Shown in pieces: positions 1-63,646 of a stretch of 63,646 nt of DNA. The notes under the pieces are model-generated. The model did not search any database and was not told where the DNA came from. It worked only from the letters and a program-made list of their open reading frames with translations. Where the stretch lies: the NCBI GenBank assembly GCA_964356315.1, contig CAYHHA010000006.1, positions 1 to 63,646 of the forward strand, in the 5' to 3' direction. The position numbers and the translations under genes are program-made. The DNA is from an uncultured Gammaproteobacteria bacterium. GTDB lineage: Bacteria > Patescibacteriota > Microgenomatia > UBA10105 > UBA927. Numbering within the stretch: the stretch's first letter is position 1; every line of letters begins with the position of its first letter.

Positions 1-44
1 CTACCCGCAGATACAAGGAGACTGCTCAATTCTACATTTGTAGT

Positions 45-160
45 CGCACAATCTTCGTTTTATGACGTTGTTTCGAGGCTATTACCCCCTATAACTTTTT
101 CAAAATAACCGATAGTATATTGGCTCAGCTTTGAAGGTGCCAAAAAGAGGACATTATTTC
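45..160. repeat. Mosaic intergenic repeat, copy A (about 115 nt)
   Basis: By-eye alignment. 45-160 matches 11618-11730 (CGCACAATCTT.GTTTTATGACGT ... CCGATAGTA ... AAAAAGAGGA). 81-160 matches 1090-1162 (TTACCCCCT ... CCGATAGTAT.TTGGCTCAGC.TTGAAG ... GGA.A.TATTTC). Confidence 0.6.
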
Positions 161-207
161 ATAATTCCGTTATAATACATAAACTTACAGATAAAATCAT
201 AACCGTA
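154..207 (-). pseudogene. Relic of the 3' end of a LepB-like/TPR gene (17 codons)
   Basis: The minus strand from 207 to 154 reads YGYDFICKFMYYNGIMK-stop. This aligns with the C-terminus SRYDVLRKFILENTPLK-stop of the 1156..2178 protein. The stop codons sit at homologous positions of repeat copies A and B. An in-frame stop at 208-210 truncates the relic. Confidence 0.35.
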
Positions 208-270
208 TCATTTGATACATCTTGTGTTATCGTATATTTAGATCATAATAATGATGTAGAAGCATAACGT

Positions 271-969
271 ATGGAAGAACCTAAGCCTAATATTAAACGA
301 CGTATTCCATTCAAATACCTATGGCCAATAATGATTTTTGCATTTGTGATGGAAGTTATCTTGTTGGTCTTTCATGATGTCTATTTTCCAAAGGAAAAAA
401 TATTATATTTTATTTTGAGCCTTACGCTGATTAATACTGCATTGATTGGTTTCTTCTCGTTTCTGTCATGGTTGATTTGGTTTGTTCCAAGAATTAATTT
501 TCGCAATAAAACTGCAAATATACGTTTTCTGTTAATTGTCTCAGTATTCTTTATCTTGTATTTTAGTATGTTTTTTTATGGCAGGCTGATAATCCAACCA
601 GCAAACGAAGCAATTCGGCTTATTGACCAAGCAGAAACACTATTGATTCAAGAACCTCTACCACAAACATTGGCCGAAGATATTTCGAGACAAAAAGAAT
701 ATATCGCACTATATGAACTAGCAAGCAAAATCGATTCTAAAAATTTTGAAGTACTAGGATACCAAAATCTTGACAAGTATATAAATGATGTAATCCTATT
801 TATGAAAGAAGTGCTGGATTGGTCAGAAAAAGCAAATTCAAGAAGTATTGTTTATACAAAAGAATCGGCTGATGCAAAAATTGCTGAATTTACCAGCAAG
901 CGCAAATCTATTAATGAAAATAATTTTTCTATGATTCCCCTGTGGGTGACGCTCATATTTTTAAGATGA
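271..969 (+). CDS. Hypothetical multi-pass membrane protein
   Basis: 232-aa ORF with about four hydrophobic segments in the N-terminal half and a helical charged C-terminal half. No recognisable catalytic motif. Confidence 0.5.
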   Translation: MEEPKPNIKRRIPFKYLWPIMIFAFVMEVILLVFHDVYFPKEKILYFILSLTLINTALIGFFSFLSWLIWFVPRINFRNKTANIRFLLIVSVFFILYFSMFFYGRLIIQPANEAIRLIDQAETLLIQEPLPQTLAEDISRQKEYIALYELASKIDSKNFEVLGYQNLDKYINDVILFMKEVLDWSEKANSRSIVYTKESADAKIAEFTSKRKSINENNFSMIPLWVTLIFLR

Positions 970-1044
970 TTTCATGCGTGACTGGGTGTGAGTAACACGA
1001 TAGCACTTATGTGATTACTGTTAGACAGCAAACTATCGATTGTG

Positions 1045-1162
1045 TATTGAATATCCGTGTCTATAGGGTGCGGTTACTTCAAATGCATCTTACCCCCTTT
1101 TTCTAAATACCCGATAGTATCTTGGCTCAGCCTTGAAGTCGTCAAAAAAAGGATACTATTTC
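1045..1162. repeat. Mosaic intergenic repeat, copy B
   Basis: The 3' half matches copy A and the 5' half (ATAGGGTGCGGTTACTTCAAATGCATCTTACCCCCT) matches copy D at 2255-2318. It overlaps the last three codons and stop of the 1156..2178 gene. Confidence 0.6.
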
Positions 1163-2178
1163 AGAGGTGTATTTTCTAAAATGAACTTACGAAGGACATC
1201 ATACCTCGATTTAACATTCTCTTTGGTCAAATCGCCTTTTTCGTAGGCTGCTAATGCCTCGTTTGCATATTTAATTGCATTTTCTTTATTTCCAATTGTC
1301 GAATAATAACCAGCGATGTTATGCAGTATGAATGGATTATCAGAACCGAGTTCTGCTGCCAGTAGATATTCTTTTGTAGATCGTTCGTAGTCCTTGGCAA
1401 CAAGATAAATGTCCCCAAGTGCAATCATAGCGGGAACATATTTGTAGTTATTACTAGCCTGCATAAAGTATTCCTCTGCTTTCGTTGTATTTTTTATACT
1501 GAGAAAGTATTCTCCTACATTGTATAAATCCTCACCAGTAAGAGCATTTTGAGCAGGTGTTTTTACAGTAATTAGTCCGAATTTATCAGGAGGCCATAAA
1601 CGAAATGGAACTATGCCAATAAGTTTACTCTTATGAATTGGTCCAAAAATGCGACCATCTACAGAATGTTGCCTGTTGTCAGCCATTACAAAAATAGAAT
1701 CAGCAGGAATCTTGAGTGTTTCCCCCTCTTTTATAGCTCCTTCCTCTGATGAAGGAATAGTAACCCCCATAACATATGGTTCTACAAGGATTGAACCATT
1801 CAAGTAAACAAGTCCTTCTTTTATCTGAACTGTATCTCCTCCAATAGCGATTATTCTACCTATGTAGTCAGCGTCTTCATTTTTTGGGTATTTATAAATA
1901 ACAATTTCTCCTCTTTGTGGTTCGTTTAGGTAATACTGAAGTTTAAATAGAACGACCTGTTCATCATTCCTCAAAGTTGGCTCCATACCATTTCCATACA
2001 TTTGCATATTGCATACGATGAAAAGATAAATAGAAGCAAGTAAAATGAGTACGCCGACGAGCGCTTTTTTTCCACCTTTTTTAAAAGCCATAATCAAACT
2101 ACCTAATATGATAACTGAAGAAAGAATTAGAAGCGCATTAAATCCAATGAAACCTAGATTTATATTATTTTCTTCCAT
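1156..2178 (-). CDS. Signal peptidase I (S26)-like protein with substituted catalytic dyad, fused to a C-terminal TPR/Sel1-like domain
   Basis: S26 boxes are recognisable: GNGMEPTL (canonical S-M-x-P-T-L), YIGRIIAIGGD (canonical Y-I-K-R-x-x-G-x-x-GD) and VMADNRQHSVDGRIFGPI. Gly replaces both the catalytic Ser and the catalytic Lys, confirmed on the DNA. There is an N-terminal TM segment, and the C-terminal 130 aa show TPR-like repeats. Start taken at ATG 2178 (MEENNINLG); the ORF extends to 2214. Confidence 0.7.
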   Translation of the reverse strand: MEENNINLGFIGFNALLILSSVIILGSLIMAFKKGGKKALVGVLILLASIYLFIVCNMQMYGNGMEPTLRNDEQVVLFKLQYYLNEPQRGEIVIYKYPKNEDADYIGRIIAIGGDTVQIKEGLVYLNGSILVEPYVMGVTIPSSEEGAIKEGETLKIPADSIFVMADNRQHSVDGRIFGPIHKSKLIGIVPFRLWPPDKFGLITVKTPAQNALTGEDLYNVGEYFLSIKNTTKAEEYFMQASNNYKYVPAMIALGDIYLVAKDYERSTKEYLLAAELGSDNPFILHNIAGYYSTIGNKENAIKYANEALAAYEKGDLTKENVKSRYDVLRKFILENTPLK

Positions 2179-2254
2179 ATTTAGACAACTAGAAGTATGC
2201 TTGCATTGTAACACATCTGCGGAAAACTCACTCTGAATCTACCTATACTCGAAT

Positions 2255-2318
2255 ACATTGAACATAGGGTACGGGTAGCTCAAAACCCGCTTACCCCCTG
2301 ATTCTTATATAGTATTAC
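2255..2318. repeat. Mosaic repeat, partial copy D
   Basis: ATAGGGTACGGGTAGCTCAAAACCCGCTTACCCCCTGATTCTTATATAGTAT aligns with the 5' half of copy B. Confidence 0.5.
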
Positions 2319-2489
2319 TTTCATTTCAGGCAGGATAATTGCCATATGTAACTTATAGAATTGGATATTGAGATAGTATATATTGTTAATATAATTTTTT
2401 ACGTAACATACCGTATGATAACAGTATTACGTATATTATAAGATACATATACTACGTATTTAGCTTGTATGTATCGTATTACGATAATA

Positions 2490-2518
2490 TTGACACATGC
2501 TATTATTTTATGTATTGT
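2490..2518 (+). promoter_or_regulatory. Possible sigma70-type promoter for the 2644..3627 gene set
   Basis: TTGACA (2490-2495), a 17-nt spacer, then TATTGT (2513-2518), about 125 nt upstream of the first + strand ORF. Pattern match only. Confidence 0.25.
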
Positions 2519-2643
2519 ATAAACATAATTGAATTAGGGGGCAGCTCCCCGTCTGCATTCGCAGTATAGGCAACGAGGCCTTATAGCAATTCGCTATTAA
2601 ATCCGAAGCAAGCTTATTTGATGATAGACATCTCTATCATTGG

Positions 2644-2946
2644 ATGAGCTTTTTTTTGTTGGATAAAAGGAAAAATATGAACGAATATTTTGAAACAAAG
2701 GATAAACAGATCACACCATATCTTCTTACTAGGCAGGATATCGAATTCCACGGAATTGTAATGCATGGCCCTATGATCTTCTTCCGTTTTACACCACATG
2801 AAGTCGCTAGCGCCGCTGCTAATCAATTCATATCTCGACAAGCCAATCCAGTTGAGCCAAAAACGCTGTTAGATGCAGTTGAAAGCTATAGAGATATAGT
2901 TTTTCAGATGAAGGAAAAGAGGAATAGTTATGGAATCCATCAGTAA
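2644..2946 (+). CDS. Hypothetical small protein (element A)
   Basis: 100-aa ORF with an alternative start at MNEYFET (2677). Overlaps the next ORF by 17 nt, which suggests an operon. No motif recognised. Confidence 0.45.
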   Translation: MSFFLLDKRKNMNEYFETKDKQITPYLLTRQDIEFHGIVMHGPMIFFRFTPHEVASAAANQFISRQANPVEPKTLLDAVESYRDIVFQMKEKRNSYGIHQ

Positions 2947-3328
2947 AACAGTAAAAAAACAATACGATCAGATTGTTCCCAGTCCAGCTGTTAACAGTAA
3001 TAATAATACTTCTAATACAGTTAACAGTAATAGTAATACTACAAATACTGTTAACAGTATTGATGAATGGCTTTTGAGGATGGAAACAACTCGTGATGGG
3101 ATCGCTTACAAGCTTTCAGAAGACTTGGGGGATAAAAAAAGTCTTCAGTACTACAAGGTTCTTACCCATAATCATGATCCTCGGAAACTTCTAGATGCGC
3201 TTGCGATATTCAGAAATGCCAAAGCAAATGGTGTTCATATCAAGTTTCCGCCCGCATATTTTCAAGGTATTTTACGAAATTGGGGAATTCAAACTAAGTT
3301 TTCTAAAAGCGGGGGGAAATCAATATGA
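2930..3328 (+). CDS. Hypothetical protein with Asn-rich repeat and a DnaD/DnaB_2-like C-terminal motif
   Basis: 132-aa ORF. It has an N-rich low-complexity tract (NSNNNTSNTVNSNSNTTNTVNS). The C-terminal PAYFQGILRNWGIQ resembles the YxxxILxxW signature of DnaD-type replication organiser domains. Confidence 0.45.
   Translation: MESISKTVKKQYDQIVPSPAVNSNNNTSNTVNSNSNTTNTVNSIDEWLLRMETTRDGIAYKLSEDLGDKKSLQYYKVLTHNHDPRKLLDALAIFRNAKANGVHIKFPPAYFQGILRNWGIQTKFSKSGGKSI
2990..3061 (+). repeat. 30-nt imperfect tandem repeat inside the CDS (2.4 units)
   Basis: GTTAACAGTAAT... units start at 2990, 3020 and 3050 and encode the Asn/Thr/Ser-rich tract. Confidence 0.7.
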
Positions 3329-3627
3329 CCACGGGCGTCCAAAAATCTTCCGCCTCGAGAATCGTGCTAAAACTTGGGGAATACAGTAGAGATGTGAAAA
3401 CATACCATACAACGAAAACAAAACGTTTTTATGCGATTGTCAAAGCGGAAAAATTCCAAAAAGCCTATGTGAAGGTGGCTTACGGGAAAGCAAAAAACAA
3501 CTCTGGAGAGATTGTTGATTTTTACAACGATGGCATCTATGAAACAGAGGAAGAATTAATTCACGCATTCAAAGCATTTATTGATATCGACAAGCCTAAT
3601 ACTGGTAATGTTCCCGTGAAGAACTAA
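3325..3627 (+). CDS. Conserved integrase-adjacent small protein (paralog of 19706..20002); candidate recombination directionality factor
   Basis: The C-terminal halves align: FYNDGIYETEEELIHAFKAFIDIDKPNTGNVPVKN vs FYNDGEYETKKDLLQAFKAFIEVDKASTENVPARN. Both genes are convergent with, and about 60-70 nt from, an integrase. Confidence 0.6.
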   Translation: MTTGVQKSSASRIVLKLGEYSRDVKTYHTTKTKRFYAIVKAEKFQKAYVKVAYGKAKNNSGEIVDFYNDGIYETEEELIHAFKAFIDIDKPNTGNVPVKN

Positions 3628-3655
3628 TTATCGGAGTAGCTTGTGGTTTGAGAAT

Positions 3656-3678
3656 GGAGGCTAGATTTTCTATCCTCC
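3656..3678. other. Conserved hairpin between the X gene and integrase A
   Basis: GGAGGCTAGA-TTT-TCTATCCTCC (one mismatch). The counterpart at 20019-20041 is a perfect 10-bp stem. The whole 70-nt spacer is more conserved between the two elements than the flanking coding DNA. There is no U-tract on either side. Confidence 0.5.
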
Positions 3679-3696
3679 ATAAATGAAACCATATTC

Positions 3697-4713
3697 TCAC
3701 TTTGAGGACAATGAAAAGTCCAGACTATCCCCCTGCTCTGACATCGTAAAACAAAAACGATCATCATTTTCCAGATGCAAATTCTCAATCGTAGCTTTCA
3801 CCAGTTTTAAAATATCCTTCGGATCTATATTTTTTCTGACCATTGGGTGTCGCATAGCTGCTCGTTCTAGCGTTTTATCCGCCAAATGCATATATGTCGA
3901 ATACGTTGTTTGAATATCCTTGTGTCCTACGAGTGTCGCAACTTCTGTAATGGGTATACTTGCTTCCAACATATGAGTGATGTAGCTATGTCTGAAATTA
4001 TGTGGGAATGTACGCTTTGTGATCCCAGCCTCTTTCGCTCTCCGTTTCAAATCACCGCTATATTCCGTGACTTGAACTTGTTTCTCTGATGAATTCCGAA
4101 ACACTCTATCATCGGGTTTTCTATCGATCAGTAATTCTGATAGCCTACTTTTTAACGGATCGGTAAAATATGCAGTTCTATTTTCATTTGTTTTCGTATT
4201 TGTGAATATTGCTTTGCCTGCGCTGATATCTACATGTTTGACTGTTAACTCTGCCGCCTCTGAATATCTGCACCCTGTATATGCAAGAAACATTGTCATT
4301 GTTCGATACATATCGTCCAAAAAGTCACTGGACTGTCCATGGAATTTACCATACGTGAGTGATGTATTGAGAATTCGTTCTATTTCGTCCTGTGTAAAGA
4401 TCACAATATCGGGCTTTGTCTTTTTGAACGATTTGAACCCGTCAAAAAAATCAGATGGCATTCCCCGATCTTTGCAGTAATTCACAAGGTGGCTGAACAT
4501 AAAACGATAGGTATTCAGGGAATTATTTTTTAATCCTCTGGCTTTTAAATACGTGAAGAATTTTTCTATACTGCTTTGGGATAGATCGACATGGCTATTC
4601 TGCAACCAGTCATTAAATATACCAACCCGACCCATGCAATGACGTACAGAGCTAGCATTAAGCCCTTCCTTGATCGTTATGAAGCTATGAAAATCTTGTT
4701 CATCTATCTGCAT
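3697..4713 (-). CDS. int: Tyrosine recombinase/integrase (element A)
   Basis: Catalytic-domain signatures are present: TGCRYSEA (Arg), HNFRHSY (His-x-x-Arg), LVGHKDIQTT and YSTYMH (Tyr). By eye it is about three-quarters identical to the integrase at 20059..21072. Start taken at MQIDEQDF (4713), matching the paralog. Confidence 0.9.
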   Translation of the reverse strand: MQIDEQDFHSFITIKEGLNASSVRHCMGRVGIFNDWLQNSHVDLSQSSIEKFFTYLKARGLKNNSLNTYRFMFSHLVNYCKDRGMPSDFFDGFKSFKKTKPDIVIFTQDEIERILNTSLTYGKFHGQSSDFLDDMYRTMTMFLAYTGCRYSEAAELTVKHVDISAGKAIFTNTKTNENRTAYFTDPLKSRLSELLIDRKPDDRVFRNSSEKQVQVTEYSGDLKRRAKEAGITKRTFPHNFRHSYITHMLEASIPITEVATLVGHKDIQTTYSTYMHLADKTLERAAMRHPMVRKNIDPKDILKLVKATIENLHLENDDRFCFTMSEQGDSLDFSLSSK

Positions 4714-4799
4714 ACTCCCCATTCGGGAGTAGCTTGTGTTTTAAAACGAATTCCAGTGAAGAACAGTATAAGTATACTGTTTTTAGCCTCAAAAAGCAA

Positions 4800-4845
4800 T
4801 ACTTCACGGTGTCAAAACACAATGCATTTACCCCCTAGAGAAGAC
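4800..4845. repeat. TTACCCCCT-containing block in the integrase-proximal arm of element A (copy E)
   Basis: CAAAACACAATGCATTTACCCCCTAGAG resembles copy B (CAAATGCATCTTACCCCCT) and the degenerate block at 21181-21203 in element B. Confidence 0.4.
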
Positions 4846-4896
4846 ATAAAAATGCAGAATACATGTAGTGCTTAAAAGTTACTGAAGCTAATCTGT

Positions 4897-4926
4897 CTAC
4901 CGCTTCTGCCGTAGAAATGCGGGAAT
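4897..4926. other. att site: orphan copy of the ftsZ 3' end (junction between elements A and B)
   Basis: The reverse complement reads ATT CCC GCA TTT CTA CGG CAG AAG CGG TAG, which is IPAFLRQKR-stop. 4904-4926 is identical to 21262-21284. No ftsZ body follows it. Confidence 0.85.
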
Positions 4927-5214
4927 TTATAGGACAAGGATTATTTTCAGCTTCAATACTATCAATGGCACGACATATAAAAACGTACGTTTCAAACCCT
5001 TCAATGAAGAGTGTAACAGAGTAATAAATATTTACAAGCGTTAAGACTTCTTCTTTTCATTTAACACGAACATATGAAACGCATAAGCTAATTATGATAT
5101 CTAATCAACAGAAACAATCCCATATGAAAATAGCAAATATAGATCTCCAATGAAGTAAGAGTCTTTAATTACTTACGAATAAAGGATTTATGTAAAAAAA
5201 TTAGTTGTTGAAGC

Positions 5215-6222
5215 TTACTCTTCAGCTATTTTCGTCAGAGGGATTTGACAATATGTACAATATTTTTTATATGACATAAATTTTCTTTTACAGTTTAAAC
5301 AGACTAATACATCATTTGTATTGCTCGGCTCGTTCTTGTCTAACGATTCATACTTAAGCTCCTTTAAGTCATCAAGTTTTTTCTTTAAATCCTCGTGCTT
5401 AAAACTATCACTTTTCAATAAATCATCTAATCTAGATTGTTCTTCTTTTTTTGCAAGCAATATCGCTGGCTTAGCATAATTTAAATAGTAATATAACCCT
5501 TTGAGAAACTGATATGCGCCAAACAATATAGGCCCATACAGGACATAAAACTGCTCTCCAGAAGGCGTGTAGATATAACTAATATACGTAAATACAGCAC
5601 CTCCAAGCGGCCACAAAGATGACCGAAACAATGATTGTTTCAACTCTTTGTTGAGTTTTTCAGAGGGAAGTATAGGATTACCTCGTGACCAAATAAATAA
5701 TATAAATGAAATTATTCCAGTGATTAGAAGTAACCAAACAAAGGAAGAACCATAGTCAACTAAATTATAATGTTTATTATATTCATCAATAATTTTGTCT
5801 CTATCTTCTATTGAATGATTATATAAACTTGTGAAGGAATCGGTTATTTTAGCTTCTTCACCCTTCTCAATTGAAGATAACAATATGTTTGCGTCAGCGC
5901 CCAGTAGTTTACTACTATTTGCGAATTTCTTAAGCAGAGCTTTTGTTGATTCATCGGTCTCATTTGTAGAAAGATTGTCAAAATATTTAGATGACTCAAT
6001 AAAATAGACTTGAAATGAGTTGGTTTCTTCTACTACTGCCTGCAAATCTTCTTTTGAATCATCTAAATTGTTATAATGCTTAAGTAAATTGGTAATTACA
6101 TCAGTATCTTTACCTATTCGTTCGCCAATCTCCCCAGATGCAACGGCAAAAACCGGTTTAAATGGAATTGCAAGTAAAACCAGAAGAAGAATTATGATCA
6201 CAGATTTTACAATTACTTTCAT
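5215..6222 (-). CDS. Membrane protein: signal peptide, helical exo-domain, 3 TM segments, cytoplasmic coiled coil and C-terminal zinc ribbon
   Basis: Features: hydrophobic N-terminus, TM segments after residue 160, K/E/D/L-rich stretch, and C-terminal CLNC-x13-CTYC. Its start abuts the stop of the M48 gene with a 1-nt gap. Confidence 0.6.
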   Translation of the reverse strand: MKVIVKSVIIILLLVLLAIPFKPVFAVASGEIGERIGKDTDVITNLLKHYNNLDDSKEDLQAVVEETNSFQVYFIESSKYFDNLSTNETDESTKALLKKFANSSKLLGADANILLSSIEKGEEAKITDSFTSLYNHSIEDRDKIIDEYNKHYNLVDYGSSFVWLLLITGIISFILFIWSRGNPILPSEKLNKELKQSLFRSSLWPLGGAVFTYISYIYTPSGEQFYVLYGPILFGAYQFLKGLYYYLNYAKPAILLAKKEEQSRLDDLLKSDSFKHEDLKKKLDDLKELKYESLDKNEPSNTNDVLVCLNCKRKFMSYKKYCTYCQIPLTKIAEE

Positions 6223-6223
6223 A

Positions 6224-6991
6224 TCAAATATTATTAATTATATCTTTATTATAGGCATAATACTGGATGAGAGTGTATATCCGTTTAACGGAATAGGGGT
6301 GATCGGATAGAGTTTCAGCGACTTTTTCAAAAGGGTCATCAATATTATGAACTTGTTTAATAAAATGATTTATATTCATTTTCTTATAAGTTTTTTGACC
6401 AACCGTGATTTTCATTAATGCTGATAAAGCGTGATCAATATTACCAGAGCAGTACAGTCCAACCTTATCGGCTGAATATTCTGCGAGGCGACTCCAAAAA
6501 CCGAATATATAAGTTGCACCAATAATTTTATTCCCAGCAGGACTTATAAGGGTGTTTATCAGATGATGTTTAAATACAACATGACCCATTTCATGACCAA
6601 TCACAAAACATAATTCGTCATCATCTAAAACATCTAATAAACCGGATGTGATGATAATTGATGGATGTATTAAACCCAGTGTATAAGCGTTAAGTTCTGG
6701 GCTTTGGATAATATACAATTTTGGTTTTGCGATTCCGAGTTTTGTAGCGTTTTGCTCTAAAATTTTATGCATAACTGGTAGGGATTCCTCATCAACAGAA
6801 AGAGCATTACCAATAAAACTTGCGTTCATCAATACTATATAGATAATCACCCCTGCTGCTAATACAAAGGGTAGGTAATTATGCAAATCAAATGTAAGAT
6901 ACGCTATTCCAATAGAGATTAATATCCCAAGGATTAAAAAAATGTTTTCATCATTAGACTGCAAATGTTTTAAATTTAATGCCCTTTCCAT
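6224..6991 (-). CDS. M48-family (HtpX/Ste24-like) zinc metalloprotease, membrane-bound
   Basis: HEMGHVVFKHH (HExxH) motif, two N-terminal TM segments and a downstream EYSADKVG glutamate region typical of M48. Confidence 0.75.
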   Translation of the reverse strand: MERALNLKHLQSNDENIFLILGILISIGIAYLTFDLHNYLPFVLAAGVIIYIVLMNASFIGNALSVDEESLPVMHKILEQNATKLGIAKPKLYIIQSPELNAYTLGLIHPSIIITSGLLDVLDDDELCFVIGHEMGHVVFKHHLINTLISPAGNKIIGATYIFGFWSRLAEYSADKVGLYCSGNIDHALSALMKITVGQKTYKKMNINHFIKQVHNIDDPFEKVAETLSDHPYSVKRIYTLIQYYAYNKDIINNI

Positions 6992-7024
6992 AATAGTAGT
7001 GCAAAAGACTTACTTTTTACCGTC

Positions 7025-7705
7025 CTAATGCCCTGACAGTATTCGCATAGAATTTGAACCCATCAAAAATTTTAAAACTCTACTGTTAAGTCTGTCAGCT
7101 GTCGGATGAAATTGATTCAATAATGCAAAACTTTCATCAAAAATATTTTTTGATGTTGAATACGATTCAAGCTGCAACAAGTTATAATATGCCTTATTAC
7201 ATTCTGATACTTTACTTTTAATGATGTCTACATAAAACTCATCAAAGCAGCTAGTAATTAGCTTATCAGAAATTGCATTTAATTTATCCTGTAAAAGATT
7301 GGTTCTTGGCACAGTTACAGTGTAATACAGTGATAATTTTATCTGAGTTTTCTGATCTAACTGTGCTATATATTGCAACGGCTCAGTAGACTGCTCCCAC
7401 AAATCACGTGTGTATTTACGAAAAGTATGAAAATTATTTATTCCCTTATTATTTTGTTGTGTATCATTATTTTCGGTTAGAACGTTACTTGCCTGTAGCA
7501 TATTTGATGCTATTTCATTCTCAATCGCTTCAAGTATTCTTTGTTTTGAGATTTGCTCTTGGACTTGAAGTGTAAATATATTAACCAATAAACTAAATAG
7601 AGCACCAGCAATTAACCCTCCTAAAAAATTATCTACTCTACTTTTTTTAATTAACTTAAAGGGGCGTTGCATTATCAAAAATATATTAGAAAATATTCGT
7701 TTCAT
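7025..7705 (-). CDS. Hypothetical single-pass membrane protein, first gene of the M48 operon
   Basis: ATG at 7705 is preceded by GGGAGG six nt upstream. One TM segment (FLGGLIAGALFSLLVNIFTL) is followed by a helical domain. The ORF extension to 7762 covers a terminator hairpin and is rejected. Confidence 0.6.
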   Translation of the reverse strand: MKRIFSNIFLIMQRPFKLIKKSRVDNFLGGLIAGALFSLLVNIFTLQVQEQISKQRILEAIENEIASNMLQASNVLTENNDTQQNNKGINNFHTFRKYTRDLWEQSTEPLQYIAQLDQKTQIKLSLYYTVTVPRTNLLQDKLNAISDKLITSCFDEFYVDIIKSKVSECNKAYYNLLQLESYSTSKNIFDESFALLNQFHPTADRLNSRVLKFLMGSNSMRILSGH

Positions 7706-7733
7706 ATTTGCCTCCCATTTGAAAAAATTAACA

Positions 7734-7757
7734 CAAAAAATCCGCTCAGGGGCGGAT
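7734..7757 (-). terminator. Intrinsic-terminator-like hairpin in the leader of the M48 operon
   Basis: The minus strand reads ATCCGC-CCCTGA-GCGGAT followed by TTTTTGTG, about 25 nt upstream of the SD/ATG at 7705. There is no upstream minus-strand gene for it to terminate. Confidence 0.5.
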
Positions 7758-7782
7758 ATCAATATCTATTATATCACTATTC

Positions 7783-7803
7783 ATAGTCTAATGATTAGAC
7801 TAT
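7783..7803. promoter_or_regulatory. Perfect 10+1+10 palindrome (operator candidate) in a divergent promoter region
   Basis: ATAGTCTAAT-G-ATTAGACTAT, flanked by direct ATCACTAT repeats (7773-7780 and 7802-7809). It lies between the M48 operon and the DUF2726 gene. Confidence 0.5.
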
Positions 7804-7867
7804 CACTATACCCAAACCACTACAATACATCATAATTTAGTAATAATCACTTTGATTATATTCATAT

Positions 7868-8425
7868 ATGGTTTATAGTGACTATATGCCTATTTTAGCT
7901 AGCAATATGACATTCTCCCTGCTCATGGCATTTATTATTGTCCTTGCCTATATAGCCATCCATTACCGGGATAAATACAATAAAACTCAGGATGAACTTC
8001 TGAGCTTAGCTGACAAAATGGACTTCTTTCAAAAAAAGCCTTCAATCATGCGTCGCGACGAGTGGTTATTTTATGAAGTCATCACGAGACTATACGGAGA
8101 AAAGTATACGATATTCCCTCAAGTTCGGTTGTCAGACATAATTACGGTGAAAGAAAATATAAAAGATCACGATAACCTTTATCGGGAAATTGATCACCGT
8201 TCTATTGATTTTGCGTTCTTTGATAATGAGTCTTTATCCCCTATCCTCGCAGTTGAATTAAACGGGGCATCTCATTTCCAAATGAATCGTAAAAATAGAG
8301 ACCAAAAAATATCAAATATTTTAACAAAAGCGGGAATTCAATTTATAGCAATTCCTGTTCAAGAAAAGTATAATGAAGAAGAAATCCAAAAACTAATTAA
8401 TCTTTTTCTTCTTAAAACAACCTAA
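7868..8425 (+). CDS. DUF2726-domain protein (restriction-endonuclease-like fold) with N-terminal TM anchor
   Basis: The pattern E..FY......Y.IFPQVRLSDI...IDFAFFD....PILAVELNGASH....R..RD......AGI matches the DUF2726 signature. Residues 8-32 are hydrophobic. Confidence 0.7.
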   Translation: MVYSDYMPILASNMTFSLLMAFIIVLAYIAIHYRDKYNKTQDELLSLADKMDFFQKKPSIMRRDEWLFYEVITRLYGEKYTIFPQVRLSDIITVKENIKDHDNLYREIDHRSIDFAFFDNESLSPILAVELNGASHFQMNRKNRDQKISNILTKAGIQFIAIPVQEKYNEEEIQKLINLFLLKTT

Positions 8426-8441
8426 TCATCATTTAAGATAG

Positions 8442-8885
8442 CTATAAGGACGAGTAATTTTTATTTAATTTCTCACCGTAAACTTGATACGTTTTTATCA
8501 TTTGTTGATATTTTTTATTATTTTCCATATGCTCGTTCAACGAGAGCTTACCGCCCTCAGCTTTTTCTTTAAGTGCATTCAAAAGGATAAATAGCATGTA
8601 CACTGTTTCAGTTAGAGCTTTTGTATACTGAAACAGACTTTCGGCAAACTCTTTCTCTTTAGAATTACTCTCCTCATTCTTTAGCTTATCAAGCTTAATT
8701 CTCACATCTCTAAGTTTTTCAAATAAAAAATAGGCTTCTCCTGTTAATCGCCTAAAGTTAACTCTTCTAAACAAGCTCCAAAATGTTCCGGAACTTTTTA
8801 AAAATTTATTATGAAGATCAATATACTGAGTTAGTAGATTATGGACACCTAATGACTCATTTTTTAATTGCTCTTTAATATCCAT
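8442..8885 (-). CDS. Hypothetical all-helical protein
   Basis: 147-aa ORF rich in K/E/L, last in the minus-strand run 11545 to 8442. No motif recognised. Confidence 0.45.
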   Translation of the reverse strand: MDIKEQLKNESLGVHNLLTQYIDLHNKFLKSSGTFWSLFRRVNFRRLTGEAYFLFEKLRDVRIKLDKLKNEESNSKEKEFAESLFQYTKALTETVYMLFILLNALKEKAEGGKLSLNEHMENNKKYQQMIKTYQVYGEKLNKNYSSL

Positions 8886-9016
8886 AATGCGATTGAATAA
8901 TTTGTTGATTTACTTCAATGTAATACATAAAAAATTGCACCACTTTGATTTATCATAATATTTTTTATTGTTTCATAGATTTGATAAACTTTTTCATTAT
9001 TCTCTATTTTATACAA

Positions 9017-10459
9017 TTATTCTTCTACATTCATCACAACAGCTTGTCTCATAAAACTTATAATAGAATTATCAACAATAATATCTTTGCGTACTACTTC
9101 TCTTTTTAAATATAACCCTTCAAGACTCTTACATCTACTAAGAGCAACGTAAGCTTGACCGTGTGCAAATGCTCCATCTCCCAGATCCACAATGACACTA
9201 CCATAAGTATGCCCCTGAGATTTATGGATTGTTATTGCCCATGCAAGGCGCAATGGATATTGTGTAAATGAACTTACTACTTCTTCTTCTATTTTTTTAT
9301 TGATTTGATTATACGTGTAACGAATTTTACTCCATGTTTCTCGCGATATTGGGTATATAATCCCATCAATCTTAACTTTTATTTCGTCCCGGCTTAGCGA
9401 ATCTATAATCCCGATTGTTCCATTTACCCATCTTTTTTCTTTATCGTTTTTCAGCAACATCACTTGTGCTCCTTTTTTTAGCTTTAATATTTCCTCAGTT
9501 GGAAACACCGACTCTTCTAAAATACCAGTAATATCTGCTCTATACTCAAATACTTTACCTGGTGTTTTTTCCAAATGAGTACTATTTATCGTGCTTACTG
9601 ATTGATTAGTAGAAGCAAGTGTAAGCACATCTTTTTCCGGAAATTCCAAATTTGCACGCACGTTCAATTCCTGTAAATGCGTCTCTTGAACATCTCCTTT
9701 CCTAACCGAATTTAAAATAGATATAAATGCTTCATCTTTTTGTCTAAAGACGTTATTTAGTTCGTATGGATCAAACTTAGCATTCTTCCATACATGCGCA
9801 TTAAAAAAGTAATACCCACCGTTGTTATCAGCAAAATATTTATGCAGCTCGGGATCATTTACTACCGGAGGTAATTGATACAAGTCACCAAACATAATAA
9901 TTTGAACACCTCCAAATGGTTCACTACTATTTCTTGCCTGACGCAGCCTTTGATCTATCGCATCCATTAAGTCTGCTCGTACCATTGAAATTTCATCAAT
10001 CACAACGGCATCAACATGTTTTAATAACGCCGCAACTTTGTAGTTAATTGGCTCCAAGCTGTTTGGAGCTATAAAAGATGGCGGGATTCTGAACAACGAG
10101 TGTATTGTTTGCCCTCCTACGTTTAACGCAGCTACCCCGGTTGGGGCACAAACGATTACATTTTTATCTGTATGTTGTTTAAAATATTGTAATAATACGG
10201 ATTTTCCTGTGCCTGCTTTCCCAGTAATGAAGTAATGACTGGTAGTATTCTCCAATTTACCTAGTATCTTCTTCTGCTCGGCACTTAAAGTGATATTTGA
10301 TACATCAATTTGATGAATATTGAGTTTCGGTCTAGGCTTAATATACGTTCCGCTTGGAGTATATGAAGAAAATGATTTATTAGATCGTTTATTATTTGAT
10401 GAGTTCGCCGCAACTATTAACAATACAATTACTGCAATTACAAATAATTCCATTTTCAT
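9017..10459 (-). CDS. PIF1/RecD-family (SF1B) helicase with N-terminal hydrophobic anchor
   Basis: Motifs: Walker A GKAGTGKS, Walker B VVIDEISMV, LYQLPPV, TIHKSQG and AYVALSRCK. Residues 4-21 (ELFVIAVIVLLIVAANSS) are hydrophobic. Confidence 0.85.
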   Translation of the reverse strand: MKMELFVIAVIVLLIVAANSSNNKRSNKSFSSYTPSGTYIKPRPKLNIHQIDVSNITLSAEQKKILGKLENTTSHYFITGKAGTGKSVLLQYFKQHTDKNVIVCAPTGVAALNVGGQTIHSLFRIPPSFIAPNSLEPINYKVAALLKHVDAVVIDEISMVRADLMDAIDQRLRQARNSSEPFGGVQIIMFGDLYQLPPVVNDPELHKYFADNNGGYYFFNAHVWKNAKFDPYELNNVFRQKDEAFISILNSVRKGDVQETHLQELNVRANLEFPEKDVLTLASTNQSVSTINSTHLEKTPGKVFEYRADITGILEESVFPTEEILKLKKGAQVMLLKNDKEKRWVNGTIGIIDSLSRDEIKVKIDGIIYPISRETWSKIRYTYNQINKKIEEEVVSSFTQYPLRLAWAITIHKSQGHTYGSVIVDLGDGAFAHGQAYVALSRCKSLEGLYLKREVVRKDIIVDNSIISFMRQAVVMNVEE

Positions 10460-10464
10460 TGATC

Positions 10465-10486
10465 ACAGATTATATTAATAATCTGT
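10465..10486. promoter_or_regulatory. 9-bp inverted repeat immediately upstream of the helicase start
   Basis: ACAGATTAT-ATTA-ATAATCTGT, flanked by ATCACAG direct repeats, in the 78-nt gap between the 10538 stop and the 10459 start. Confidence 0.35.
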
Positions 10487-10537
10487 CAATCACAGTAATT
10501 TTACTACTTTTTTGCACAATACCCTATTTTCTATCTA

Positions 10538-11545
10538 TTAATCATAATCTTTCATTAATTTACAAGGGCATCCCAAATATTGCCCTTTACAACGAGGGCA
10601 CTGCTCTGCATCACAACCTCCAGAGTGATATTGATTCATAAGAGCATAACAATCATGACACGGGTCTTTGGCTAAAATTTTGGAATCGTAAGGTATCCCT
10701 TTCTCATCCACATATGGGTTGCCATTTTCGTCTGTCCAACGTTCAAATCCGAATTTTATTCTTCTATATCTCATACCATGCAATTTTGTTGTTTTTTCTT
10801 TCTGGGAGTAAGAAAAATCTTCAAAAAATTGAAAATAATTGTAAGTCTGAAAAATCATCCCTTGTAAATCTCTGCTTGAATAAACACTTTTCAGCCTATG
10901 GAGACCTTGAGTTCTTGCGTAATGAATTTTATTGAATAAGTCTGCTGTTTCGCTATCCATTCCAATTCCAATTGCTTTGGCATTATCCACAAGTATATTA
11001 AAACTAGGACTAGACGATCCTGGTTTATGTTTAATTGTAATTAACAAAAATCTTGTGAGTAAACTATCGCAGTCCTGGATAAATTCCCAATCATTTAATA
11101 ATTTAATATCCCATTTTCTCATTAAGATTTCATATTCGTGTGAATATGTATTCTGAAAATCACCTAGAATATATTTTCTATCTGATATTGGCTTTCCAAC
11201 GATATGTCTAATCAAATACCGGCTTTGCGGATAATTAAATTGCAGTTCAATCAATTTTTGAAATATAGGGATAATTACATTGCGTACAATATCAAGACTA
11301 TCGCCTTTAAGTATTGAACACTTGTAATAATAAAGGCCTTTATTTAATATCAATTCTTGATAGAGAGTGTCTATACTTACGCCGGGGGCTCCATCCACTC
11401 TTATAACGTAATTTCCCTCTTTAATTGTTTCGTAATTAATATTTACAGGATATTTTCTCCCAACACGTTGAAGGAACTGAAGAAAACTTATTGTTTCTTG
11501 ATGTAGCCTTTTTTTTGTTCTAATTTTTAAGTCATAACCTGACAT
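10538..11545 (-). CDS. Hypothetical protein with possible HEPN-type Rx4H motif and a C-terminal Cys/His-rich module
   Basis: YARTQGLHRL fits Rx4H within a predicted helical region. The C-terminus DPCHDCYALMNQYHSGGCDAEQCPRCKGQYLGCPC has 8 Cys. The ATG at 11545 is preferred over the TTG at 11569. Confidence 0.35.
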   Translation of the reverse strand: MSGYDLKIRTKKRLHQETISFLQFLQRVGRKYPVNINYETIKEGNYVIRVDGAPGVSIDTLYQELILNKGLYYYKCSILKGDSLDIVRNVIIPIFQKLIELQFNYPQSRYLIRHIVGKPISDRKYILGDFQNTYSHEYEILMRKWDIKLLNDWEFIQDCDSLLTRFLLITIKHKPGSSSPSFNILVDNAKAIGIGMDSETADLFNKIHYARTQGLHRLKSVYSSRDLQGMIFQTYNYFQFFEDFSYSQKEKTTKLHGMRYRRIKFGFERWTDENGNPYVDEKGIPYDSKILAKDPCHDCYALMNQYHSGGCDAEQCPRCKGQYLGCPCKLMKDYD

Positions 11546-11617
11546 AAGCTGAATTATAATCCTATACAAAATCTCATGCTAGTAAGAATGGTATTAAAAA
11601 TTAAGTGAGATAAATGT

Positions 11618-11730
11618 CGCACAATCTTTGTTTTATGACGTCATATCGTGGCTACGGCCCTTATAATTATTTTCATTTGACCGATAGTAAATGACGCTGG
11701 CTTCAAATCGTCTAAAAAGAGGATAATAAC
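11618..11730. repeat. Mosaic intergenic repeat, copy C (inside element B)
   Basis: Aligns with copy A over its full length. It is followed by the local tandem duplication AGACTTATTGATATT x2 (11731-11770). Confidence 0.55.
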
Positions 11731-11843
11731 AGACTTATTGATATTACTGAGACTTATTGATATTTTGCTTGCTCCGATTGTGTAAGAAAAGACACTCGGA
11801 GTCTATAGTTTCATTACTATTTGATAGGAAAAGCAAGCGGATA

Positions 11844-12323
11844 TTACTCACTACGTAAAAGGTTGAATAACGGGATGCAATACCATTTTGCAAATATTGA
11901 CCCTTCGCAAGATCGGTGAATGAATACAGATCTTGAAACATAAAATTCCTTTTCAAGGGAACTTTCATTAGTTGAAATATTAAAAAATTGTCCGTTTTGA
12001 AATCCAAAAGTAGCAGACTTATCGTCGTACTGACATTTCCAGTTTTTTCTGTCTACAACCGCACAATCTTTAATCAAATCTGGAGAAAATCCTCCAACCC
12101 AGTGGAGAACATCTTGTCTTTCTACATTTGGTTTATAATGGCTCATTCGTAACGAGAATAGTGTTTTCCCTGGACATGAATTATATTCAGGATTAACCTC
12201 ACATTGAAGCGGATACGCGATTATTTCACCTTTAAGAAAGGAGAAGTCTACCATCGCCAAAATATACAATATTCCGTAAATGATAACTACTATTTTTATT
12301 AGATTAATCAAACGGTTTAACAT
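11844..12323 (-). CDS. Small secreted or membrane-anchored Cys-containing protein
   Basis: 159-aa ORF with an N-terminal hydrophobic segment and six Cys in the mature part. Divergent from the nuclease gene. Confidence 0.5.
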   Translation of the reverse strand: MLNRLINLIKIVVIIYGILYILAMVDFSFLKGEIIAYPLQCEVNPEYNSCPGKTLFSLRMSHYKPNVERQDVLHWVGGFSPDLIKDCAVVDRKNWKCQYDDKSATFGFQNGQFFNISTNESSLEKEFYVSRSVFIHRSCEGSIFAKWYCIPLFNLLRSE

Positions 12324-12465
12324 AATATATTTATAAAATTATTATACCACTCTAGCTCAGTTTTCGGATAACCTGACTGAATTATTAGACTTTCCTAAAA
12401 TGCGATACCTAAAACGAACTCATATTTTTAAGCATCTATGCTTCATAAGCGTATAATACCGCTAT

Positions 12466-13332
12466 ATGCCAGTGATTTATGCGATTGTTATTTATGCTGC
12501 TTTGTTTTTTACAGGAACGACAATCTCTAAAATCTTGCCACCTGCAAAACTCTCTCCATCTCCCACAATCCAATCAACGCCATCACCTACAGCACAAATT
12601 TCACCATCTCAAACAACAATCGCGACTATAATTCCAACGAAACATATGAGTGTTATGTACAAGGTTACGAAAGTCGTGGACGGAGATACAATAAACGTCC
12701 TTATAGATGGGAAATCTAAACCTGTTCGTCTTATAGGTATTGATACACCGGAGACAGTAGATCCACGGAAACCAGTTCAATGCTTCGGGAAAGAAGCTTC
12801 GGATAAAACAAAGGAATTACTTGCTGGGAAAAGCGTTGTACTAGAGGCGGATCCGACACAGGGAGATACAGATAAATATAATCGTCTATTGCGCTTTGTA
12901 TTTTTAGAAAATGGTACACTTATTAATAAGCTCTTGATCAGTGAAGGCTACGCACACGAATATACCTATCAAAGTAATCCATATAAATACCACGCTGAAT
13001 TTATTCAGGCTCAAACACATGCAAGAGAAAACAAAAAAGGATTATGGGCAGATAATGTCTGCATGACTCCAACAATTACTCCGTATAAAACTGTAACTCC
13101 AAGACCAACGACTGTCCAAGTAATTACGGCTCAACCCACGATATATATTCCACCTATTATCCAGCAAACTACAAAACCATCATCAAACAGATTTAGTTGT
13201 AGTTGTAGCAAAGTGTGCGATGCAATGGTGTCGTGCAATGAAGCATATTTTCAGCTAAATGAATGCGGGTGTTCTAGGCGGGATGGTGATAGTGATGGCG
13301 TTCCTTGTGAGAACATTTGCCCTGGTGGTTAA
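12466..13332 (+). CDS. Secreted thermonuclease (SNase-like) with Pro/Thr linkers and C-terminal Excalibur domain
   Basis: Evidence: VVDGDTI...VRLIGIDTPET...CFGKEA...YNRLLRFV...EGYAH; C-terminal CSRRDGDSDGVPCE; N-terminal TM/signal segment. TATAAT lies 9 nt upstream of the ATG. Confidence 0.8.
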   Translation: MPVIYAIVIYAALFFTGTTISKILPPAKLSPSPTIQSTPSPTAQISPSQTTIATIIPTKHMSVMYKVTKVVDGDTINVLIDGKSKPVRLIGIDTPETVDPRKPVQCFGKEASDKTKELLAGKSVVLEADPTQGDTDKYNRLLRFVFLENGTLINKLLISEGYAHEYTYQSNPYKYHAEFIQAQTHARENKKGLWADNVCMTPTITPYKTVTPRPTTVQVITAQPTIYIPPIIQQTTKPSSNRFSCSCSKVCDAMVSCNEAYFQLNECGCSRRDGDSDGVPCENICPGG

Positions 13333-13407
13333 ATAGTACTTTTTTCCTCATATTTGCGTTCATATATAAATTTCTTCTATGCTTAATTAAGGCCATTATT
13401 AATCAAT

Positions 13408-13584
13408 ATGAATAAATCACATCTAAAACAATTACATCATCAGATTGATAAACTCTTGCTTGAAAAGAAATTGGAATCAGAACATCAATATTTTCCAATA
13501 CTTGAGATGACACCAGAAGAAAAACTTGCATGGCCAAAAAACTTACCATTTCCAATCTACGCTGGGAGAAGCACGATCAGATAA
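13408..13584 (+). CDS. Possible small ORF (58 aa)
   Basis: An ATG-to-TAA ORF below the track threshold fills the 290-nt gap before 13624. There is no motif support. Confidence 0.2.
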   Translation: MNKSHLKQLHHQIDKLLLEKKLESEHQYFPILEMTPEEKLAWPKNLPFPIYAGRSTIR

Positions 13585-13623
13585 TTAAACGTTATACCCG
13601 CCATATATACCGGTAACTAAGTT

Positions 13624-13989
13624 ATGAAATGCACTAAAATAAAGAACAATGGAACTCAGTGTGGCGCTAACGCCATGAACAACTGTGATGTATGCTTCCG
13701 GCATGACAAAGTAAGCAAGGCGAAAGCTATAAATGCATCACAAAAAGGCGGGCATGCAAATAGACAATATATTCGTTTAGGCTCTCCTACCGTATTAAAA
13801 ACACCAAAAGATATACAGAATCTCATGGAACTTGCTATTAATAGTCTGTGGATTGGTAAGATGCCGTCAGGTAACCCCGCGGGATCTCTAGGCTATCTAT
13901 CTAAGATATTTCTGGAAGCTTATGAGAAAAGCGAGCTTGATACAAGGATGGAAGCCATAGAAAAGCGACTAGAGCAAGCTAAAATATGA
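13624..13989 (+). CDS. Hypothetical protein with N-terminal Cys/His cluster
   Basis: 121-aa ORF. CTKIKNNGTQCGANAMNNCDVCFRH resembles the zinc-binding N-termini of small phage/plasmid DNA-binding proteins. The C-terminus is helical. Confidence 0.45.
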   Translation: MKCTKIKNNGTQCGANAMNNCDVCFRHDKVSKAKAINASQKGGHANRQYIRLGSPTVLKTPKDIQNLMELAINSLWIGKMPSGNPAGSLGYLSKIFLEAYEKSELDTRMEAIEKRLEQAKI

Positions 13990-14015
13990 TTACAATTCAA
14001 ATTAAAATGATTAAA

Positions 14016-14732
14016 CTACTTATCTTTCATCACTTGCTCATTTAGGTTTTTTACTAGCCCTTTCATTATAAGGTCCGCTCTTTCCTTCAGCGGTAACTTG
14101 TGAGGCGTTATCCAAGGCTTATTTGTATAGGGGTTTATTGATACTTTCTTTGGCGGTAATGTAACTTTAATAAGTGTCTCAAGAGCAATGTGCAAATCAT
14201 CGCATAGCGGATTTTCTATCCAAGTGTTTTGGATTTCAGGAATAAGCTTTTGGTATCTTTGGATCGTATCCTCCTGACTTGCATTAAATTTACTAAAAAC
14301 ACTAGTTCCATTCGTAGCAATATCATCATTTAGCTCAGTCAGATTGTGAAGTACGTCAGCAGACTTCACGAGTAATGATCCATGAGTCATGTGTTTGATA
14401 TGCTCAAACGCAGATAGTTTTCGCTCCATCCAAGGAAGAGCCTTATCCTGCTCCGTCACATCATCAACCATTCGTGCAACCTCACTATTAAACGTCTGTT
14501 TAATCATCTCTTTTGTGATAGTCCCATATGGTTCGCAGTCTTCAATGGTGTCATGGAGTATTCCGGCTGCGATGATATTTTCATCATCCGTTACACGGCT
14601 AAGAATTATTCCGACCGCTAGTGGATGAGTAACATAGGGAACATCCGTTCCTTTTCTTCTCTGCTTAACATCAAGCTCATGGGTTTGGATGGCAAATTGA
14701 ATTGCCTTATGAATAAAGGTTGTATATATCAT
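14016..14732 (-). CDS. HD-domain (RelA/SpoT-type, HD_4) phosphohydrolase; small alarmone hydrolase candidate
   Basis: YVTHPLAVGIIL...AAGILHDTIED (H...HD...D metal ligands), followed by the SpoT-like helical region. No synthetase domain. Confidence 0.7.
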   Translation of the reverse strand: MIYTTFIHKAIQFAIQTHELDVKQRRKGTDVPYVTHPLAVGIILSRVTDDENIIAAGILHDTIEDCEPYGTITKEMIKQTFNSEVARMVDDVTEQDKALPWMERKLSAFEHIKHMTHGSLLVKSADVLHNLTELNDDIATNGTSVFSKFNASQEDTIQRYQKLIPEIQNTWIENPLCDDLHIALETLIKVTLPPKKVSINPYTNKPWITPHKLPLKERADLIMKGLVKNLNEQVMKDK

Positions 14733-14805
14733 ATTTGTATCTTTCTATTGTAACTGTATTTACTTCTTTATATATGGCGTGGCAATACTGACTGGACTTC
14801 AAATC

Positions 14806-15024
14806 TCAGGAAGCATCAAACGCTTCCTTAGCTGTATCAAATGTTCTACCAGAGGATAATATGTCCATCATAGGCCCATCTGAACCTTTAGCTGGACGGC
14901 TTGATCCATCAGGGAAAACTATTAAGAAAACAGATTTTCCTCCAGGCTTACTAAATGTAGTTAAGTCTACGAAAAAGACCTTGTCTTCAAAACGGATAAA
15001 TTTTGCTTCTGAAAATGCATTCAT
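14806..15024 (-). CDS. Hypothetical small protein (72 aa)
   Basis: ATG at 15024 with GGAGG eight nt upstream. It lies between the DUF3883 and HD genes on the same strand. Confidence 0.45.
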   Translation of the reverse strand: MNAFSEAKFIRFEDKVFFVDLTTFSKPGGKSVFLIVFPDGSSRPAKGSDGPMMDILSSGRTFDTAKEAFDAS

Positions 15025-15166
15025 ATTTTTCACCTCCTTCCGTGATTATCTACTCAAACCTTGGGAATTATTTATCTGAAGAATTGAAGTTTTCTGAGGT
15101 CCTCTTACACTCTTACTGTAGCATACAATTCGTGATTGAGCAAATATTGTATACATCGTATTAATA

Positions 15167-16396
15167 TTAATTAGGTTTGCTAGATACAATATATTGTACT
15201 GGAGTTATTTGATACATCTCTAAAACCTGAGAGCTTGAATCAATCCTGAGTTGTGGTGCTTCATTATCATCATCAGAATAAATATATAATCTATAAATAA
15301 CAGCATCCTCACTGTGTTCTTTTAGAAACTCTAACTCATTTCTTGAGATGTAGAAAGGTGATGCTAGAGATGTAGTTGTGCTTTTCACCTCTATGTATTT
15401 TTCTCTGCCATCTTCAAAAAAAGATAAGATATCATACCCTAATCCATCCCCGTGTTTCTCGGCTACGTCGCAAACCTTATCTGCTAGATCAATTCTATTA
15501 ATTGATTGAAAATATTTTTGCTCTAGTGCGACTGCAATCTCCTGACCTTTCCGACCTGTTAATATTCTTTTATTATTTATTTCTTCCCAATTATCTATTT
15601 TTCTTGCAGTTCTATATAACTTTTCAAGCGGAATCATTTTTACTATTTCTTGTTCCTGTAGTTTGGAAAAACTGCGAACAAAATTATGAACAGAACGAAG
15701 ACCCTCACTCTTCTTCGTTGATTGAAGGTTATGATTTGTCTTACGCTTTTCTAGGTATTCTTTATATCTTTGTAATTCCCAATTGGAAATATTATTTGAT
15801 ATAAAAACAGAATTCATAGTTGATAGTTCTTCTATCAATAACGAAAATTCCGATAGTTTATCCTCAAATTGTTGATTTCCCGACCTTTTTTTATATAGAT
15901 TTTCCTCAAAATACTCTTCTAGTTTATATTGATAATATTTGCTAGCCGCACTTTCAAATAATTGCACCTTGTCGCTTGATTCATTTTTCAATTCTTCTAT
16001 ATTCTTTTTTATCACCTCAATAGCTTTTTTAGTTCTACCGAACTTCCCAAAACTAAAAATGTTTGATATAAGGTCAATATTTAGATCATGTAAAAACACT
16101 GCAGGAAATATCGCAATAATTATTGAGCCCAATAGATTTTCTAAAAGATTATTAACAAAATTTTCAGAATTATAAAATAATAGTGATATACCCAATAATG
16201 ATAGACCGTATGAAATATAAAATGGCGTACGTAGCAACTCCTTATTTGTTTCTAACTTGGTTATCTCGCCTTCTAAACTGGAAAGTCTCACTCTGTAGTT
16301 TTTGTATACGGATATATCTAAGTGATATTCTTCTAGTGTTGGCTCATGTAGTCCTGAGGCATTGTTATCCATGTTTTTATCATTCAGTATATCCAT
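15167..16396 (-). CDS. DUF3883-domain (PD-(D/E)xK-like) protein with two TM segments and a coiled coil
   Basis: The C-terminal GRKGQEIAV..E........GYDILSF...G...YIEVKST......FYISRNELEF......YRLYIY matches the DUF3883 pattern. Hydrophobic segments lie at about residues 60-105. Confidence 0.7.
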   Translation of the reverse strand: MDILNDKNMDNNASGLHEPTLEEYHLDISVYKNYRVRLSSLEGEITKLETNKELLRTPFYISYGLSLLGISLLFYNSENFVNNLLENLLGSIIIAIFPAVFLHDLNIDLISNIFSFGKFGRTKKAIEVIKKNIEELKNESSDKVQLFESAASKYYQYKLEEYFEENLYKKRSGNQQFEDKLSEFSLLIEELSTMNSVFISNNISNWELQRYKEYLEKRKTNHNLQSTKKSEGLRSVHNFVRSFSKLQEQEIVKMIPLEKLYRTARKIDNWEEINNKRILTGRKGQEIAVALEQKYFQSINRIDLADKVCDVAEKHGDGLGYDILSFFEDGREKYIEVKSTTTSLASPFYISRNELEFLKEHSEDAVIYRLYIYSDDDNEAPQLRIDSSSQVLEMYQITPVQYIVSSKPN

Positions 16397-16462
16397 CTAG
16401 GCATACAAAAAAGCTCCCCGTTGGTGATAGCTTTCGCCACCCATATCCCTTTCGGAACACGA

Positions 16463-16504
16463 CCTTGTCAGGTACTCCAAACGAGGAGCTTACTCCTGAC
16501 AAGG
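16463..16504. other. Long hairpin in a divergent intergenic region (structured leader or ncRNA candidate)
   Basis: CCTTGTCAGG (16463-16472) pairs with CCTGACAAGG (16495-16504), with an inner CTCC/GGAG stem. On the minus strand, two GAAA-capped mini-hairpins follow before the DUF3883 start. Confidence 0.4.
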
Positions 16505-16657
16505 TTTCTTATGCCATGCCCAACAACTTACGTTGTAGAGTTTAGGCCAATATTAAATTGTATTTATAGTCTACTACAACTTGGAAAACACATAAACAAT
16601 TGATTTAATGACATCTATACGCTCATATAATGTTAAAATACAAGTAGCCATAAGAAT

Positions 16658-17464
16658 ATGAAGAAGATAAGTTCATTAATTGACCCACAGGGTCAAGTCT
16701 ATTACCCGACGGTTACTGAGGATCTCTCAAAAACACTATTAAAAGAAGCTCAAAAGATTACCCGTCATAACGAATCGTTACGTCGTAATGATCTTATACG
16801 CCAACAAAATAATAAAAATTATAGGATTTCAAATTCAAAAATTGATAAACAAGTTCATGCCATTAGAATTATTATTGAAAAAGCTGAGGAAGCATTGTCT
16901 CCCACAAGTCCAATAGAATACGGAGATTCTTTCAGTATTGACTATTATAACTTTAACTTTGAGGATAGATCAGATGCGAGAGTTCTTTTTGAAAATTTTC
17001 TGAATAAACTTAAAAATGCTCATTGTTTTATAAATTGGTCAAAAAACCCTTACAGGAGTGAAGCGGTTTATATATTTAAAAAAATAGATATACAAAAATT
17101 GAGAATGTATGCTAGCTCATTAAATATTGGTTCTAAAGCCAACATTTTAAAATTCTCCAGAAGCACCGGTTATGTAATATTTTTTGATAAAGATGGAATT
17201 AAATATGAATCAAAATTTAAGACAAATACAGACTACTATAAACTTCTTAATTATCTAGTTAAACAGCCTCACATCAAATTTCCATTTGATGAGTTAGCCG
17301 ATCAGCTAAACAAGCCTAAGTCAATGGATCAAGGATCAGGCGATGAAAAAAGAGTTAGAGATACAGTTGCATACATAAAGAAAAAATTGAAGTATCGTGG
17401 TAACGATTTATTTATTTCGGATTACGGTTTTGGATTGAACTGCGATGTTTTCTTAATAGGCTAA
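16658..17464 (+). CDS. Putative transcriptional regulator with C-terminal OmpR/PhoB-type winged helix
   Basis: The C-terminus VRDTVAYIKKKLKYRGNDLFISDYGFGLN resembles the recognition helix and wing of the trans_reg_C domain. The N-terminal 200 aa are unassigned. Confidence 0.45.
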   Translation: MKKISSLIDPQGQVYYPTVTEDLSKTLLKEAQKITRHNESLRRNDLIRQQNNKNYRISNSKIDKQVHAIRIIIEKAEEALSPTSPIEYGDSFSIDYYNFNFEDRSDARVLFENFLNKLKNAHCFINWSKNPYRSEAVYIFKKIDIQKLRMYASSLNIGSKANILKFSRSTGYVIFFDKDGIKYESKFKTNTDYYKLLNYLVKQPHIKFPFDELADQLNKPKSMDQGSGDEKRVRDTVAYIKKKLKYRGNDLFISDYGFGLNCDVFLIG

Positions 17465-17629
17465 CTCAATATTCCTCACTATTCCTCATTTTGATAGCAA
17501 ATTAGCTTCACAAAATTCTTTCACTTCGGCATTTTTCCTCTCAAAAATATAGGAAGATTAGAGTAGAGAAACGTAACTCAATGCCCGGGAATAACGAAGA
17601 TATCGCTATAAATTTAATTTCACATAAGT

Positions 17630-17791
17630 ATGCAACATATTGAAGAAATTATACAGGCAAATACCAATTTTCATCCGGCTAGTCGTACTCAAAAATTTAC
17701 ACGTATGAGTATTTGTAAATATTTTGATCATTCTAGACGACGATATATAGATAAAACGAAAAAACAATTTATTACATTGTTTTTTAAGTAA
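17630..17791 (+). CDS. Possible small HTH/excisionase-like ORF (53 aa)
   Basis: An ATG-to-TAA ORF below the track threshold. MSICKYFDHSRRRYIDK loosely resembles AlpA/Xis-type HTH. Weak evidence. Confidence 0.2.
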   Translation: MQHIEEIIQANTNFHPASRTQKFTRMSICKYFDHSRRRYIDKTKKQFITLFFK

Positions 17792-17813
17792 ATCTTATGA
17801 AGAACGAAGAAAT

Positions 17814-17996
17814 ATGGACAATTCAACAATTGAAATCAAACTACTAAAACCAGCGTATATACCGATTATGTGTCCTGTTTGTCACGGTCACAAAACAGTT
17901 AATTGGGGGAAAGAAATGTGTGGAGTTTGTTACGGATTAGGGTATCTGAAGATACCACCAGAAGAAGGAGATAAAAATGATAACGCTTATAGATAA
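17814..17996 (+). CDS. Small DnaJ-type zinc-finger protein
   Basis: Contains CPVCHGHK and CGVCYGLG (CxxCxGxG x2). Overlaps the next gene by 20 nt. Confidence 0.55.
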   Translation: MDNSTIEIKLLKPAYIPIMCPVCHGHKTVNWGKEMCGVCYGLGYLKIPPEEGDKNDNAYR

Positions 17997-18675
17997 ATCA
18001 CAAGGATATGTCATCATGTGGCGATCAATAGTAAATACACCGTTATGGTCAAATCCGAAATTGGAACGAGTATTCCACTGGGTTATGTATCGCGCAAATT
18101 GGCAAATGGAACAAATATTTCCAACTACAGAAAAGGTCAGTTTACACCCTGGGCAATTCATCACTTCATACCCCCACGCGGCAATAGAATTAAAGATGTC
18201 AGTAGGAACCATAAACACATACATAAAACTCTTAAAAGCTGAAAGCATAATTGAAATCAACTCCACGAACAAATATACAATTGTGACGGTCTTGAATTGG
18301 GATGAGTTACAGAATCCTGAAAGGACAATTGAAAGCAAACCGAAAACAAAACGAAAACAAACTGAAACAGACAATACAATAAATACAAAAAATACATCTT
18401 CTAGCATCCCAGTAAAGGAACTAGTCGCACAGTTTAATGCTCTCTATAACACGAAGCTTCTAGGATATGGGAAACAGGGTCATGCCTTAAAAGTCATTCT
18501 AGGCTCCTACACCGAAACCGAAATGTGGGCCTGCGCTGAATGGCTGGCTCACGATCCTTTTTGGAAGTCTAAAGGTTTTGACTTCACAACGATCCAATCA
18601 CAAATAGCCAAATACAAAATGTCTCTCGGAAGCGAGAGAAAACAGGAGGTGTACCGTGATGCAAAAAGTATCTGA
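17977..18675 (+). CDS. Replication initiator-like wHTH protein (phage/plasmid type)
   Basis: The N-terminus GYVIMWRSIVNTPLWSNPKLERVFHWVMYRANW is the typical opening of phage replication/DnaD-N-like wHTH proteins. GAAGGAG SD at 17964-17970. It precedes a helicase-type ATPase. Confidence 0.55.
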   Translation: MITLIDKSQGYVIMWRSIVNTPLWSNPKLERVFHWVMYRANWQMEQIFPTTEKVSLHPGQFITSYPHAAIELKMSVGTINTYIKLLKAESIIEINSTNKYTIVTVLNWDELQNPERTIESKPKTKRKQTETDNTINTKNTSSSIPVKELVAQFNALYNTKLLGYGKQGHALKVILGSYTETEMWACAEWLAHDPFWKSKGFDFTTIQSQIAKYKMSLGSERKQEVYRDAKSI

Positions 18676-19474
18676 AGTTATTTCACTTATAGAAACAAAT
18701 AAAGAGAACATGGAATTTCTTAAAACAGGATTCCCTACACTTGACGAAAAACTAGATGGAGGACTTCTCCGGAAAGAGCTAGTCATTTTGGGAGGACAGA
18801 CTGGAATCGGGAAAAGCTATATAGCTTCACAGATCATGTTCAATATAGCTCGCAGTGGCTTTAAAACCGCCTATTTTTCGCTAGAAATCTCAAATGAGAT
18901 GATTGTTTCACGACTGTTGGGATCCATTGCGAATATAAAATCTACTCGCATCCGCTCAGGCCTGAGCTCTCTAACAGAATTGGAGCAACTGATAGCCGCT
19001 AAAGCAAAGGTTCAAGCGTATGAGGATTACTTATCATTTTACGATGACACTTATTCAATAGATGTTATTAAAAGTGAAATTATTGCGAATAAATACGAGT
19101 TTATAATTGTTGATTTTATCCAAAACGTAAACGCACCCGGAAGCGATGAGTATTCTCGCCTGTCACTCGTAGCTTTAGAGCTACAAAAAATAGCAAAGTC
19201 TGCTAATTGCTGTGTATTTGCTTTATCCCAGCTTTCAAATCGGGTAACTCGGGAAGGAATTGAAGCTACAACACTGGAATATAAAGGCTCTGGAAGTATT
19301 CAGGCCGCATGCGATCTTGGCTTTTTGATAGAACGCTCACTATTCAACGATGGCAAACACGATGACGAGATCAAACTTGAGTTAAAGAAAAATCGTCGTG
19401 GGATTGGGTATCTCACATTTCATCTCGTATTTAAACACCCAGGAGGATGGATATATGAACAAACGGAAAGATAA
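18656..19474 (+). CDS. DnaB C-terminal-domain-like (RecA-fold) ATPase
   Basis: TGFPTLDEKLDGGLLRKELVILGGQTGIGKSYIA (Walker A), IIVDFIQ (Walker B-like) and SQLSNR. It lacks the DnaB N-terminal domain. AGGAGG at 18644-18649. Confidence 0.7.
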   Translation: MMQKVSEVISLIETNKENMEFLKTGFPTLDEKLDGGLLRKELVILGGQTGIGKSYIASQIMFNIARSGFKTAYFSLEISNEMIVSRLLGSIANIKSTRIRSGLSSLTELEQLIAAKAKVQAYEDYLSFYDDTYSIDVIKSEIIANKYEFIIVDFIQNVNAPGSDEYSRLSLVALELQKIAKSANCCVFALSQLSNRVTREGIEATTLEYKGSGSIQAACDLGFLIERSLFNDGKHDDEIKLELKKNRRGIGYLTFHLVFKHPGGWIYEQTER

Positions 19475-19709
19475 TTTAATTTTTTCACTCTGTAGACGAT
19501 TATGCGAAATCCTAGAAGAGAGGCATGTGATCTATTTGGCTCAGCGTCCGAATTTACGGTCGCATTATTCAGAACAAGATCAGGCGTTATTTGCCACTGT
19601 AACCAAAACTGAAGACGAAATTGCTCGTGAAGAAAAAATAATTCTTGAGGAATTGGAAAGTCTTCAGAATATAAATGAACATGCTGAACTCATTCAAATT
19701 CAATCATGA
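19455..19709 (+). CDS. Hypothetical small helical protein
   Basis: ATG at 19455 with AGGAGGA seven nt upstream. Overlaps neighbours at both ends, consistent with an operon. Confidence 0.45.
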   Translation: MNKRKDNLIFSLCRRLCEILEERHVIYLAQRPNLRSHYSEQDQALFATVTKTEDEIAREEKIILEELESLQNINEHAELIQIQS

Positions 19710-20002
19710 ATTACTCATTCAGAGTTATACAAAACAACAGAATCGTACAAAGATGCCAAACGCATTCAATACGACGTTTTACGAAAAAGCTAGGCACGAT
19801 AAATTGGGAAAATGGGGTGATTAAAGTGAATCTACGAGTGAACTATGGCAGATACAAAAATATGTATGGGAAGTTTATTAATTTCTATAACGATGGAGAA
19901 TACGAAACAAAGAAAGATCTATTGCAGGCATTCAAGGCATTTATTGAAGTTGACAAAGCTAGTACTGAAAACGTTCCTGCGAGGAATATGTTATCGGAGT
20001 AG
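19706..20002 (+). CDS. Conserved integrase-adjacent small protein (paralog of 3325..3627)
   Basis: See 3325..3627. Position and orientation relative to the integrase are the same. Confidence 0.6.
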   Translation: MNYSFRVIQNNRIVQRCQTHSIRRFTKKLGTINWENGVIKVNLRVNYGRYKNMYGKFINFYNDGEYETKKDLLQAFKAFIEVDKASTENVPARNMLSE

Positions 20003-20018
20003 CTTGTAGTTTGAGAAT

Positions 20019-20041
20019 GGAGGTTAGATTTTCTAACCTCC
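20019..20041. other. Conserved hairpin between the X gene and integrase B
   Basis: GGAGGTTAGA-TTT-TCTAACCTCC, a perfect 10-bp stem. Confidence 0.5.
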
Positions 20042-20058
20042 ATAAATGAAACTAAAAT

Positions 20059-21072
20059 CTAAATTATTGATAAAGAAAAACCCAATTTATTTCCCTCTTG
20101 CTTCAAGCTAAAATTTAAACGCGAATCATTATCCAAATGAAGTCCCTCAATAGTTTCTTTCACAAGTCGCAATATCTCCTGTGGATTATTTTGCAACCTG
20201 ACCATAGGGTGGCGCATCGCGGCACGCTCTAATGTTTTATCAGCCAAGTGCATGTACGTGGAATATGTCGTTTGAATATCTTTATGACCAACTAACATGG
20301 CCACCTCAGTAATCGGAACACCTGCTTCCAGCAAATGAGTTATATAACTATGCCTAAAATTATGAGGAAATGCCCGCTTCGTTATCCCAGCCTCTTTTGC
20401 TCTCCGTTTTAAGTCTCCACTATATTCAGTAACTTGTACTTGCTTCCCCGATGAATTGCGAAATACCCGATCATCTGACTTTCTACCTTCCAGTAGCATT
20501 TGTAATTTGCTTTTAAGAGGTTCTGCGAAATAGGCTGTTCTATTATCATTTGTCTTTGTGTTCACAAATATGGCTTTTCCTGCACTGATATCCACGTGTT
20601 TTACAGTTAATTCAGCCGCTTCTGCGTATCTACACCCTGTATACGCTAAAAACATACTCATTGTCCTGTACATATCATCAAGAAAATCGCTGGATTTTCC
20701 ATGAAATTTCCCATACGAAAGAGAGGTGGTAAGTATTCGTTCTATTTCCTCATGGGTGAATATGATGATATCGGCTTTCGTTTTCTTGAATGACTTGAAT
20801 CCATCAAAGAAATCTGATGGCATTCCCCTATCTCTGCAGTATGAGACCAAATGGTGAAACGCAAAACCATACGTATTGAGTGAATTATTTTTTAATAGTT
20901 TTTCGTCTTTGAGGTACAAGAAAAATTTCTCAACATTCTCTTTCGTTAACTCCTTATCTTGAAACCATTTAGCAATGAGGCCGAGACGACTAAGACAATG
21001 ACGGATACTCAATGGCGCGAGCCCGAGTTTAATTGTAATATATGAATCAAAATCGTTCTGATCAATCTGCAT
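20059..21072 (-). CDS. int: Tyrosine recombinase/integrase (element B)
   Basis: It carries the same catalytic signatures as integrase A (TGCRYAEA, HNFRHSY, LVGHKDIQTT, YSTYMH). It ends 182 nt from the ftsZ stop codon. Confidence 0.9.
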   Translation of the reverse strand: MQIDQNDFDSYITIKLGLAPLSIRHCLSRLGLIAKWFQDKELTKENVEKFFLYLKDEKLLKNNSLNTYGFAFHHLVSYCRDRGMPSDFFDGFKSFKKTKADIIIFTHEEIERILTTSLSYGKFHGKSSDFLDDMYRTMSMFLAYTGCRYAEAAELTVKHVDISAGKAIFVNTKTNDNRTAYFAEPLKSKLQMLLEGRKSDDRVFRNSSGKQVQVTEYSGDLKRRAKEAGITKRAFPHNFRHSYITHLLEAGVPITEVAMLVGHKDIQTTYSTYMHLADKTLERAAMRHPMVRLQNNPQEILRLVKETIEGLHLDNDSRLNFSLKQEGNKLGFSLSII

Positions 21073-21254
21073 ACTCCCCGATTGGGAGTAGCGTGTAGTT
21101 ATAAGAAGTCCTGCGAGGAACAGTGTTTATTATACCAAATTTGAGGCTAAACAACAATCTCTCAACACGAACTATTTACACAAAATTACTCCCTTTTGAA
21201 GAGCTATGAAACTCAGAATGTATATGTCATGCAGTAGAAATTGAAGCTAAAATC

Positions 21255-21284
21255 CTATCGTTTCTGCCGTAGAAATGCGGGAAT
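21255..21284. other. att site overlapping the functional 3' end of ftsZ
   Basis: The reverse complement reads ATT CCC GCA TTT CTA CGG CAG AAA CGA TAG. 21262-21284 is identical to 4904-4926. Confidence 0.85.
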
Positions 21285-22499
21285 GTCAAATTCATCCTCT
21301 TCAGGTGGAACGTCAGTTGGAACCTGCTGTTGATATTGAGGTTGTTGTTGCTGTTGGTATTGTGGTTGCTGTTGGGAATTCTGTGACGGATTCATATTTA
21401 CCGGTTGTCCGCCTTGCGCCTGTTGATTCGGCGTGCCATACACTGTTGGTTGTGGCTGTGGCTGGCGTCCACCACCCATTCCTCCCATTCCCATAGATCC
21501 CATCATGCCACCTGGTCGTTCTGACAATTCTCGAAGTCGCCTCTTTGTTTCATCAAATCCCGTGGCAACGACGGTGATTTTCACCTGATCGACAAGAGAT
21601 TCATCTATCGTTGCTCCAAAGATGATGTTTGCATCTGGATCCACAGCTGCAGATATTTGCTTGGCTGCTTCATCTACCTCTGCCATGGTCAGATCATTTC
21701 CTCCAGTGATATTAAACAATACACCCTTTGCTCCGTCTATCGAGATATCCAAAAGTGGAGACGCAATTGCGGTTCTCGCCGCAGTTGCTGCTCTATTTTC
21801 CCCAACCCCCGTCCCAATTCCCATTAATGATGATCCTGCATTCGTCATGATTGACCGGACATCAGCAAAATCTACGTTAATAAGCCCAGGCATGGTAATC
21901 AAATCAGAGATACCCTGTACACCCTGACCGAGAACAGAATCGGTTACGCGAAACGCATCAAGAAGAGTCATTTTTTTATCGATAACTTCGAGGAGTCGCT
22001 GGTTTGGGATAACAATAAGGGTATCTACTTTATCTTTTAAGTTTGAGATACCTTCTTCTGCGGAAATCATCCTTCGCGCACCTTCGAACATAAATGGCTT
22101 CGTTACAACCGCGACAGTCAATGCTCCGAGTTCTTTTGCGATTTCTGCAACTACAGGTGTAGCACCTGTACCAGTACCGCCACCTTCACCACAAGTCAAA
22201 AACACCATATCGGAATCTTTCAAAAAATCCGTAATCTTATCTTTTGACTCCTCTGCAGCTTTCTGTCCGATCTCTGGCCTACCACCTGCTCCAAGACCGC
22301 GAGTGATCATATCGCCTATTTGCACTTTAGTTTGAGCTAGACAGGTTAACAATGCCTGTGCATCGGTGTTTATTCCCATAAACTCGACTCCAGCGATCTG
22401 GTTGACTGAAATCATAGAGTTTATAGCGTTGCAACCGCCACCACCGATACCTATGACTTTAATTTTTGCAAAACGGGCTATATCAGGTTTAATTAGCAT
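21255..22499 (-). CDS. ftsZ: Cell division GTPase FtsZ
   Basis: GIGGGGCNA, GGGTGTG (tubulin signature), a Q/P-rich linker and the C-terminal peptide DIPAFLRQKR. Confidence 0.97.
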   Translation of the reverse strand: MLIKPDIARFAKIKVIGIGGGGCNAINSMISVNQIAGVEFMGINTDAQALLTCLAQTKVQIGDMITRGLGAGGRPEIGQKAAEESKDKITDFLKDSDMVFLTCGEGGGTGTGATPVVAEIAKELGALTVAVVTKPFMFEGARRMISAEEGISNLKDKVDTLIVIPNQRLLEVIDKKMTLLDAFRVTDSVLGQGVQGISDLITMPGLINVDFADVRSIMTNAGSSLMGIGTGVGENRAATAARTAIASPLLDISIDGAKGVLFNITGGNDLTMAEVDEAAKQISAAVDPDANIIFGATIDESLVDQVKITVVATGFDETKRRLRELSERPGGMMGSMGMGGMGGGRQPQPQPTVYGTPNQQAQGGQPVNMNPSQNSQQQPQYQQQQQPQYQQQVPTDVPPEEDEFDIPAFLRQKR

Positions 22500-22573
22500 A
22501 ATAATTCCATCAGGAGGCAGTCTGAAGTTTTTTCGTACTATAAATAATCCTATTCACGGATTAATATGTAACG

Positions 22574-23875
22574 CTAGGGCATGAATGACTTTACCAGATC
22601 TAACAGCTTTCCCGCAAGTCCCTTTATTTGAACCTTATCACCAATCTTACCAAATCCACCAAACATAGACTTGCCAGAGGATCGTTCAGACTTCCCTCCA
22701 TATAAAAGCAAACCTACTCCGGCAGTATATGCCGATGAAGTGATTTCATCAATAAGACCACTCATTCTCTTTGGTACACCAATGTGAGCTGGCATTGCTA
22801 AATTACGTCTCGCAGCCTCTACAGCTCCAACAGTCTGGGCTCCCCCGCCGGTGATAACCACACCTGACGGCGTCATGCCGCCAAAGCCACTTCTTTTAAG
22901 CTCCAACGCCACCATAGTGAAAATTTCATTCAATCTCGGTTTGATTATACCTTCAACAAGCGTCCTTCGAGACAAAATACGAAGTTCTTCGGGAAATCCA
23001 AGAGTAGAAACGTCCAATTCATCCGCTTTATCGTGCCGGGATGGTTTTCCTTTTTCTTCTTCCGGAGAAAGCGCAGGCATTTTTGGCACCTGTCCCAATA
23101 AGATTTTAACTTTTTCTGCAGTTTCCAAAGACACTCGAAGTCCCGCAGCTAAATCTTTTGTGATGTTAATAGCTCCAATAGGAATTACGGAGGAATATGA
23201 CAGGGCACCCTCCACATATATTGCCACATCGGTAGTCCCTCCACCAATATCTACAAGCACGACTCCGAGCTCTTTCTCCGTCTCAGTGATACTTGCTTCG
23301 GCAGACGCTAACCCTCCAAAGACCATGCCACTTACTTCAACTCCGAGTGATTCTACACATCTGCGTAGATTTTGTATTGCGGTGGCGCCACCGGTCACCA
23401 AATGTGTATCCACCTCAAGTCGTATCCCCATCATGCCGATTGGATCAACAATACCTTCTTGACTGTCTACGATGTACCCTCGTGGCAACACATGGAGGAT
23501 CTCTCGAGAAGAAGGCAGAGATACGGCTTTCGCGGCTTCAATGACTCGTGTTACATCTGATTCTGAAATTTCCCGATCTGGCTCAGACACAGCGACAACC
23601 CCATGAGAGTTTTGAGAAGCGATATGATTTCCGCCTACAGACAAATATGCTTTCGCCACGGAAACACCAGACATACGCTCTGCAGCCTCCAAAGACTGAG
23701 AAATTGCAATTTTAGCTTCTTCGATATCAACAACCTGTCCTTTTCGAAGACCTTTACTGGGAACGATCGCAACGCCTATAACCTGAGCGTCGCCATCTTC
23801 AGAAAGCGTAGCGATAAACGTTGTAACCTTTGAAGTACCTACATCGATACCAGATATGATGTGATCTCGTGCCAT
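22574..23875 (-). CDS. ftsA: Cell division protein FtsA
   Basis: Actin-fold motifs GIDVGTSKV and DIGGGTTD. Position between ftsQ and ftsZ. Confidence 0.93.
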   Translation of the reverse strand: MARDHIISGIDVGTSKVTTFIATLSEDGDAQVIGVAIVPSKGLRKGQVVDIEEAKIAISQSLEAAERMSGVSVAKAYLSVGGNHIASQNSHGVVAVSEPDREISESDVTRVIEAAKAVSLPSSREILHVLPRGYIVDSQEGIVDPIGMMGIRLEVDTHLVTGGATAIQNLRRCVESLGVEVSGMVFGGLASAEASITETEKELGVVLVDIGGGTTDVAIYVEGALSYSSVIPIGAINITKDLAAGLRVSLETAEKVKILLGQVPKMPALSPEEEKGKPSRHDKADELDVSTLGFPEELRILSRRTLVEGIIKPRLNEIFTMVALELKRSGFGGMTPSGVVITGGGAQTVGAVEAARRNLAMPAHIGVPKRMSGLIDEITSSAYTAGVGLLLYGGKSERSSGKSMFGGFGKIGDKVQIKGLAGKLLDLVKSFMP

Positions 23876-23881
23876 ATTAGT

Positions 23882-24568
23882 TTAAAACTGTACAACCGGT
23901 TTGTCGAAACGGAGATCAACAACCGAGGGAAGCGTACCCTTTATTCTAAACCCCGCTATTAACGTTTGTAAAGTGGCGATTGCATGGGGCAAATCAGCAT
24001 CAGAAGAAAATAATACTTTCATTTTTTCCATCGATACTTCTACTGTTTTTTCCTCCATTTCTCGGACAGAGACAACCAGGCCAAAAGATTGGACAGAATC
24101 AATGACGTTAAGGGCAAATAGTATTTGTTCACTGGATATTTTTTCTCCTTTTTGCATGAAAGCGACCGAAGAATATATGACAGGCAACCGTTGCCCTTGA
24201 TCACCATATTCCAACACATACCCCTTTTTATCTATCAGAGCAATTCTATCAGGAGTTTTTATAACTACATATGGATGTCGGAGAATTGGCTGAAGCACCA
24301 ATGTGTGCGGAAATTTTTTATGAAACACCACATCCGCTAATAACTGATTGCTTTGTAATATCTCAGATCGTATTCGATCAGAAGGAAAAAATAACAAATT
24401 TTTAGAAATATTTTTTTCATCAACTATGATGGAAATTCCTTCGCCTTCTATTTCTATGACCTGTATTACAAAGACTGTGCGGATAATCCAGTATGCGCAG
24501 AAACTTAACACTCCGATAAACACCAAAGCAACAACAGTCTTTACCAACGTATTTCGATACACACTCAT
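23882..24568 (-). CDS. ftsQ: Cell division protein FtsQ/DivIB-like
   Basis: Single N-terminal TM segment, a POTRA-like segment (IQVIEIEGEG) and position between murG and ftsA. Confidence 0.7.
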   Translation of the reverse strand: MSVYRNTLVKTVVALVFIGVLSFCAYWIIRTVFVIQVIEIEGEGISIIVDEKNISKNLLFFPSDRIRSEILQSNQLLADVVFHKKFPHTLVLQPILRHPYVVIKTPDRIALIDKKGYVLEYGDQGQRLPVIYSSVAFMQKGEKISSEQILFALNVIDSVQSFGLVVSVREMEEKTVEVSMEKMKVLFSSDADLPHAIATLQTLIAGFRIKGTLPSVVDLRFDKPVVQF

Positions 24569-25671
24569 AAGATAGAAATAATCTCATCTACAAACCGCCT
24601 AGCACCATCACGAAAAACCGTTTCCTTACCTACCACTGCATTGGCCTGATACGTAGAAATATCGGATATCATGGTATCAATCGAATCTAATAGAGAATCC
24701 TTGGTCATATCTTTTTGCAGAAGTATTTTGGCGGAACCTTTATTTTCTAACCACTGTGCATTTTTTAGTTGCTCTCCCCCACCTGACCATGGCAAAGGGA
24801 TAAAAAGACCAGGCATACCAACTGCAGCCAGCTCAATAACCGTATTGGCGCCGGATCTTCCGACCACCAAAGTAGATTGACTCAAAACTGAAACAAGATC
24901 ATCAGATGATATATATTCATATGGCATATATCTTTTCTGAAGTAGGGGTGAAAGTCGCTGCTTATAAGAAACAGCTTCTTCGTATGTCACCCTCCCTGTC
25001 TGATGGATAACAACATACTTCTGAAGCAGTTCGGGAAGCAGAGAAAACACGACAGCATTCAATGAAACAGCACCAGTAGAGCCTCCAGTTATATATATCA
25101 CTGGATCAGAAAGACTCTCTTTGGATAGTTTACGTTTGATCTGAAATATTTGCTCCCGAATCGGCAACCCAGTATATACCCCTTTCCCTTTTGGGAGTTC
25201 TTTCAGCAGGTCCTGAAATGTTACACAAATTTTTGTTGCAAATCGCGCGATGATTTTGTTCGCAAGTCCCATCACAGACGTTTGTTCATGCGTGATTGAA
25301 GGAATTTTTAACAATCTTCCAGCAAGTACAATTGGAAGAGCAACATACCCACCAAATGACACAATACAAGTTGGTTTTAAACGTATACACAAAAATATTG
25401 CCTGAACGAACCCGAATGGAATTTTTATAAATGATACTAAAGAGTGAAAGGAAATAAACCTCTGAATTCTTCCAGTTGTTATCGAATAAAATGCTATATG
25501 CAGTCGCGACATTTCTTCTTTTTCATGAGAAACATCATGTTTGTGCTCTGTGGCATGAGAACGACCAACAAACACGATCTGGATTGGAACATCCCTCTTA
25601 TGCAACTCTTCGATAGTCGCAATAGCAGGTGTTAAGTGCCCTCCAGTTATAAGAATGGTTGGTGTTTTCAT
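24565..25671 (-). CDS. murG: Lipid II synthase MurG (GT28)
   Basis: N-terminal ITGGHLTPAIA, GGSTGA and the C-terminal G-loop GRSGANTVIELAAVGMP. dcw context. Confidence 0.9.
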   Translation of the reverse strand: MKTPTILITGGHLTPAIATIEELHKRDVPIQIVFVGRSHATEHKHDVSHEKEEMSRLHIAFYSITTGRIQRFISFHSLVSFIKIPFGFVQAIFLCIRLKPTCIVSFGGYVALPIVLAGRLLKIPSITHEQTSVMGLANKIIARFATKICVTFQDLLKELPKGKGVYTGLPIREQIFQIKRKLSKESLSDPVIYITGGSTGAVSLNAVVFSLLPELLQKYVVIHQTGRVTYEEAVSYKQRLSPLLQKRYMPYEYISSDDLVSVLSQSTLVVGRSGANTVIELAAVGMPGLFIPLPWSGGGEQLKNAQWLENKGSAKILLQKDMTKDSLLDSIDTMISDISTYQANAVVGKETVFRDGARRFVDEIISIL

Positions 25672-26819
25672 TATTTATGTTTACTAATGTTTATTAAAAT
25701 CCCCATAGAGCTTAAAAGTACGATAAAACTAGATCCTCCGTAGGATATAAATGGAAGTGGCACCCCAGTGAGCGGGATGAGGGCCACCATCGCACTCAGA
25801 TTTATTAGTGTTTGCACTGCCACCCAAGAAGTAATCCCAAGAGCCAGAAGCCTCCCAAAGATTTCTTTTGCATGCATAGCTATACTATACCCACGCCAGA
25901 TTATAGAAATATATACTGAAATTACCAACATTGCTCCAATAAATCCAGTTTCCTCTCCGATAATGGCAAAAATTGAATCGGTATTTGCCTCGGGAAGATA
26001 TTCATATTTTTGTCGAGATTTCCCGATACCCACTCCAGTCCACCCTCCAGAGCCAAGACCAAGCAACACCTGTTGGATATGATATGACGCTCCGAGAGGA
26101 TCAGAACTTCGATTAACAAATGTTGTGAGCCGGCGCATTCTGTATGGAGAAATCACTGCAAGCAACAATACGGCACCAATCAACATTGGAATCATAAACA
26201 TAAAATGTCGTAGAGGAGCGCCAGAAAAAAAGTACAACAGTATCGCGATAGATAATATAATCAGACTCGTCCCAAGATCTGGCTCGAGCATTACGAGTCC
26301 AACTACCATGGATAAAAATAGTATGAACGAAAAAAATCTACTTTTTTCCGGGTGAGAAAACCAGGCCGAGAGATAAAAGATCATCGTAAGCTTCGCTAAC
26401 TCAGCAGGCTGCAAAACAAAGAAGCCAAAGTTAATCCACCTATGCGCTCCATACGCCTTGATGCCTGCTCCTGGGATAAAAACAACCATCAAAAGAACAA
26501 GCGTGATCATCAACAGTGGGAGCGCGTACTTTCTCCAAATTGTATAGGGAATTCGTGCAAATACAAGAAAAGCAATAGATCCCGCCAAAAACCATTTTAA
26601 TTGCTCTTTTACATAGTAGTATTGATTTCCAAAATCGCGAAGCGCTATGGCTACAGAAGAATCGTATACCATCAGCACTCCAAAAACAGATAACACCAAA
26701 ATACTCAGAACCAACCAAGGATCCGCAGCGTGAAGCATTTTTTTTGGCTCTCGATGAATTTCGTGTCTTTTTTGCGTGCCTCGCAAAAAAGATGGGTTAA
26801 GAAAGTTTTTCCACTTCAT
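25671..26819 (-). CDS. ftsW: SEDS-family peptidoglycan polymerase FtsW
   Basis: Polytopic membrane protein with PEANTDSIFAIIGEE and PLPFISYGGSS motifs. Start set at ATG 26819 (MKWKNF) with an upstream GAGAGGAAAGG. The ORF extension into murD is rejected. Confidence 0.9.
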   Translation of the reverse strand: MKWKNFLNPSFLRGTQKRHEIHREPKKMLHAADPWLVLSILVLSVFGVLMVYDSSVAIALRDFGNQYYYVKEQLKWFLAGSIAFLVFARIPYTIWRKYALPLLMITLVLLMVVFIPGAGIKAYGAHRWINFGFFVLQPAELAKLTMIFYLSAWFSHPEKSRFFSFILFLSMVVGLVMLEPDLGTSLIILSIAILLYFFSGAPLRHFMFMIPMLIGAVLLLAVISPYRMRRLTTFVNRSSDPLGASYHIQQVLLGLGSGGWTGVGIGKSRQKYEYLPEANTDSIFAIIGEETGFIGAMLVISVYISIIWRGYSIAMHAKEIFGRLLALGITSWVAVQTLINLSAMVALIPLTGVPLPFISYGGSSFIVLLSSMGILINISKHK

Positions 26820-28200
26820 GTATGAATTCCTTTCCTCTCTCTTTATAATTTTTAAACATACCAAACGACGCACAGGCTGGAGACAACAGCACAACATCTC
26901 CCGCTTGCGCCCTATCTCTTGCGTAGTGGACAATTTCCGTCATAGACGTTAATCCCGTTTTAAATTCGCCTGTATATCCCGATTTTGAAACTGCAGTAAC
27001 AATTTTTTCTGTCATGTCGCCAATAACTATAAGGGTGCGAATATTTGACACTGCGATTTTTTTCCCGAGATTCGCATAGTCTGAGCCTTTTTCAGATCCT
27101 CCGAGGATCAAAACTAACGGGTCAGAAAACGATTCAATCGCAGCAATAGCCGTTTCAGGCACGGTAGAGAAAGAGTCGTTTATATAACAAACATCATGAA
27201 GTTTTTTTACAAACTCTAGACGATGTGGAAGTCCCTCAAATTCCTTCACGGCTGATCGTATCGCATCTATACCAACTCCTATCAGGCGACTTGCCAGAGT
27301 GGCAGCTGCAATATTTTCTAAATTATGTATACCTCGCAATTTTATTGTTGATAGCGAACAAAGCTCCAGCTCAGAGTCATATTCTTTGAGATACACACGC
27401 TCCCCAAGGACATAGGCATCCGCGTTCTGGCTTTGTCTACTAAAGACTCTCTTTTGTGCCTTTGAAGTTTCTCCAAATTGTTTGCTTGTCTCATCATCAG
27501 ACGTATAGATAACGTAATCAGATTCGTTTTGGTATCGTATTATGGATCGTTTTGCCTCAACGTACGCATCACGTGATATATGAAAATTTGACGCATTAGG
27601 GTCAAAATTCGCGAGGTGCTCCTGAGTAATTTTTAATACTACAGCAATATGAGGACTTATGTCACTGTCTTCTAGCTGAAATGATGAAAGTTCTAGTATG
27701 ACCACATCAGTGGGTTCTATAGAATCTACTTGTGACAATAGCGGAGACCCTATATTTCCTCCTAACCAGACGGTTTTCCCTGATTGCTTCACCATGGAGT
27801 AGATCAGAGAGCTCGTTGTCCCTTTTCCTTTCGTTCCCGTCACCCCGATGATAGGAGCTCTACAATGGGAAAAAAACAATTTAGTTAAACTCGTTACGAT
27901 TTTCCCTTGCGATACCGCATCACTCAATTCTTTTGTATGAAGCGCTATGCCCGGAGATCGCACTATCAGGTCATATTGCGACAGAGTGGAGAGGTACTCA
28001 TTTCCTAAAATAAATGAGTCTGTATACCGAGATAGTACCGCATAACTATCGCCCAATGACTCTTTTTCTCTTCTATCTAGACAGGTAACCTTTGCGCCAC
28101 AAGACGAAAAGAATTTTACGCAGTCCACACCCTCGACAGATAGCCCTACGACAGCTATATGTTTGTCTTTATACCACGATATGTTGGACGGTAATGTCAT
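26797..28200 (-). CDS. murD: UDP-MurNAc-L-Ala:D-Glu ligase MurD
   Basis: GVTGTKGKGTT P-loop, Mur ligase middle and C-terminal domains, dcw position. Confidence 0.9.
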   Translation of the reverse strand: MTLPSNISWYKDKHIAVVGLSVEGVDCVKFFSSCGAKVTCLDRREKESLGDSYAVLSRYTDSFILGNEYLSTLSQYDLIVRSPGIALHTKELSDAVSQGKIVTSLTKLFFSHCRAPIIGVTGTKGKGTTSSLIYSMVKQSGKTVWLGGNIGSPLLSQVDSIEPTDVVILELSSFQLEDSDISPHIAVVLKITQEHLANFDPNASNFHISRDAYVEAKRSIIRYQNESDYVIYTSDDETSKQFGETSKAQKRVFSRQSQNADAYVLGERVYLKEYDSELELCSLSTIKLRGIHNLENIAAATLASRLIGVGIDAIRSAVKEFEGLPHRLEFVKKLHDVCYINDSFSTVPETAIAAIESFSDPLVLILGGSEKGSDYANLGKKIAVSNIRTLIVIGDMTEKIVTAVSKSGYTGEFKTGLTSMTEIVHYARDRAQAGDVVLLSPACASFGMFKNYKERGKEFIHEVEKLS

Positions 28201-28987
28201 GTTTCAATAATTGTGAAAAGACCTGTTGGACAGACTGGGAATCACCTGTGGTAAAGTACACTACTTCACCAACGCTTTCTCTCCCGCTCACACTTTCGCG
28301 CTCCTGCAAAATCCGATGTACTTGACGGGCCACAGCACCACCAGAGTCAAGAATTTGAGCGTCCTTGTCAATCATAGCACGCAGAGCCTGTTTCAAAAAA
28401 GGATAATGTGTACATCCCAGCACAATCACGTCAAAATCTTTTAGAGAAACGTTCGACAAAAGACTGCGAAGCTCAGATTCAACGATAGGCCCATCAACGA
28501 TTCCCTTTTCAATCATCGGCACGAGTGTCGCACTTCCCAGAGATTGAAATGCGCAGTCTCCACCAAATTGGGTGATTAATGATTTTTGATAGTCACTATT
28601 TGCGGTATATTCTGTAGATAGAACAAGTATTTGTTTTGTTTTACTGAGAGAAGCAGCGGTCTTTATAACGGGCACTACTCCCACAATCGGGATTCCTGGA
28701 AATTGTTCTCTATACCAACTAATCCCAGCTATTGTTGCGGTATTACAAGCCACAACGACTAATTTCGCATTTCGCTCCGTAAAAAATTGTATCACTGCGA
28801 CAGTTCTCTCCCGTATGAATTCTGTTTTTTTATCGCCATACGGATTATTGGCATGATCACCAACATAGATATACGATTCATGAGGCAATATCTCTCGAAT
28901 GGATTCTAAAATGCTGAGCCCTCCGGATCCTGAATCAAATACGCCAATAGGATTGGAAAAAAGTATATGTGGGTCAAATTGAGTCAT
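28169..28987 (-). CDS. murI: Glutamate racemase MurI
   Basis: FDSGSGGLS, VVACNTA and LGCTHYP (both catalytic Cys motifs). Confidence 0.92.
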   Translation of the reverse strand: MTQFDPHILFSNPIGVFDSGSGGLSILESIREILPHESYIYVGDHANNPYGDKKTEFIRERTVAVIQFFTERNAKLVVVACNTATIAGISWYREQFPGIPIVGVVPVIKTAASLSKTKQILVLSTEYTANSDYQKSLITQFGGDCAFQSLGSATLVPMIEKGIVDGPIVESELRSLLSNVSLKDFDVIVLGCTHYPFLKQALRAMIDKDAQILDSGGAVARQVHRILQERESVSGRESVGEVVYFTTGDSQSVQQVFSQLLKHDITVQHIVV

Positions 28988-29000
28988 CGTATATGGAAAA

Positions 29001-30050
29001 TTACAAAATTGGCACTTTTGTTATGAGAGCTAGCCATAAACCAAAAATAGCAAATACGATACTCATAATCCAAAATCTCATAACAATTTTTGTCTCAGGC
29101 CAGCCTTTATACTGCAACCACAAATGAAATGGCGCTGCAGCAAATACTTTTCTATGAAAAAATTGTTTACTCAGTAGTTGTATCAAAGAAGTGCTCACCT
29201 CAATAATAAATATGCCGCCAATCACCAGAAGCACAGAGGTTTTTCCAAGGATGAGGGCAACCACGCTGAGCGTGGCACCAAATGACAATGCCCCCACGTC
29301 TCCCAAAAATATACGGGCTGGGTGGACATTAAAATACAAAAACGCTAAAAGAGCGCCTAACCAAAGCGCGATGAATACCGAAAGAGACGTATCCAAAATA
29401 GACGCAGAGATAAACCAAAATGCGCACAAACAAATCAAAAGCACTCCTGAAGCCAGTCCATCTAATCCATCGGTAATATTAAAAGCATTTGCAAAAGCAA
29501 TGATAACAAACGAAGAAAAAATTCCCCAAACCCAACCCAAATGGAGGACTCCATAAAACGGAATATATAAAATATCTATCTGTAATTCTTGCGTTATCCA
29601 AAAGCTAATTATTGCAGAAAGAAGAATTTCCAAAAAAAGTTTATGTCGAAGCCGCAGTCCAAAAAATCCAGTAGGAGCGAAAAAAAATGTTTTTTTCGCG
29701 TCATCCAAAAGCCCAAGTAATCCAAAAGAGATAAACGTAAACAATAAAATTTTGATTTCGGTTGCCATTGGATAGACAGAAGTAATAGGAACCCAAAAAT
29801 ATCGCATCAATATAAGTGATATTGGAAATAATATTGTTGTTATAAGAATGATAAGTAATCCTCCACCGACTGGTGTTCCAGCTTTCTTCTGGTGAAATTT
29901 ATCAAATATCGGAGTTCGTTTATCAAACGCATCAACCGTTTTTTGGTTCATTCGCTGAAACCGCCATTTATATAAAAGCTGTATAAACGGCACATACAAC
30001 ACACTCGTAAGCGCCCACGAGAATAGTAATAATCCAAGGAGTATTGCCAT
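29001..30050 (-). CDS. mraY: Phospho-MurNAc-pentapeptide translocase MraY
   Basis: LLDDAKK, NAFNITDGLDGLA and a polytopic membrane profile. Start set at ATG 30050 (MAILLG), 2 nt after the dgkA stop. Confidence 0.92.
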   Translation of the reverse strand: MAILLGLLLFSWALTSVLYVPFIQLLYKWRFQRMNQKTVDAFDKRTPIFDKFHQKKAGTPVGGGLLIILITTILFPISLILMRYFWVPITSVYPMATEIKILLFTFISFGLLGLLDDAKKTFFFAPTGFFGLRLRHKLFLEILLSAIISFWITQELQIDILYIPFYGVLHLGWVWGIFSSFVIIAFANAFNITDGLDGLASGVLLICLCAFWFISASILDTSLSVFIALWLGALLAFLYFNVHPARIFLGDVGALSFGATLSVVALILGKTSVLLVIGGIFIIEVSTSLIQLLSKQFFHRKVFAAAPFHLWLQYKGWPETKIVMRFWIMSIVFAIFGLWLALITKVPIL

Positions 30051-30052
30051 AA

Positions 30053-30430
30053 TTAATTGTAGAGAAAAAGTTTCAGGAGGTACGGTGTATAGATAATTGC
30101 TCCTATAACTACAGCTCCCATCGCGATTAACAGCATCATTCCTGCCGACACATCCTTTGCGATTTTCGCTTCTTGTTTCCATTCTTTCGTAATTAAATCA
30201 GTCATAGATTCAAGTGCGGTATTGATCATTTCACCACTTAACCCCAGAAGTATCGTAAATACGATCACGATCATCTCTACGTTAGAAATTCCCAAAGAAA
30301 GCCCTAAGGAGATTGCCAAAAATGCCATAACCAAATGCACTCGAAAATTTGGTTGTGTTCGTACGGCCCAAAAAAGCCCAGCGAATGCGTTTTTAAAAGA
30401 TATATGGTGCTGTCGGAGCGTCTTATACAT
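30053..30430 (-). CDS. dgkA: DgkA-family lipid kinase (diacylglycerol/undecaprenol kinase)
   Basis: FKNAFAGL......N.R.H, EMINTALE and three TM segments. Start set at ATG 30430. Confidence 0.75.
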   Translation of the reverse strand: MYKTLRQHHISFKNAFAGLFWAVRTQPNFRVHLVMAFLAISLGLSLGISNVEMIVIVFTILLGLSGEMINTALESMTDLITKEWKQEAKIAKDVSAGMMLLIAMGAVVIGAIIYTPYLLKLFLYN

Positions 30431-30480
30431 AAATTCTCGCTTCTTTAGTATAATTTGTCGAGTACAAAAATACAAATTTT

Positions 30481-31494
30481 CTATTCGTATCCGCGTTTTT
30501 TTGTGCGGATGGTCTCGATAAATTTTGGAATTATATACCATGGAGATAGTGGAAAGTCATGTGCGTGCATGTATAAAATTTCTTTTCCACCAAAACCCTT
30601 TTTAAACAAGGTTAATCCGTTCCATGGATGATTTGGCTTCCCTTCAGGGGCTATACCATAAAAATTATAGATCCCAATTCCTCTTTTTTTTGCCTCACAA
30701 ATAGCCCTCCACTGCAGTGCATACGACACAGGATACTTGCTCGGCCGTGAAGCTCCATGATGATAAATCGCCTGACCTCCACAAAATAAAATAATAGCAC
30801 TTGCGATAAGCTCTTTGTCCACATATCCCAACAAGAGGATCGCCTGATCTCGTGACGAAAACTGTTCGAACTCTTCTCTGATAGATCCATGAGAAACAAA
30901 GCCGTGTCTTTTCGAAGTTTCTTCGTACAGTTCTGTAAATTTAGAAACATCTTTACTATTGGTTGATTGCGTTATTTCTATATCCATCTTCAATCCCCTG
31001 CGAACTTCATACCGGGTTGTTTTTCTCATTCCCTGCAAAAGTTCTTCTTCCGTTTTTGTAATATCCAACACCCAACATCGCTCTGCATCAACTTCATGAA
31101 TTGGAGCGGATACTAATCCAACTTCCTTAAATATGTTTCGTTGTTCGGTAGAATCACTGACCATAGGGCTTATGCGGATAAACAATGCTCGTTCTTTCTT
31201 CGCGATTGTGGAGAACAAGGAGATACACTCCCGTAACACCTCTGGTGAATATTCCTGCAGTATAGGCCCCTGACGGATATGGAGATATGTACCACGTTTC
31301 GCGCGAACGATAAGAACCTGAGCAATACCGAACAGTTTAGATGCAGAATATATCCCATATCTCTCTAGTGTTGTTCCTGATTTTTTTTCAACTTCGCCCC
31401 ACTGCCAGTTTTGAAATAATGCCTGTGGACTATGAGCAAGCCAAAATTCATTCCACTTAGATTCATCAGCAATAGGAGAAAGTGTGAAGCTCAT
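30481..31494 (-). CDS. FemABX-family peptidyltransferase (interpeptide bridge formation)
   Basis: 337 aa with a twin GNAT-like FemAB pattern (FQNWQWGEVK..., YHHGASR, LQWRAICEAKKRG, YNFYG). Confidence 0.75.
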   Translation of the reverse strand: MSFTLSPIADESKWNEFWLAHSPQALFQNWQWGEVEKKSGTTLERYGIYSASKLFGIAQVLIVRAKRGTYLHIRQGPILQEYSPEVLRECISLFSTIAKKERALFIRISPMVSDSTEQRNIFKEVGLVSAPIHEVDAERCWVLDITKTEEELLQGMRKTTRYEVRRGLKMDIEITQSTNSKDVSKFTELYEETSKRHGFVSHGSIREEFEQFSSRDQAILLLGYVDKELIASAIILFCGGQAIYHHGASRPSKYPVSYALQWRAICEAKKRGIGIYNFYGIAPEGKPNHPWNGLTLFKKGFGGKEILYMHAHDFPLSPWYIIPKFIETIRTKKRGYE

Positions 31495-31832
31495 GATAGT
31501 TGAGTAAATTTATGAAGAAGTGAATTTATAATAGCATAGACCAGAGATCCGATTAATGCGGCGCCAAAAGAATCAATTAAAAATCCTGGGGTAAACCGAC
31601 TAGCAAGTTGGAACAAAATGCCGTTAAGCACCAAAGAAAATAATCCCAACGTCAAAACAGTAATAGGTAATGTTAAAAAAACGAGAATAGGTTTAATGAG
31701 TGTATTGAGTAGTCCTATGATCACTGAAGCAAGTATGGCAGAAAAAAAGTCCGCAAAATGAATTCCCGGTACCATCCGTGAAACTAAAAGGAGTGAAATC
31801 GCACTAACAAACCAATCAGCTATTGTTTTCAT
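31491..31832 (-). CDS. DUF360 / holin-4-like small membrane protein
   Basis: Four TM segments and the pattern LLNTLIKPIL..LTLPITVLTLGLF..V.N. Start set at ATG 31832. Confidence 0.6.
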   Translation of the reverse strand: MKTIADWFVSAISLLLVSRMVPGIHFADFFSAILASVIIGLLNTLIKPILVFLTLPITVLTLGLFSLVLNGILFQLASRFTPGFLIDSFGAALIGSLVYAIINSLLHKFTQLS

Positions 31833-31839
31833 ATACGTA

Positions 31840-32481
31840 TTATTGGCGACTTCTATGATACACCATTTCACTTTCTACTGTCGTCACTTCTCCATGCCCT
31901 GTGTACAGGGTCGTATTTCCTGGGAGCTTAAGGATCTTCTCTATAGAATCATGCAGTTCAAGTGGCCGACCGTATGAAAAATCTGTTCTTCCTACATTCC
32001 CTTGTGCGAACAATAAATCTCCCACAAATGCTAGATTGCTCGATGCGAAATACAGGCAAACACTTCCAGGGGTGTGCCCTGGAGCTTCTATAATCTCTAC
32101 ATCTGACCCCCCTAGAGATAACTTCAAATCAGTCTGAAGATATGTAGAAATCTGTGGCTTGAGCTCTACAATCGTATGCTTCAAAAAATGCTCGGCAGTT
32201 TCACTCATTCTATCGAGGAGAAATTTATCTTTCTTATGAATATAAAAAGGAATGGTAAATAATAATTGCAATTCAAATGCCGCCATCACATGATCAAAAT
32301 GCCCGTGAGTAGCAATAATTCCGACTGGGTGTAATTGTTTTTCCAAAATTTTTTCGGCTATATATGTTGCATCATCACCGGGATCGATAATAAAACATTC
32401 TGAATTCAGATCTGAAGAAACTAAATAGCAATTCTCTTGCATTTGCCCGACTATCAGAGGAGTTACTCTTAGGGTTTTCAT
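31840..32481 (-). CDS. MBL-fold metallo-hydrolase
   Basis: THGHFDHV motif plus a downstream PGHTPGS and a terminal H. Confidence 0.8.
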   Translation of the reverse strand: MKTLRVTPLIVGQMQENCYLVSSDLNSECFIIDPGDDATYIAEKILEKQLHPVGIIATHGHFDHVMAAFELQLLFTIPFYIHKKDKFLLDRMSETAEHFLKHTIVELKPQISTYLQTDLKLSLGGSDVEIIEAPGHTPGSVCLYFASSNLAFVGDLLFAQGNVGRTDFSYGRPLELHDSIEKILKLPGNTTLYTGHGEVTTVESEMVYHRSRQ

Positions 32482-33710
32482 GATGGAAGGAACAAACGTA
32501 ATACTCTGGAAGCCTCAAGAGAGGTAATGTTTGTTGGCAAATTAATGACATGCTGAGCAATTTCTTCTGCTTTTGGGCAACTACCCTTTTTATACCCTAT
32601 AGATTCAAACACCACACCAGTGGGATCAATCGTATTGTGATACCAATTACCTAGGAGGATATGTTGTTTTTTTGCCAAGGCAATAGTGTTTTGGGGGTTA
32701 TCGACCAATACTGGTAGACGTAAAAATATTGCACCACCCGGATATGACAAAAGCTGAACAGTTGGATTTTTCAGCAATGCCCGTATGTAGAGCTCAGTAA
32801 TTTTTTTCCTGTGAGCGTTATATCGCTCTAGCTTCTGGAGTTGTACCAATAGGAGAGAAGCCAATGCGTTCGGATATCTCGAGGGAAAAACAGTTGGTTT
32901 CCCTCCACTTTTTTCGATGTTGTACACGGGAAATGAAAGCGCATGTATCTTTTGGAAAAACCAAATAATTCCTTTCCCAATTTTTATTGTATACAAGGGC
33001 AAGGCGATAGCGAAAATAATCGGATGAAAAATCTGTTGAAAGATCCATAACATAGGAGCATCTACAAGATCATTTTCTACTCTTTTGAGATAGGCGATAC
33101 TCCGTTTATGTGTCACTTTTACAATAGCGACCCCTCCAAATACACTCGAGAGAATTTTATCCCTCCCAAAACTAAAAAATGCGGCATCTCCCATAGAACC
33201 TAAATTTTCGCCGTCAAATACCCCACCCAAAGCGTGAGCGCAGTCTTCTATCAACAGTAAATTATGCCTTTTTACAAACTTTCTCATCGCACCCATGTCT
33301 GCAGGTATACCAAGCGTATGTTGGACAATAAGGGCCCTCGTGCGTTTGGTAATTTTCTTTTCAGCATCGGGCATACTCATATTCAGAGATGAGTCGATAT
33401 CGACATACACGGGAGTCGCACCAGCCCATAGGACCGAGTTCGGGACAGCAACACACGTAAATGACTGAACCAACACCTCATCCCCTTTTGCTATATCAAA
33501 AGATCGCAGTAGTTCAAACAATGCACCTCGACCACTATTGAAAGCAAATACCCGTGTATTCGAATAACGTATAGCAAACCAATCTATAACTTGCGATACA
33601 GACGTTCCTCGTTTCCATTTCCATGGCTGAAACAGCATAGAAATTGCCTCGCGAACATCGTCGCTTTCGGTATTTGGAGATAAAGATGCAGAGAGTATTT
33701 TACGTATCAT
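32478..33710 (-). CDS. DegT/DnrJ/EryC1-family PLP-dependent aminotransferase
   Basis: FNSGRGAL, TCVAVPN, IEDCAHALG and FSFGRDKIL (catalytic Lys context). Confidence 0.8.
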   Translation of the reverse strand: MIRKILSASLSPNTESDDVREAISMLFQPWKWKRGTSVSQVIDWFAIRYSNTRVFAFNSGRGALFELLRSFDIAKGDEVLVQSFTCVAVPNSVLWAGATPVYVDIDSSLNMSMPDAEKKITKRTRALIVQHTLGIPADMGAMRKFVKRHNLLLIEDCAHALGGVFDGENLGSMGDAAFFSFGRDKILSSVFGGVAIVKVTHKRSIAYLKRVENDLVDAPMLWIFQQIFHPIIFAIALPLYTIKIGKGIIWFFQKIHALSFPVYNIEKSGGKPTVFPSRYPNALASLLLVQLQKLERYNAHRKKITELYIRALLKNPTVQLLSYPGGAIFLRLPVLVDNPQNTIALAKKQHILLGNWYHNTIDPTGVVFESIGYKKGSCPKAEEIAQHVINLPTNITSLEASRVLRLFLPS

Positions 33711-35164
33711 AGTGTTTCGCGTTGCAACTCTGCTAAAACTCGCGCTGACTCTTTTCCTTTAAATAACACCGTATCTCCTTTTCCAACTTTGGACTGTATA
33801 TACAGTGCCGCCTTTTTTCCTGAAGCGAGGGTCACAGGAACTGAGGATTTCCCCTTTTTGACTCCACTGATAAAATCATCATAATAGTTCTCATTTGTTA
33901 ACAGTATCTCGTCACACACAATCCCTGCCATTTTTCCGACCCGCACATGACTTTCTTTCGCATATTTCCCCAACTCTATCATAGGTTGAAAAACAAAAAC
34001 TTTTTTGCCTGAACGGGTTTGCAAATAAGAAAGAGAAGCAAGCGCAGCGTCAGGATTATTATTAAATGTGTCATCGATACACTCGGCATCGATGATCGTT
34101 TTTACTCGTATCATGGTTTTTTCTAGCGGTTGAATTTTACCTATCCCTTTGGTAATTTCATCAAATGTCAGTCCCAACACCTCTGCCACAGCACATGCAG
34201 CGAGAATATTTGAAATCTGATACACCCCCAACAATGAAACAGATATATTCTTTGAATTTTTTCCAAAATGGATTTGAAAACTCACCATATTTTCATTTTG
34301 AATACAATCAGTAGCAAACCAAGACACGTCGTCGCGAATAACGGAATAATAGTAAACAGCACACCCATCTGCTATAGCGCGTTGACCCATATCATAGGTG
34401 TAGGAATTATCTGCATTAACGATAAGAATTTTTTTCCCAGAAAGCCCAGATACTAATTCATATTTTGCAGTAACTGTAGCTTCTATACTACCAAATAAGT
34501 CCTGATGTTGTGGATTTATAGCGGTAATTATTCCAATTTCAGGCTGTACGAGAGCACACATTTCGGCTATTTCTCGAGGTTTATATGCGCCCATTTCCAC
34601 GACAAAGGCGCTATGGTTGTCTTGAAGCTGAGACAGTACCACCTCAGCAATCCCTATTGGTGAATTTTTGCTTTTTTCGGTTTTCAAGGTTACATATTTT
34701 TGTGACAGAAGTGTTGCGAGAAATTCCTTCGTAGAGGTTTTACCATAACTTCCCGTTATCCCGATAACATTCATGTGGGAGTGATCTCTCAATTTTTTTC
34801 TGGCTTTTTGTATCTGCCAAAAATGATATAAAAAAGTAGGTATGCGCAGGAAAAAAACATACACCCCAATAATAAAAAATGAACTGAGATCAATCAGAAA
34901 AAATTTCGAAAACAGAGAGAATGGCAGTATTATATAGAGGACAAAAAGTGAACCAACAGAGCTACAAAAAAGCAACACGGTTTTAATCGTTATTGGAGGC
35001 CTTCGAAACGGGAGAATAAATAATCTTTTTCCCTGATTTGTTTTTAGATGAATGAGCATCCGGTCAAGACGATACTCTTTCACATACCAAAGCTGGACAT
35101 ACGAAAGTATGTTTGCCAAAATCCTGATTGTCCAAAGGACAAAAAAAATAGTAACGAAAATCAT
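33707..35164 (-). CDS. murF: MurF-like Mur ligase with a polytopic membrane N-terminal region
   Basis: GITGSYGKTSTKE P-loop, Mur ligase middle and C-terminal domains. The first 115 aa or so are three to four hydrophobic helices instead of the usual soluble N-domain. Confidence 0.8.
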   Translation of the reverse strand: MIFVTIFFVLWTIRILANILSYVQLWYVKEYRLDRMLIHLKTNQGKRLFILPFRRPPITIKTVLLFCSSVGSLFVLYIILPFSLFSKFFLIDLSSFFIIGVYVFFLRIPTFLYHFWQIQKARKKLRDHSHMNVIGITGSYGKTSTKEFLATLLSQKYVTLKTEKSKNSPIGIAEVVLSQLQDNHSAFVVEMGAYKPREIAEMCALVQPEIGIITAINPQHQDLFGSIEATVTAKYELVSGLSGKKILIVNADNSYTYDMGQRAIADGCAVYYYSVIRDDVSWFATDCIQNENMVSFQIHFGKNSKNISVSLLGVYQISNILAACAVAEVLGLTFDEITKGIGKIQPLEKTMIRVKTIIDAECIDDTFNNNPDAALASLSYLQTRSGKKVFVFQPMIELGKYAKESHVRVGKMAGIVCDEILLTNENYYDDFISGVKKGKSSVPVTLASGKKAALYIQSKVGKGDTVLFKGKESARVLAELQRETL

Positions 35165-35883
35165 ATCGTTTTTATGAACGCATCCACGGATTTTGCGAAT
35201 AGTTCGGGCTTTTTATACGACACTCCGTGATCCGCATCTTCCAAGACAGAGAGTGTTGAGTTCTGTATAACACTCTGCATCTTTTCAGCAATCCATACAG
35301 GCGTTATCTGGTCTAATTTCCCCCAGATCAAAGCAGTTGGTATGCGAACAGAAGCGATCGGTAAGGATAAATCTTCTTGGACTATATGTTTAAATATTTC
35401 TCGCATAATTATATTTGCTCGATAATAATCCCTCGCGCCGACAATATAATAATACCAAGAGCGAATTTTTTCTTGTAACAAAGAAATCGGCCAGATCGAA
35501 AAAAAGAATTTTCCGATTTTTGCAATAAAAATAAAGAAGACTAGTCTTTTTCTGGGAACTGGGGTGTACCCAGGAGTACCTGTAAATATTACTGCCTTTG
35601 CGCCAAGAGGTTTTGAGTAGAGATATTTTAAAGCCACTCTTCCCCCAAAAGAATGACCTATGAGAATCGGATTATCTATCGCATTTTTGACAATAAATTC
35701 ATGTAAAAAATCCGAGTAATCCGAGAGTTGATACGCGGAAGTTGGGGTAGCAGCTTTTCCAAATCCAGGCAAATCAGGATTGTATACTGTATATCCCAAC
35801 GCCGTTAGCACACTTCGTAGTGCATCAAATTTACCTCCTGATAATCCCCACCCGTGTAGGATAATAATTGGACTTTTTTTCAT
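35161..35883 (-). CDS. Alpha/beta-fold hydrolase
   Basis: ILHGWG, the nucleophile elbow GHSFGG and a C-terminal DH pair. Confidence 0.75.
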   Translation of the reverse strand: MKKSPIIILHGWGLSGGKFDALRSVLTALGYTVYNPDLPGFGKAATPTSAYQLSDYSDFLHEFIVKNAIDNPILIGHSFGGRVALKYLYSKPLGAKAVIFTGTPGYTPVPRKRLVFFIFIAKIGKFFFSIWPISLLQEKIRSWYYYIVGARDYYRANIIMREIFKHIVQEDLSLPIASVRIPTALIWGKLDQITPVWIAEKMQSVIQNSTLSVLEDADHGVSYKKPELFAKSVDAFIKTI

Positions 35884-35886
35884 ACA

Positions 35887-37194
35887 CTAAATAGCTTTTT
35901 TAAACACATCACGATTTGAGGCTTCTACGGAAACTCTATTTCTTGTCACCGTATAGGAGCTTTTTACGATGCAAAAACTCTGCTCTGGTAAATCTTTATC
36001 TAGCACCACCCCACTTCCCACAAATGATCCGCTTCCAATTTTCACACCAGGCATGATACTCGTGTGGACGCCAATTCGAGTATCTTTTCCGATTAGTGCT
36101 CCTAGTTTGTTTTTTGAAGTGGACAGAGGTTCATTTTTTATTGTGGAAAATATTGGCCCATCATCTAGACGTAAATTTGCACACGATGCACCTCCACCCA
36201 TACTTACATTACTTTCTAGCACACTGTCTCCTATATAGTTATTATGAAACCAACAATTGTCCCCAATATAACTTCTTGATATATCACTGTTAAATCCCGT
36301 TACGCAATTGGCACCAATATGGCTCTGACGAATAATATTATTATTTCCCACAATAGTTCCTCGACCGATATACGTTGGTCCAATGATTTTGGAATTTTCA
36401 AATATTTTTACATCATCTTCGATATATACTTCCCCTTCGATGATTACATTTGACTTAATAAGCACATTTTTTCCCCGATGATGCGTGATGGCTTTTAACA
36501 GAACGTCGTTAACATCCAACACATGCCATGGATATTTCAGAGATGCGAAACTTCCCGTGTGAATATGCAGAGCAAAATCATGTCGTTTCATAAGGACAGA
36601 GAGTGCTTTTTCATAGACATCATCTGTATCGCTTTTTGTCTGGCGCAATTCGTCCAGTAATTCATTCGCATCAGAGATATAGTGACCGAGCATCGCGATC
36701 AATGTACTTGGCTCATTCCCTGGCGTTGGTTTTTCTATAATCTCCTTTATGCGATCTCCTTCGATAACCAAATACCCCCCAGGGAAATACATAGATGATT
36801 CAAACGCAGGGATAACTCCAAACGCACGGGAAGACTCCGCTTTTGAAACGACCTGTGAAAGCAAATCAGTATCCGTCACATCATCGCCGTTTATTATAAG
36901 CAGTGATGCATTTTCGAGCTCCATTGAGGCGGTCAACAACGCATCAGCGATACCGAGAGCAGATCTCTGCATCACCGTTACTGAAGGCACGGAAAATTTT
37001 ATCGAAGAAAGATGCGCGTTATTTTGAGGATTTGTGACAACGACCACCTTCGTAACATTTTTTGGTAATGCCTTATTGACTGCATGCTCAAAAAAAGGCT
37101 TTCCAAACCAAGGAAAAAGTATTTTATCTGTAGCAAACGGCCAAAACCTGTTTCCTACGCCACCTGCCAACACTACTGCAACAAGATTTTTCAT
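35887..37194 (-). CDS. Sugar-phosphate nucleotidyltransferase with C-terminal left-handed beta-helix (GlmU-like architecture)
   Basis: N-terminal LAGGVGNRFWP; hexapeptide repeats in the last 170 aa or so. Confidence 0.75.
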   Translation of the reverse strand: MKNLVAVVLAGGVGNRFWPFATDKILFPWFGKPFFEHAVNKALPKNVTKVVVVTNPQNNAHLSSIKFSVPSVTVMQRSALGIADALLTASMELENASLLIINGDDVTDTDLLSQVVSKAESSRAFGVIPAFESSMYFPGGYLVIEGDRIKEIIEKPTPGNEPSTLIAMLGHYISDANELLDELRQTKSDTDDVYEKALSVLMKRHDFALHIHTGSFASLKYPWHVLDVNDVLLKAITHHRGKNVLIKSNVIIEGEVYIEDDVKIFENSKIIGPTYIGRGTIVGNNNIIRQSHIGANCVTGFNSDISRSYIGDNCWFHNNYIGDSVLESNVSMGGGASCANLRLDDGPIFSTIKNEPLSTSKNKLGALIGKDTRIGVHTSIMPGVKIGSGSFVGSGVVLDKDLPEQSFCIVKSSYTVTRNRVSVEASNRDVFKKAI

Positions 37195-38528
37195 ACAACA
37201 TCCTCCTTTATGCGTTTTATCGATGCGCCAAGTGATTGTAATCGTTTTTCGAATTCTTCGTATCCTCGGTCAACCTGCTCTATACCGTAAATAACACTTT
37301 CCCCTGGAGCAATCAGAGATGCGAGCACAACAGTCGCACCCGCTCTCAAATCATCTATGTTAAGTACCGCATCGTGCAGTGGTGTTGCGCCTGTTATCCG
37401 AACTGCTTGATGGTACCCTTCTATGCGATCACTCCAATTAAAATTATAGTAATCTTCTGGATTTTTTACCTGTGGACTGTAAAACTCCATCATTGCACCC
37501 ATTTTCTTCAACTCCTGCACATAGGAAAACCTGCTTTCAAAAACCGTCTCATGGATAGTAGACACACCGCTAGCCTGCGTCATAAGCACTGCCCATGGAG
37601 CTTGCCAATCAGTCATAAATCCTGGGTGGATAGCAGTCTCAACATCTGTAGGAAGGATCACACCATCAGCGAAGTATCGTGTCGTTGTGTCATCTATAAT
37701 TTCATAAAATAGCCCTGCCTCTGTGTATTTTTCTAAAAATGATCCGAGCATGTCGCGCTGAGAATGCTTCACAATGATGTTTCCGTTTGTAACTGCCGCA
37801 GCGATTGCAAAGGTTACCTCTTCATTGCGATCTGGCATCACAGAAAATTCAACTCCATGGAGTGAAGCAACCCCATGAATAGTGATTTCTCGCTTTGCAG
37901 TGCGACTGATATCTGCACCCATTTTGACCAATAGGTCTATCAACCCATCTATTTCTACTTCTTCAGCCGCATTAGTCAGCACTGTGGTTCCATGAGCCAG
38001 AACAGCAGCTAAAAGGAGCGTCTCTGTTCCGGTATGCGTATTTTTTGTAAACTCAATGCTCGCACCTGAGAGTTTTTTTGCCTCAGCATAAAAAAATCCA
38101 TCATCTGAACGGTAATCAATCACGGCTCCCATTTGCTTTAGTCCTTCAATATGTCGATCTATCGGTCTTGCTCCCAATCGACATCCACCTGGGTTTGGTA
38201 TTTTTGCTTTGCCGTACCGAGCGAGAAGGGGCCCCACCACCATAGAGGACGTTCGCAGTCTCGCGCCCACTTCCAATGGAACAGAAAATGATTGTACACC
38301 ACTATTTTTTAGTCGTACGGTATTTCCTTCAAATACGTGAGTTACCCCTAGGTGACCCAATACTTCCAACATAAAAAGTACATCTCGAAGTCTTGGGACG
38401 TTATGAATGACCAATTCATCATCGGTGAGAAGTGACGCGACAAGGACCTTCAATGCGACATTTTTTGCACCGCTTATAACAACTTCTCCGTGTAATGCAT
38501 TCCCCCCTGTTACGATAAATTTTTCCAT
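37191..38528 (-). CDS. murA: UDP-GlcNAc enolpyruvyl transferase MurA
   Basis: ISGAKNVALK, GGCRLGARPID (active-site Cys) and the overall EPSP-like fold pattern. Confidence 0.93.
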   Translation of the reverse strand: MEKFIVTGGNALHGEVVISGAKNVALKVLVASLLTDDELVIHNVPRLRDVLFMLEVLGHLGVTHVFEGNTVRLKNSGVQSFSVPLEVGARLRTSSMVVGPLLARYGKAKIPNPGGCRLGARPIDRHIEGLKQMGAVIDYRSDDGFFYAEAKKLSGASIEFTKNTHTGTETLLLAAVLAHGTTVLTNAAEEVEIDGLIDLLVKMGADISRTAKREITIHGVASLHGVEFSVMPDRNEEVTFAIAAAVTNGNIIVKHSQRDMLGSFLEKYTEAGLFYEIIDDTTTRYFADGVILPTDVETAIHPGFMTDWQAPWAVLMTQASGVSTIHETVFESRFSYVQELKKMGAMMEFYSPQVKNPEDYYNFNWSDRIEGYHQAVRITGATPLHDAVLNIDDLRAGATVVLASLIAPGESVIYGIEQVDRGYEEFEKRLQSLGASIKRIKEDVV

Positions 38529-38530
38529 AA

Positions 38531-39514
38531 TTAAAATTCTCCTAAATGGATTATTTCTTCTTCAAGTTCAATACCGTATCGTTGTTTAACTTGATCCTTC
38601 GCTCTTTCAATTAATTGTAGCACATCAGATGCGGTTGCCTTGCCGGTGTTTATAATAAAATTTGCATGAACATCAGAAATATGAGCTCCACCCAATGAGG
38701 TTCCTTTTAGTCCTACAGAATCGACGAGAAACCCTGCAGATGTTGTCTTCTCAGGGGTATTGTGTAGATTTGCCTGCTCAATCGAAATATTTTTAAAAAT
38801 ACACCCTGCGCACTTAACACCCTGAGGTTGTGTATTTCTTCTATGTTCGATACTCTGATTTGCTGTATCCCAAAGGGTTTTTTTATCCAAAATAGGCATT
38901 TCAAATGTGACGGAAAGTACAATATCGGATGTCTTTTGCAAAGCGCTATAGTCATAAGAAAAATTAAAATACGATTTTTGAACTTCTGTAACTGAATTAT
39001 CCTCGGTTAACAATTTTGCAGAGTGGACTACATCACCTACATACCCAATCGGCTTTGTCCATTTGGAGTTCATATAGACAGCCCCGCCCACAGTGCCAGG
39101 TAATCCCAGATGCATTTCCAGACCAGAAAATCCTTCTTCGACGGCGTAACGTACTAAACTATTGAGAAGCACCCCAGAATCAGCTTCAAGAAAACCAATT
39201 TTCGCAGAAACTCCAGATTTTGTCGAACCTTTAATCCCTTTAATTCCTATACGTCTCGTGTTATTTTTTATGACCAGCCCTCGTATCCCTTTATCTGCGA
39301 TAAGCAGATTTGTTCCTCCACCGAGAAGGGTATACGGAATTTTCAGCTCTCTTGCTTTTGCTACCGCGCTAATCAGTTCATCTGTAGTCTTTGCCTCAAA
39401 AAATAAATCCGCTGGCCCACCTATTTTAAACGTTGTATAGGGAGAAAGAGGAGTATCAAATTGCACTCTTCCCTCAAAAAATGTCGCAAATGATGTGTAC
39501 GTATTTGTTATCAT
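38531..39514 (-). CDS. murB: UDP-N-acetylenolpyruvoylglucosamine reductase MurB
   Basis: FKIGGPADLF, LGGGTNLL, the FAD-binding pattern and C-terminal SAGFL...GGA.IS..H.N. Confidence 0.92.
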   Translation of the reverse strand: MITNTYTSFATFFEGRVQFDTPLSPYTTFKIGGPADLFFEAKTTDELISAVAKARELKIPYTLLGGGTNLLIADKGIRGLVIKNNTRRIGIKGIKGSTKSGVSAKIGFLEADSGVLLNSLVRYAVEEGFSGLEMHLGLPGTVGGAVYMNSKWTKPIGYVGDVVHSAKLLTEDNSVTEVQKSYFNFSYDYSALQKTSDIVLSVTFEMPILDKKTLWDTANQSIEHRRNTQPQGVKCAGCIFKNISIEQANLHNTPEKTTSAGFLVDSVGLKGTSLGGAHISDVHANFIINTGKATASDVLQLIERAKDQVKQRYGIELEEEIIHLGEF

Positions 39515-39537
39515 AGAATTTCGTTAGCGTTGATCAA

Positions 39538-40956
39538 CTAAAGCGCCTGAATAATGTCACCCTCCCAAGAAAAGATATCCCCAGCACCCATAAATATTAC
39601 AACGTCGCCCTCATGGATACAGGATTGCAATTGGAGGGTAACATCTTCTTTTTTAGGCACAAAGAATACGTGTTTATGGAACTTTTTTGTCTTTTCGAAC
39701 AATGTATTCCCCGATATTCCATAGGTATCTTTTTCTCTCGCAGAGGCATAAATATCTGATAAGAGCACGACATCAGCATCGATAAAAGATTCCGAAAACT
39801 CATCGATAAACGATTTTGTACGGGAATACGTATGAGGCTGAAAAATCGCAATCACACGCCGTTTTGGAAACCACGATCGAGCTGCTTGAAGCGTAGCTCG
39901 AATTTCTTTTGGATGATGTGCATAATCATCATAATATCGCACGTGGTTTTTTTCGCATAAAAACTCAAAACGTCTTTTTGCTCCACCAAAAGTGCTCAGG
40001 GCGAAACGGATTTTTTCCCATGGAACACCAATCTGAAGTGCAAGAACAGCTGCGGCGGTAGCATTGAGTATATTATGAGCCCCTGGTATTTGAAGCTCGA
40101 TGACCCCAATTTCTGTATCGTTATATATGATTGAAAAAGAGGTTTTTCCATCACCATATGTTATGGAATCTATGCGATAGGTCGCATCATTCGATACTCC
40201 ATAGGCCACTCCATTAACAGCACCAGCAATCAGAATGGAGCTCTCAGGATCGTCTGCATTTATTATGCTTACCTTTTTTCCAACCATCTGCTTCTGCAAA
40301 GACACAAATGCGTCTTTCACGCTCGATAAATCCTTATACGCATCAGGATGATCAAAATCTATATTGGTTACGACGAGAAATTCAGGACTTTGCCATAAAA
40401 ATCTGGGTGTTTTATCATGGATAGGATCCGTGATATATTCATCTGCTTCTGCTACAAAAAACTCACCAGCGCCAAAGTGACCAGGAAATCCAAGCCCACG
40501 AATTTGCCCACATCCAATCGCATACGATGGATCCATATTTGCTACCATAAGAATTGACGCAATCATGGCAGATGTTGTGGTTTTTCCATGACTTCCAGCT
40601 ACAGATACCTGTCTCTTTGTGCTCATAGCAAACCCCAGAGCTTCACCGTGAGCTAGAATTGGAATACCAAGCTGTATCGCCCTCTCTACCTCCACATTAC
40701 TTTTTCCTTGATGTGCCCCTGTGTATACAACCAGATCTGGTTGTAAAGATTCAGAAATATGCGTCGCATCAAACCCTGAAAGAATATCTATATGTTTCTG
40801 AAGAAGCATATCATCACTGGGGAAATGCTCGTCCACATCTGATCCGGTTACTGTTATTCCTCTCTCTTTTGCCCAGAGCGCAAACGCTGCCATGGCTATT
40901 CCTTTTATACCGACAAAATGTATCCTCTTGATTGTGGAAAAATCTATTGTGTTCAT
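39538..40956 (-). CDS. murC: UDP-MurNAc:L-Ala ligase MurC
   Basis: HFVGIKGIAMAA, VAGSHGKTTTSAM and DDYAHHP. Confidence 0.92.
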   Translation of the reverse strand: MNTIDFSTIKRIHFVGIKGIAMAAFALWAKERGITVTGSDVDEHFPSDDMLLQKHIDILSGFDATHISESLQPDLVVYTGAHQGKSNVEVERAIQLGIPILAHGEALGFAMSTKRQVSVAGSHGKTTTSAMIASILMVANMDPSYAIGCGQIRGLGFPGHFGAGEFFVAEADEYITDPIHDKTPRFLWQSPEFLVVTNIDFDHPDAYKDLSSVKDAFVSLQKQMVGKKVSIINADDPESSILIAGAVNGVAYGVSNDATYRIDSITYGDGKTSFSIIYNDTEIGVIELQIPGAHNILNATAAAVLALQIGVPWEKIRFALSTFGGAKRRFEFLCEKNHVRYYDDYAHHPKEIRATLQAARSWFPKRRVIAIFQPHTYSRTKSFIDEFSESFIDADVVLLSDIYASAREKDTYGISGNTLFEKTKKFHKHVFFVPKKEDVTLQLQSCIHEGDVVIFMGAGDIFSWEGDIIQAL

Positions 40957-41687
40957 ATGGTAAACCCGATTACAGCCATCATTTCTCCAAAATTATTCGT
41001 AGCATCCCTGCGATAAGAAAAGAACAAATCATCTTGTGATGATGTACAAAATACTCCAGCATCTATCTGACTTGGCAGTAACCCCTCACGCTCTAACTGT
41101 ATCATATTTATCTTTCCGATATCCAAATGCCATTGCTCATCGAGAGAATACGCGACATGCGACAACTCAGAGGCTGACAATGCAAATAGGTCTATCCGAG
41201 ATCTTGGAACAACATAACAACATGCGCCAATATGGGGTCCTATTGCGACTCGGATATCTTCCATGGCTACCCCACTCTCATGTATAACTCGCACCATCTC
41301 TCCCACGATATTCGTTTGCGTCCCTTTCCATCCAGCGTGCACAGCACCTATGCATGTTCCTTGCCTGTTAGCAAATAACAATGGCACACAATCAGCGGAT
41401 AATACGCCAATCGCTCGAACGACTGATCGAGGATCATTCAAAAAAATTCCATCGGCTTTAATACCCATATCCGCATCTGTAGGATTTATGATAATTCGAT
41501 TCCCATGGACTTGCTTGACCGTGTAAACATCTGGGCGACCAAGTATCATTTGAGCGAATTTCCCCTGGTTGGATTGTTGACGCATATCTCCATTTGCCAC
41601 CATCGAAAACCCATGAGAAATACCCTGAACACAAGATAGCTCTGACGAATAGAGATGAGGAGCTGATGTATGACGGATAATTGGCAT
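40953..41687 (-). CDS. pgeF: YfiH/PgeF (LACC1/DUF152) family protein
   Basis: KQVHG, SADCVP, AVHAGWKG and CTSS...FFSYRRD. Start set at ATG 41687. Confidence 0.8.
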   Translation of the reverse strand: MPIIRHTSAPHLYSSELSCVQGISHGFSMVANGDMRQQSNQGKFAQMILGRPDVYTVKQVHGNRIIINPTDADMGIKADGIFLNDPRSVVRAIGVLSADCVPLLFANRQGTCIGAVHAGWKGTQTNIVGEMVRVIHESGVAMEDIRVAIGPHIGACCYVVPRSRIDLFALSASELSHVAYSLDEQWHLDIGKINMIQLEREGLLPSQIDAGVFCTSSQDDLFFSYRRDATNNFGEMMAVIGFTI

Positions 41688-41776
41688 ATCTATAGTTCGA
41701 AAATAGGCAGTGCTTACAGTATATATCACCTCTGGCAATACGAGACACGTTTCACCCAGCACAGGACAGAAGACAA

Positions 41777-42961
41777 TTATTTTGTTCGACCGAATTTTGA
41801 GAAAGCTTTTTTTACTTCTTTTTGATCACTCCAGGGATATTCCACTGTACCCCTACATAGACTTTTTTCGTGTCCTTTACCAGTGATTATCACAACGTCA
41901 CCTTTTTTTGATAGTTGTGCTGCATATTGGATCGCTTTGGCTCGAATTAGGAATCGAAAAACCTTCGCTCCTGGAACTATTCCTGATTCGATTTCATTCA
42001 TAATCTTTTCTACATCTTCAGTGCGATAGTCTTCCTCGGTAAGAATAATAATATCAGCATATCGAGATGATGCTTCTCCCATGAGAGGGCGTTTAGAAAC
42101 ATCTCTGAGCCCTGCGCTCCCGAATACATGGATTAACTTTTTTTTACCTAACCCTCGGGCCGTTTTTAATGCACGATCAATAGCATTTGGCGTATGGGCA
42201 AAATCGACTATAACCTTCACGGGAGTCGCAAAGACTGTTTCCATTCTTCCAGGTATACCAGTAAACTTTTTAATTGCGCTTTTCGTAACTGCCCATGGGA
42301 TAGCGAAAATTTCTGCAACAGAAATAGCAGCCAAACAATTATACCGGTTAAATTCCCCAGGCAATTGGGTCACAAAAGGATGCGTTTGCGGAGTGATTTG
42401 AGCGTCTCTTCGAATGCCGTATGACACAACACGCTTACTTCTTAAAAGTGGCATAGCATCAGAAAATACATCCGATTCATCGCGATTCACAACGGCGATT
42501 TTTGCTCTGGTTAACAGGGATAATTTTGTCTCTTTATAGTGCTCAAATGTTTTATGCCAATCAAGATGCTCATGGGTAATATTTGTTATAACTCCAACTT
42601 CAAATGGAACACCCAATACGCGGTGTTGTGCAAGTCCATGAGAGGTGACTTCCAAGACGATATGCGTATCACCATGGTCTACTGCTTGCCGAAGATATTT
42701 TTGGACAAAAAACGCATCAGGTGTTGTCACATGAAACCCTGTGTCATAGGTTTTTCCACCTATGACCGCATGCACTGAAGAGATCATAGAAACTTTCATA
42801 CCAGACGCATGAAGTATTTCGTATATCAACGTCGTGGTTGTTGTCTTTCCATCTGTTCCTGTAACTCCAATTACGATAAGTTTTTTCCCAGGAAACCCAT
42901 ACCAAATATTTGCAATCCAAGCCAAGACAAAATGATAGATTGATTTGAGGCTACGAATCAT
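41777..42961 (-). CDS. murE: Short MurE-like Mur ligase (lacks the usual N-terminal domain)
   Basis: GVTGTDGKTTTT lies only about 33 residues from the N-terminus. The Mur ligase middle and C-terminal domains are present. EDYR sits where mDAP-type MurE has DNPR. Position between ftsI and murC. Confidence 0.7.
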   Translation of the reverse strand: MIRSLKSIYHFVLAWIANIWYGFPGKKLIVIGVTGTDGKTTTTTLIYEILHASGMKVSMISSVHAVIGGKTYDTGFHVTTPDAFFVQKYLRQAVDHGDTHIVLEVTSHGLAQHRVLGVPFEVGVITNITHEHLDWHKTFEHYKETKLSLLTRAKIAVVNRDESDVFSDAMPLLRSKRVVSYGIRRDAQITPQTHPFVTQLPGEFNRYNCLAAISVAEIFAIPWAVTKSAIKKFTGIPGRMETVFATPVKVIVDFAHTPNAIDRALKTARGLGKKKLIHVFGSAGLRDVSKRPLMGEASSRYADIIILTEEDYRTEDVEKIMNEIESGIVPGAKVFRFLIRAKAIQYAAQLSKKGDVVIITGKGHEKSLCRGTVEYPWSDQKEVKKAFSKFGRTK

Positions 42962-43010
42962 AAGAGATATTATATCATGATCACATTTGAACCTAAGAAT
43001 TGGCTGTAAA

Positions 43011-44687
43011 TCAGAGTTGAGGGGCTATTCCTTTATACAAGAAAATATCTTTTGCGATAGAAAAAAACAGAGGAGCCGCGGTTTCAGATCCCCACTGCGA
43101 ACTTGATGGTTCTCGAAGTGTCACAAGCATCACAAATTGCGGATTATCTGCAGGTGCAAATCCAACAAAGGATGCGATTGTTTTTTTTGCATCATAATGA
43201 CCCTCTACGGCTATTTGTGCAGTGCCAGTTTTTCCTGCAATTCTATATCCTTTTGGTTTCGCCCATTTTGCTTCTCCATTGTCCACCGCATTTATCATCA
43301 TCTCCGTTGTCAGGTCGGTTGATTTCTTACTTAACAACCGCTTCCCTTTGAGGGGTGGCAGTTCGATTTCTTTCCCCTTCGAATCAATTGTTTTTTTTAG
43401 GATTGTCGGTTGCATAAGCCAGCCACCGTTTGCGATTGCCGATACCGCCCTAACCATCTGGATTGGCGTCACGGCAATGCCTTGCCCAAATGAAGCCGTT
43501 GCTAGATCTATATCCTTCCACTCATCATCAGCGCGAAGCTCCGGTGAGGAATCTTCCTCTAAATCAATTCCAGATGGCTTTCCAAATCCAAAATCATGCA
43601 GAAATTTTAAAAATCGCTCCCGTCCCATTTTTTGCTGGATAAACACCATGCCCACGTTTGACGAATGCTGAATTATCCCAGACATCGATTGCTTTCCTCT
43701 ATAATTATTATCCCATGTGCGGATTGAATAGCCATCAACTTTCGTTGGCCCAACCTCATCCATTTCTGTGGTTGCTTCGATCACCCCACTATTGAGGGCA
43801 GACGCCATCACCAACACTTTAAATGTTGACCCAGGCTCATAGCTCGATCCAACCGCAGGGTTTATATAGACAGATTTATCAAAATCAGAAAAGTGAGATG
43901 GGTCATAGGATGGCACCGATGCCATGGCGAGGATACCTCCCGTTTTTGGATCCATCACGATAACGGATCCAGCGGCAGCTCCATATTTCGATATGCCTTC
44001 GAGTAATCGTTTTTCGACACTTCTTTGAATCACGCGATCGACCCACAAGACCAGAGACCGGCCATTCTCAGCTTCAATGCGACGCTCCTGCCCAATGACA
44101 ATAGGCGCTCCCAATGCATCTTTTTCTCTCTGAATATTTCCTTCAATTCCCCGAAGATCACGATCATAATATCCTTCAAGTCCAAAATATCCTTTATCTG
44201 AACCATTTTGATCAGATCCGACAAATCCCAACAAATGTGCGGACATAGAACTTTCGGGATAATATCTTTTTGAATCTGGTTCAAAATCAAGCCCTTTAAT
44301 CCCGAGTGAACGAAGCGAATCTACAATAGAAGCATCAACCTTATGTGCTAAAGGCACCCAAATTCTCCCTTCAGCAGTAATATTTTCATATACGCTTTTC
44401 TCATCGATAGGCAAGAATTTTGAGATCTGGGCGACAAAATCATTCGAATTTTGTATTTTTTTTGGCTGAGCGTACGCAAGATATGCCTGAGAATTTATGA
44501 CGAGAGGACTTCCATCAGAAGCAAATATCGATCCTCGCGCAGAGGGAAGTGAAAATTCCAAATAATATTGCTTTTCCGCCTGAGCTCTGAGAGATTCTCC
44601 TGCGATAACCTGCCAGTAGAATAACTTGATGATTATCAAGATGAACACACATACAATGGCGGTGAACCCAATAGATATTCTTATCAT
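43011..44687 (-). CDS. ftsI: Class B penicillin-binding protein (FtsI-type transpeptidase)
   Basis: N-terminal TM segment, PGSTFK (SxxK), SSN, KTGTA and dcw position. Confidence 0.92.
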   Translation of the reverse strand: MIRISIGFTAIVCVFILIIIKLFYWQVIAGESLRAQAEKQYYLEFSLPSARGSIFASDGSPLVINSQAYLAYAQPKKIQNSNDFVAQISKFLPIDEKSVYENITAEGRIWVPLAHKVDASIVDSLRSLGIKGLDFEPDSKRYYPESSMSAHLLGFVGSDQNGSDKGYFGLEGYYDRDLRGIEGNIQREKDALGAPIVIGQERRIEAENGRSLVLWVDRVIQRSVEKRLLEGISKYGAAAGSVIVMDPKTGGILAMASVPSYDPSHFSDFDKSVYINPAVGSSYEPGSTFKVLVMASALNSGVIEATTEMDEVGPTKVDGYSIRTWDNNYRGKQSMSGIIQHSSNVGMVFIQQKMGRERFLKFLHDFGFGKPSGIDLEEDSSPELRADDEWKDIDLATASFGQGIAVTPIQMVRAVSAIANGGWLMQPTILKKTIDSKGKEIELPPLKGKRLLSKKSTDLTTEMMINAVDNGEAKWAKPKGYRIAGKTGTAQIAVEGHYDAKKTIASFVGFAPADNPQFVMLVTLREPSSSQWGSETAAPLFFSIAKDIFLYKGIAPQL

Positions 44688-44725
44688 AGGGAAATATACA
44701 TACCTACTCTATCATTTTTAGTCAG

Positions 44726-45028
44726 TTACTGCTTTAGATTAAATGCGACCGGGAGCTGTGAAGGGGCTATCGTAAGATATGAAGACGGTTTTGCATCAAC
44801 AAATCCAATTTCCTTGGCTTTTGCATAGACGGTCAGAAGGGACGATGCAGAGGCTACTTTTTCTTCAAGCACTGTATTATCTGAACGAAGTGCATCAATG
44901 GTGATATCCACAGCTCTCATTTCTTTTCCTGAACCAACATATTGATTAGAAACAACGAGCTCAAATATTGCCAACAGTACAGCAACGCCAGGAGCAATAC
45001 GTATCAAAAATCGAATGAACAGTTTCAT
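44726..45028 (-). CDS. ftsL: FtsL-like small bitopic division protein
   Basis: 100 aa with one TM segment followed by a coiled coil. Position between rsmH and ftsI. Confidence 0.6.
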   Translation of the reverse strand: MKLFIRFLIRIAPGVAVLLAIFELVVSNQYVGSGKEMRAVDITIDALRSDNTVLEEKVASASSLLTVYAKAKEIGFVDAKPSSYLTIAPSQLPVAFNLKQ

Positions 45029-45909
45029 ATTTTTTCAACAATCCTCAACTTTGCACTTCTCGCTCTTTTATTTATCGTCACCTCTCTAGGATCGGCGAGA
45101 ATGGGTTTTTTAGAAATAGATTTCCAACTTCCATCACGCATAGATTGCTTCACAATCCTATCCTCGAGTGAATGGAAGCTAATAATCGCTAACCTTCCTC
45201 CACTCACCAACAATTCATTAGCAGTACTGAGCGCTTCTCGAAGCGCCCCAAACTCATCATTTACATAAATACGAAGCGCCTGAAAGATCCTCGAATACAC
45301 CGCGTATTTATCAGATGTTGATCCAATTGCTTTATCTATACACTGAAGCATTTGTCCAACCGTTGTGATTTTTTTTACCTGACGGGAGCGGATAAGAGCA
45401 TGAACAATTGCCCTAGAACGCTCCTCCTCACCATATTTCGTAAAAATTTCATACAAATCTTCTTCACTCGCGCTTTTTATATACTCCGATGCCGTCTCTC
45501 CTTGTGACCTGTCCAGTCGCATGTCGAGCGGTCCTTCTAAAAATCTATAACTGAATCCTTTTTCTGCCGTATCTAGCTGGAAACTAGACACACCCAAATC
45601 CATGAGTATTCCTGACACTTCTGCAAATCCGTGTGTTCTGGCAATAGTTCCAATATCCCGAAAGTTACCTTGCACCAGGGTCCATGATCCTTTCCAGTCT
45701 TGCTCTTTCCCTTCAGCTTCCAACCGTGTTGTCGCGTGCTCAATAGCGTCGGAATCAGCATCTATCCCAAGCACTATCCCTCCTCGTTTCACAAGCTCCA
45801 ATGTGTGTCCACCCCCGCCTAATGTCGCGTCTATGTAGAGCTTGCCAGTCTCTACTGCCAATCCCTCTAGTACTTCCTCCATCAATACCGGTGTGTGGTA
45901 ACTGTTCAT
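45025..45909 (-). CDS. rsmH: 16S rRNA m4C1402 methyltransferase RsmH (MraW)
   Basis: HTPVLMEEVL, DATLGGGGH, DLGVSS and SFHSLEDR. Confidence 0.95.
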   Translation of the reverse strand: MNSYHTPVLMEEVLEGLAVETGKLYIDATLGGGGHTLELVKRGGIVLGIDADSDAIEHATTRLEAEGKEQDWKGSWTLVQGNFRDIGTIARTHGFAEVSGILMDLGVSSFQLDTAEKGFSYRFLEGPLDMRLDRSQGETASEYIKSASEEDLYEIFTKYGEEERSRAIVHALIRSRQVKKITTVGQMLQCIDKAIGSTSDKYAVYSRIFQALRIYVNDEFGALREALSTANELLVSGGRLAIISFHSLEDRIVKQSMRDGSWKSISKKPILADPREVTINKRARSAKLRIVEKI

Positions 45910-46307
45910 GGCGATTGAAGCGTCGCTTCATATTTCCGCCAGGCATCAGTATCCCAAATTTCAAAATGATCTCCGGCACCGATCACTTTGACGTCTTTAC
46001 CAATTCGTGCATATTCCTTAAGGAGCGCAGGCATTAAAATACGACCCAGCTTATCTACTTCAACTTTCTCGGCTCCGGCAAACATGTATCTTCGAATAGC
46101 TCTTGCCTTCTCATCCGTCACTGGTGCTTCAAGTTGTTTTGTCGCTTGCTTCTCCCAACTCTCTTTATCAAATCCAAAAATACATGCGTCAAACCCTCGA
46201 GATAACACGACCTCTTTTTCTTCGAGCTCCTGTCGTATTTTTCTCGGGAGCGTTACTCTGCCCCTCTCGTCTAAAGCGTGATCATATTCCCCAAGGAATA
46301 ACTTCAT
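45906..46307 (-). CDS. mraZ: Transcriptional regulator MraZ
   Basis: MKLFLGEYDHALDERGRVTLP plus the second SpoVT/AbrB-like repeat (DKLGRILMP). Start set at ATG 46307. The longer ORF overlaps the promoter and operator-like repeats. Confidence 0.88.
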   Translation of the reverse strand: MKLFLGEYDHALDERGRVTLPRKIRQELEEKEVVLSRGFDACIFGFDKESWEKQATKQLEAPVTDEKARAIRRYMFAGAEKVEVDKLGRILMPALLKEYARIGKDVKVIGAGDHFEIWDTDAWRKYEATLQSP

Positions 46308-46347
46308 GAATCGATAGTACCATTTCTTCCCACTAATATCCATAGTT

Positions 46348-46383
46348 ACCCATTTTTCACGACAAGTCAAGACCCATTTCACG
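46348..46383 (-). promoter_or_regulatory. Putative dcw promoter with MraZ-box-like direct repeats
   Basis: The minus strand reads CGTGAAATGGGT-CTTGACT-TGTCGTGAAAAATGGGT. That is two TGGGT-containing repeats 24 nt apart flanking a TTGACT -35-like hexamer. A further GTGGG lies at about 46328. Confidence 0.4.
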
Positions 46384-46425
46384 AAAATAGACGGACATTT
46401 GAAAAAAATATACAATGGATGAACT

Positions 46426-46707
46426 ATGAAAAATAAAAATATAATGGTAATTTTGATGGGAACTATTTCAATCTTTGTTATTGTTCTTAACGCACTCTTC
46501 GTTGTTTATCTGGAGGATATTCATAACTCGTGTATAGATGGACAAACAACTCTGGCTATTCAAAAATATGAGGCTAGAATACTTCTAAGAGGAAACGAAA
46601 AATTCTATGTTGAGGACTCCAACTCGCATGGAAAATGTATCAAGAAATCAAACTTTATAGGAGGGATAATAAACGTTCTGAGTTCAGCAAAAATTAGATC
46701 CTTATAA
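46426..46707 (+). CDS. Hypothetical small membrane protein
   Basis: 93-aa ORF with one N-terminal TM segment, divergent from mraZ. Confidence 0.4.
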   Translation: MKNKNIMVILMGTISIFVIVLNALFVVYLEDIHNSCIDGQTTLAIQKYEARILLRGNEKFYVEDSNSHGKCIKKSNFIGGIINVLSSAKIRSL

Positions 46708-47172
46708 ATCAAAATCTTTGACAAACTGACTTTTTTTACCACTACTATCAGTAAATTCCATGGCGATAGATACTTTGGTCACACCGACATCAGGCTTACA
46801 AACATTTCGGGAACACGTCCCAAGATAAATCTCTCGTTCAAAGTCATCCTTCCCAACCGTTTCGATTGGTTTACTTCCGGAGTTAACGCCTTTTATAAGC
46901 CCCTGACTATCGTAGGTCAGTTCATACCCAACCGACTCCATTTTTCCACCCATTCCCACCACTTTCATAACAACGGCATTGTCTTTTGAGGAGCTTTTTT
47001 TTACATCTACCACTACTTTTGCATCCACCTGAGGCAATGCTTCCAAAACATCCTCCTCCACAACTTGTTTTTCAGGTGCAGATTTTGAAGTAAATACAGA
47101 TTTATACACGACAAACCCTGTTATCAAAAGAAGGACTGCAAGTCCTGCAAAAAGTATCGATAGTTTTTTCAT
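46702..47172 (-). CDS. Hypothetical secreted/anchored protein
   Basis: 156-aa ORF with an N-terminal hydrophobic segment, immediately downstream of glyQS. Confidence 0.5.
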   Translation of the reverse strand: MKKLSILFAGLAVLLLITGFVVYKSVFTSKSAPEKQVVEEDVLEALPQVDAKVVVDVKKSSSKDNAVVMKVVGMGGKMESVGYELTYDSQGLIKGVNSGSKPIETVGKDDFEREIYLGTCSRNVCKPDVGVTKVSIAMEFTDSSGKKSQFVKDFDL

Positions 47173-47173
47173 A

Positions 47174-48496
47174 TCATTCTCCTTTCAACTGCGTTTCTAT
47201 ATACGTTGATAATGCCGATATCGCTATGCGCTCCTGTTTGGTCGTATCTCTATGGCGCACGGTCACACATTCATCTTCAAGGGTTGTGTAGTCAACGGTA
47301 ACACACCACGGAGTTCCAATCTCATCCTGAGCCAGATATCGTTTCCCAATGTTTCCTCGATCATCCCAGACTGCCCTGACGTGACCCTTGAGATCTTTAT
47401 AGATAGATCTTGCCTTTTCTACTAATTCTGGTTTGTTTGCCACAAGTGGGAAGACCGCAACAGCATACGGCGCAAGCGATGGCTTAAGCTTCAAGTAAAT
47501 TCGCTTTTCATCTTCAACATATGCATCCAGAAGGAGTGCCAGAAAAAGACGGGAAACGCCAACAGATGGCTCTATCACGAATGGCAAATATTTCTCCCCG
47601 GTTATCGGATCGCGGTAAGAAAGGTCTTTTCCACAAAATTTACTGTGCGTTTTCAAATCATAATCCGTTCTGTTTGCTATTCCCTCCAACTCTTTAAAAC
47701 CCCATTCAGGATAATTGTATTCAATATCCCATGAATCTGCAGCATAATGCGCGCGCTCATCAGAAGCATGTTGCCGAAACCTGATATTTTCTTTTTGTAT
47801 TCCCATCGATAAATGCCATGCCATTCTGTCTGCCTTCCAAGTTTCAAATGCTTCGGTTGCATCTTTGGGGTGGACAAAATATTCTAATTCCATCTGTTCA
47901 AATTCCCGTACACGGAACAGATATTTCCCTGGAGTTATTTCGTTTCGGAATGCTTTCCCAATTTGTGCAATCCCAAAAGGAACTTTTATCCGAGTAGAAT
48001 CAACGACGTTTTGGAAATTCACATAAATTCCCTGACAGGTTTCTCCCCGTAGATACGCAAGACTAGAACTATCCTCCACGGGACCTATAAATGTACGGAA
48101 TAGTAAATTGAATTGTTTTGGCTCTGTCCAGACTACTGGAATAGTTTTTCCTTGAGCTTTGTGACCCTGCTTTTCATGATTGGCAATTTCATCAGGTTGG
48201 TCTGCACGAAACCGACCATGGCATACTTTGCACTCTACCAAAGGATCGGTAAATGACGAGACATGACCAGAGGCTTCCCATACCTTAGGATTCATAATTA
48301 TGCTCGCATCGAGTCCTACAACATCATCTCGATCGTGCACCATAGACTTCCACCATGCATCTTTTATATTTCGGGCAAACTCCACGCCCATAGGACCATA
48401 ATCCCAGAACCCGCCGATGCCACCATAAATTTCGCTGGATTGATAGACAAACCCGCGACGTTTACACAAAGAGACGACTGCATCAAGAGATTTCAT
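47174..48496 (-). CDS. glyQS: Glycyl-tRNA synthetase (class II, homodimeric type)
   Basis: FRNEITPG..LFRVREFEQMELEYF (motif 2) and the C-terminal anticodon-binding region. Length 440 aa. Confidence 0.93.
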   Translation of the reverse strand: MKSLDAVVSLCKRRGFVYQSSEIYGGIGGFWDYGPMGVEFARNIKDAWWKSMVHDRDDVVGLDASIIMNPKVWEASGHVSSFTDPLVECKVCHGRFRADQPDEIANHEKQGHKAQGKTIPVVWTEPKQFNLLFRTFIGPVEDSSSLAYLRGETCQGIYVNFQNVVDSTRIKVPFGIAQIGKAFRNEITPGKYLFRVREFEQMELEYFVHPKDATEAFETWKADRMAWHLSMGIQKENIRFRQHASDERAHYAADSWDIEYNYPEWGFKELEGIANRTDYDLKTHSKFCGKDLSYRDPITGEKYLPFVIEPSVGVSRLFLALLLDAYVEDEKRIYLKLKPSLAPYAVAVFPLVANKPELVEKARSIYKDLKGHVRAVWDDRGNIGKRYLAQDEIGTPWCVTVDYTTLEDECVTVRHRDTTKQERIAISALSTYIETQLKGE

Positions 48497-48509
48497 ACCG
48501 ATAATTGTA

Positions 48510-49055
48510 TCACACCATTTGTAAAAAAAATTTTGGTGTCTTTAGCCGTTTTTCAATAAGACCTTCTATAATAAGGTCAACTTTATCGACAGGAACTTCG
48601 CCCTTCGGGTAATACCCGAGAATAACGAGAAGGAGCCTAGGAAACTCCTGTATCACAATATCCTGTTTGTCAGAATCTATCGCACTAATCGCACGTAATA
48701 ACAACTCATACACCTCTTCGTTCTCCATCTTTTCCGGCATAAATGCATCTATAAGTTCGCAAATATAATAGGCACCGTTTACACTGCGAAGATTTACGAG
48801 CGAAAATTGACTATCTCCAATACTTTCAACTTCAGTCAGATAATCAACAGGCGTTGATTTGGTTGTAGAAAATCGTATTCGTCGAAAAATCTCCAGATGT
48901 GGAGCCCGTTTACTTTGGATTTTTCTCACACCCTTGGCTATCACTCGGATTTTTCCAAATTGTCTGGTAAATATCGTGAGAATGCGATCAGCTTCACCAA
49001 CTGATTTTCTCTTCAGGATGACTCCTTCTGCGGTGGACATCTGAGAAAATCTCAT
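48510..49055 (-). CDS. recO: DNA repair protein RecO (compact)
   Basis: The N-terminal OB-fold pattern EGVILKRKSVGEADRILTIFTRQFGKIRVIAKGVRK. At 181 aa it is shorter than typical RecO. Confidence 0.75.
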   Translation of the reverse strand: MRFSQMSTAEGVILKRKSVGEADRILTIFTRQFGKIRVIAKGVRKIQSKRAPHLEIFRRIRFSTTKSTPVDYLTEVESIGDSQFSLVNLRSVNGAYYICELIDAFMPEKMENEEVYELLLRAISAIDSDKQDIVIQEFPRLLLVILGYYPKGEVPVDKVDLIIEGLIEKRLKTPKFFLQMV

Positions 49056-49058
49056 GAA

Positions 49059-51029
49059 TTAGAGTGTAATTTCTATATCTGTTTGAAGCTCAAACTTCTT
49101 TCTATCTTTTCCGTTTAATTTCAAAAGCCATTCCTGTTTATCTGTGCCAGGCTGTTTTTGAATCAAAACTCGATATTTCCCATCAGTTGCTTTCACAGGT
49201 GACGAATAGGTAACTTCAAGTTTCGCAGCACCGAGCGGATTGACAATTAAAAACCCCTCTATCACCGTTTTCCCAAGGCCTTCTGACACCTTCATTGCTT
49301 CCACTTTCCCTGATTTTGGAGATTGCGTACCACGATTTTCTATAAGCTTACTCCCCAATGGGACATACAGACGCACCCAATTGCGAAGCGGTGCATTTAG
49401 ACACAATCCTCCACGCTCCAAATTACAATCACTACCCGGATAAGGATTCTTATAATCTACGGTCACTTTTGTTTGAATTGTTCCATCGGCGTTTACCGTA
49501 GTATCTTTTGTCACTTTTTCACTCACGAACATATTTGCTTTTCCACCGCTCATATTTGCGTTGTTTATGTGCAGATAATCCCATCCGTTTCCTTCTGAAT
49601 ATTTCAACACAGCTGAGGTACTATCTTTTGCCATGATACGTCCACCCAAATTAAAGCTTTCGACACCTTTTTGCGCCGCTTCATCATGCAAATAGGCGAC
49701 AAAATGTTTTTGATTTATCTCAGCAATTAGCATCTGGAACAGACTTCCCCAGTATTTCGAAGGAGACACGCCAAGGGCCTGTTGCAGTATGGCATGAAGT
49801 AACACCCCGATAATATCCTTGCGATCAGTCCTGACGTAATTAACTGGTCGAGATGAATAATCCTCTAATTCATATACCGCCTTTGGACAATCGCATCGTT
49901 TGTCGATAACAGCACTAAATTCACGACCACTGACATACAATGGTCCAAGTATTCGAAGCGCTTCGACTAACACGTGCGTGTCTACAGCAAATATTCCATC
50001 GATATTTTTTTCACCACCTGTTTGTGCATACATTTCTTCAAATTTCTGCATAGATATCTTGAAGTCAGGAGACAAATTACTATCTCGCAAATTCAAGTTA
50101 TATACTCCCACATGATAATTCAATATCTCCTCTGGAGCTGGAAATTTTTTCTTCAAGGTAGCATCAAGTGCGTAGATATCATCGGCCTTCTCTAGGATTG
50201 CTTTACCGCGTACAAATCGAAATTGCGCATATGCAGTGATAAATCCTCCGGTTGGTCGAAGCTCCTTGTCATTTTGAAAAATCACCAGATATCTTTTTTC
50301 TTTTGGTTCTCCGAGCATTGAAGGCAAACTCGTCAAAAGAGGCTGGGCATTTACGAACAAATTTGCTGCTTCATCAATTGCTGACTTTACAGATAAAAGT
50401 TTTGATCTCACGATCGTATCTCCAATTTTTTCTGGGTATCGATTTGGGTCAATAGCATCAAGCTCAGTTCGGAGAGTATCGATGCTTTTTGCCATGGCAT
50501 TTATCTTTGGTATCAATGCCGTCATGGTTTTTACAGCGGTCTGGATACGATCATCAGCCGTTCCCGATACGAATTTACTCTTCCCCTTAAGCCCTAATAA
50601 ATCAGCATTTGGCTCCAAAGCAGCGATAGCCAAATCCCCAGCTTCAATTCCTGCAAATGCTGCGGCAATAGCATGACTCCCGTCAGTAATATACGCTCCA
50701 ACGAACGGGACCGATTTGACCGGATTTAATTTTTCATATTGTGTCTTTAGAACTTCTAGCTCTTTGCGAGTTTCTGCAAGTCCTGCTTTCGTTTTATCTA
50801 GATCCTGAGATTTCATTGCGCTACCTGCTTCTTTCCCTTTTGCCGCAACTATTTTTGCTTGAGCCATAACTCCCTTAAGTGGCAGTAGCATAACAACCAA
50901 CCCACCCGCAATCAGAACGAGCAAGACAAGAGGAATCAGTACAATCATCCAAGGAAATGAACGTTTCTTTTTTGGGGATTGAGGCATAGACTTTGTTTGC
51001 AAATTTATTTTTTTTAGTTCTTCCACCAT
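49059..51029 (-). CDS. DUF4012-domain membrane-anchored protein
   Basis: N-terminal TM segment and FQNDKELRPTGGFITAYA, which matches the DUF4012 core. Located beside a glycan cluster, as is usual for this family. Confidence 0.7.
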   Translation of the reverse strand: MVEELKKINLQTKSMPQSPKKKRSFPWMIVLIPLVLLVLIAGGLVVMLLPLKGVMAQAKIVAAKGKEAGSAMKSQDLDKTKAGLAETRKELEVLKTQYEKLNPVKSVPFVGAYITDGSHAIAAAFAGIEAGDLAIAALEPNADLLGLKGKSKFVSGTADDRIQTAVKTMTALIPKINAMAKSIDTLRTELDAIDPNRYPEKIGDTIVRSKLLSVKSAIDEAANLFVNAQPLLTSLPSMLGEPKEKRYLVIFQNDKELRPTGGFITAYAQFRFVRGKAILEKADDIYALDATLKKKFPAPEEILNYHVGVYNLNLRDSNLSPDFKISMQKFEEMYAQTGGEKNIDGIFAVDTHVLVEALRILGPLYVSGREFSAVIDKRCDCPKAVYELEDYSSRPVNYVRTDRKDIIGVLLHAILQQALGVSPSKYWGSLFQMLIAEINQKHFVAYLHDEAAQKGVESFNLGGRIMAKDSTSAVLKYSEGNGWDYLHINNANMSGGKANMFVSEKVTKDTTVNADGTIQTKVTVDYKNPYPGSDCNLERGGLCLNAPLRNWVRLYVPLGSKLIENRGTQSPKSGKVEAMKVSEGLGKTVIEGFLIVNPLGAAKLEVTYSSPVKATDGKYRVLIQKQPGTDKQEWLLKLNGKDRKKFELQTDIEITL

Positions 51030-51087
51030 ATATCTATTGTCTTGGACAAACGAAAAAAAGTCAACACAGAAAGATGAGAAAAGGTCT

Positions 51088-51726
51088 TCAAACTGCGCCT
51101 TTACCAGATATCATTGCCCACGGACTTTTGAGTAAAATTTTAACTTCCAAAGACAAAGAACTCGTCCGGACATAATCTGCATCCATTTTTATCCGCTTAT
51201 CAAAGTTTACTTCACTTCTTCCAGAAACTTGCCAATATCCCGTAATTCCAGGCTTAGCAGACAGCACAATGGAAACTAATTCTTTTGTATGCGGATATTT
51301 TTTTTGTTGTTCAACAAGCTCATCGGGATAGTACGGTCGTGGGCCAACTAAACTCATGTCACCCTTTAGGACATTGAGAAATTGTGGTATCTCATCGATA
51401 GAATGCTTACGTATAAATCGGCCGACAGTGGTCACCCGAGGATCCTTAAGGAGTTTATAGCTATTTTTTTTGTATTCTCCATACAATTTTGCAAGCTGAG
51501 GATCACTGCGAAGCTTTTCATGAGCGTTTACTACCATAGAACGAAATTTGTAGAGTTTAAATAATCTCCCATCTTTTCCAACCCGCTGTGGTGTATCAGC
51601 GAAAATAGGACCAGGACTATCTACCCAGATAGAAATCGCCGTCACAATACAAATAGGAAGAAAAAATATCCCTAATATCATACTGCCAAAAATATCTATT
51701 AATCGTTTTATGATTATATAACTCAT
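51088..51726 (-). CDS. Undecaprenyl-phosphate sugar phosphotransferase (bacterial sugar transferase family)
   Basis: KRLIDIFGS, PGPIF..Q.RVGK.G..F..YKFRSM and DE.PQ..NVLKGDMSLVGPRP. Confidence 0.88.
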   Translation of the reverse strand: MSYIIIKRLIDIFGSMILGIFFLPICIVTAISIWVDSPGPIFADTPQRVGKDGRLFKLYKFRSMVVNAHEKLRSDPQLAKLYGEYKKNSYKLLKDPRVTTVGRFIRKHSIDEIPQFLNVLKGDMSLVGPRPYYPDELVEQQKKYPHTKELVSIVLSAKPGITGYWQVSGRSEVNFDKRIKMDADYVRTSSLSLEVKILLKSPWAMISGKGAV

Positions 51727-51733
51727 ACTAATA

Positions 51734-52816
51734 CTAGGTGAGATGATCGTGTTCAGTGCCGTTTAAGCTTTCGACCAGTGTTTTTATTTTTGCTACCGAA
51801 CTTTTTTTGCAAACAAGCAGAACATCGTTCGTATTCACAACAAGCATATCATCCAGATCTATGGTTGCAATCAACTTGTCTGTGTAATTATACACGAGTG
51901 AGTCCTTGGTATCCTGAAGGATAACTTTTCCTTGGGTTACATTGGTAGCATTCGAATCCTGCAAAGCTTCCTTCAACGCCTCCCAAGCACCAATATCGCT
52001 CCATTCGATATCTTCCGATACCACAAATGCGTCAGAGGGATTTAATTTTTCCAGAATCGCATTATCAAAATGAATTTTCTCTAAAGTCGGATAAATCTCA
52101 TCCAATTTTTCATAAAACCGTGATGTATGAAATTCGTTTACGATTCTAGACAATCCTTGATATAAATTTGGAGCAAATTTTTTGTATTGTTCCCATAAAA
52201 ATGCTGGGGTGGTAACAAAATACCCAACATTCCATGCATGATGCCCACTTTCGAAGTATTTTTTTGCGGTTTTTTTATCCGGCTTATATTGAAAATCGAT
52301 GAATGAATAAAATGGGATTCCGTTCTTTTTTGTCACTTGTTTTCCGTATTCTATCCACCCTAAATTATCGCTCGCAAATCGTGGTTTTTGGGATACAAAA
52401 ATTATTTTATTTGGATTATTTTTTATCACATCACCAGCACTCGCAAGGATAGATTTAAATAATTTTTCATTTCGCACGAGATGATCACTCCAAAGGATGA
52501 CCATGGGCTCATTTGGCGCTACCGCTTTTAATATCCCTGTCATAAGCCCTACCGCTGGACCTACATCTCTCATCTCAGGCTCTCCTATGACATGATCCGG
52601 AGGAAGTTTGTTTAGTTGATCTTGGACGAGTTGCACATGTTGTTTCCCAGTTGCGACGTAAATATCTGACCAAGTGAAATCAGGCTGGATACGTTCTATT
52701 GCGAGTTGTAACGTGGATTTATCTCCGACAATTTTTTCAAATTGCTTCGGGGATTTTTTTCTCGACAAAGGCCAAAGCCTTGTCCCAACACCACCGGCAA
52801 ATATAACTGCTTTCAT
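51734..52816 (-). CDS. Mannose-1-phosphate guanylyltransferase-like nucleotidyltransferase
   Basis: FAGGVGTRLWPLSRKKSPKQF and a downstream ManC-type core. No C-terminal isomerase cupin domain. Confidence 0.8.
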   Translation of the reverse strand: MKAVIFAGGVGTRLWPLSRKKSPKQFEKIVGDKSTLQLAIERIQPDFTWSDIYVATGKQHVQLVQDQLNKLPPDHVIGEPEMRDVGPAVGLMTGILKAVAPNEPMVILWSDHLVRNEKLFKSILASAGDVIKNNPNKIIFVSQKPRFASDNLGWIEYGKQVTKKNGIPFYSFIDFQYKPDKKTAKKYFESGHHAWNVGYFVTTPAFLWEQYKKFAPNLYQGLSRIVNEFHTSRFYEKLDEIYPTLEKIHFDNAILEKLNPSDAFVVSEDIEWSDIGAWEALKEALQDSNATNVTQGKVILQDTKDSLVYNYTDKLIATIDLDDMLVVNTNDVLLVCKKSSVAKIKTLVESLNGTEHDHLT

Positions 52817-53958
52817 ACGTACCTCCTATTATATAGTGTTTCTACTATTTTTTTCATTTCAGTCGTAAATCTAGTTTTTGAGAATTTTCTGGCATTTTCT
52901 ACGCACAGGGCTCTATCATACCACGATGTTGTATAGGTACGAAGTGCTTCAACCAAACAGTCAACTGTTTGGTCAGCAAACAACACGCCTGTTTTCCCAT
53001 TTATTACAATTTCCGAGGCACCACTTTGTGCATATGCGATAACTGGTTTTCCTGCAGCTTGCGCTTCCACCAGAGATATTCCAAAGTCTTCATCCCCAGC
53101 AAATAAAAATGCTTCACACCCTGACAGCCACTCACGAAGCTCTTCATCATTTACCCGTTCTATAAAGGTCACTGTTTCTCCGGCTCTTTTTTTCAATTGA
53201 GATAGCTCAGCACCAGATCCGATGACAACAAGCGGTAGTCGTAGTTTCGTACAGGCATCCACAACAATATCAACTCGTTTATACCCGACCAAGCGAGATA
53301 CGATAAGAAAATATCCTTTTTTCTCAGATTCGACTTTTTCGGGCTTCTTTTCAAAATACTCCACGTCTACAGGAGGATAAATCACGGAAAGAACATCCCG
53401 CTTGTAATAGGTTTCAATTCGCTCCTTCACACGATTGGATATCGCTATGAAATAATCGGGTCGTTTAGAAGCTAAACTATCCAATTTTCTCAGTCTTCTA
53501 AACATCGCTGAAAGCCCTATTTTTGCCAGCCAAGGTGGTAATCCAATACGGGGATTTTTTTTATAGTCTTCAAAACCGCTCCAGAGATATCGTGTCGGCG
53601 TTAGGCAGTAACAAATATGGAGCGTATCAGGATTTGTAATGATGTTTTTGGCTTCTGCAGACGTTACAGACAAAACAACATCAAAAGTATCAAAAGAAAA
53701 TGATTCAAACGCCATGGGCATGATCCAAGCAAACCATTCATGGTGCGTACGAACAAATGGAATAGTCTGAAGAAACGATGGTCTGACATCAAATACATCA
53801 GCCCAAGAGGCGGTTTTTTTGTTATACACCGCTGTATACAAGGGGGCATCTGGCCAAATCTCGTGCAAGGCGAGAAGCACTCGCTCGGCCCCGCCAATTT
53901 TGTTTACGCGATCATACACGAGTGCAATACGGATTTTTTTAAAATTCTTTATTTGCAT
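52813..53958 (-). CDS. Glycosyltransferase, GT4-like (GT-B fold)
   Basis: C-terminal EDFGISLVEAQAAGKPVIA (EX7E-type motif). Confidence 0.8.
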   Translation of the reverse strand: MQIKNFKKIRIALVYDRVNKIGGAERVLLALHEIWPDAPLYTAVYNKKTASWADVFDVRPSFLQTIPFVRTHHEWFAWIMPMAFESFSFDTFDVVLSVTSAEAKNIITNPDTLHICYCLTPTRYLWSGFEDYKKNPRIGLPPWLAKIGLSAMFRRLRKLDSLASKRPDYFIAISNRVKERIETYYKRDVLSVIYPPVDVEYFEKKPEKVESEKKGYFLIVSRLVGYKRVDIVVDACTKLRLPLVVIGSGAELSQLKKRAGETVTFIERVNDEELREWLSGCEAFLFAGDEDFGISLVEAQAAGKPVIAYAQSGASEIVINGKTGVLFADQTVDCLVEALRTYTTSWYDRALCVENARKFSKTRFTTEMKKIVETLYNRRYV

Positions 53959-55061
53959 GAGGTATAGATATGACGAGTTTTTTTTGCCATGATCTGCCAG
54001 CTATACTGTGAAAGAAATGCTAAACGCTCCGACTGGGATTTCAAATCTTGTGGACCGTTTTGCAACAGCTCATTCATCGCTCTGGAAAGATTTTCTGACT
54101 TTGTTGAATCAACAAATCTCGCAAACCCTTTGAGTATTTCACGAAAAATCGGGATATCGGAAGCAATCACAGGACAATTATACAAAATTGCTTCAAGCGC
54201 AGGAAGGCCAAATCCCTCCATCCTTGATGGAAAAACGAGAGCGATCGAATGGGCATACAATTGGCCGAGCTCCTGATCCGAAATCCCATGCCGAAATTCT
54301 ACAGAATCATCCATTTCAAGAGACGTTACCAAAAGCGCTAGTCGTTCATAAAAGTAATCATCAGGGCCCACAAATACCAACTTCACTCTGGTATCAATTT
54401 TTGATCGAATTTGAGCAAACGCTTGAAGCAATACCTCAACATTTTTATGAGGATATACATTTCCAACATACAAAAAATATGGCTCTGTCAGTGGTCGTTT
54501 TTTTATGCTTTCATTTGAAGTCGTTAAAAACGAATCATCTATCCCCTCATATGTCACACTGATTTTTTTCTCATTCACCCAGAAATGATCTAAAATATCT
54601 TTTTTTACAGCATGAGATACCGCAAGAATTTGCTTCGCTCGAAGCATACTTATTGCGAGAATGATTCTATATCCAATTTTTCGAACGAAATATTTCCAGT
54701 ACGGAAGTGTGCTGGCTTTACCAGTATGTATGTGCAAAATCGTCAGATCATGAATGGTAACTACAAACTTGCCAGGGTAAAAAATCGGTGCAGTAAAATA
54801 TGGAATATGAACCAAGTCAACATGCGCTTTCCAAAAGATCCATGGCATAACAATCTGCTCTTTAAACGTATGCCAATGTACGTCAAGAGGCCGCTTCTCC
54901 CAACGTGAATTCGGCAGTACAAATTTCGGCAAATCATGTGGCAACAGAAACACTATATATCTGTTTTCTGTATCAAATACCGCCAGTTGAGAAATCAAAT
55001 TTCGGATATATCTCCCGACACCGGTTTCATTGATAAGCCGGGCATCAATCGCTATGTTCAT
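53949..55061 (-). CDS. Glycosyltransferase, GT4-like (GT-B fold)
   Basis: PSRMEGFGLPALEAILYNCPVIAS. Confidence 0.8.
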   Translation of the reverse strand: MNIAIDARLINETGVGRYIRNLISQLAVFDTENRYIVFLLPHDLPKFVLPNSRWEKRPLDVHWHTFKEQIVMPWIFWKAHVDLVHIPYFTAPIFYPGKFVVTIHDLTILHIHTGKASTLPYWKYFVRKIGYRIILAISMLRAKQILAVSHAVKKDILDHFWVNEKKISVTYEGIDDSFLTTSNESIKKRPLTEPYFLYVGNVYPHKNVEVLLQAFAQIRSKIDTRVKLVFVGPDDYFYERLALLVTSLEMDDSVEFRHGISDQELGQLYAHSIALVFPSRMEGFGLPALEAILYNCPVIASDIPIFREILKGFARFVDSTKSENLSRAMNELLQNGPQDLKSQSERLAFLSQYSWQIMAKKTRHIYTSCK

Positions 55062-55063
55062 AG

Positions 55064-55948
55064 TTAGAGAGAAAAGGTTTTTAACAAAAAAAGTCGGAGT
55101 GAATACGCAATGTGGACAAGCCCTGTCACAATGGGACCATACACGCCAGCATAATGTTTTTTATAGAAGAGCCAATTGTACTGATGAAAATAGATCTCCG
55201 TAGTAACCCGGCGTTTCCGAAGTACGTTTGCCCGTCCACTTTGTTTTTTCTTGTGCAGTGTCGTTACGTCTGGCACATACCATATATTCCATCCTTTTTT
55301 TCGAATACGATACGCCCAGTCGATATCCTCAGCATACATAAAATAGTCTTCATCCAATAATCCAATATCATCGATCACCTCTTTCCGGACGATAAAAAAC
55401 GCACCACTGATACAGTCAACGGTATGGGCAACAGAAAAATCTTTATATCCCTGATGATACTCTCCAAATAGCGTACTCTTCGGAAACAGTGCTTCAAGCT
55501 TCATGAGATAGGTCAAAGCCACCCAAGGGGTTGGAAATCCCCTGTGGCAAGCGGGATCTATAGTCCCATCAGGCAGAATCAGTTTACATGTCCCCGCTCC
55601 TGCATCCGTATGAGAATCCATAAATTGCACCATATGAGAAAACGCATTCGGAGACACTTCTGTGTCAGAGTTAAGAAGCAGTATATACCTGCCGTTTGCA
55701 ACCCTAATACCAGGATTGTTTCCCGCCGCAAATCCGACATTTTTTCCATTTTGAATAAATCGTACTTCCTTAAATTCTTTTTGGACCATGACATCGGTAC
55801 TGTCGGAGGAAGCATTATCACATACAATCACCTCCATGCTGATACCATCCAACAGGGAAGAGAATACACGTTTCAGACAAACACGCGTCAGATCAACGGT
55901 ATTATAATTTAATATTATGACGCTCAAATCAATCATTTTTTTCTTCAT
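55064..55948 (-). CDS. Glycosyltransferase family 2
   Basis: SVIILNYNT, CDNASSD and the LLNSDT / YAEDIDW motifs. ATGA overlap with the upstream gene at 55945-55948. Confidence 0.85.
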   Translation of the reverse strand: MKKKMIDLSVIILNYNTVDLTRVCLKRVFSSLLDGISMEVIVCDNASSDSTDVMVQKEFKEVRFIQNGKNVGFAAGNNPGIRVANGRYILLLNSDTEVSPNAFSHMVQFMDSHTDAGAGTCKLILPDGTIDPACHRGFPTPWVALTYLMKLEALFPKSTLFGEYHQGYKDFSVAHTVDCISGAFFIVRKEVIDDIGLLDEDYFMYAEDIDWAYRIRKKGWNIWYVPDVTTLHKKKQSGRANVLRKRRVTTEIYFHQYNWLFYKKHYAGVYGPIVTGLVHIAYSLRLFLLKTFSL

Positions 55949-57120
55949 ACAGATTTCCATGTCGATTCCTGAAGCTTAGCGATGCCTTCCCAAGAATAAT
56001 ATTTTTCTATTCGTTCACGAGACGATTTCACCATGACGCTTCGGACAGCATCATTTGAAAGACTCTCAATACAGTGTAAAACAGCCGGAGCAGTATCAGC
56101 AATACACAGCTCTTTTTTATTGACTACACCCAAGCCAGATGCACCAAGTGTAGATGTTATCACAGGAAGACCATGAGCCATAGCTTCTAATATTTTATAT
56201 CGTGTCCCACCCCCAATGCGAATCGGCGCCAAAAGGATGTCTGCAGTTCTATAAGCGTCTCGTATATCATCAACCGAGTCCACCACATGAATCGACTCGT
56301 CGCAATACTGTTTCAATCGCTTTGGAAAATGCTTTCCAACAATCATAAACGTTGCTCCTGGATATTTTTGTCGCACACTTCCCCAAATAGTGGTTAAAAT
56401 AAATTCAATAGCATCAGAATTCTGCATCCACGCAAAATTTCCCACATAGAGAAATCGCAACGATGTTGTTTCCATAGTTTTTTTTGGAGAAAAAGTAAAA
56501 TAATTGATGTCCACACCGTTGGGGACGACCGTAACGTTTTTTTGCGTTGAATGCTGCCGGACATACGTGGCATCTTCCTCTGATACGGCATTTACCGCAG
56601 ACACAGTATTCCAAATTGTTTTTTCCCATCGTTTCATTTTCTCTACATCCCATTGAAATATTTTTTTAAGGAGAAAAAATGATTGCTTCTGCGCGTACCC
56701 TTCATACACACAGTGTTCAATATTATGTTCGGAAACGACGATCGGGATTGATGTCTTCGGGATGGATGCAAAAACATACCCAGGCTCTAAATGGATACAA
56801 TCAAATTTTTGCAGAGAGAGTTCTTGTTCCAGCTGACTCTTGAGCTCCCTATTCTCATACGTCGCATAGAGCAGTGACCACGAACTGGTAAGTGCGCGAA
56901 ATACATATGGTATCTGCCACGCTCTCCCGCGATAAATAGGTACCACTTTTGCACAAAAATTAAGACTAGCGAGATATGCTTTTTCTTCTTCGTTTCTGAT
57001 AAATGCATACAGCGTTACCGCATGATCCTTCGATAATCTCTTCAATAAATTATAAATCCGTACTTGTCCCCCAGAATGAAGTGGATACGGCAACACAGCA
57101 GAAATAAATAAAATGTTCAT
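55945..57120 (-). CDS. Glycosyltransferase, GT4-like (GT-B fold)
   Basis: GGGTRYKILEAMAHGLPVITS. Confidence 0.8.
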   Translation of the reverse strand: MNILFISAVLPYPLHSGGQVRIYNLLKRLSKDHAVTLYAFIRNEEEKAYLASLNFCAKVVPIYRGRAWQIPYVFRALTSSWSLLYATYENRELKSQLEQELSLQKFDCIHLEPGYVFASIPKTSIPIVVSEHNIEHCVYEGYAQKQSFFLLKKIFQWDVEKMKRWEKTIWNTVSAVNAVSEEDATYVRQHSTQKNVTVVPNGVDINYFTFSPKKTMETTSLRFLYVGNFAWMQNSDAIEFILTTIWGSVRQKYPGATFMIVGKHFPKRLKQYCDESIHVVDSVDDIRDAYRTADILLAPIRIGGGTRYKILEAMAHGLPVITSTLGASGLGVVNKKELCIADTAPAVLHCIESLSNDAVRSVMVKSSRERIEKYYSWEGIAKLQESTWKSV

Positions 57121-57208
57121 ACTAGAATATTAGTTTGGATATAAGATTATGGATATTGGATCACTAACGTTAATACTCAGCAATTAGCTATCCTAATCTA
57201 GTATCAGT

Positions 57209-57306
57209 GATCAAAAATCCAAGATCCACAATCCACCATCCACGATCCACGCTCCAAAATCCAAGATCCACGATCCACGATACACGATACACGATCCATG
57301 ATCCAA
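57209..57306. repeat. Intergenic microsatellite tract (7/8-nt GATCCAC-type units)
   Basis: 57265-57306 is six head-to-tail heptamers (GATCCAC x2, GATACAC x2, GATCCAT, GATCCAA). Upstream are looser AATCCAAGATCCAC units. The tract abuts the stop codon at 57309. Confidence 0.85.
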
Positions 57307-57308
57307 TG

Positions 57309-58757
57309 TTAACGTTTCTTCCTCAAATCAATAATCGCGTACCGTTCATTTCGTACAAGCACCGTATACATATTTGCCAGATCTCGGGTTTCCAGATCTG
57401 CATCACTTGGGGATATAGTCACGTAATGTGTCGCGCCTTGCTCGATTTTTTTATCGATATCAAACCCGAGTGGCCATCCAGCGCGATTTGTTTGGTACAA
57501 AAACGTTGTATCTCCGTTGTATGGCGCGATGACTTTTGCATCTTTCGGCAAGAGCAAATCTGCGCTTTTTCCTACGTCTACAATCTCCTGATGATTGATC
57601 CAAAAATACGTTCGAATCGTAAACCAAGAAAATGCCCACATAAATAGGACACTTACAAAAACAAGTGATAATGATCCAATTTTTGACAATCCCTTCGGGG
57701 AAAAGCACAAAAAGGCAACACCCTTTGCGAGAAACCAAATAATTACTGGGATAAGCAGCGCCTGATAATAATCATGTTGAACATTACCGCCCGCAAAAAT
57801 TGTCAGATATAACAGACTTCCAAATATCCATAAAAGAGAAAATATCTGCTCAGCCTTCTGTTTGCTCGCGATAAGCCCGATGCCAAACGGGATCAGTCCC
57901 CAAAATCCTAAAATCAACTCCCCTATTCGTTTTGCGAAAATCCAATGAAACCACGCCCCCTTGAAGCGAATATCTCCCTTGTTATATAGCCAATCAGACA
58001 CGGCAATACCTTCTGGATATTGCAAAATCCACTGTCTCCAAAAAAATAGAGGGATGCAGACAAGAGATCCATATAAGGCGAACGAAAATATTTTTTGTTT
58101 TACGGAACCAAACCTGCCAAGCAGATATATAGCTGGGACGAGTAAAAAAACTGCCATCGGACGAACTAAAACACTTATTCCTCCAGACAGTCCAGAGATC
58201 GCAATCCATATCATCCAATACCGGGATGTTGATAGTCTGGTGAGAGCGACAAGACTTAACAGCACCCAAAAAACCGCAAAAGAATCAGGCAATATCGTAC
58301 GACCATAATACATGCTAAATGGCAATATTGCGTAAAGCACCATGCCAATGTACGCAGTTTTTTCATCTATAAACGTTCTAAGTAACCATCCTAGTAACAC
58401 GACACTGAAAGCGACAGATACTATGCTCACCAAGCGAAGCATGAATTCTAAAGAAGTTGTTGGAAATATCTTCCAAATAGCCACAGATACCGCCTGATAC
58501 AATGGCATCTCAACCATCCGCCATCCCTGTGGGTTATCTTTGCCGGACTGAATATTTGACAGATCATCATACCGAGGATGAAGGATATCTATCGAATCAT
58601 AGCGTACAAAATTTCTCGCAACCGCTGCGGTATCCACCTGCCTCCAGCTATGCCAATCTGCAACGGGAGCGTTAATAGCTTTCAAACGAACGAGAATAGT
58701 AAGTAGCATGCAGAACAATGCTACAATCACAAACCAACGATTCACTGAGTCCTCCAA
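57309..58757 (-). CDS. GT-C fold membrane glycosyltransferase (ArnT/PMT_2-like)
   Basis: Polytopic membrane protein with an N-terminal loop HSWRQVDTAAVARNF, typical of bacterial PMT/ArnT-like enzymes. Confidence 0.7.
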   Translation of the reverse strand: MEDSVNRWFVIVALFCMLLTILVRLKAINAPVADWHSWRQVDTAAVARNFVRYDSIDILHPRYDDLSNIQSGKDNPQGWRMVEMPLYQAVSVAIWKIFPTTSLEFMLRLVSIVSVAFSVVLLGWLLRTFIDEKTAYIGMVLYAILPFSMYYGRTILPDSFAVFWVLLSLVALTRLSTSRYWMIWIAISGLSGGISVLVRPMAVFLLVPAIYLLGRFGSVKQKIFSFALYGSLVCIPLFFWRQWILQYPEGIAVSDWLYNKGDIRFKGAWFHWIFAKRIGELILGFWGLIPFGIGLIASKQKAEQIFSLLWIFGSLLYLTIFAGGNVQHDYYQALLIPVIIWFLAKGVAFLCFSPKGLSKIGSLSLVFVSVLFMWAFSWFTIRTYFWINHQEIVDVGKSADLLLPKDAKVIAPYNGDTTFLYQTNRAGWPLGFDIDKKIEQGATHYVTISPSDADLETRDLANMYTVLVRNERYAIIDLRKKR

Positions 58758-61700
58758 TCTTTATACTTCTGAATCAGATGACCCGTTGCATCAAATTCGA
58801 AAACCCGTTGAGTTTTTGAACCGTATTGGATCTGATTGAGGGCAGACTCTGTTGATTGGTCATAAAAAATCCGAATAGCATCATTTTTTGTCACAAACCA
58901 CATCATGTCGGAAAACCCTACAGGATATACCCATGCATATCCGTTTTTAATGGGAAGATTGACAATATGAAATTCCATAGGAAGCACTGACCACTCTGCT
59001 TCGTATGCTGCGTTTAGCGAGATGATTGAGCGACGAATTTTTTCTCCAGATTCTTGCCAATTATCCAGCATTTTACTGCGTTGGACCATCTGAAACAAAA
59101 GGAACATCGAAAAAAGTACGACAGTGGCATACCGCGCAGTATCTTCTCCGTTTACCAGGAGGTAGTCATACAGTTTACCAGCAAACAGGACCAAAAGTAT
59201 TACCATGCCAATGGTAGCCATGTATCCATACCGAAGTGCTATATTTCCGAGCCCAACAAATGGCAATAACGCGATGACAAAGAACGCGGAGCCAAACAAC
59301 AACACTTGTTTATCTTCGTGACTCCAAATAGAAATCAACGACCATATGAAACGATAGGCAACGCACACACTAAGCAGACCCAATAACAAACTTACCAAAA
59401 GATGAGGCTTTAACAACGTCCGAAGAGATCCTACCAAGCCCATCGCTTGCGGTCCACCGAGAATCGCGGCAACATATCCCACACTGTTTCCAAGTATATT
59501 AAGAGGAAGCTTTACCAAATTATAACTATAATCTCCGTTAAACCAGTGACTACCGGCGCCATATCGTGCTAAAAGATATACGGGAATAGGAAGTAGCAGA
59601 TAAAACAATTTCTTTTGTTTTATAAATGAACCTAAATTCTCTTCAGATTGGAACAAAAAGATATACGCAAGAGAGATAAGAGGCGACACGATACCCAACT
59701 CATGAAACGTAGTGGCGCAAATAGTAGCCACAATCGACCCTACCAAAAACACTCGATGACCGTCTTTGTACCATCGGATTGTCGAAAAAAGCCCGAGGAG
59801 AGTAAAAAATGTTGTAAACAAAAATCCAACCGCAGAAATCCACACCACAGCCTCAGAATACCCAGCAATAATTACAAAGACCATAGCTCCGAAGAGAGCT
59901 TTCGCGCCGTTTCGAAATATACTACGAAGAAGGAAATACACAAGCAGAGCATTAATAAGGTGCAACAAAAGTGACACTAAGTGATACGAAGATTGATTTA
60001 ACCATGCAGTCGATTGCATAAGAAGAAAGTATGTCTTTGCGCCTGGTCGGTAGAAAAATCCATCTGCCTGGGTAAAATACCTTCCAATCTCAGAAAGAGA
60101 AAATGAACACCGACCAATATCAGAAGGCGTTGCGCAACGAGAGGCCCAATGAAGCCAGGTAAAATCGTCACCGTGAAAATAGTACGTGGTAACCACTCCG
60201 TATAATGTGTATCCCACTAGGAGAATTGTTATCATCCCGACAATCGGATGAGACAGCACGTTCATGAATTCTTTCTTTACCGCTATACGTGATTCAGAAT
60301 TCATCTTCATCCCACCAAGAGCGATTCCAACCAAAAGCCACAAAGAAAAAGCAACTTTAGATGCTTCAAACACATCGATAAATATGGCGTTTATACAAAG
60401 TCCGACAATTCCTGCTATCACCCCCACAACCAAACTTTTCAGAAGTGGTGCATCGGAATACGATCTAAACTGCTTTGCAACCACGACCCCAAACATCACA
60501 AAAATTCCAAAAAAAGCGAGCGTCCCAAAGACGCCAACCTCAGCAAGCATTCGCAAATAGCTATTATCGACAGCCAAGCTGACAGATCCATATCCGCTCC
60601 CCAAAAATATATTCCGCTTAAAAGCCAAAAGAGCATGCGGCCATTCACCCTGGAACCGTGTGGTATACGAAAGATCATACGCCAGAGATTTTTTTATCAG
60701 AAACGGACCGTTAATTACCTGGACTTCTGTGGATTTTGATTGATCTTTCTTTATGATTTCGTAGTAAAAATTATTGAGACTCTTTGAGATTGGTGAAAGG
60801 GGTAAATTTACATACCCTGTCCCCTGAGGCAAATCTTCTCCGGTTGACACAATGGAAGACGCCATAAGCGGCACACGTGCAGGAAGCATAGTATAAGGGA
60901 TAACAATGCCTGAGATAGACGCGACAGGCGAATTGGGATCCATGCTTTCATGACGGATCACGTAGTCGTGAGGACTATTAAAATTCTGTTGCCGAACAGT
61001 CTTTTCTGCAAAATAGGTATTTGGCACCATGGTCACTTTTCCAATAGGATTACCGGTTTTAGCATCAACCAAGATGTCTACTGGCGCGAGAGTACTGGCA
61101 TACCTGGCAAGTAAATTTGGAGAGACATACAATGCCCCAGCTGCGACAATTAGGACGATCGGCAGTACATATAAAATGAGTCGTTTGGTATAAAAAATCA
61201 ATACAATTGCCGAAGCGACTATAAATGCAATCAGAGAAATTCGAGATACCGTTAGATATAAAACGAACACACCCAACGCAACAACTCCCAAAACCACGGG
61301 AATCAACATCTTCGTAATCCCTCCAAACATCATGCTTATGAGTATTGGCAACACCAATACGAGATATGCCGCCAAATCATAATGCCCACCGAATGTTGAC
61401 GGAATTCGAGAAAGCTTTGAGAGCGTCAACGGAATCCCTTTTGCGAATTCCTCATTCATAGTCAAAAACGCAGGAAATCCCGCATACCGCTGTCCAAGTC
61501 CATACAAACTTATACACAGAACTGTGACAAGAAGTACGTACAGCACAATCGCGACTTGTTTTTTATCTCGCACCCCCCAGTAGGAAATAAAAAATACACT
61601 CATGTATTCTATTCGGCGGATATAGGAAAACAAGGCAACATTTGGAAATACATTGGAAATTGTCGGGAAAATAAGAAGTACCCCGTGCACGGTTGCAATC

Positions 61701-61987
61701 CCACCAATCATCCAGAATAAAAATAGAGAAACAGAGAGAGGAGTATTCAAAGATACCCGCCTCTTTCCCATGAGATAGAGCCAGACACATAAGGATCCAA
61801 GAACTAAAAAATCTTCAATGCGTATATAGACCCAGGTGTTTTGGATATTGAAAAGTGGTAACTTCGGGTACAACGGGACAAACGCCATCAAAAGAAGCGT
61901 TGCTATGAACAATACGTTTTCTTTACACCAGTTTATAAGCTTCGACATAGGTCTTTTTAAGATAGTCACTTCCAACGAGATATCCAA
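58742..61987 (-). CDS. Large polytopic membrane protein: O-antigen ligase/polymerase (Wzy_C-like) N-terminal half fused to a second GT-C-like membrane domain and a soluble tail
   Basis: GSGYGSVSLAVDNSYLRMLAEVGVFG matches the Wzy_C/O-antigen-ligase loop. More than 20 hydrophobic segments; 1081 aa. An alternative start lies at 61948. Confidence 0.6.
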   Translation of the reverse strand: MDISLEVTILKRPMSKLINWCKENVLFIATLLLMAFVPLYPKLPLFNIQNTWVYIRIEDFLVLGSLCVWLYLMGKRRVSLNTPLSVSLFLFWMIGGIATVHGVLLIFPTISNVFPNVALFSYIRRIEYMSVFFISYWGVRDKKQVAIVLYVLLVTVLCISLYGLGQRYAGFPAFLTMNEEFAKGIPLTLSKLSRIPSTFGGHYDLAAYLVLVLPILISMMFGGITKMLIPVVLGVVALGVFVLYLTVSRISLIAFIVASAIVLIFYTKRLILYVLPIVLIVAAGALYVSPNLLARYASTLAPVDILVDAKTGNPIGKVTMVPNTYFAEKTVRQQNFNSPHDYVIRHESMDPNSPVASISGIVIPYTMLPARVPLMASSIVSTGEDLPQGTGYVNLPLSPISKSLNNFYYEIIKKDQSKSTEVQVINGPFLIKKSLAYDLSYTTRFQGEWPHALLAFKRNIFLGSGYGSVSLAVDNSYLRMLAEVGVFGTLAFFGIFVMFGVVVAKQFRSYSDAPLLKSLVVGVIAGIVGLCINAIFIDVFEASKVAFSLWLLVGIALGGMKMNSESRIAVKKEFMNVLSHPIVGMITILLVGYTLYGVVTTYYFHGDDFTWLHWASRCATPSDIGRCSFSLSEIGRYFTQADGFFYRPGAKTYFLLMQSTAWLNQSSYHLVSLLLHLINALLVYFLLRSIFRNGAKALFGAMVFVIIAGYSEAVVWISAVGFLFTTFFTLLGLFSTIRWYKDGHRVFLVGSIVATICATTFHELGIVSPLISLAYIFLFQSEENLGSFIKQKKLFYLLLPIPVYLLARYGAGSHWFNGDYSYNLVKLPLNILGNSVGYVAAILGGPQAMGLVGSLRTLLKPHLLVSLLLGLLSVCVAYRFIWSLISIWSHEDKQVLLFGSAFFVIALLPFVGLGNIALRYGYMATIGMVILLVLFAGKLYDYLLVNGEDTARYATVVLFSMFLLFQMVQRSKMLDNWQESGEKIRRSIISLNAAYEAEWSVLPMEFHIVNLPIKNGYAWVYPVGFSDMMWFVTKNDAIRIFYDQSTESALNQIQYGSKTQRVFEFDATGHLIQKYKDWRTQ

Positions 61988-62789
61988 TTATGACAGAAAT
62001 GAGCGCTTTTGCACGCAGAAAAAGCTTCAACAACATCATAGAAGATGGAGAATAGTGTTTCGCGTATACGTACAGTAGTCCTTTATAAATATTTAATACT
62101 GGGCCTGTTCGTTTGTTTTTAGAGCTACCACCACCAATATGGATAATCCGTGATTCATGGTAGAAATAGGTATTATGACCTTTTGCCTTTGCCCGCATAA
62201 ATAGATCCACTTCTTCCATATACATAAAAATCTTTTCATCAAACAGTAGATCATCCATGAACACTGATTTTTTCCCGACAAAACATGCGCCACTGACCCA
62301 ATCAACCATTTTCGTCTCATCTGGAGACCAACGGATAAGCCCATTGACATCCCCTTTTAAAAATAACGAGGCAAACACAACAGGGAGCGAAAAAAAGTAT
62401 CCACAGGATGTCTGCGCAGAGGAATCTGGATTGAGTAGTTTTGGCCCAATAAAATCATTCGGATGTTGTTTGGCAAACGTCACTAATTTCGAAAGCGCAT
62501 CTACCCCTACGACAGTGTCAGAGTTAATTAGGATGATATATTCCCCTTTTGCTTTTTTTATCCCTTGATTATTTGCTCTACCAAATCCGACATTTTCGGA
62601 ATTCAATATCGTAACAACGTTTGGATATTTTTTTTTGAGCATTCCCCGTGTGCCGTCTGTGGATACATTGTCAACAACGATGATCTCATAGGAGATCTTT
62701 GACGGAACAAACGAAGTGATAATGGATGCCAAACAATCGTCAAGAATTTTTTCGGTATTATAGCTAACGATGATAAGTGAGACATCCAT
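61923..62789 (-). CDS. Glycosyltransferase family 2
   Basis: VSLIIVSYNT, VDNVSTDGT, LINSDT and MEEVDL. Confidence 0.85.
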   Translation of the reverse strand: MDVSLIIVSYNTEKILDDCLASIITSFVPSKISYEIIVVDNVSTDGTRGMLKKKYPNVVTILNSENVGFGRANNQGIKKAKGEYIILINSDTVVGVDALSKLVTFAKQHPNDFIGPKLLNPDSSAQTSCGYFFSLPVVFASLFLKGDVNGLIRWSPDETKMVDWVSGACFVGKKSVFMDDLLFDEKIFMYMEEVDLFMRAKAKGHNTYFYHESRIIHIGGGSSKNKRTGPVLNIYKGLLYVYAKHYSPSSMMLLKLFLRAKALISVIIGYLVGSDYLKKTYVEAYKLV

Positions 62790-62795
62790 GATTGA

Positions 62796-63359
62796 TTATT
62801 GAAATAATCGGGCGAACTTTAACGTGTAGCGCAATTCTTTATTTCTATTTTTTATAAATACTGCTGGCACACCCCCAACCACGGCATAAGGAGGGACACT
62901 TTTTGTCACAACCGCTCCAGAAGCAACGACGGCCCCTTCACCTATCGTAACTCCTGGCAATATCGTCACGCGACTTCCGATAACTACATAGTCCTCTATG
63001 ATAACAGGGGCTCCAGTTTCAGAAAAATCTGAACTGTCGACATCATGCTCCATGGTATAGATTCGCACTTCACCGGCGATAGAAACGTTATTTCCAATCA
63101 TTAGGGGACATCCATGTTCTTTGCGATATTTTAAAAACTCCTTCGCACGACCGTCGAGAAAGGCGTCATTACCGATGATGGTATTGTGTCCAATAGACAC
63201 TCCAGCAGGCTGATTAAACTGCGCTCTCCAGTGAATAGAACTATCTCTCCCGATGGTTACTCGAAAAAGAGTTCGATACAAAAATAGTCGGATCATGTGA
63301 CTCGGAATAAATCCGGTCAATGTTGCCAAATATACCCAAAAATCAATTAGCATTCTCAT
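62796..63359 (-). CDS. Hexapeptide-repeat O-acetyltransferase (WbbJ/MAT-like)
   Basis: Left-handed beta-helix repeats ([50 protein letters not shown]). Start set at MRMLIDFW (63359). The extension to 63410 runs into the repeat tract. Confidence 0.8.
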
Positions 63360-63393
63360 AATTTTGATATTTGATCTTAGATTTTGGATATAT

Positions 63394-63646
63394 GATCCAT
63401 CATCCACCATCCAAGACTCTAACCTCTAACCTCTAATCTCTAATCTCTAATCTCACTTTTGTTCTTCTAAGCTACTTCCAGTTTACTAAGCTACAAAGCT
63501 ACTTTTTCCCTAACCTCTAATCTCTAATCTCACTTTTGTTCTTCTAAGCTACTTCCAGTTTACTAAGCTACAAAGCTACTTTTTCCCTAACCTCTAAGCC
63601 ACTAAGCCACTAAGCCACTAAGCCACTAAGCCACTAAGCCACTAAG
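63394..63646. repeat. Nested tandem repeats running to the window edge: heptamers, a 77-nt unit x2 and octamers
   Basis: GATCCATCATCCACCATCCA (63394-63413). CTCTAAC/CTCTAAT x5 (63417-63451). 63452-63520 is identical to 63529-63597 (period 77). GCCACTAA x6 (63598-63645) is cut by the window end. Confidence 0.9.

Follow-up and report, generated by a model that had tools for sequence, protein, structure and literature searches.

Elements at the 3' ends of conserved genes

Housekeeping genes are known targets for integration at their 3' ends, with examples including IMESag-rpsI, IMEs in rplL, rpmE and rpmG, and SGI1 in trmE (PMC5704250). The locus described here, at ftsZ, an essential gene of cell division, in an uncultured Patescibacterium (Microgenomates), resembles these integrative and mobilizable elements (IMEs) and islands in the single tyrosine integrase of its elements, in targeting a conserved essential gene at its 3' end, in having one flanking direct repeat which contains the gene end, so that the target gene is not disrupted, and in carrying phage-type replication genes (replisome organiser or helicase loader) alongside toxin-antitoxin or other cargo (PMC5704250). 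It differs from them in its target, ftsZ, in its Patescibacterium host, in the distinct clade of its integrases, and in that no relaxase or mobilisation gene was found. Insertion within a coding 3' end, with a replacement end supplied and a displaced pseudo-3'-end at the far side, is also described for e14 and phage 21 in icd of Escherichia coli (PMC6379469, in its account of Hill et al. 1989). According to that account the duplicated piece is around 160 bp and the encoded residues are slightly changed, whereas the repeat here is exactly 30 nt; the single-element pairs examined here encode an identical peptide in both copies, and a few array copies deviate (L163, L154, L138). As presented there, e14 is a defective prophage and phage 21 a phage, neither being a replicative island, unlike the elements here.

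Islands and prophages targeting tRNA and tmRNA genes share the use of a short host-conserved sequence and of a carried replacement through which the gene survives. In contrast to these, the elements here aim not at a conserved RNA but at a conserved protein-protein docking peptide, and conservation between copies is therefore codon-periodic and not base-for-base. The C-terminal peptide of FtsZ usually has FtsA as its partner. There is no tRNA or tmRNA gene in the window, the whole stretch of 63,646 nt analysed here, and no tRNA gene in 14 related loci.

The stacking of elements, too, has a described counterpart in the tandem accretion and cis-mobilizable elements (CIMEs) of the ICESt1/ICESt3 group (PMC5704250, as it summarises Pavlovic et al. 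2004). The likeness to these lies in elements stacked at one att site and in composites that would be movable whole, as well as in units which keep both att copies and have no integrase, namely unit C of the present array and inserts of 1.6-4.9 kb in related loci. In that summary, however, ICESt1 and ICESt3 are conjugative and experimentally demonstrated, whereas the present case is read wholly from sequence, and conjugation genes are absent. The integration strategy and tandem accretion are thus already well known, and what is new is the target ftsZ, not the principle; the original prediction had called a protein-coding division gene unusual as a reusable att site, a view corrected by the precedents of rpsI, rplL, rpmE, rpmG, trmE and icd (PMC5704250, PMC6379469). 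In the literature that could be searched, ftsZ was not found reported as a target, nor was this host group.

The array at ftsZ

Very probably, the region consists of site-specific integrative elements arrayed in tandem, which use the last ten codons of ftsZ as their attachment site in the chromosome. The complete gene, including its tail, spans 21255-22499, with the body at 21285-22499 on the minus strand, and encodes a protein of 414 aa with Tubulin and FtsZ_C domains. Directly upstream lies ftsA (22574-23875, minus strand), the penultimate gene in a conserved cluster for cell wall and division. GC content is 0.31-0.40 over positions 1 to 21000 and 0.37-0.46, mostly above 0.40, to the right.

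The anatomy set out in the original prediction holds at each of its points. The 23-mer TTCTGCCGTAGAAATGCGGGAAT occurs exactly twice in direct orientation, at 4904-4926 and 21262-21284, when the window is searched with up to 3 mismatches allowed (0 matches in 100 shuffled controls), and its confinement to these two sites speaks against the dispersed repeat that had been named as grounds for refutation. The 30-nt versions at 4897-4926 and 21255-21284 (family D13) are identical at 28/30 positions, both reading IPAFLRQKR-stop on the minus strand with the 2 differences synonymous (AAG CGG vs AAA CGA). The right copy, c1 (21255-21284, minus strand), holds the last nine codons and stop of ftsZ and is the true gene end, the complete FtsZ being found at this copy only; on its sequence, c1 is the putative ftsZ-proximal att copy, at the junction of ftsZ and element B. 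The left copy, c2 (4897-4926, minus strand), lies at the junction of elements B and A and is an orphan: stop codons lie immediately ahead of it, and an FtsZ body is missing. The integrase genes start 182 nt from c1 (intB, 21072) and 183 nt from c2 (intA, 4713), and the intervening arms are alignable, including a hairpin at the integrase start which covers the ribosome-binding site in B (21072-21090) and is the same in A (4713-4731). Stacking was likewise correctly foreseen, but the number of elements was not: instead of two there are at least three units, the third lying beyond the left end of the window.

Element B occupies the 16,328 nt of low GC between c2 and c1 (4927-21254). Its proximal arm (21073-21254, minus strand), between the core and intB, carries the hexamer AGCTTC in ftsZ sense 6 nt past the stop codon (21243-21248), and its distal arm (4927-4956, minus strand), reading TGTCCTATAA in ftsZ sense immediately ahead of the core, carries GAAGCT 28 nt ahead of the core (4949-4954). 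The stretch from ftsZ to intB showed no terminator-like site, and read-through from the one into the other may be possible. A replication module with a DnaD-like helicase loader and a DnaB-like helicase (17977-19474, plus strand) is followed by a gene for a small conserved protein of 98 aa adjoining intB (19706-20002, plus strand), homologues of which occur in element A (3325-3627) and at loci L003, L005 and L108; its predicted fold is confident (pLDDT 80) and gave no structural match. Among the scanned ORFs there was no Pfam or PHROG match to an excision helper (directionality factor). The cargo (5215-16396) comprises an M48 peptidase, DUF2726, a PIF1/RecD-like helicase (9017-10459), an SNase-type nuclease (12466-13332), an HD protein and a NOV_C protein (15167-16396). 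Several of these genes match candidate defence families; genes for virions, relaxases or secretion were not detected. A LOOT RNA (Rfam RF03000; 16426-16548, minus strand) also lies inside the element.

Both integrases, intB (20059-21072, minus strand, 337 aa) and intA of element A (3697-4713, minus strand, 338 aa), are full length, 75% identical to each other, and tyrosine recombinases with intact catalytic residues: the motifs GCRY, HNFRHS, GHKD and STYMH are kept in the two proteins and across 20 homologues. Each matches PF00589 (E 1.2e-31 for intA), and intB matches the phrog_1 integrase (E 1e-41). There are 304 homologues at E <= 1e-10; the 119 best non-self homologues listed of these 304 are 64-77% identical, and all of those 119 with a named source come from Patescibacteria or Gottesmanbacteria.

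Element A fills positions 1-4896 and extends 1,034 nt further to a third tail copy, giving a total of about 5.93 kb; its proximal arm (4714-4896, minus strand) carries AGCTTC at 4884-4889. This extension is provided by a contig from a sister sample (L224), which overlaps the window by 3,916 nt with 0 mismatches and carries the third copy c3 (IPAFLRQKR-stop), preceded by the distal arm of A, as well as a decayed copy c4 (IPAFL-stop-QKK-stop) with an in-frame stop and an R-to-K change. Copy c4 is the decayed native ftsZ tail at the far end of the array, whose order is ftsZ, then B (16.3 kb), then A (5.9 kb), then C (5.6 kb), and last this tail. Direct repeats define the boundaries, c1 and c2 enclosing B and c2 and c3 enclosing A, and the FtsZ frame is intact. 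Unit C, between c3 and c4 and outside the window, has no integrase, keeps the family's distal arm and carries toxin-antitoxin and other cargo; having both att copies and a lost integrase, it corresponds to a CIME. As to other classes of element, relaxase, coupling protein and type IV secretion genes of integrative conjugative elements are absent from the scanned ORFs of A and B (Pfam, PHROGs). A prophage was rejected, since the same ORFs match only integrase and replication PHROGs and include no virion or packaging genes, and an IMEX at dif is ruled out by the elements' own integrase and by the ftsZ coding end as target. Size and gene content are compatible with a phage satellite (PICI-/P4-like), for which no capsid-redirection or interference genes were recognised.

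Related loci and empty sites

The association with ftsZ extends throughout the family. At each of the 14 genome loci with a homologous integrase, from Levybacteria, Gottesmanbacteria and other Patescibacteria, no more than about 250 nt separate the integrase from a tail copy, and in the 12 with enough flank it always adjoins ftsZ, in the same direction in 9 and convergently in 3. The upstream cell-wall and division genes are syntenic among loci, and the DNA past the integrase is almost wholly unrelated. Orphan tail copies at 5.6-7.5 kb end the elements in L003, L005, L009 and L016; across the family such copies bound variable cargo of 5-9 kb. Repeat-bounded elements together with an intact FtsZ frame are found in these four loci and in L008, which carries a multi-copy array. 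Inserts of 1.6-4.9 kb between tail copies have no family integrase in L114, L119, L141, L154, L176 and L178. An IMG/VR contig (L017/L022/L024), not circular, has a tail copy beside a phage integrase and no ftsZ in its 34.7 kb; the L017/L022 phage encodes distal tail and tail-fibre proteins, and a 5.9-kb relative directly adjoins it, the phage having the same tail copy.

All sequences compared are metagenome assemblies. When metagenomes were scanned for the tail by a pattern independent of the integrase, and ftsZ ends followed by 1.3 kb or more of sequence were kept (n=28), 21 were empty, 2 had a family integrase and 5 had a distal tail copy with no family integrase. The empty sites that had been proposed as a check thus exist in relatives, among them the closest FtsZ relatives of the window's own (73-76% identical); none was found for the exact organism, both assemblies with the exact FtsZ having intB adjoining. 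Together, the 14 loci, the orphan copies and the empty sites confirm the predicted stacking of related integrase elements in the 3' end of ftsZ, each with a coding copy of the FtsZ tail peptide as its att core.

Repeat conservation and the proposed integration

In 18 neighbouring copy pairs, codon positions 1 and 2 are identical in every pair from the Ile codon to the stop, with the exception of the variable last two residue codons, whereas synonymous positions are identical in 6-13 of the 18 and positions immediately past the stop in about 5. The Ile codon and the stop codon are the exact limits of the repeat, which mimics coding sequence, as its variation is mainly at synonymous positions; the predicted coding mimic of the FtsZ tail in the elements is thereby borne out. 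Some neighbouring copies (L008 c1/c2, L114 and L176) have no stretch of 6 or more identical nt in common and are therefore not direct products of one recombination event, so that the history of the arrays must be more complex, involving for example composite transfer or later mutation.

Each element encodes a tyrosine integrase and has its own attachment site, a 30-nt FtsZ-tail copy (IPAFLRQxx-stop) set between the two halves of an inverted hexamer, with GAAGCT 28 nt ahead of the core and AGCTTC about 6 nt behind it. About 22 distal junctions have the hexamer at -27/-28, and about a dozen proximal ones have its complement at +5 to +9; the dyad of the pair is centred on CCCGC. Crossover most likely takes place in or next to this CCCGC, in the Pro-Ala codons, a placement derived from c4 and from the att pairs of other loci. 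With the crossover there, element B would probably supply F-L-R-Q-K-R-stop, about seven codons; the two codons originally assigned to B are a lower bound only. Recombination between the element's site and ftsZ would join the ftsZ body to the element's version of the tail, through which the essential gene would stay intact, and would displace the native tail to the element's far end. Further elements could stack because every integration would regenerate a usable site. The predicted order, A first and then B, does not follow, since insertion of B into the ftsZ-proximal site of A and of A into the distal site of B lead to the same final structure and order cannot be inferred from it.

Alternative explanations

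The gene behind ftsZ could in principle be a host Xer-like recombinase that normally resides there, the repeated tail having arisen by local duplication. Some databases do call its homologues XerD, the closest solved structures include Xer proteins, and the gene always adjoins ftsZ, but this reading is hardly credible, being already contradicted by the absence of the gene from 21 of the 28 related ftsZ ends, by its occurrence in both orientations and in two or more copies per locus, and by the unrelated low-GC cargo and second tail copy that follow it. That A and B come from different cells and were joined in assembly through their shared repeat is also very improbable: although the metagenome contig has about 8x coverage and a second assembly of the same FtsZ ends inside a region similar between A and B, the exact shared repeat is only 23 nt long, element A with its distal arm and c3 recurs without a mismatch in the independent sister-sample assembly, and tandem arrays of the same type occur in the unrelated assemblies L008, L163, L154 and L017.

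Two further readings accept integration at ftsZ and concern its history. The elements may have integrated as proposed and since become fixed, no longer excising, with the repeats as relics and the integrases kept for other reasons or not yet decayed. The decayed native tail c4, the loss of the integrase from unit C, the lack of an observed circular or excised junction in metagenome assemblies, the lack of a recognised excision helper, and the presence of intB in both assemblies containing this FtsZ all point this way. Such fixation is nonetheless rather unlikely, as intA and intB are full length with intact catalytic motifs, c1, c2 and c3 are intact with 23 identical nt shared by c1 and c2, and most related ftsZ ends are empty and the cargo differs in every genome, from which ongoing gain and loss in the family follows; the sequence features of the present elements suggest that they, too, may be active. 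It is conceivable, albeit still on the improbable side, that B and A, perhaps with C, were acquired together, already stacked, and moved via their outermost sites. Streptococcal elements are known to be transferred as stacked composites (PMC5704250), and in L008 tail copy c1 pairs with c3, and c2 with c4, instead of each pairing with the copy next to it, as composite movement would have it; the final structures are, however, identical to those of stepwise insertion, and nothing in the window separates the two.

A second tail copy behind ftsZ

Among these bacteria, around one in five ftsZ ends carries a second, untranslated tail copy (PAFLRQxx-stop) 20-60 nt past the stop codon. In 9 of 18 cases this copy encodes the host's exact peptide, including the lineage-specific last two residues, and in those 9 it differs from the ftsZ tail at 4-7 synonymous codons. 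The first tail and the spacer form a hairpin whose paired bases covary, and at L010 an element sits in the second copy, the tail of ftsZ itself being untouched. The second copy may alternatively represent the native tail displaced by a mini-insertion, or the scar of two-core elements. A more speculative proposal, to which we assign a low probability, is that the host maintains the second copy as a decoy or safe landing site, the ftsZ tail being contested between host and elements. If this were true, the decoy copy would draw integrases off the essential reading frame.

The FtsZ tail repeat and the integrases beside it

A search allowing up to 3 mismatches placed the 23-mer TTCTGCCGTAGAAATGCGGGAAT at exactly two sites of the window (4904–4926 and 21262–21284) and nowhere in shuffled sequence; it is not the dispersed repeat that would have argued against an attachment site. 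Extended to 30 nt (4897–4926 and 21255–21284), both encode IPAFLRQKR-stop when read from the minus strand, the sole differences being AAG CGG versus AAA CGA, which confirms in every detail the direct repeat with purely synonymous changes described in the original prediction. The right copy is the terminus of a complete ftsZ for 414 aa (21255–22499), upstream of which lie ftsA and a cluster of cell-wall and division genes, whereas stop codons stand ahead of the left copy; the former is the true end of ftsZ and the latter an orphan, as had been proposed. DIPAFLR is the conserved C-terminal peptide that binds FtsZ to FtsA and other partners. The GC content, mostly above 0.40 on the right of position 21000, is 0.31–0.40 on its left. 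A tRNA or tmRNA gene as the target was ruled out, no such gene being present in the window or in 14 related loci.

The expected tyrosine integrases were borne out at each copy: intB of element B (20059–21072) starts 182 nt and intA of element A (3697–4713) 183 nt from its tail copy, the two proteins being 75% identical, with the motifs that hold the catalytic residues intact in both. Between ftsZ and intB no terminator-like site was found, so that transcription may possibly continue from ftsZ into the integrase. A hairpin over the integrase ribosome-binding site is conserved in A, B and also L017, a related locus on a phage contig (loci and contigs with related integrases or tail copies carry L-numbers). 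Its 7-bp stem, TACTCCC ... GGGAGTA, covers the ribosome-binding site and start codon (4713–4731, 21072–21090 and about 4575–4600 of L017); the stem is kept while the loops differ, a sign that the integrase may be controlled at translation.

A family of integrases at ftsZ

An alignment of 20 integrases, scanned against one genome per species, yielded 14 loci. All 12 loci that include flank on either side have the integrase directly adjoining the 3′ end of ftsZ, nine in the same direction as ftsZ, as in the window, and three convergent; the remaining two loci lie at contig ends, where the integrase has a tail copy next to it. Upstream genes are syntenic across loci (mraY, ftsW, murG, ftsQ-like, ftsA, ftsZ), whereas the genes past the integrase include almost no families common to different loci. 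Orphan IPAFLRQ(R/K)x-stop copies without an FtsZ body close the inserts 5.6–7.5 kb away in L003, L005, L009 and L016, and L008 carries three orphan tail copies and is thus an array.

Integrase homologues with a named source belong to Patescibacteria or Gottesmanbacteria, and the genome records carrying them are titled Levybacteria, Gottesmanbacteria or Patescibacteria, with several metagenome-assembled genomes (MAGs) titled ‘uncultured Gammaproteobacteria’. FtsZ, FtsA and integrases of the latter (L004–L009, L013, L015) are 60–75% identical to Gottesmanbacteria or Levybacteria counterparts, and their titles look like placeholder mislabels. All data are assemblies, the window's source contig being metagenomic (ENA ERZ4201063, NODE_382); a second assembly (Logan ERR3856787) shows an identical ftsZ with intB behind it, and breaks off within the part where A resembles B.

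The array beyond the window

A contig from a sister sample (L224, ERZ4201064) overlaps window positions 1–3916 with 0 mismatches and reaches 6.8 kb further left, its position 6788 corresponding to window position 1. It holds a third tail copy, c3 (ATCCCCGCATTTCTACGGCAGAAACGATAA, IPAFLRQKR-stop), preceded by a distal arm, on the side far from ftsZ, almost identical to that of element B, which gives element A a length of 5.93 kb. Within window positions 1–4000 neither a third copy nor a distal arm was present, even with 7 mismatches or a peptide search. Just past c3 stand two to three direct repeats of CTATTTCACACCCGGTGTGTGTAA, iteron-like in look. Between c3 and a fourth copy, c4, lies unit C (5.6 kb), which has no integrase and encodes MBOAT, HepT/MNT, Phd and Fic genes; c3, C and c4 together occupy L224 66–5753. 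The fourth copy is decayed (ATCCCCGCCTTCCTTTGACAGAAGAAATAG, IPAFL-stop-QKK-stop); it resembles the native ftsZ ends of relatives, as does the first part of its flank. From ftsZ outward the array thus comprises B, A, C and a decayed native tail.

Provided that c4 is indeed the native tail, the part of ftsZ that follows the second base of the Ala codon (F-L-R-Q-K-R-stop) would be derived from element B. B would then still supply the end of ftsZ, as proposed, but more of it than the two codons and stop originally envisaged. The proposed succession of A and then B cannot be drawn from the array, since either order, or the arrival of a composite, yields the identical structure.

Nature of the repeat and layout of the attachment site

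Across 18 pairs of neighbouring tail copies, identity over the stretch Ile codon through stop is 18/18 at codon positions one and two, except in the variable last two residue codons, whereas third positions and the first positions of Leu and Arg codons are identical in only 6–13 of 18, and identity falls to the random level (about 5/18) right after the stop codon. This codon-periodic identity shows that the repeat is a coding mimic, defined by the encoded last nine residues of FtsZ. In single-element pairs the copy on the element agrees with the lineage-specific last two residues of the host (QKR, QRN, QRS, NRN); these differ in a few copies within arrays (L163, L154, L138).

At distal junctions the hexamer GAAGCT or its complement starts 27 or 28 nt before the core (about 22 cases), and at occupied proximal junctions, on the ftsZ side, the complementary hexamer lies 5–9 nt past the stop (about a dozen cases), with opposite polarity at the two ends of every element. 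In the window these hexamers are at 4949–4954, 4884–4889 and 21243–21248. Many elements, including A, B and C, carry TGTCCTATAA immediately before the core. The inverted repeat is centred on CCCGC of the Pro-Ala codons, a stretch common to most attL/attR pairs, and strand exchange would on both grounds take place there. Neighbouring copies in L008 (c1/c2), L114 and L176 have no shared run long enough for strand exchange, which points to complex array histories.

Empty sites and integrase-less inserts

An integrase-independent scan of metagenome contigs with a degenerate DNA pattern for the tail gave 80 loci. Of the ftsZ ends followed by 1.3 kb or more of sequence, 21 had no element, two had the family integrase and five had a second tail copy 1.6–4.9 kb off without it. 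Empty ftsZ ends thus exist in relatives, and include those of the FtsZ proteins nearest to that of the window (73–76% identical). Inserts of 1.6–4.9 kb from an ftsZ end to an orphan tail, without family integrase, are L114 514–5374, L119 1083–2636, L141 2497–5577, L154 2798–6536, L176 197–1907 and L178 9586–11569. By eye, from translations alone, their ORFs include look-alikes of NYN, Fic/Doc and RelE-type toxin-antitoxin proteins and regulators. A different recombinase in these inserts was considered and rejected, as no integrase-sized family member was seen among the ORF translations, judged by eye. The short inserts look like integrase-less, CIME-like remnants, resembling the integrase-less cis-mobilizable remnants of streptococci (PMC5704250).

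A phage with a possible ftsZ-tail site, and second tail copies

The 34.7-kb IMG/VR contig IMGVR_UViG_3300027835_000014 (L017 1–15603, L022, L024) contains a 5.9-kb relative of A and B, with an integrase 65% identical, bounded by two IPAFLRQRN-stop copies and adjoining a tailed phage that encodes tail fibres and a distal tail protein. This phage has a distant integrase of its own (31% identical), which abuts a 13-residue mimic (DDWDIPAFLRQRN-stop); a temperate phage thus seems to use the ftsZ-tail site, and the 5.9-kb element is possibly its satellite-like neighbour. No ftsZ is present on the whole contig, nor did a scan of viral contigs find an FtsZ relative. As proof of a free element site the contig was rejected, as it has no terminal overlap and is not circular.

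Many ftsZ ends, empty ones included, carry a second, untranslated tail copy 20–60 nt past the stop, starting with CCCGC, in modules such as (tail on the + strand) L156 1559–1640, L170 7827–7910, L143 901–980, L154 2768–2850, L145 167–245, L122 2630–2705, L131 482–600, L008 18101–18185 and L010 9783–9860. Such modules number 18, with a chance of about 0.4% per site. In nine of the 18 the encoded PAFLRQxx-stop is exactly that of the host although 4–7 codons per copy differ synonymously, the nine together showing 48 synonymous and 0 nonsynonymous changes; the remaining modules have partly decayed. Base pairing between the first tail and the spacer shows covariation (TTTTTA/TAAAAA versus CTTCG/CGAAG), and the element of L010 sits within the second copy. 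The second copy may have arisen as a scar or as a native duplicate of the site, or it may be a decoy; ribosomal bypass leading from the first tail into the second was dropped because the same protein would result.

Content of elements A and B

Element B encodes a DnaD-like helicase loader and a DnaB-like helicase, and its cargo includes three proteins that match candidate defence families (PADLOC C3a212 at 4e-49, PDC-S36 at 9e-34), namely a PIF1/RecD-like helicase, a nuclease of SNase type and a NOV_C protein. No virion, relaxase or secretion genes were found among the scanned ORFs of A and B. A conserved 98-aa protein beside the integrase has few homologues, and its confident structural model had no PDB match at E <= 0.001. 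In element A, a 132-aa ORF (2930–3328) contains three tandem 30-nt repeats at 2988–3064 that encode an Asn/Thr/Ser-rich low-complexity stretch.

LOOT RNA (Rfam RF03000) lies inside three ftsZ-integrated elements (window 16426–16548, minus strand; L003 12124–12234, plus; L016 7391–7500, plus) at 69–82 bits against a threshold of 46; the remaining 21 loci scanned lack it. All three copies finish with a T run resembling a terminator, 20–30 nt ahead of unrelated ORFs. The family is not known to have a host or function, and on these occurrences appears to be cargo of Microgenomates elements. Elements A and B share a repeated intergenic segment of about 80 nt (43–120, 1088–1203 and 11616–11692), with 87% identity between 43–81 and 11616–11654 and then a second conserved block with CCGATAGTA; it could be a shared promoter, operator or small RNA.

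Relation to known systems and significance

The 3′ ends of housekeeping protein genes are known as non-disrupted integration sites, namely rpsI, rplL, rpmE, rpmG and trmE (PMC5704250) as well as icd (PMC6379469), and such elements stack in tandem, decay to integrase-less remnants and move as composites (PMC5704250). The original prediction that a protein-coding division gene is unusual as a reusable attachment site therefore does not hold in principle, but does for ftsZ itself, of which no report as an attachment site was found in the full-text papers searched, including those on Patescibacteria, Candidate Phyla Radiation and Microgenomates. New are the ftsZ target, the host group and the integrase clade, whereas 3′-end integration, stacking, decay and composites are known.

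The widespread integrase clade has a precise 30-nt target, defined here in Microgenomates (Patescibacteria), for which no description of an earlier mobile-element family with a defined site was found. These bacteria are not known to have genetic tools, and the design of an integration vector usually begins with a short, conserved attachment site and the integrase that matches it. The ftsZ 3′ end is one place where islands may be sought, be it defence-type cargo, temperate tailed phage or the orphan LOOT RNA, and its codon-periodic repeat clearly exemplifies mimicry by a mobile element at the level of a protein motif and not of nucleotide sequence. The FtsZ codons for the FtsA-docking peptide can come from mobile DNA in bacteria with tiny genomes, and as the native tail is decayed here, division may depend on sequence brought by an element.
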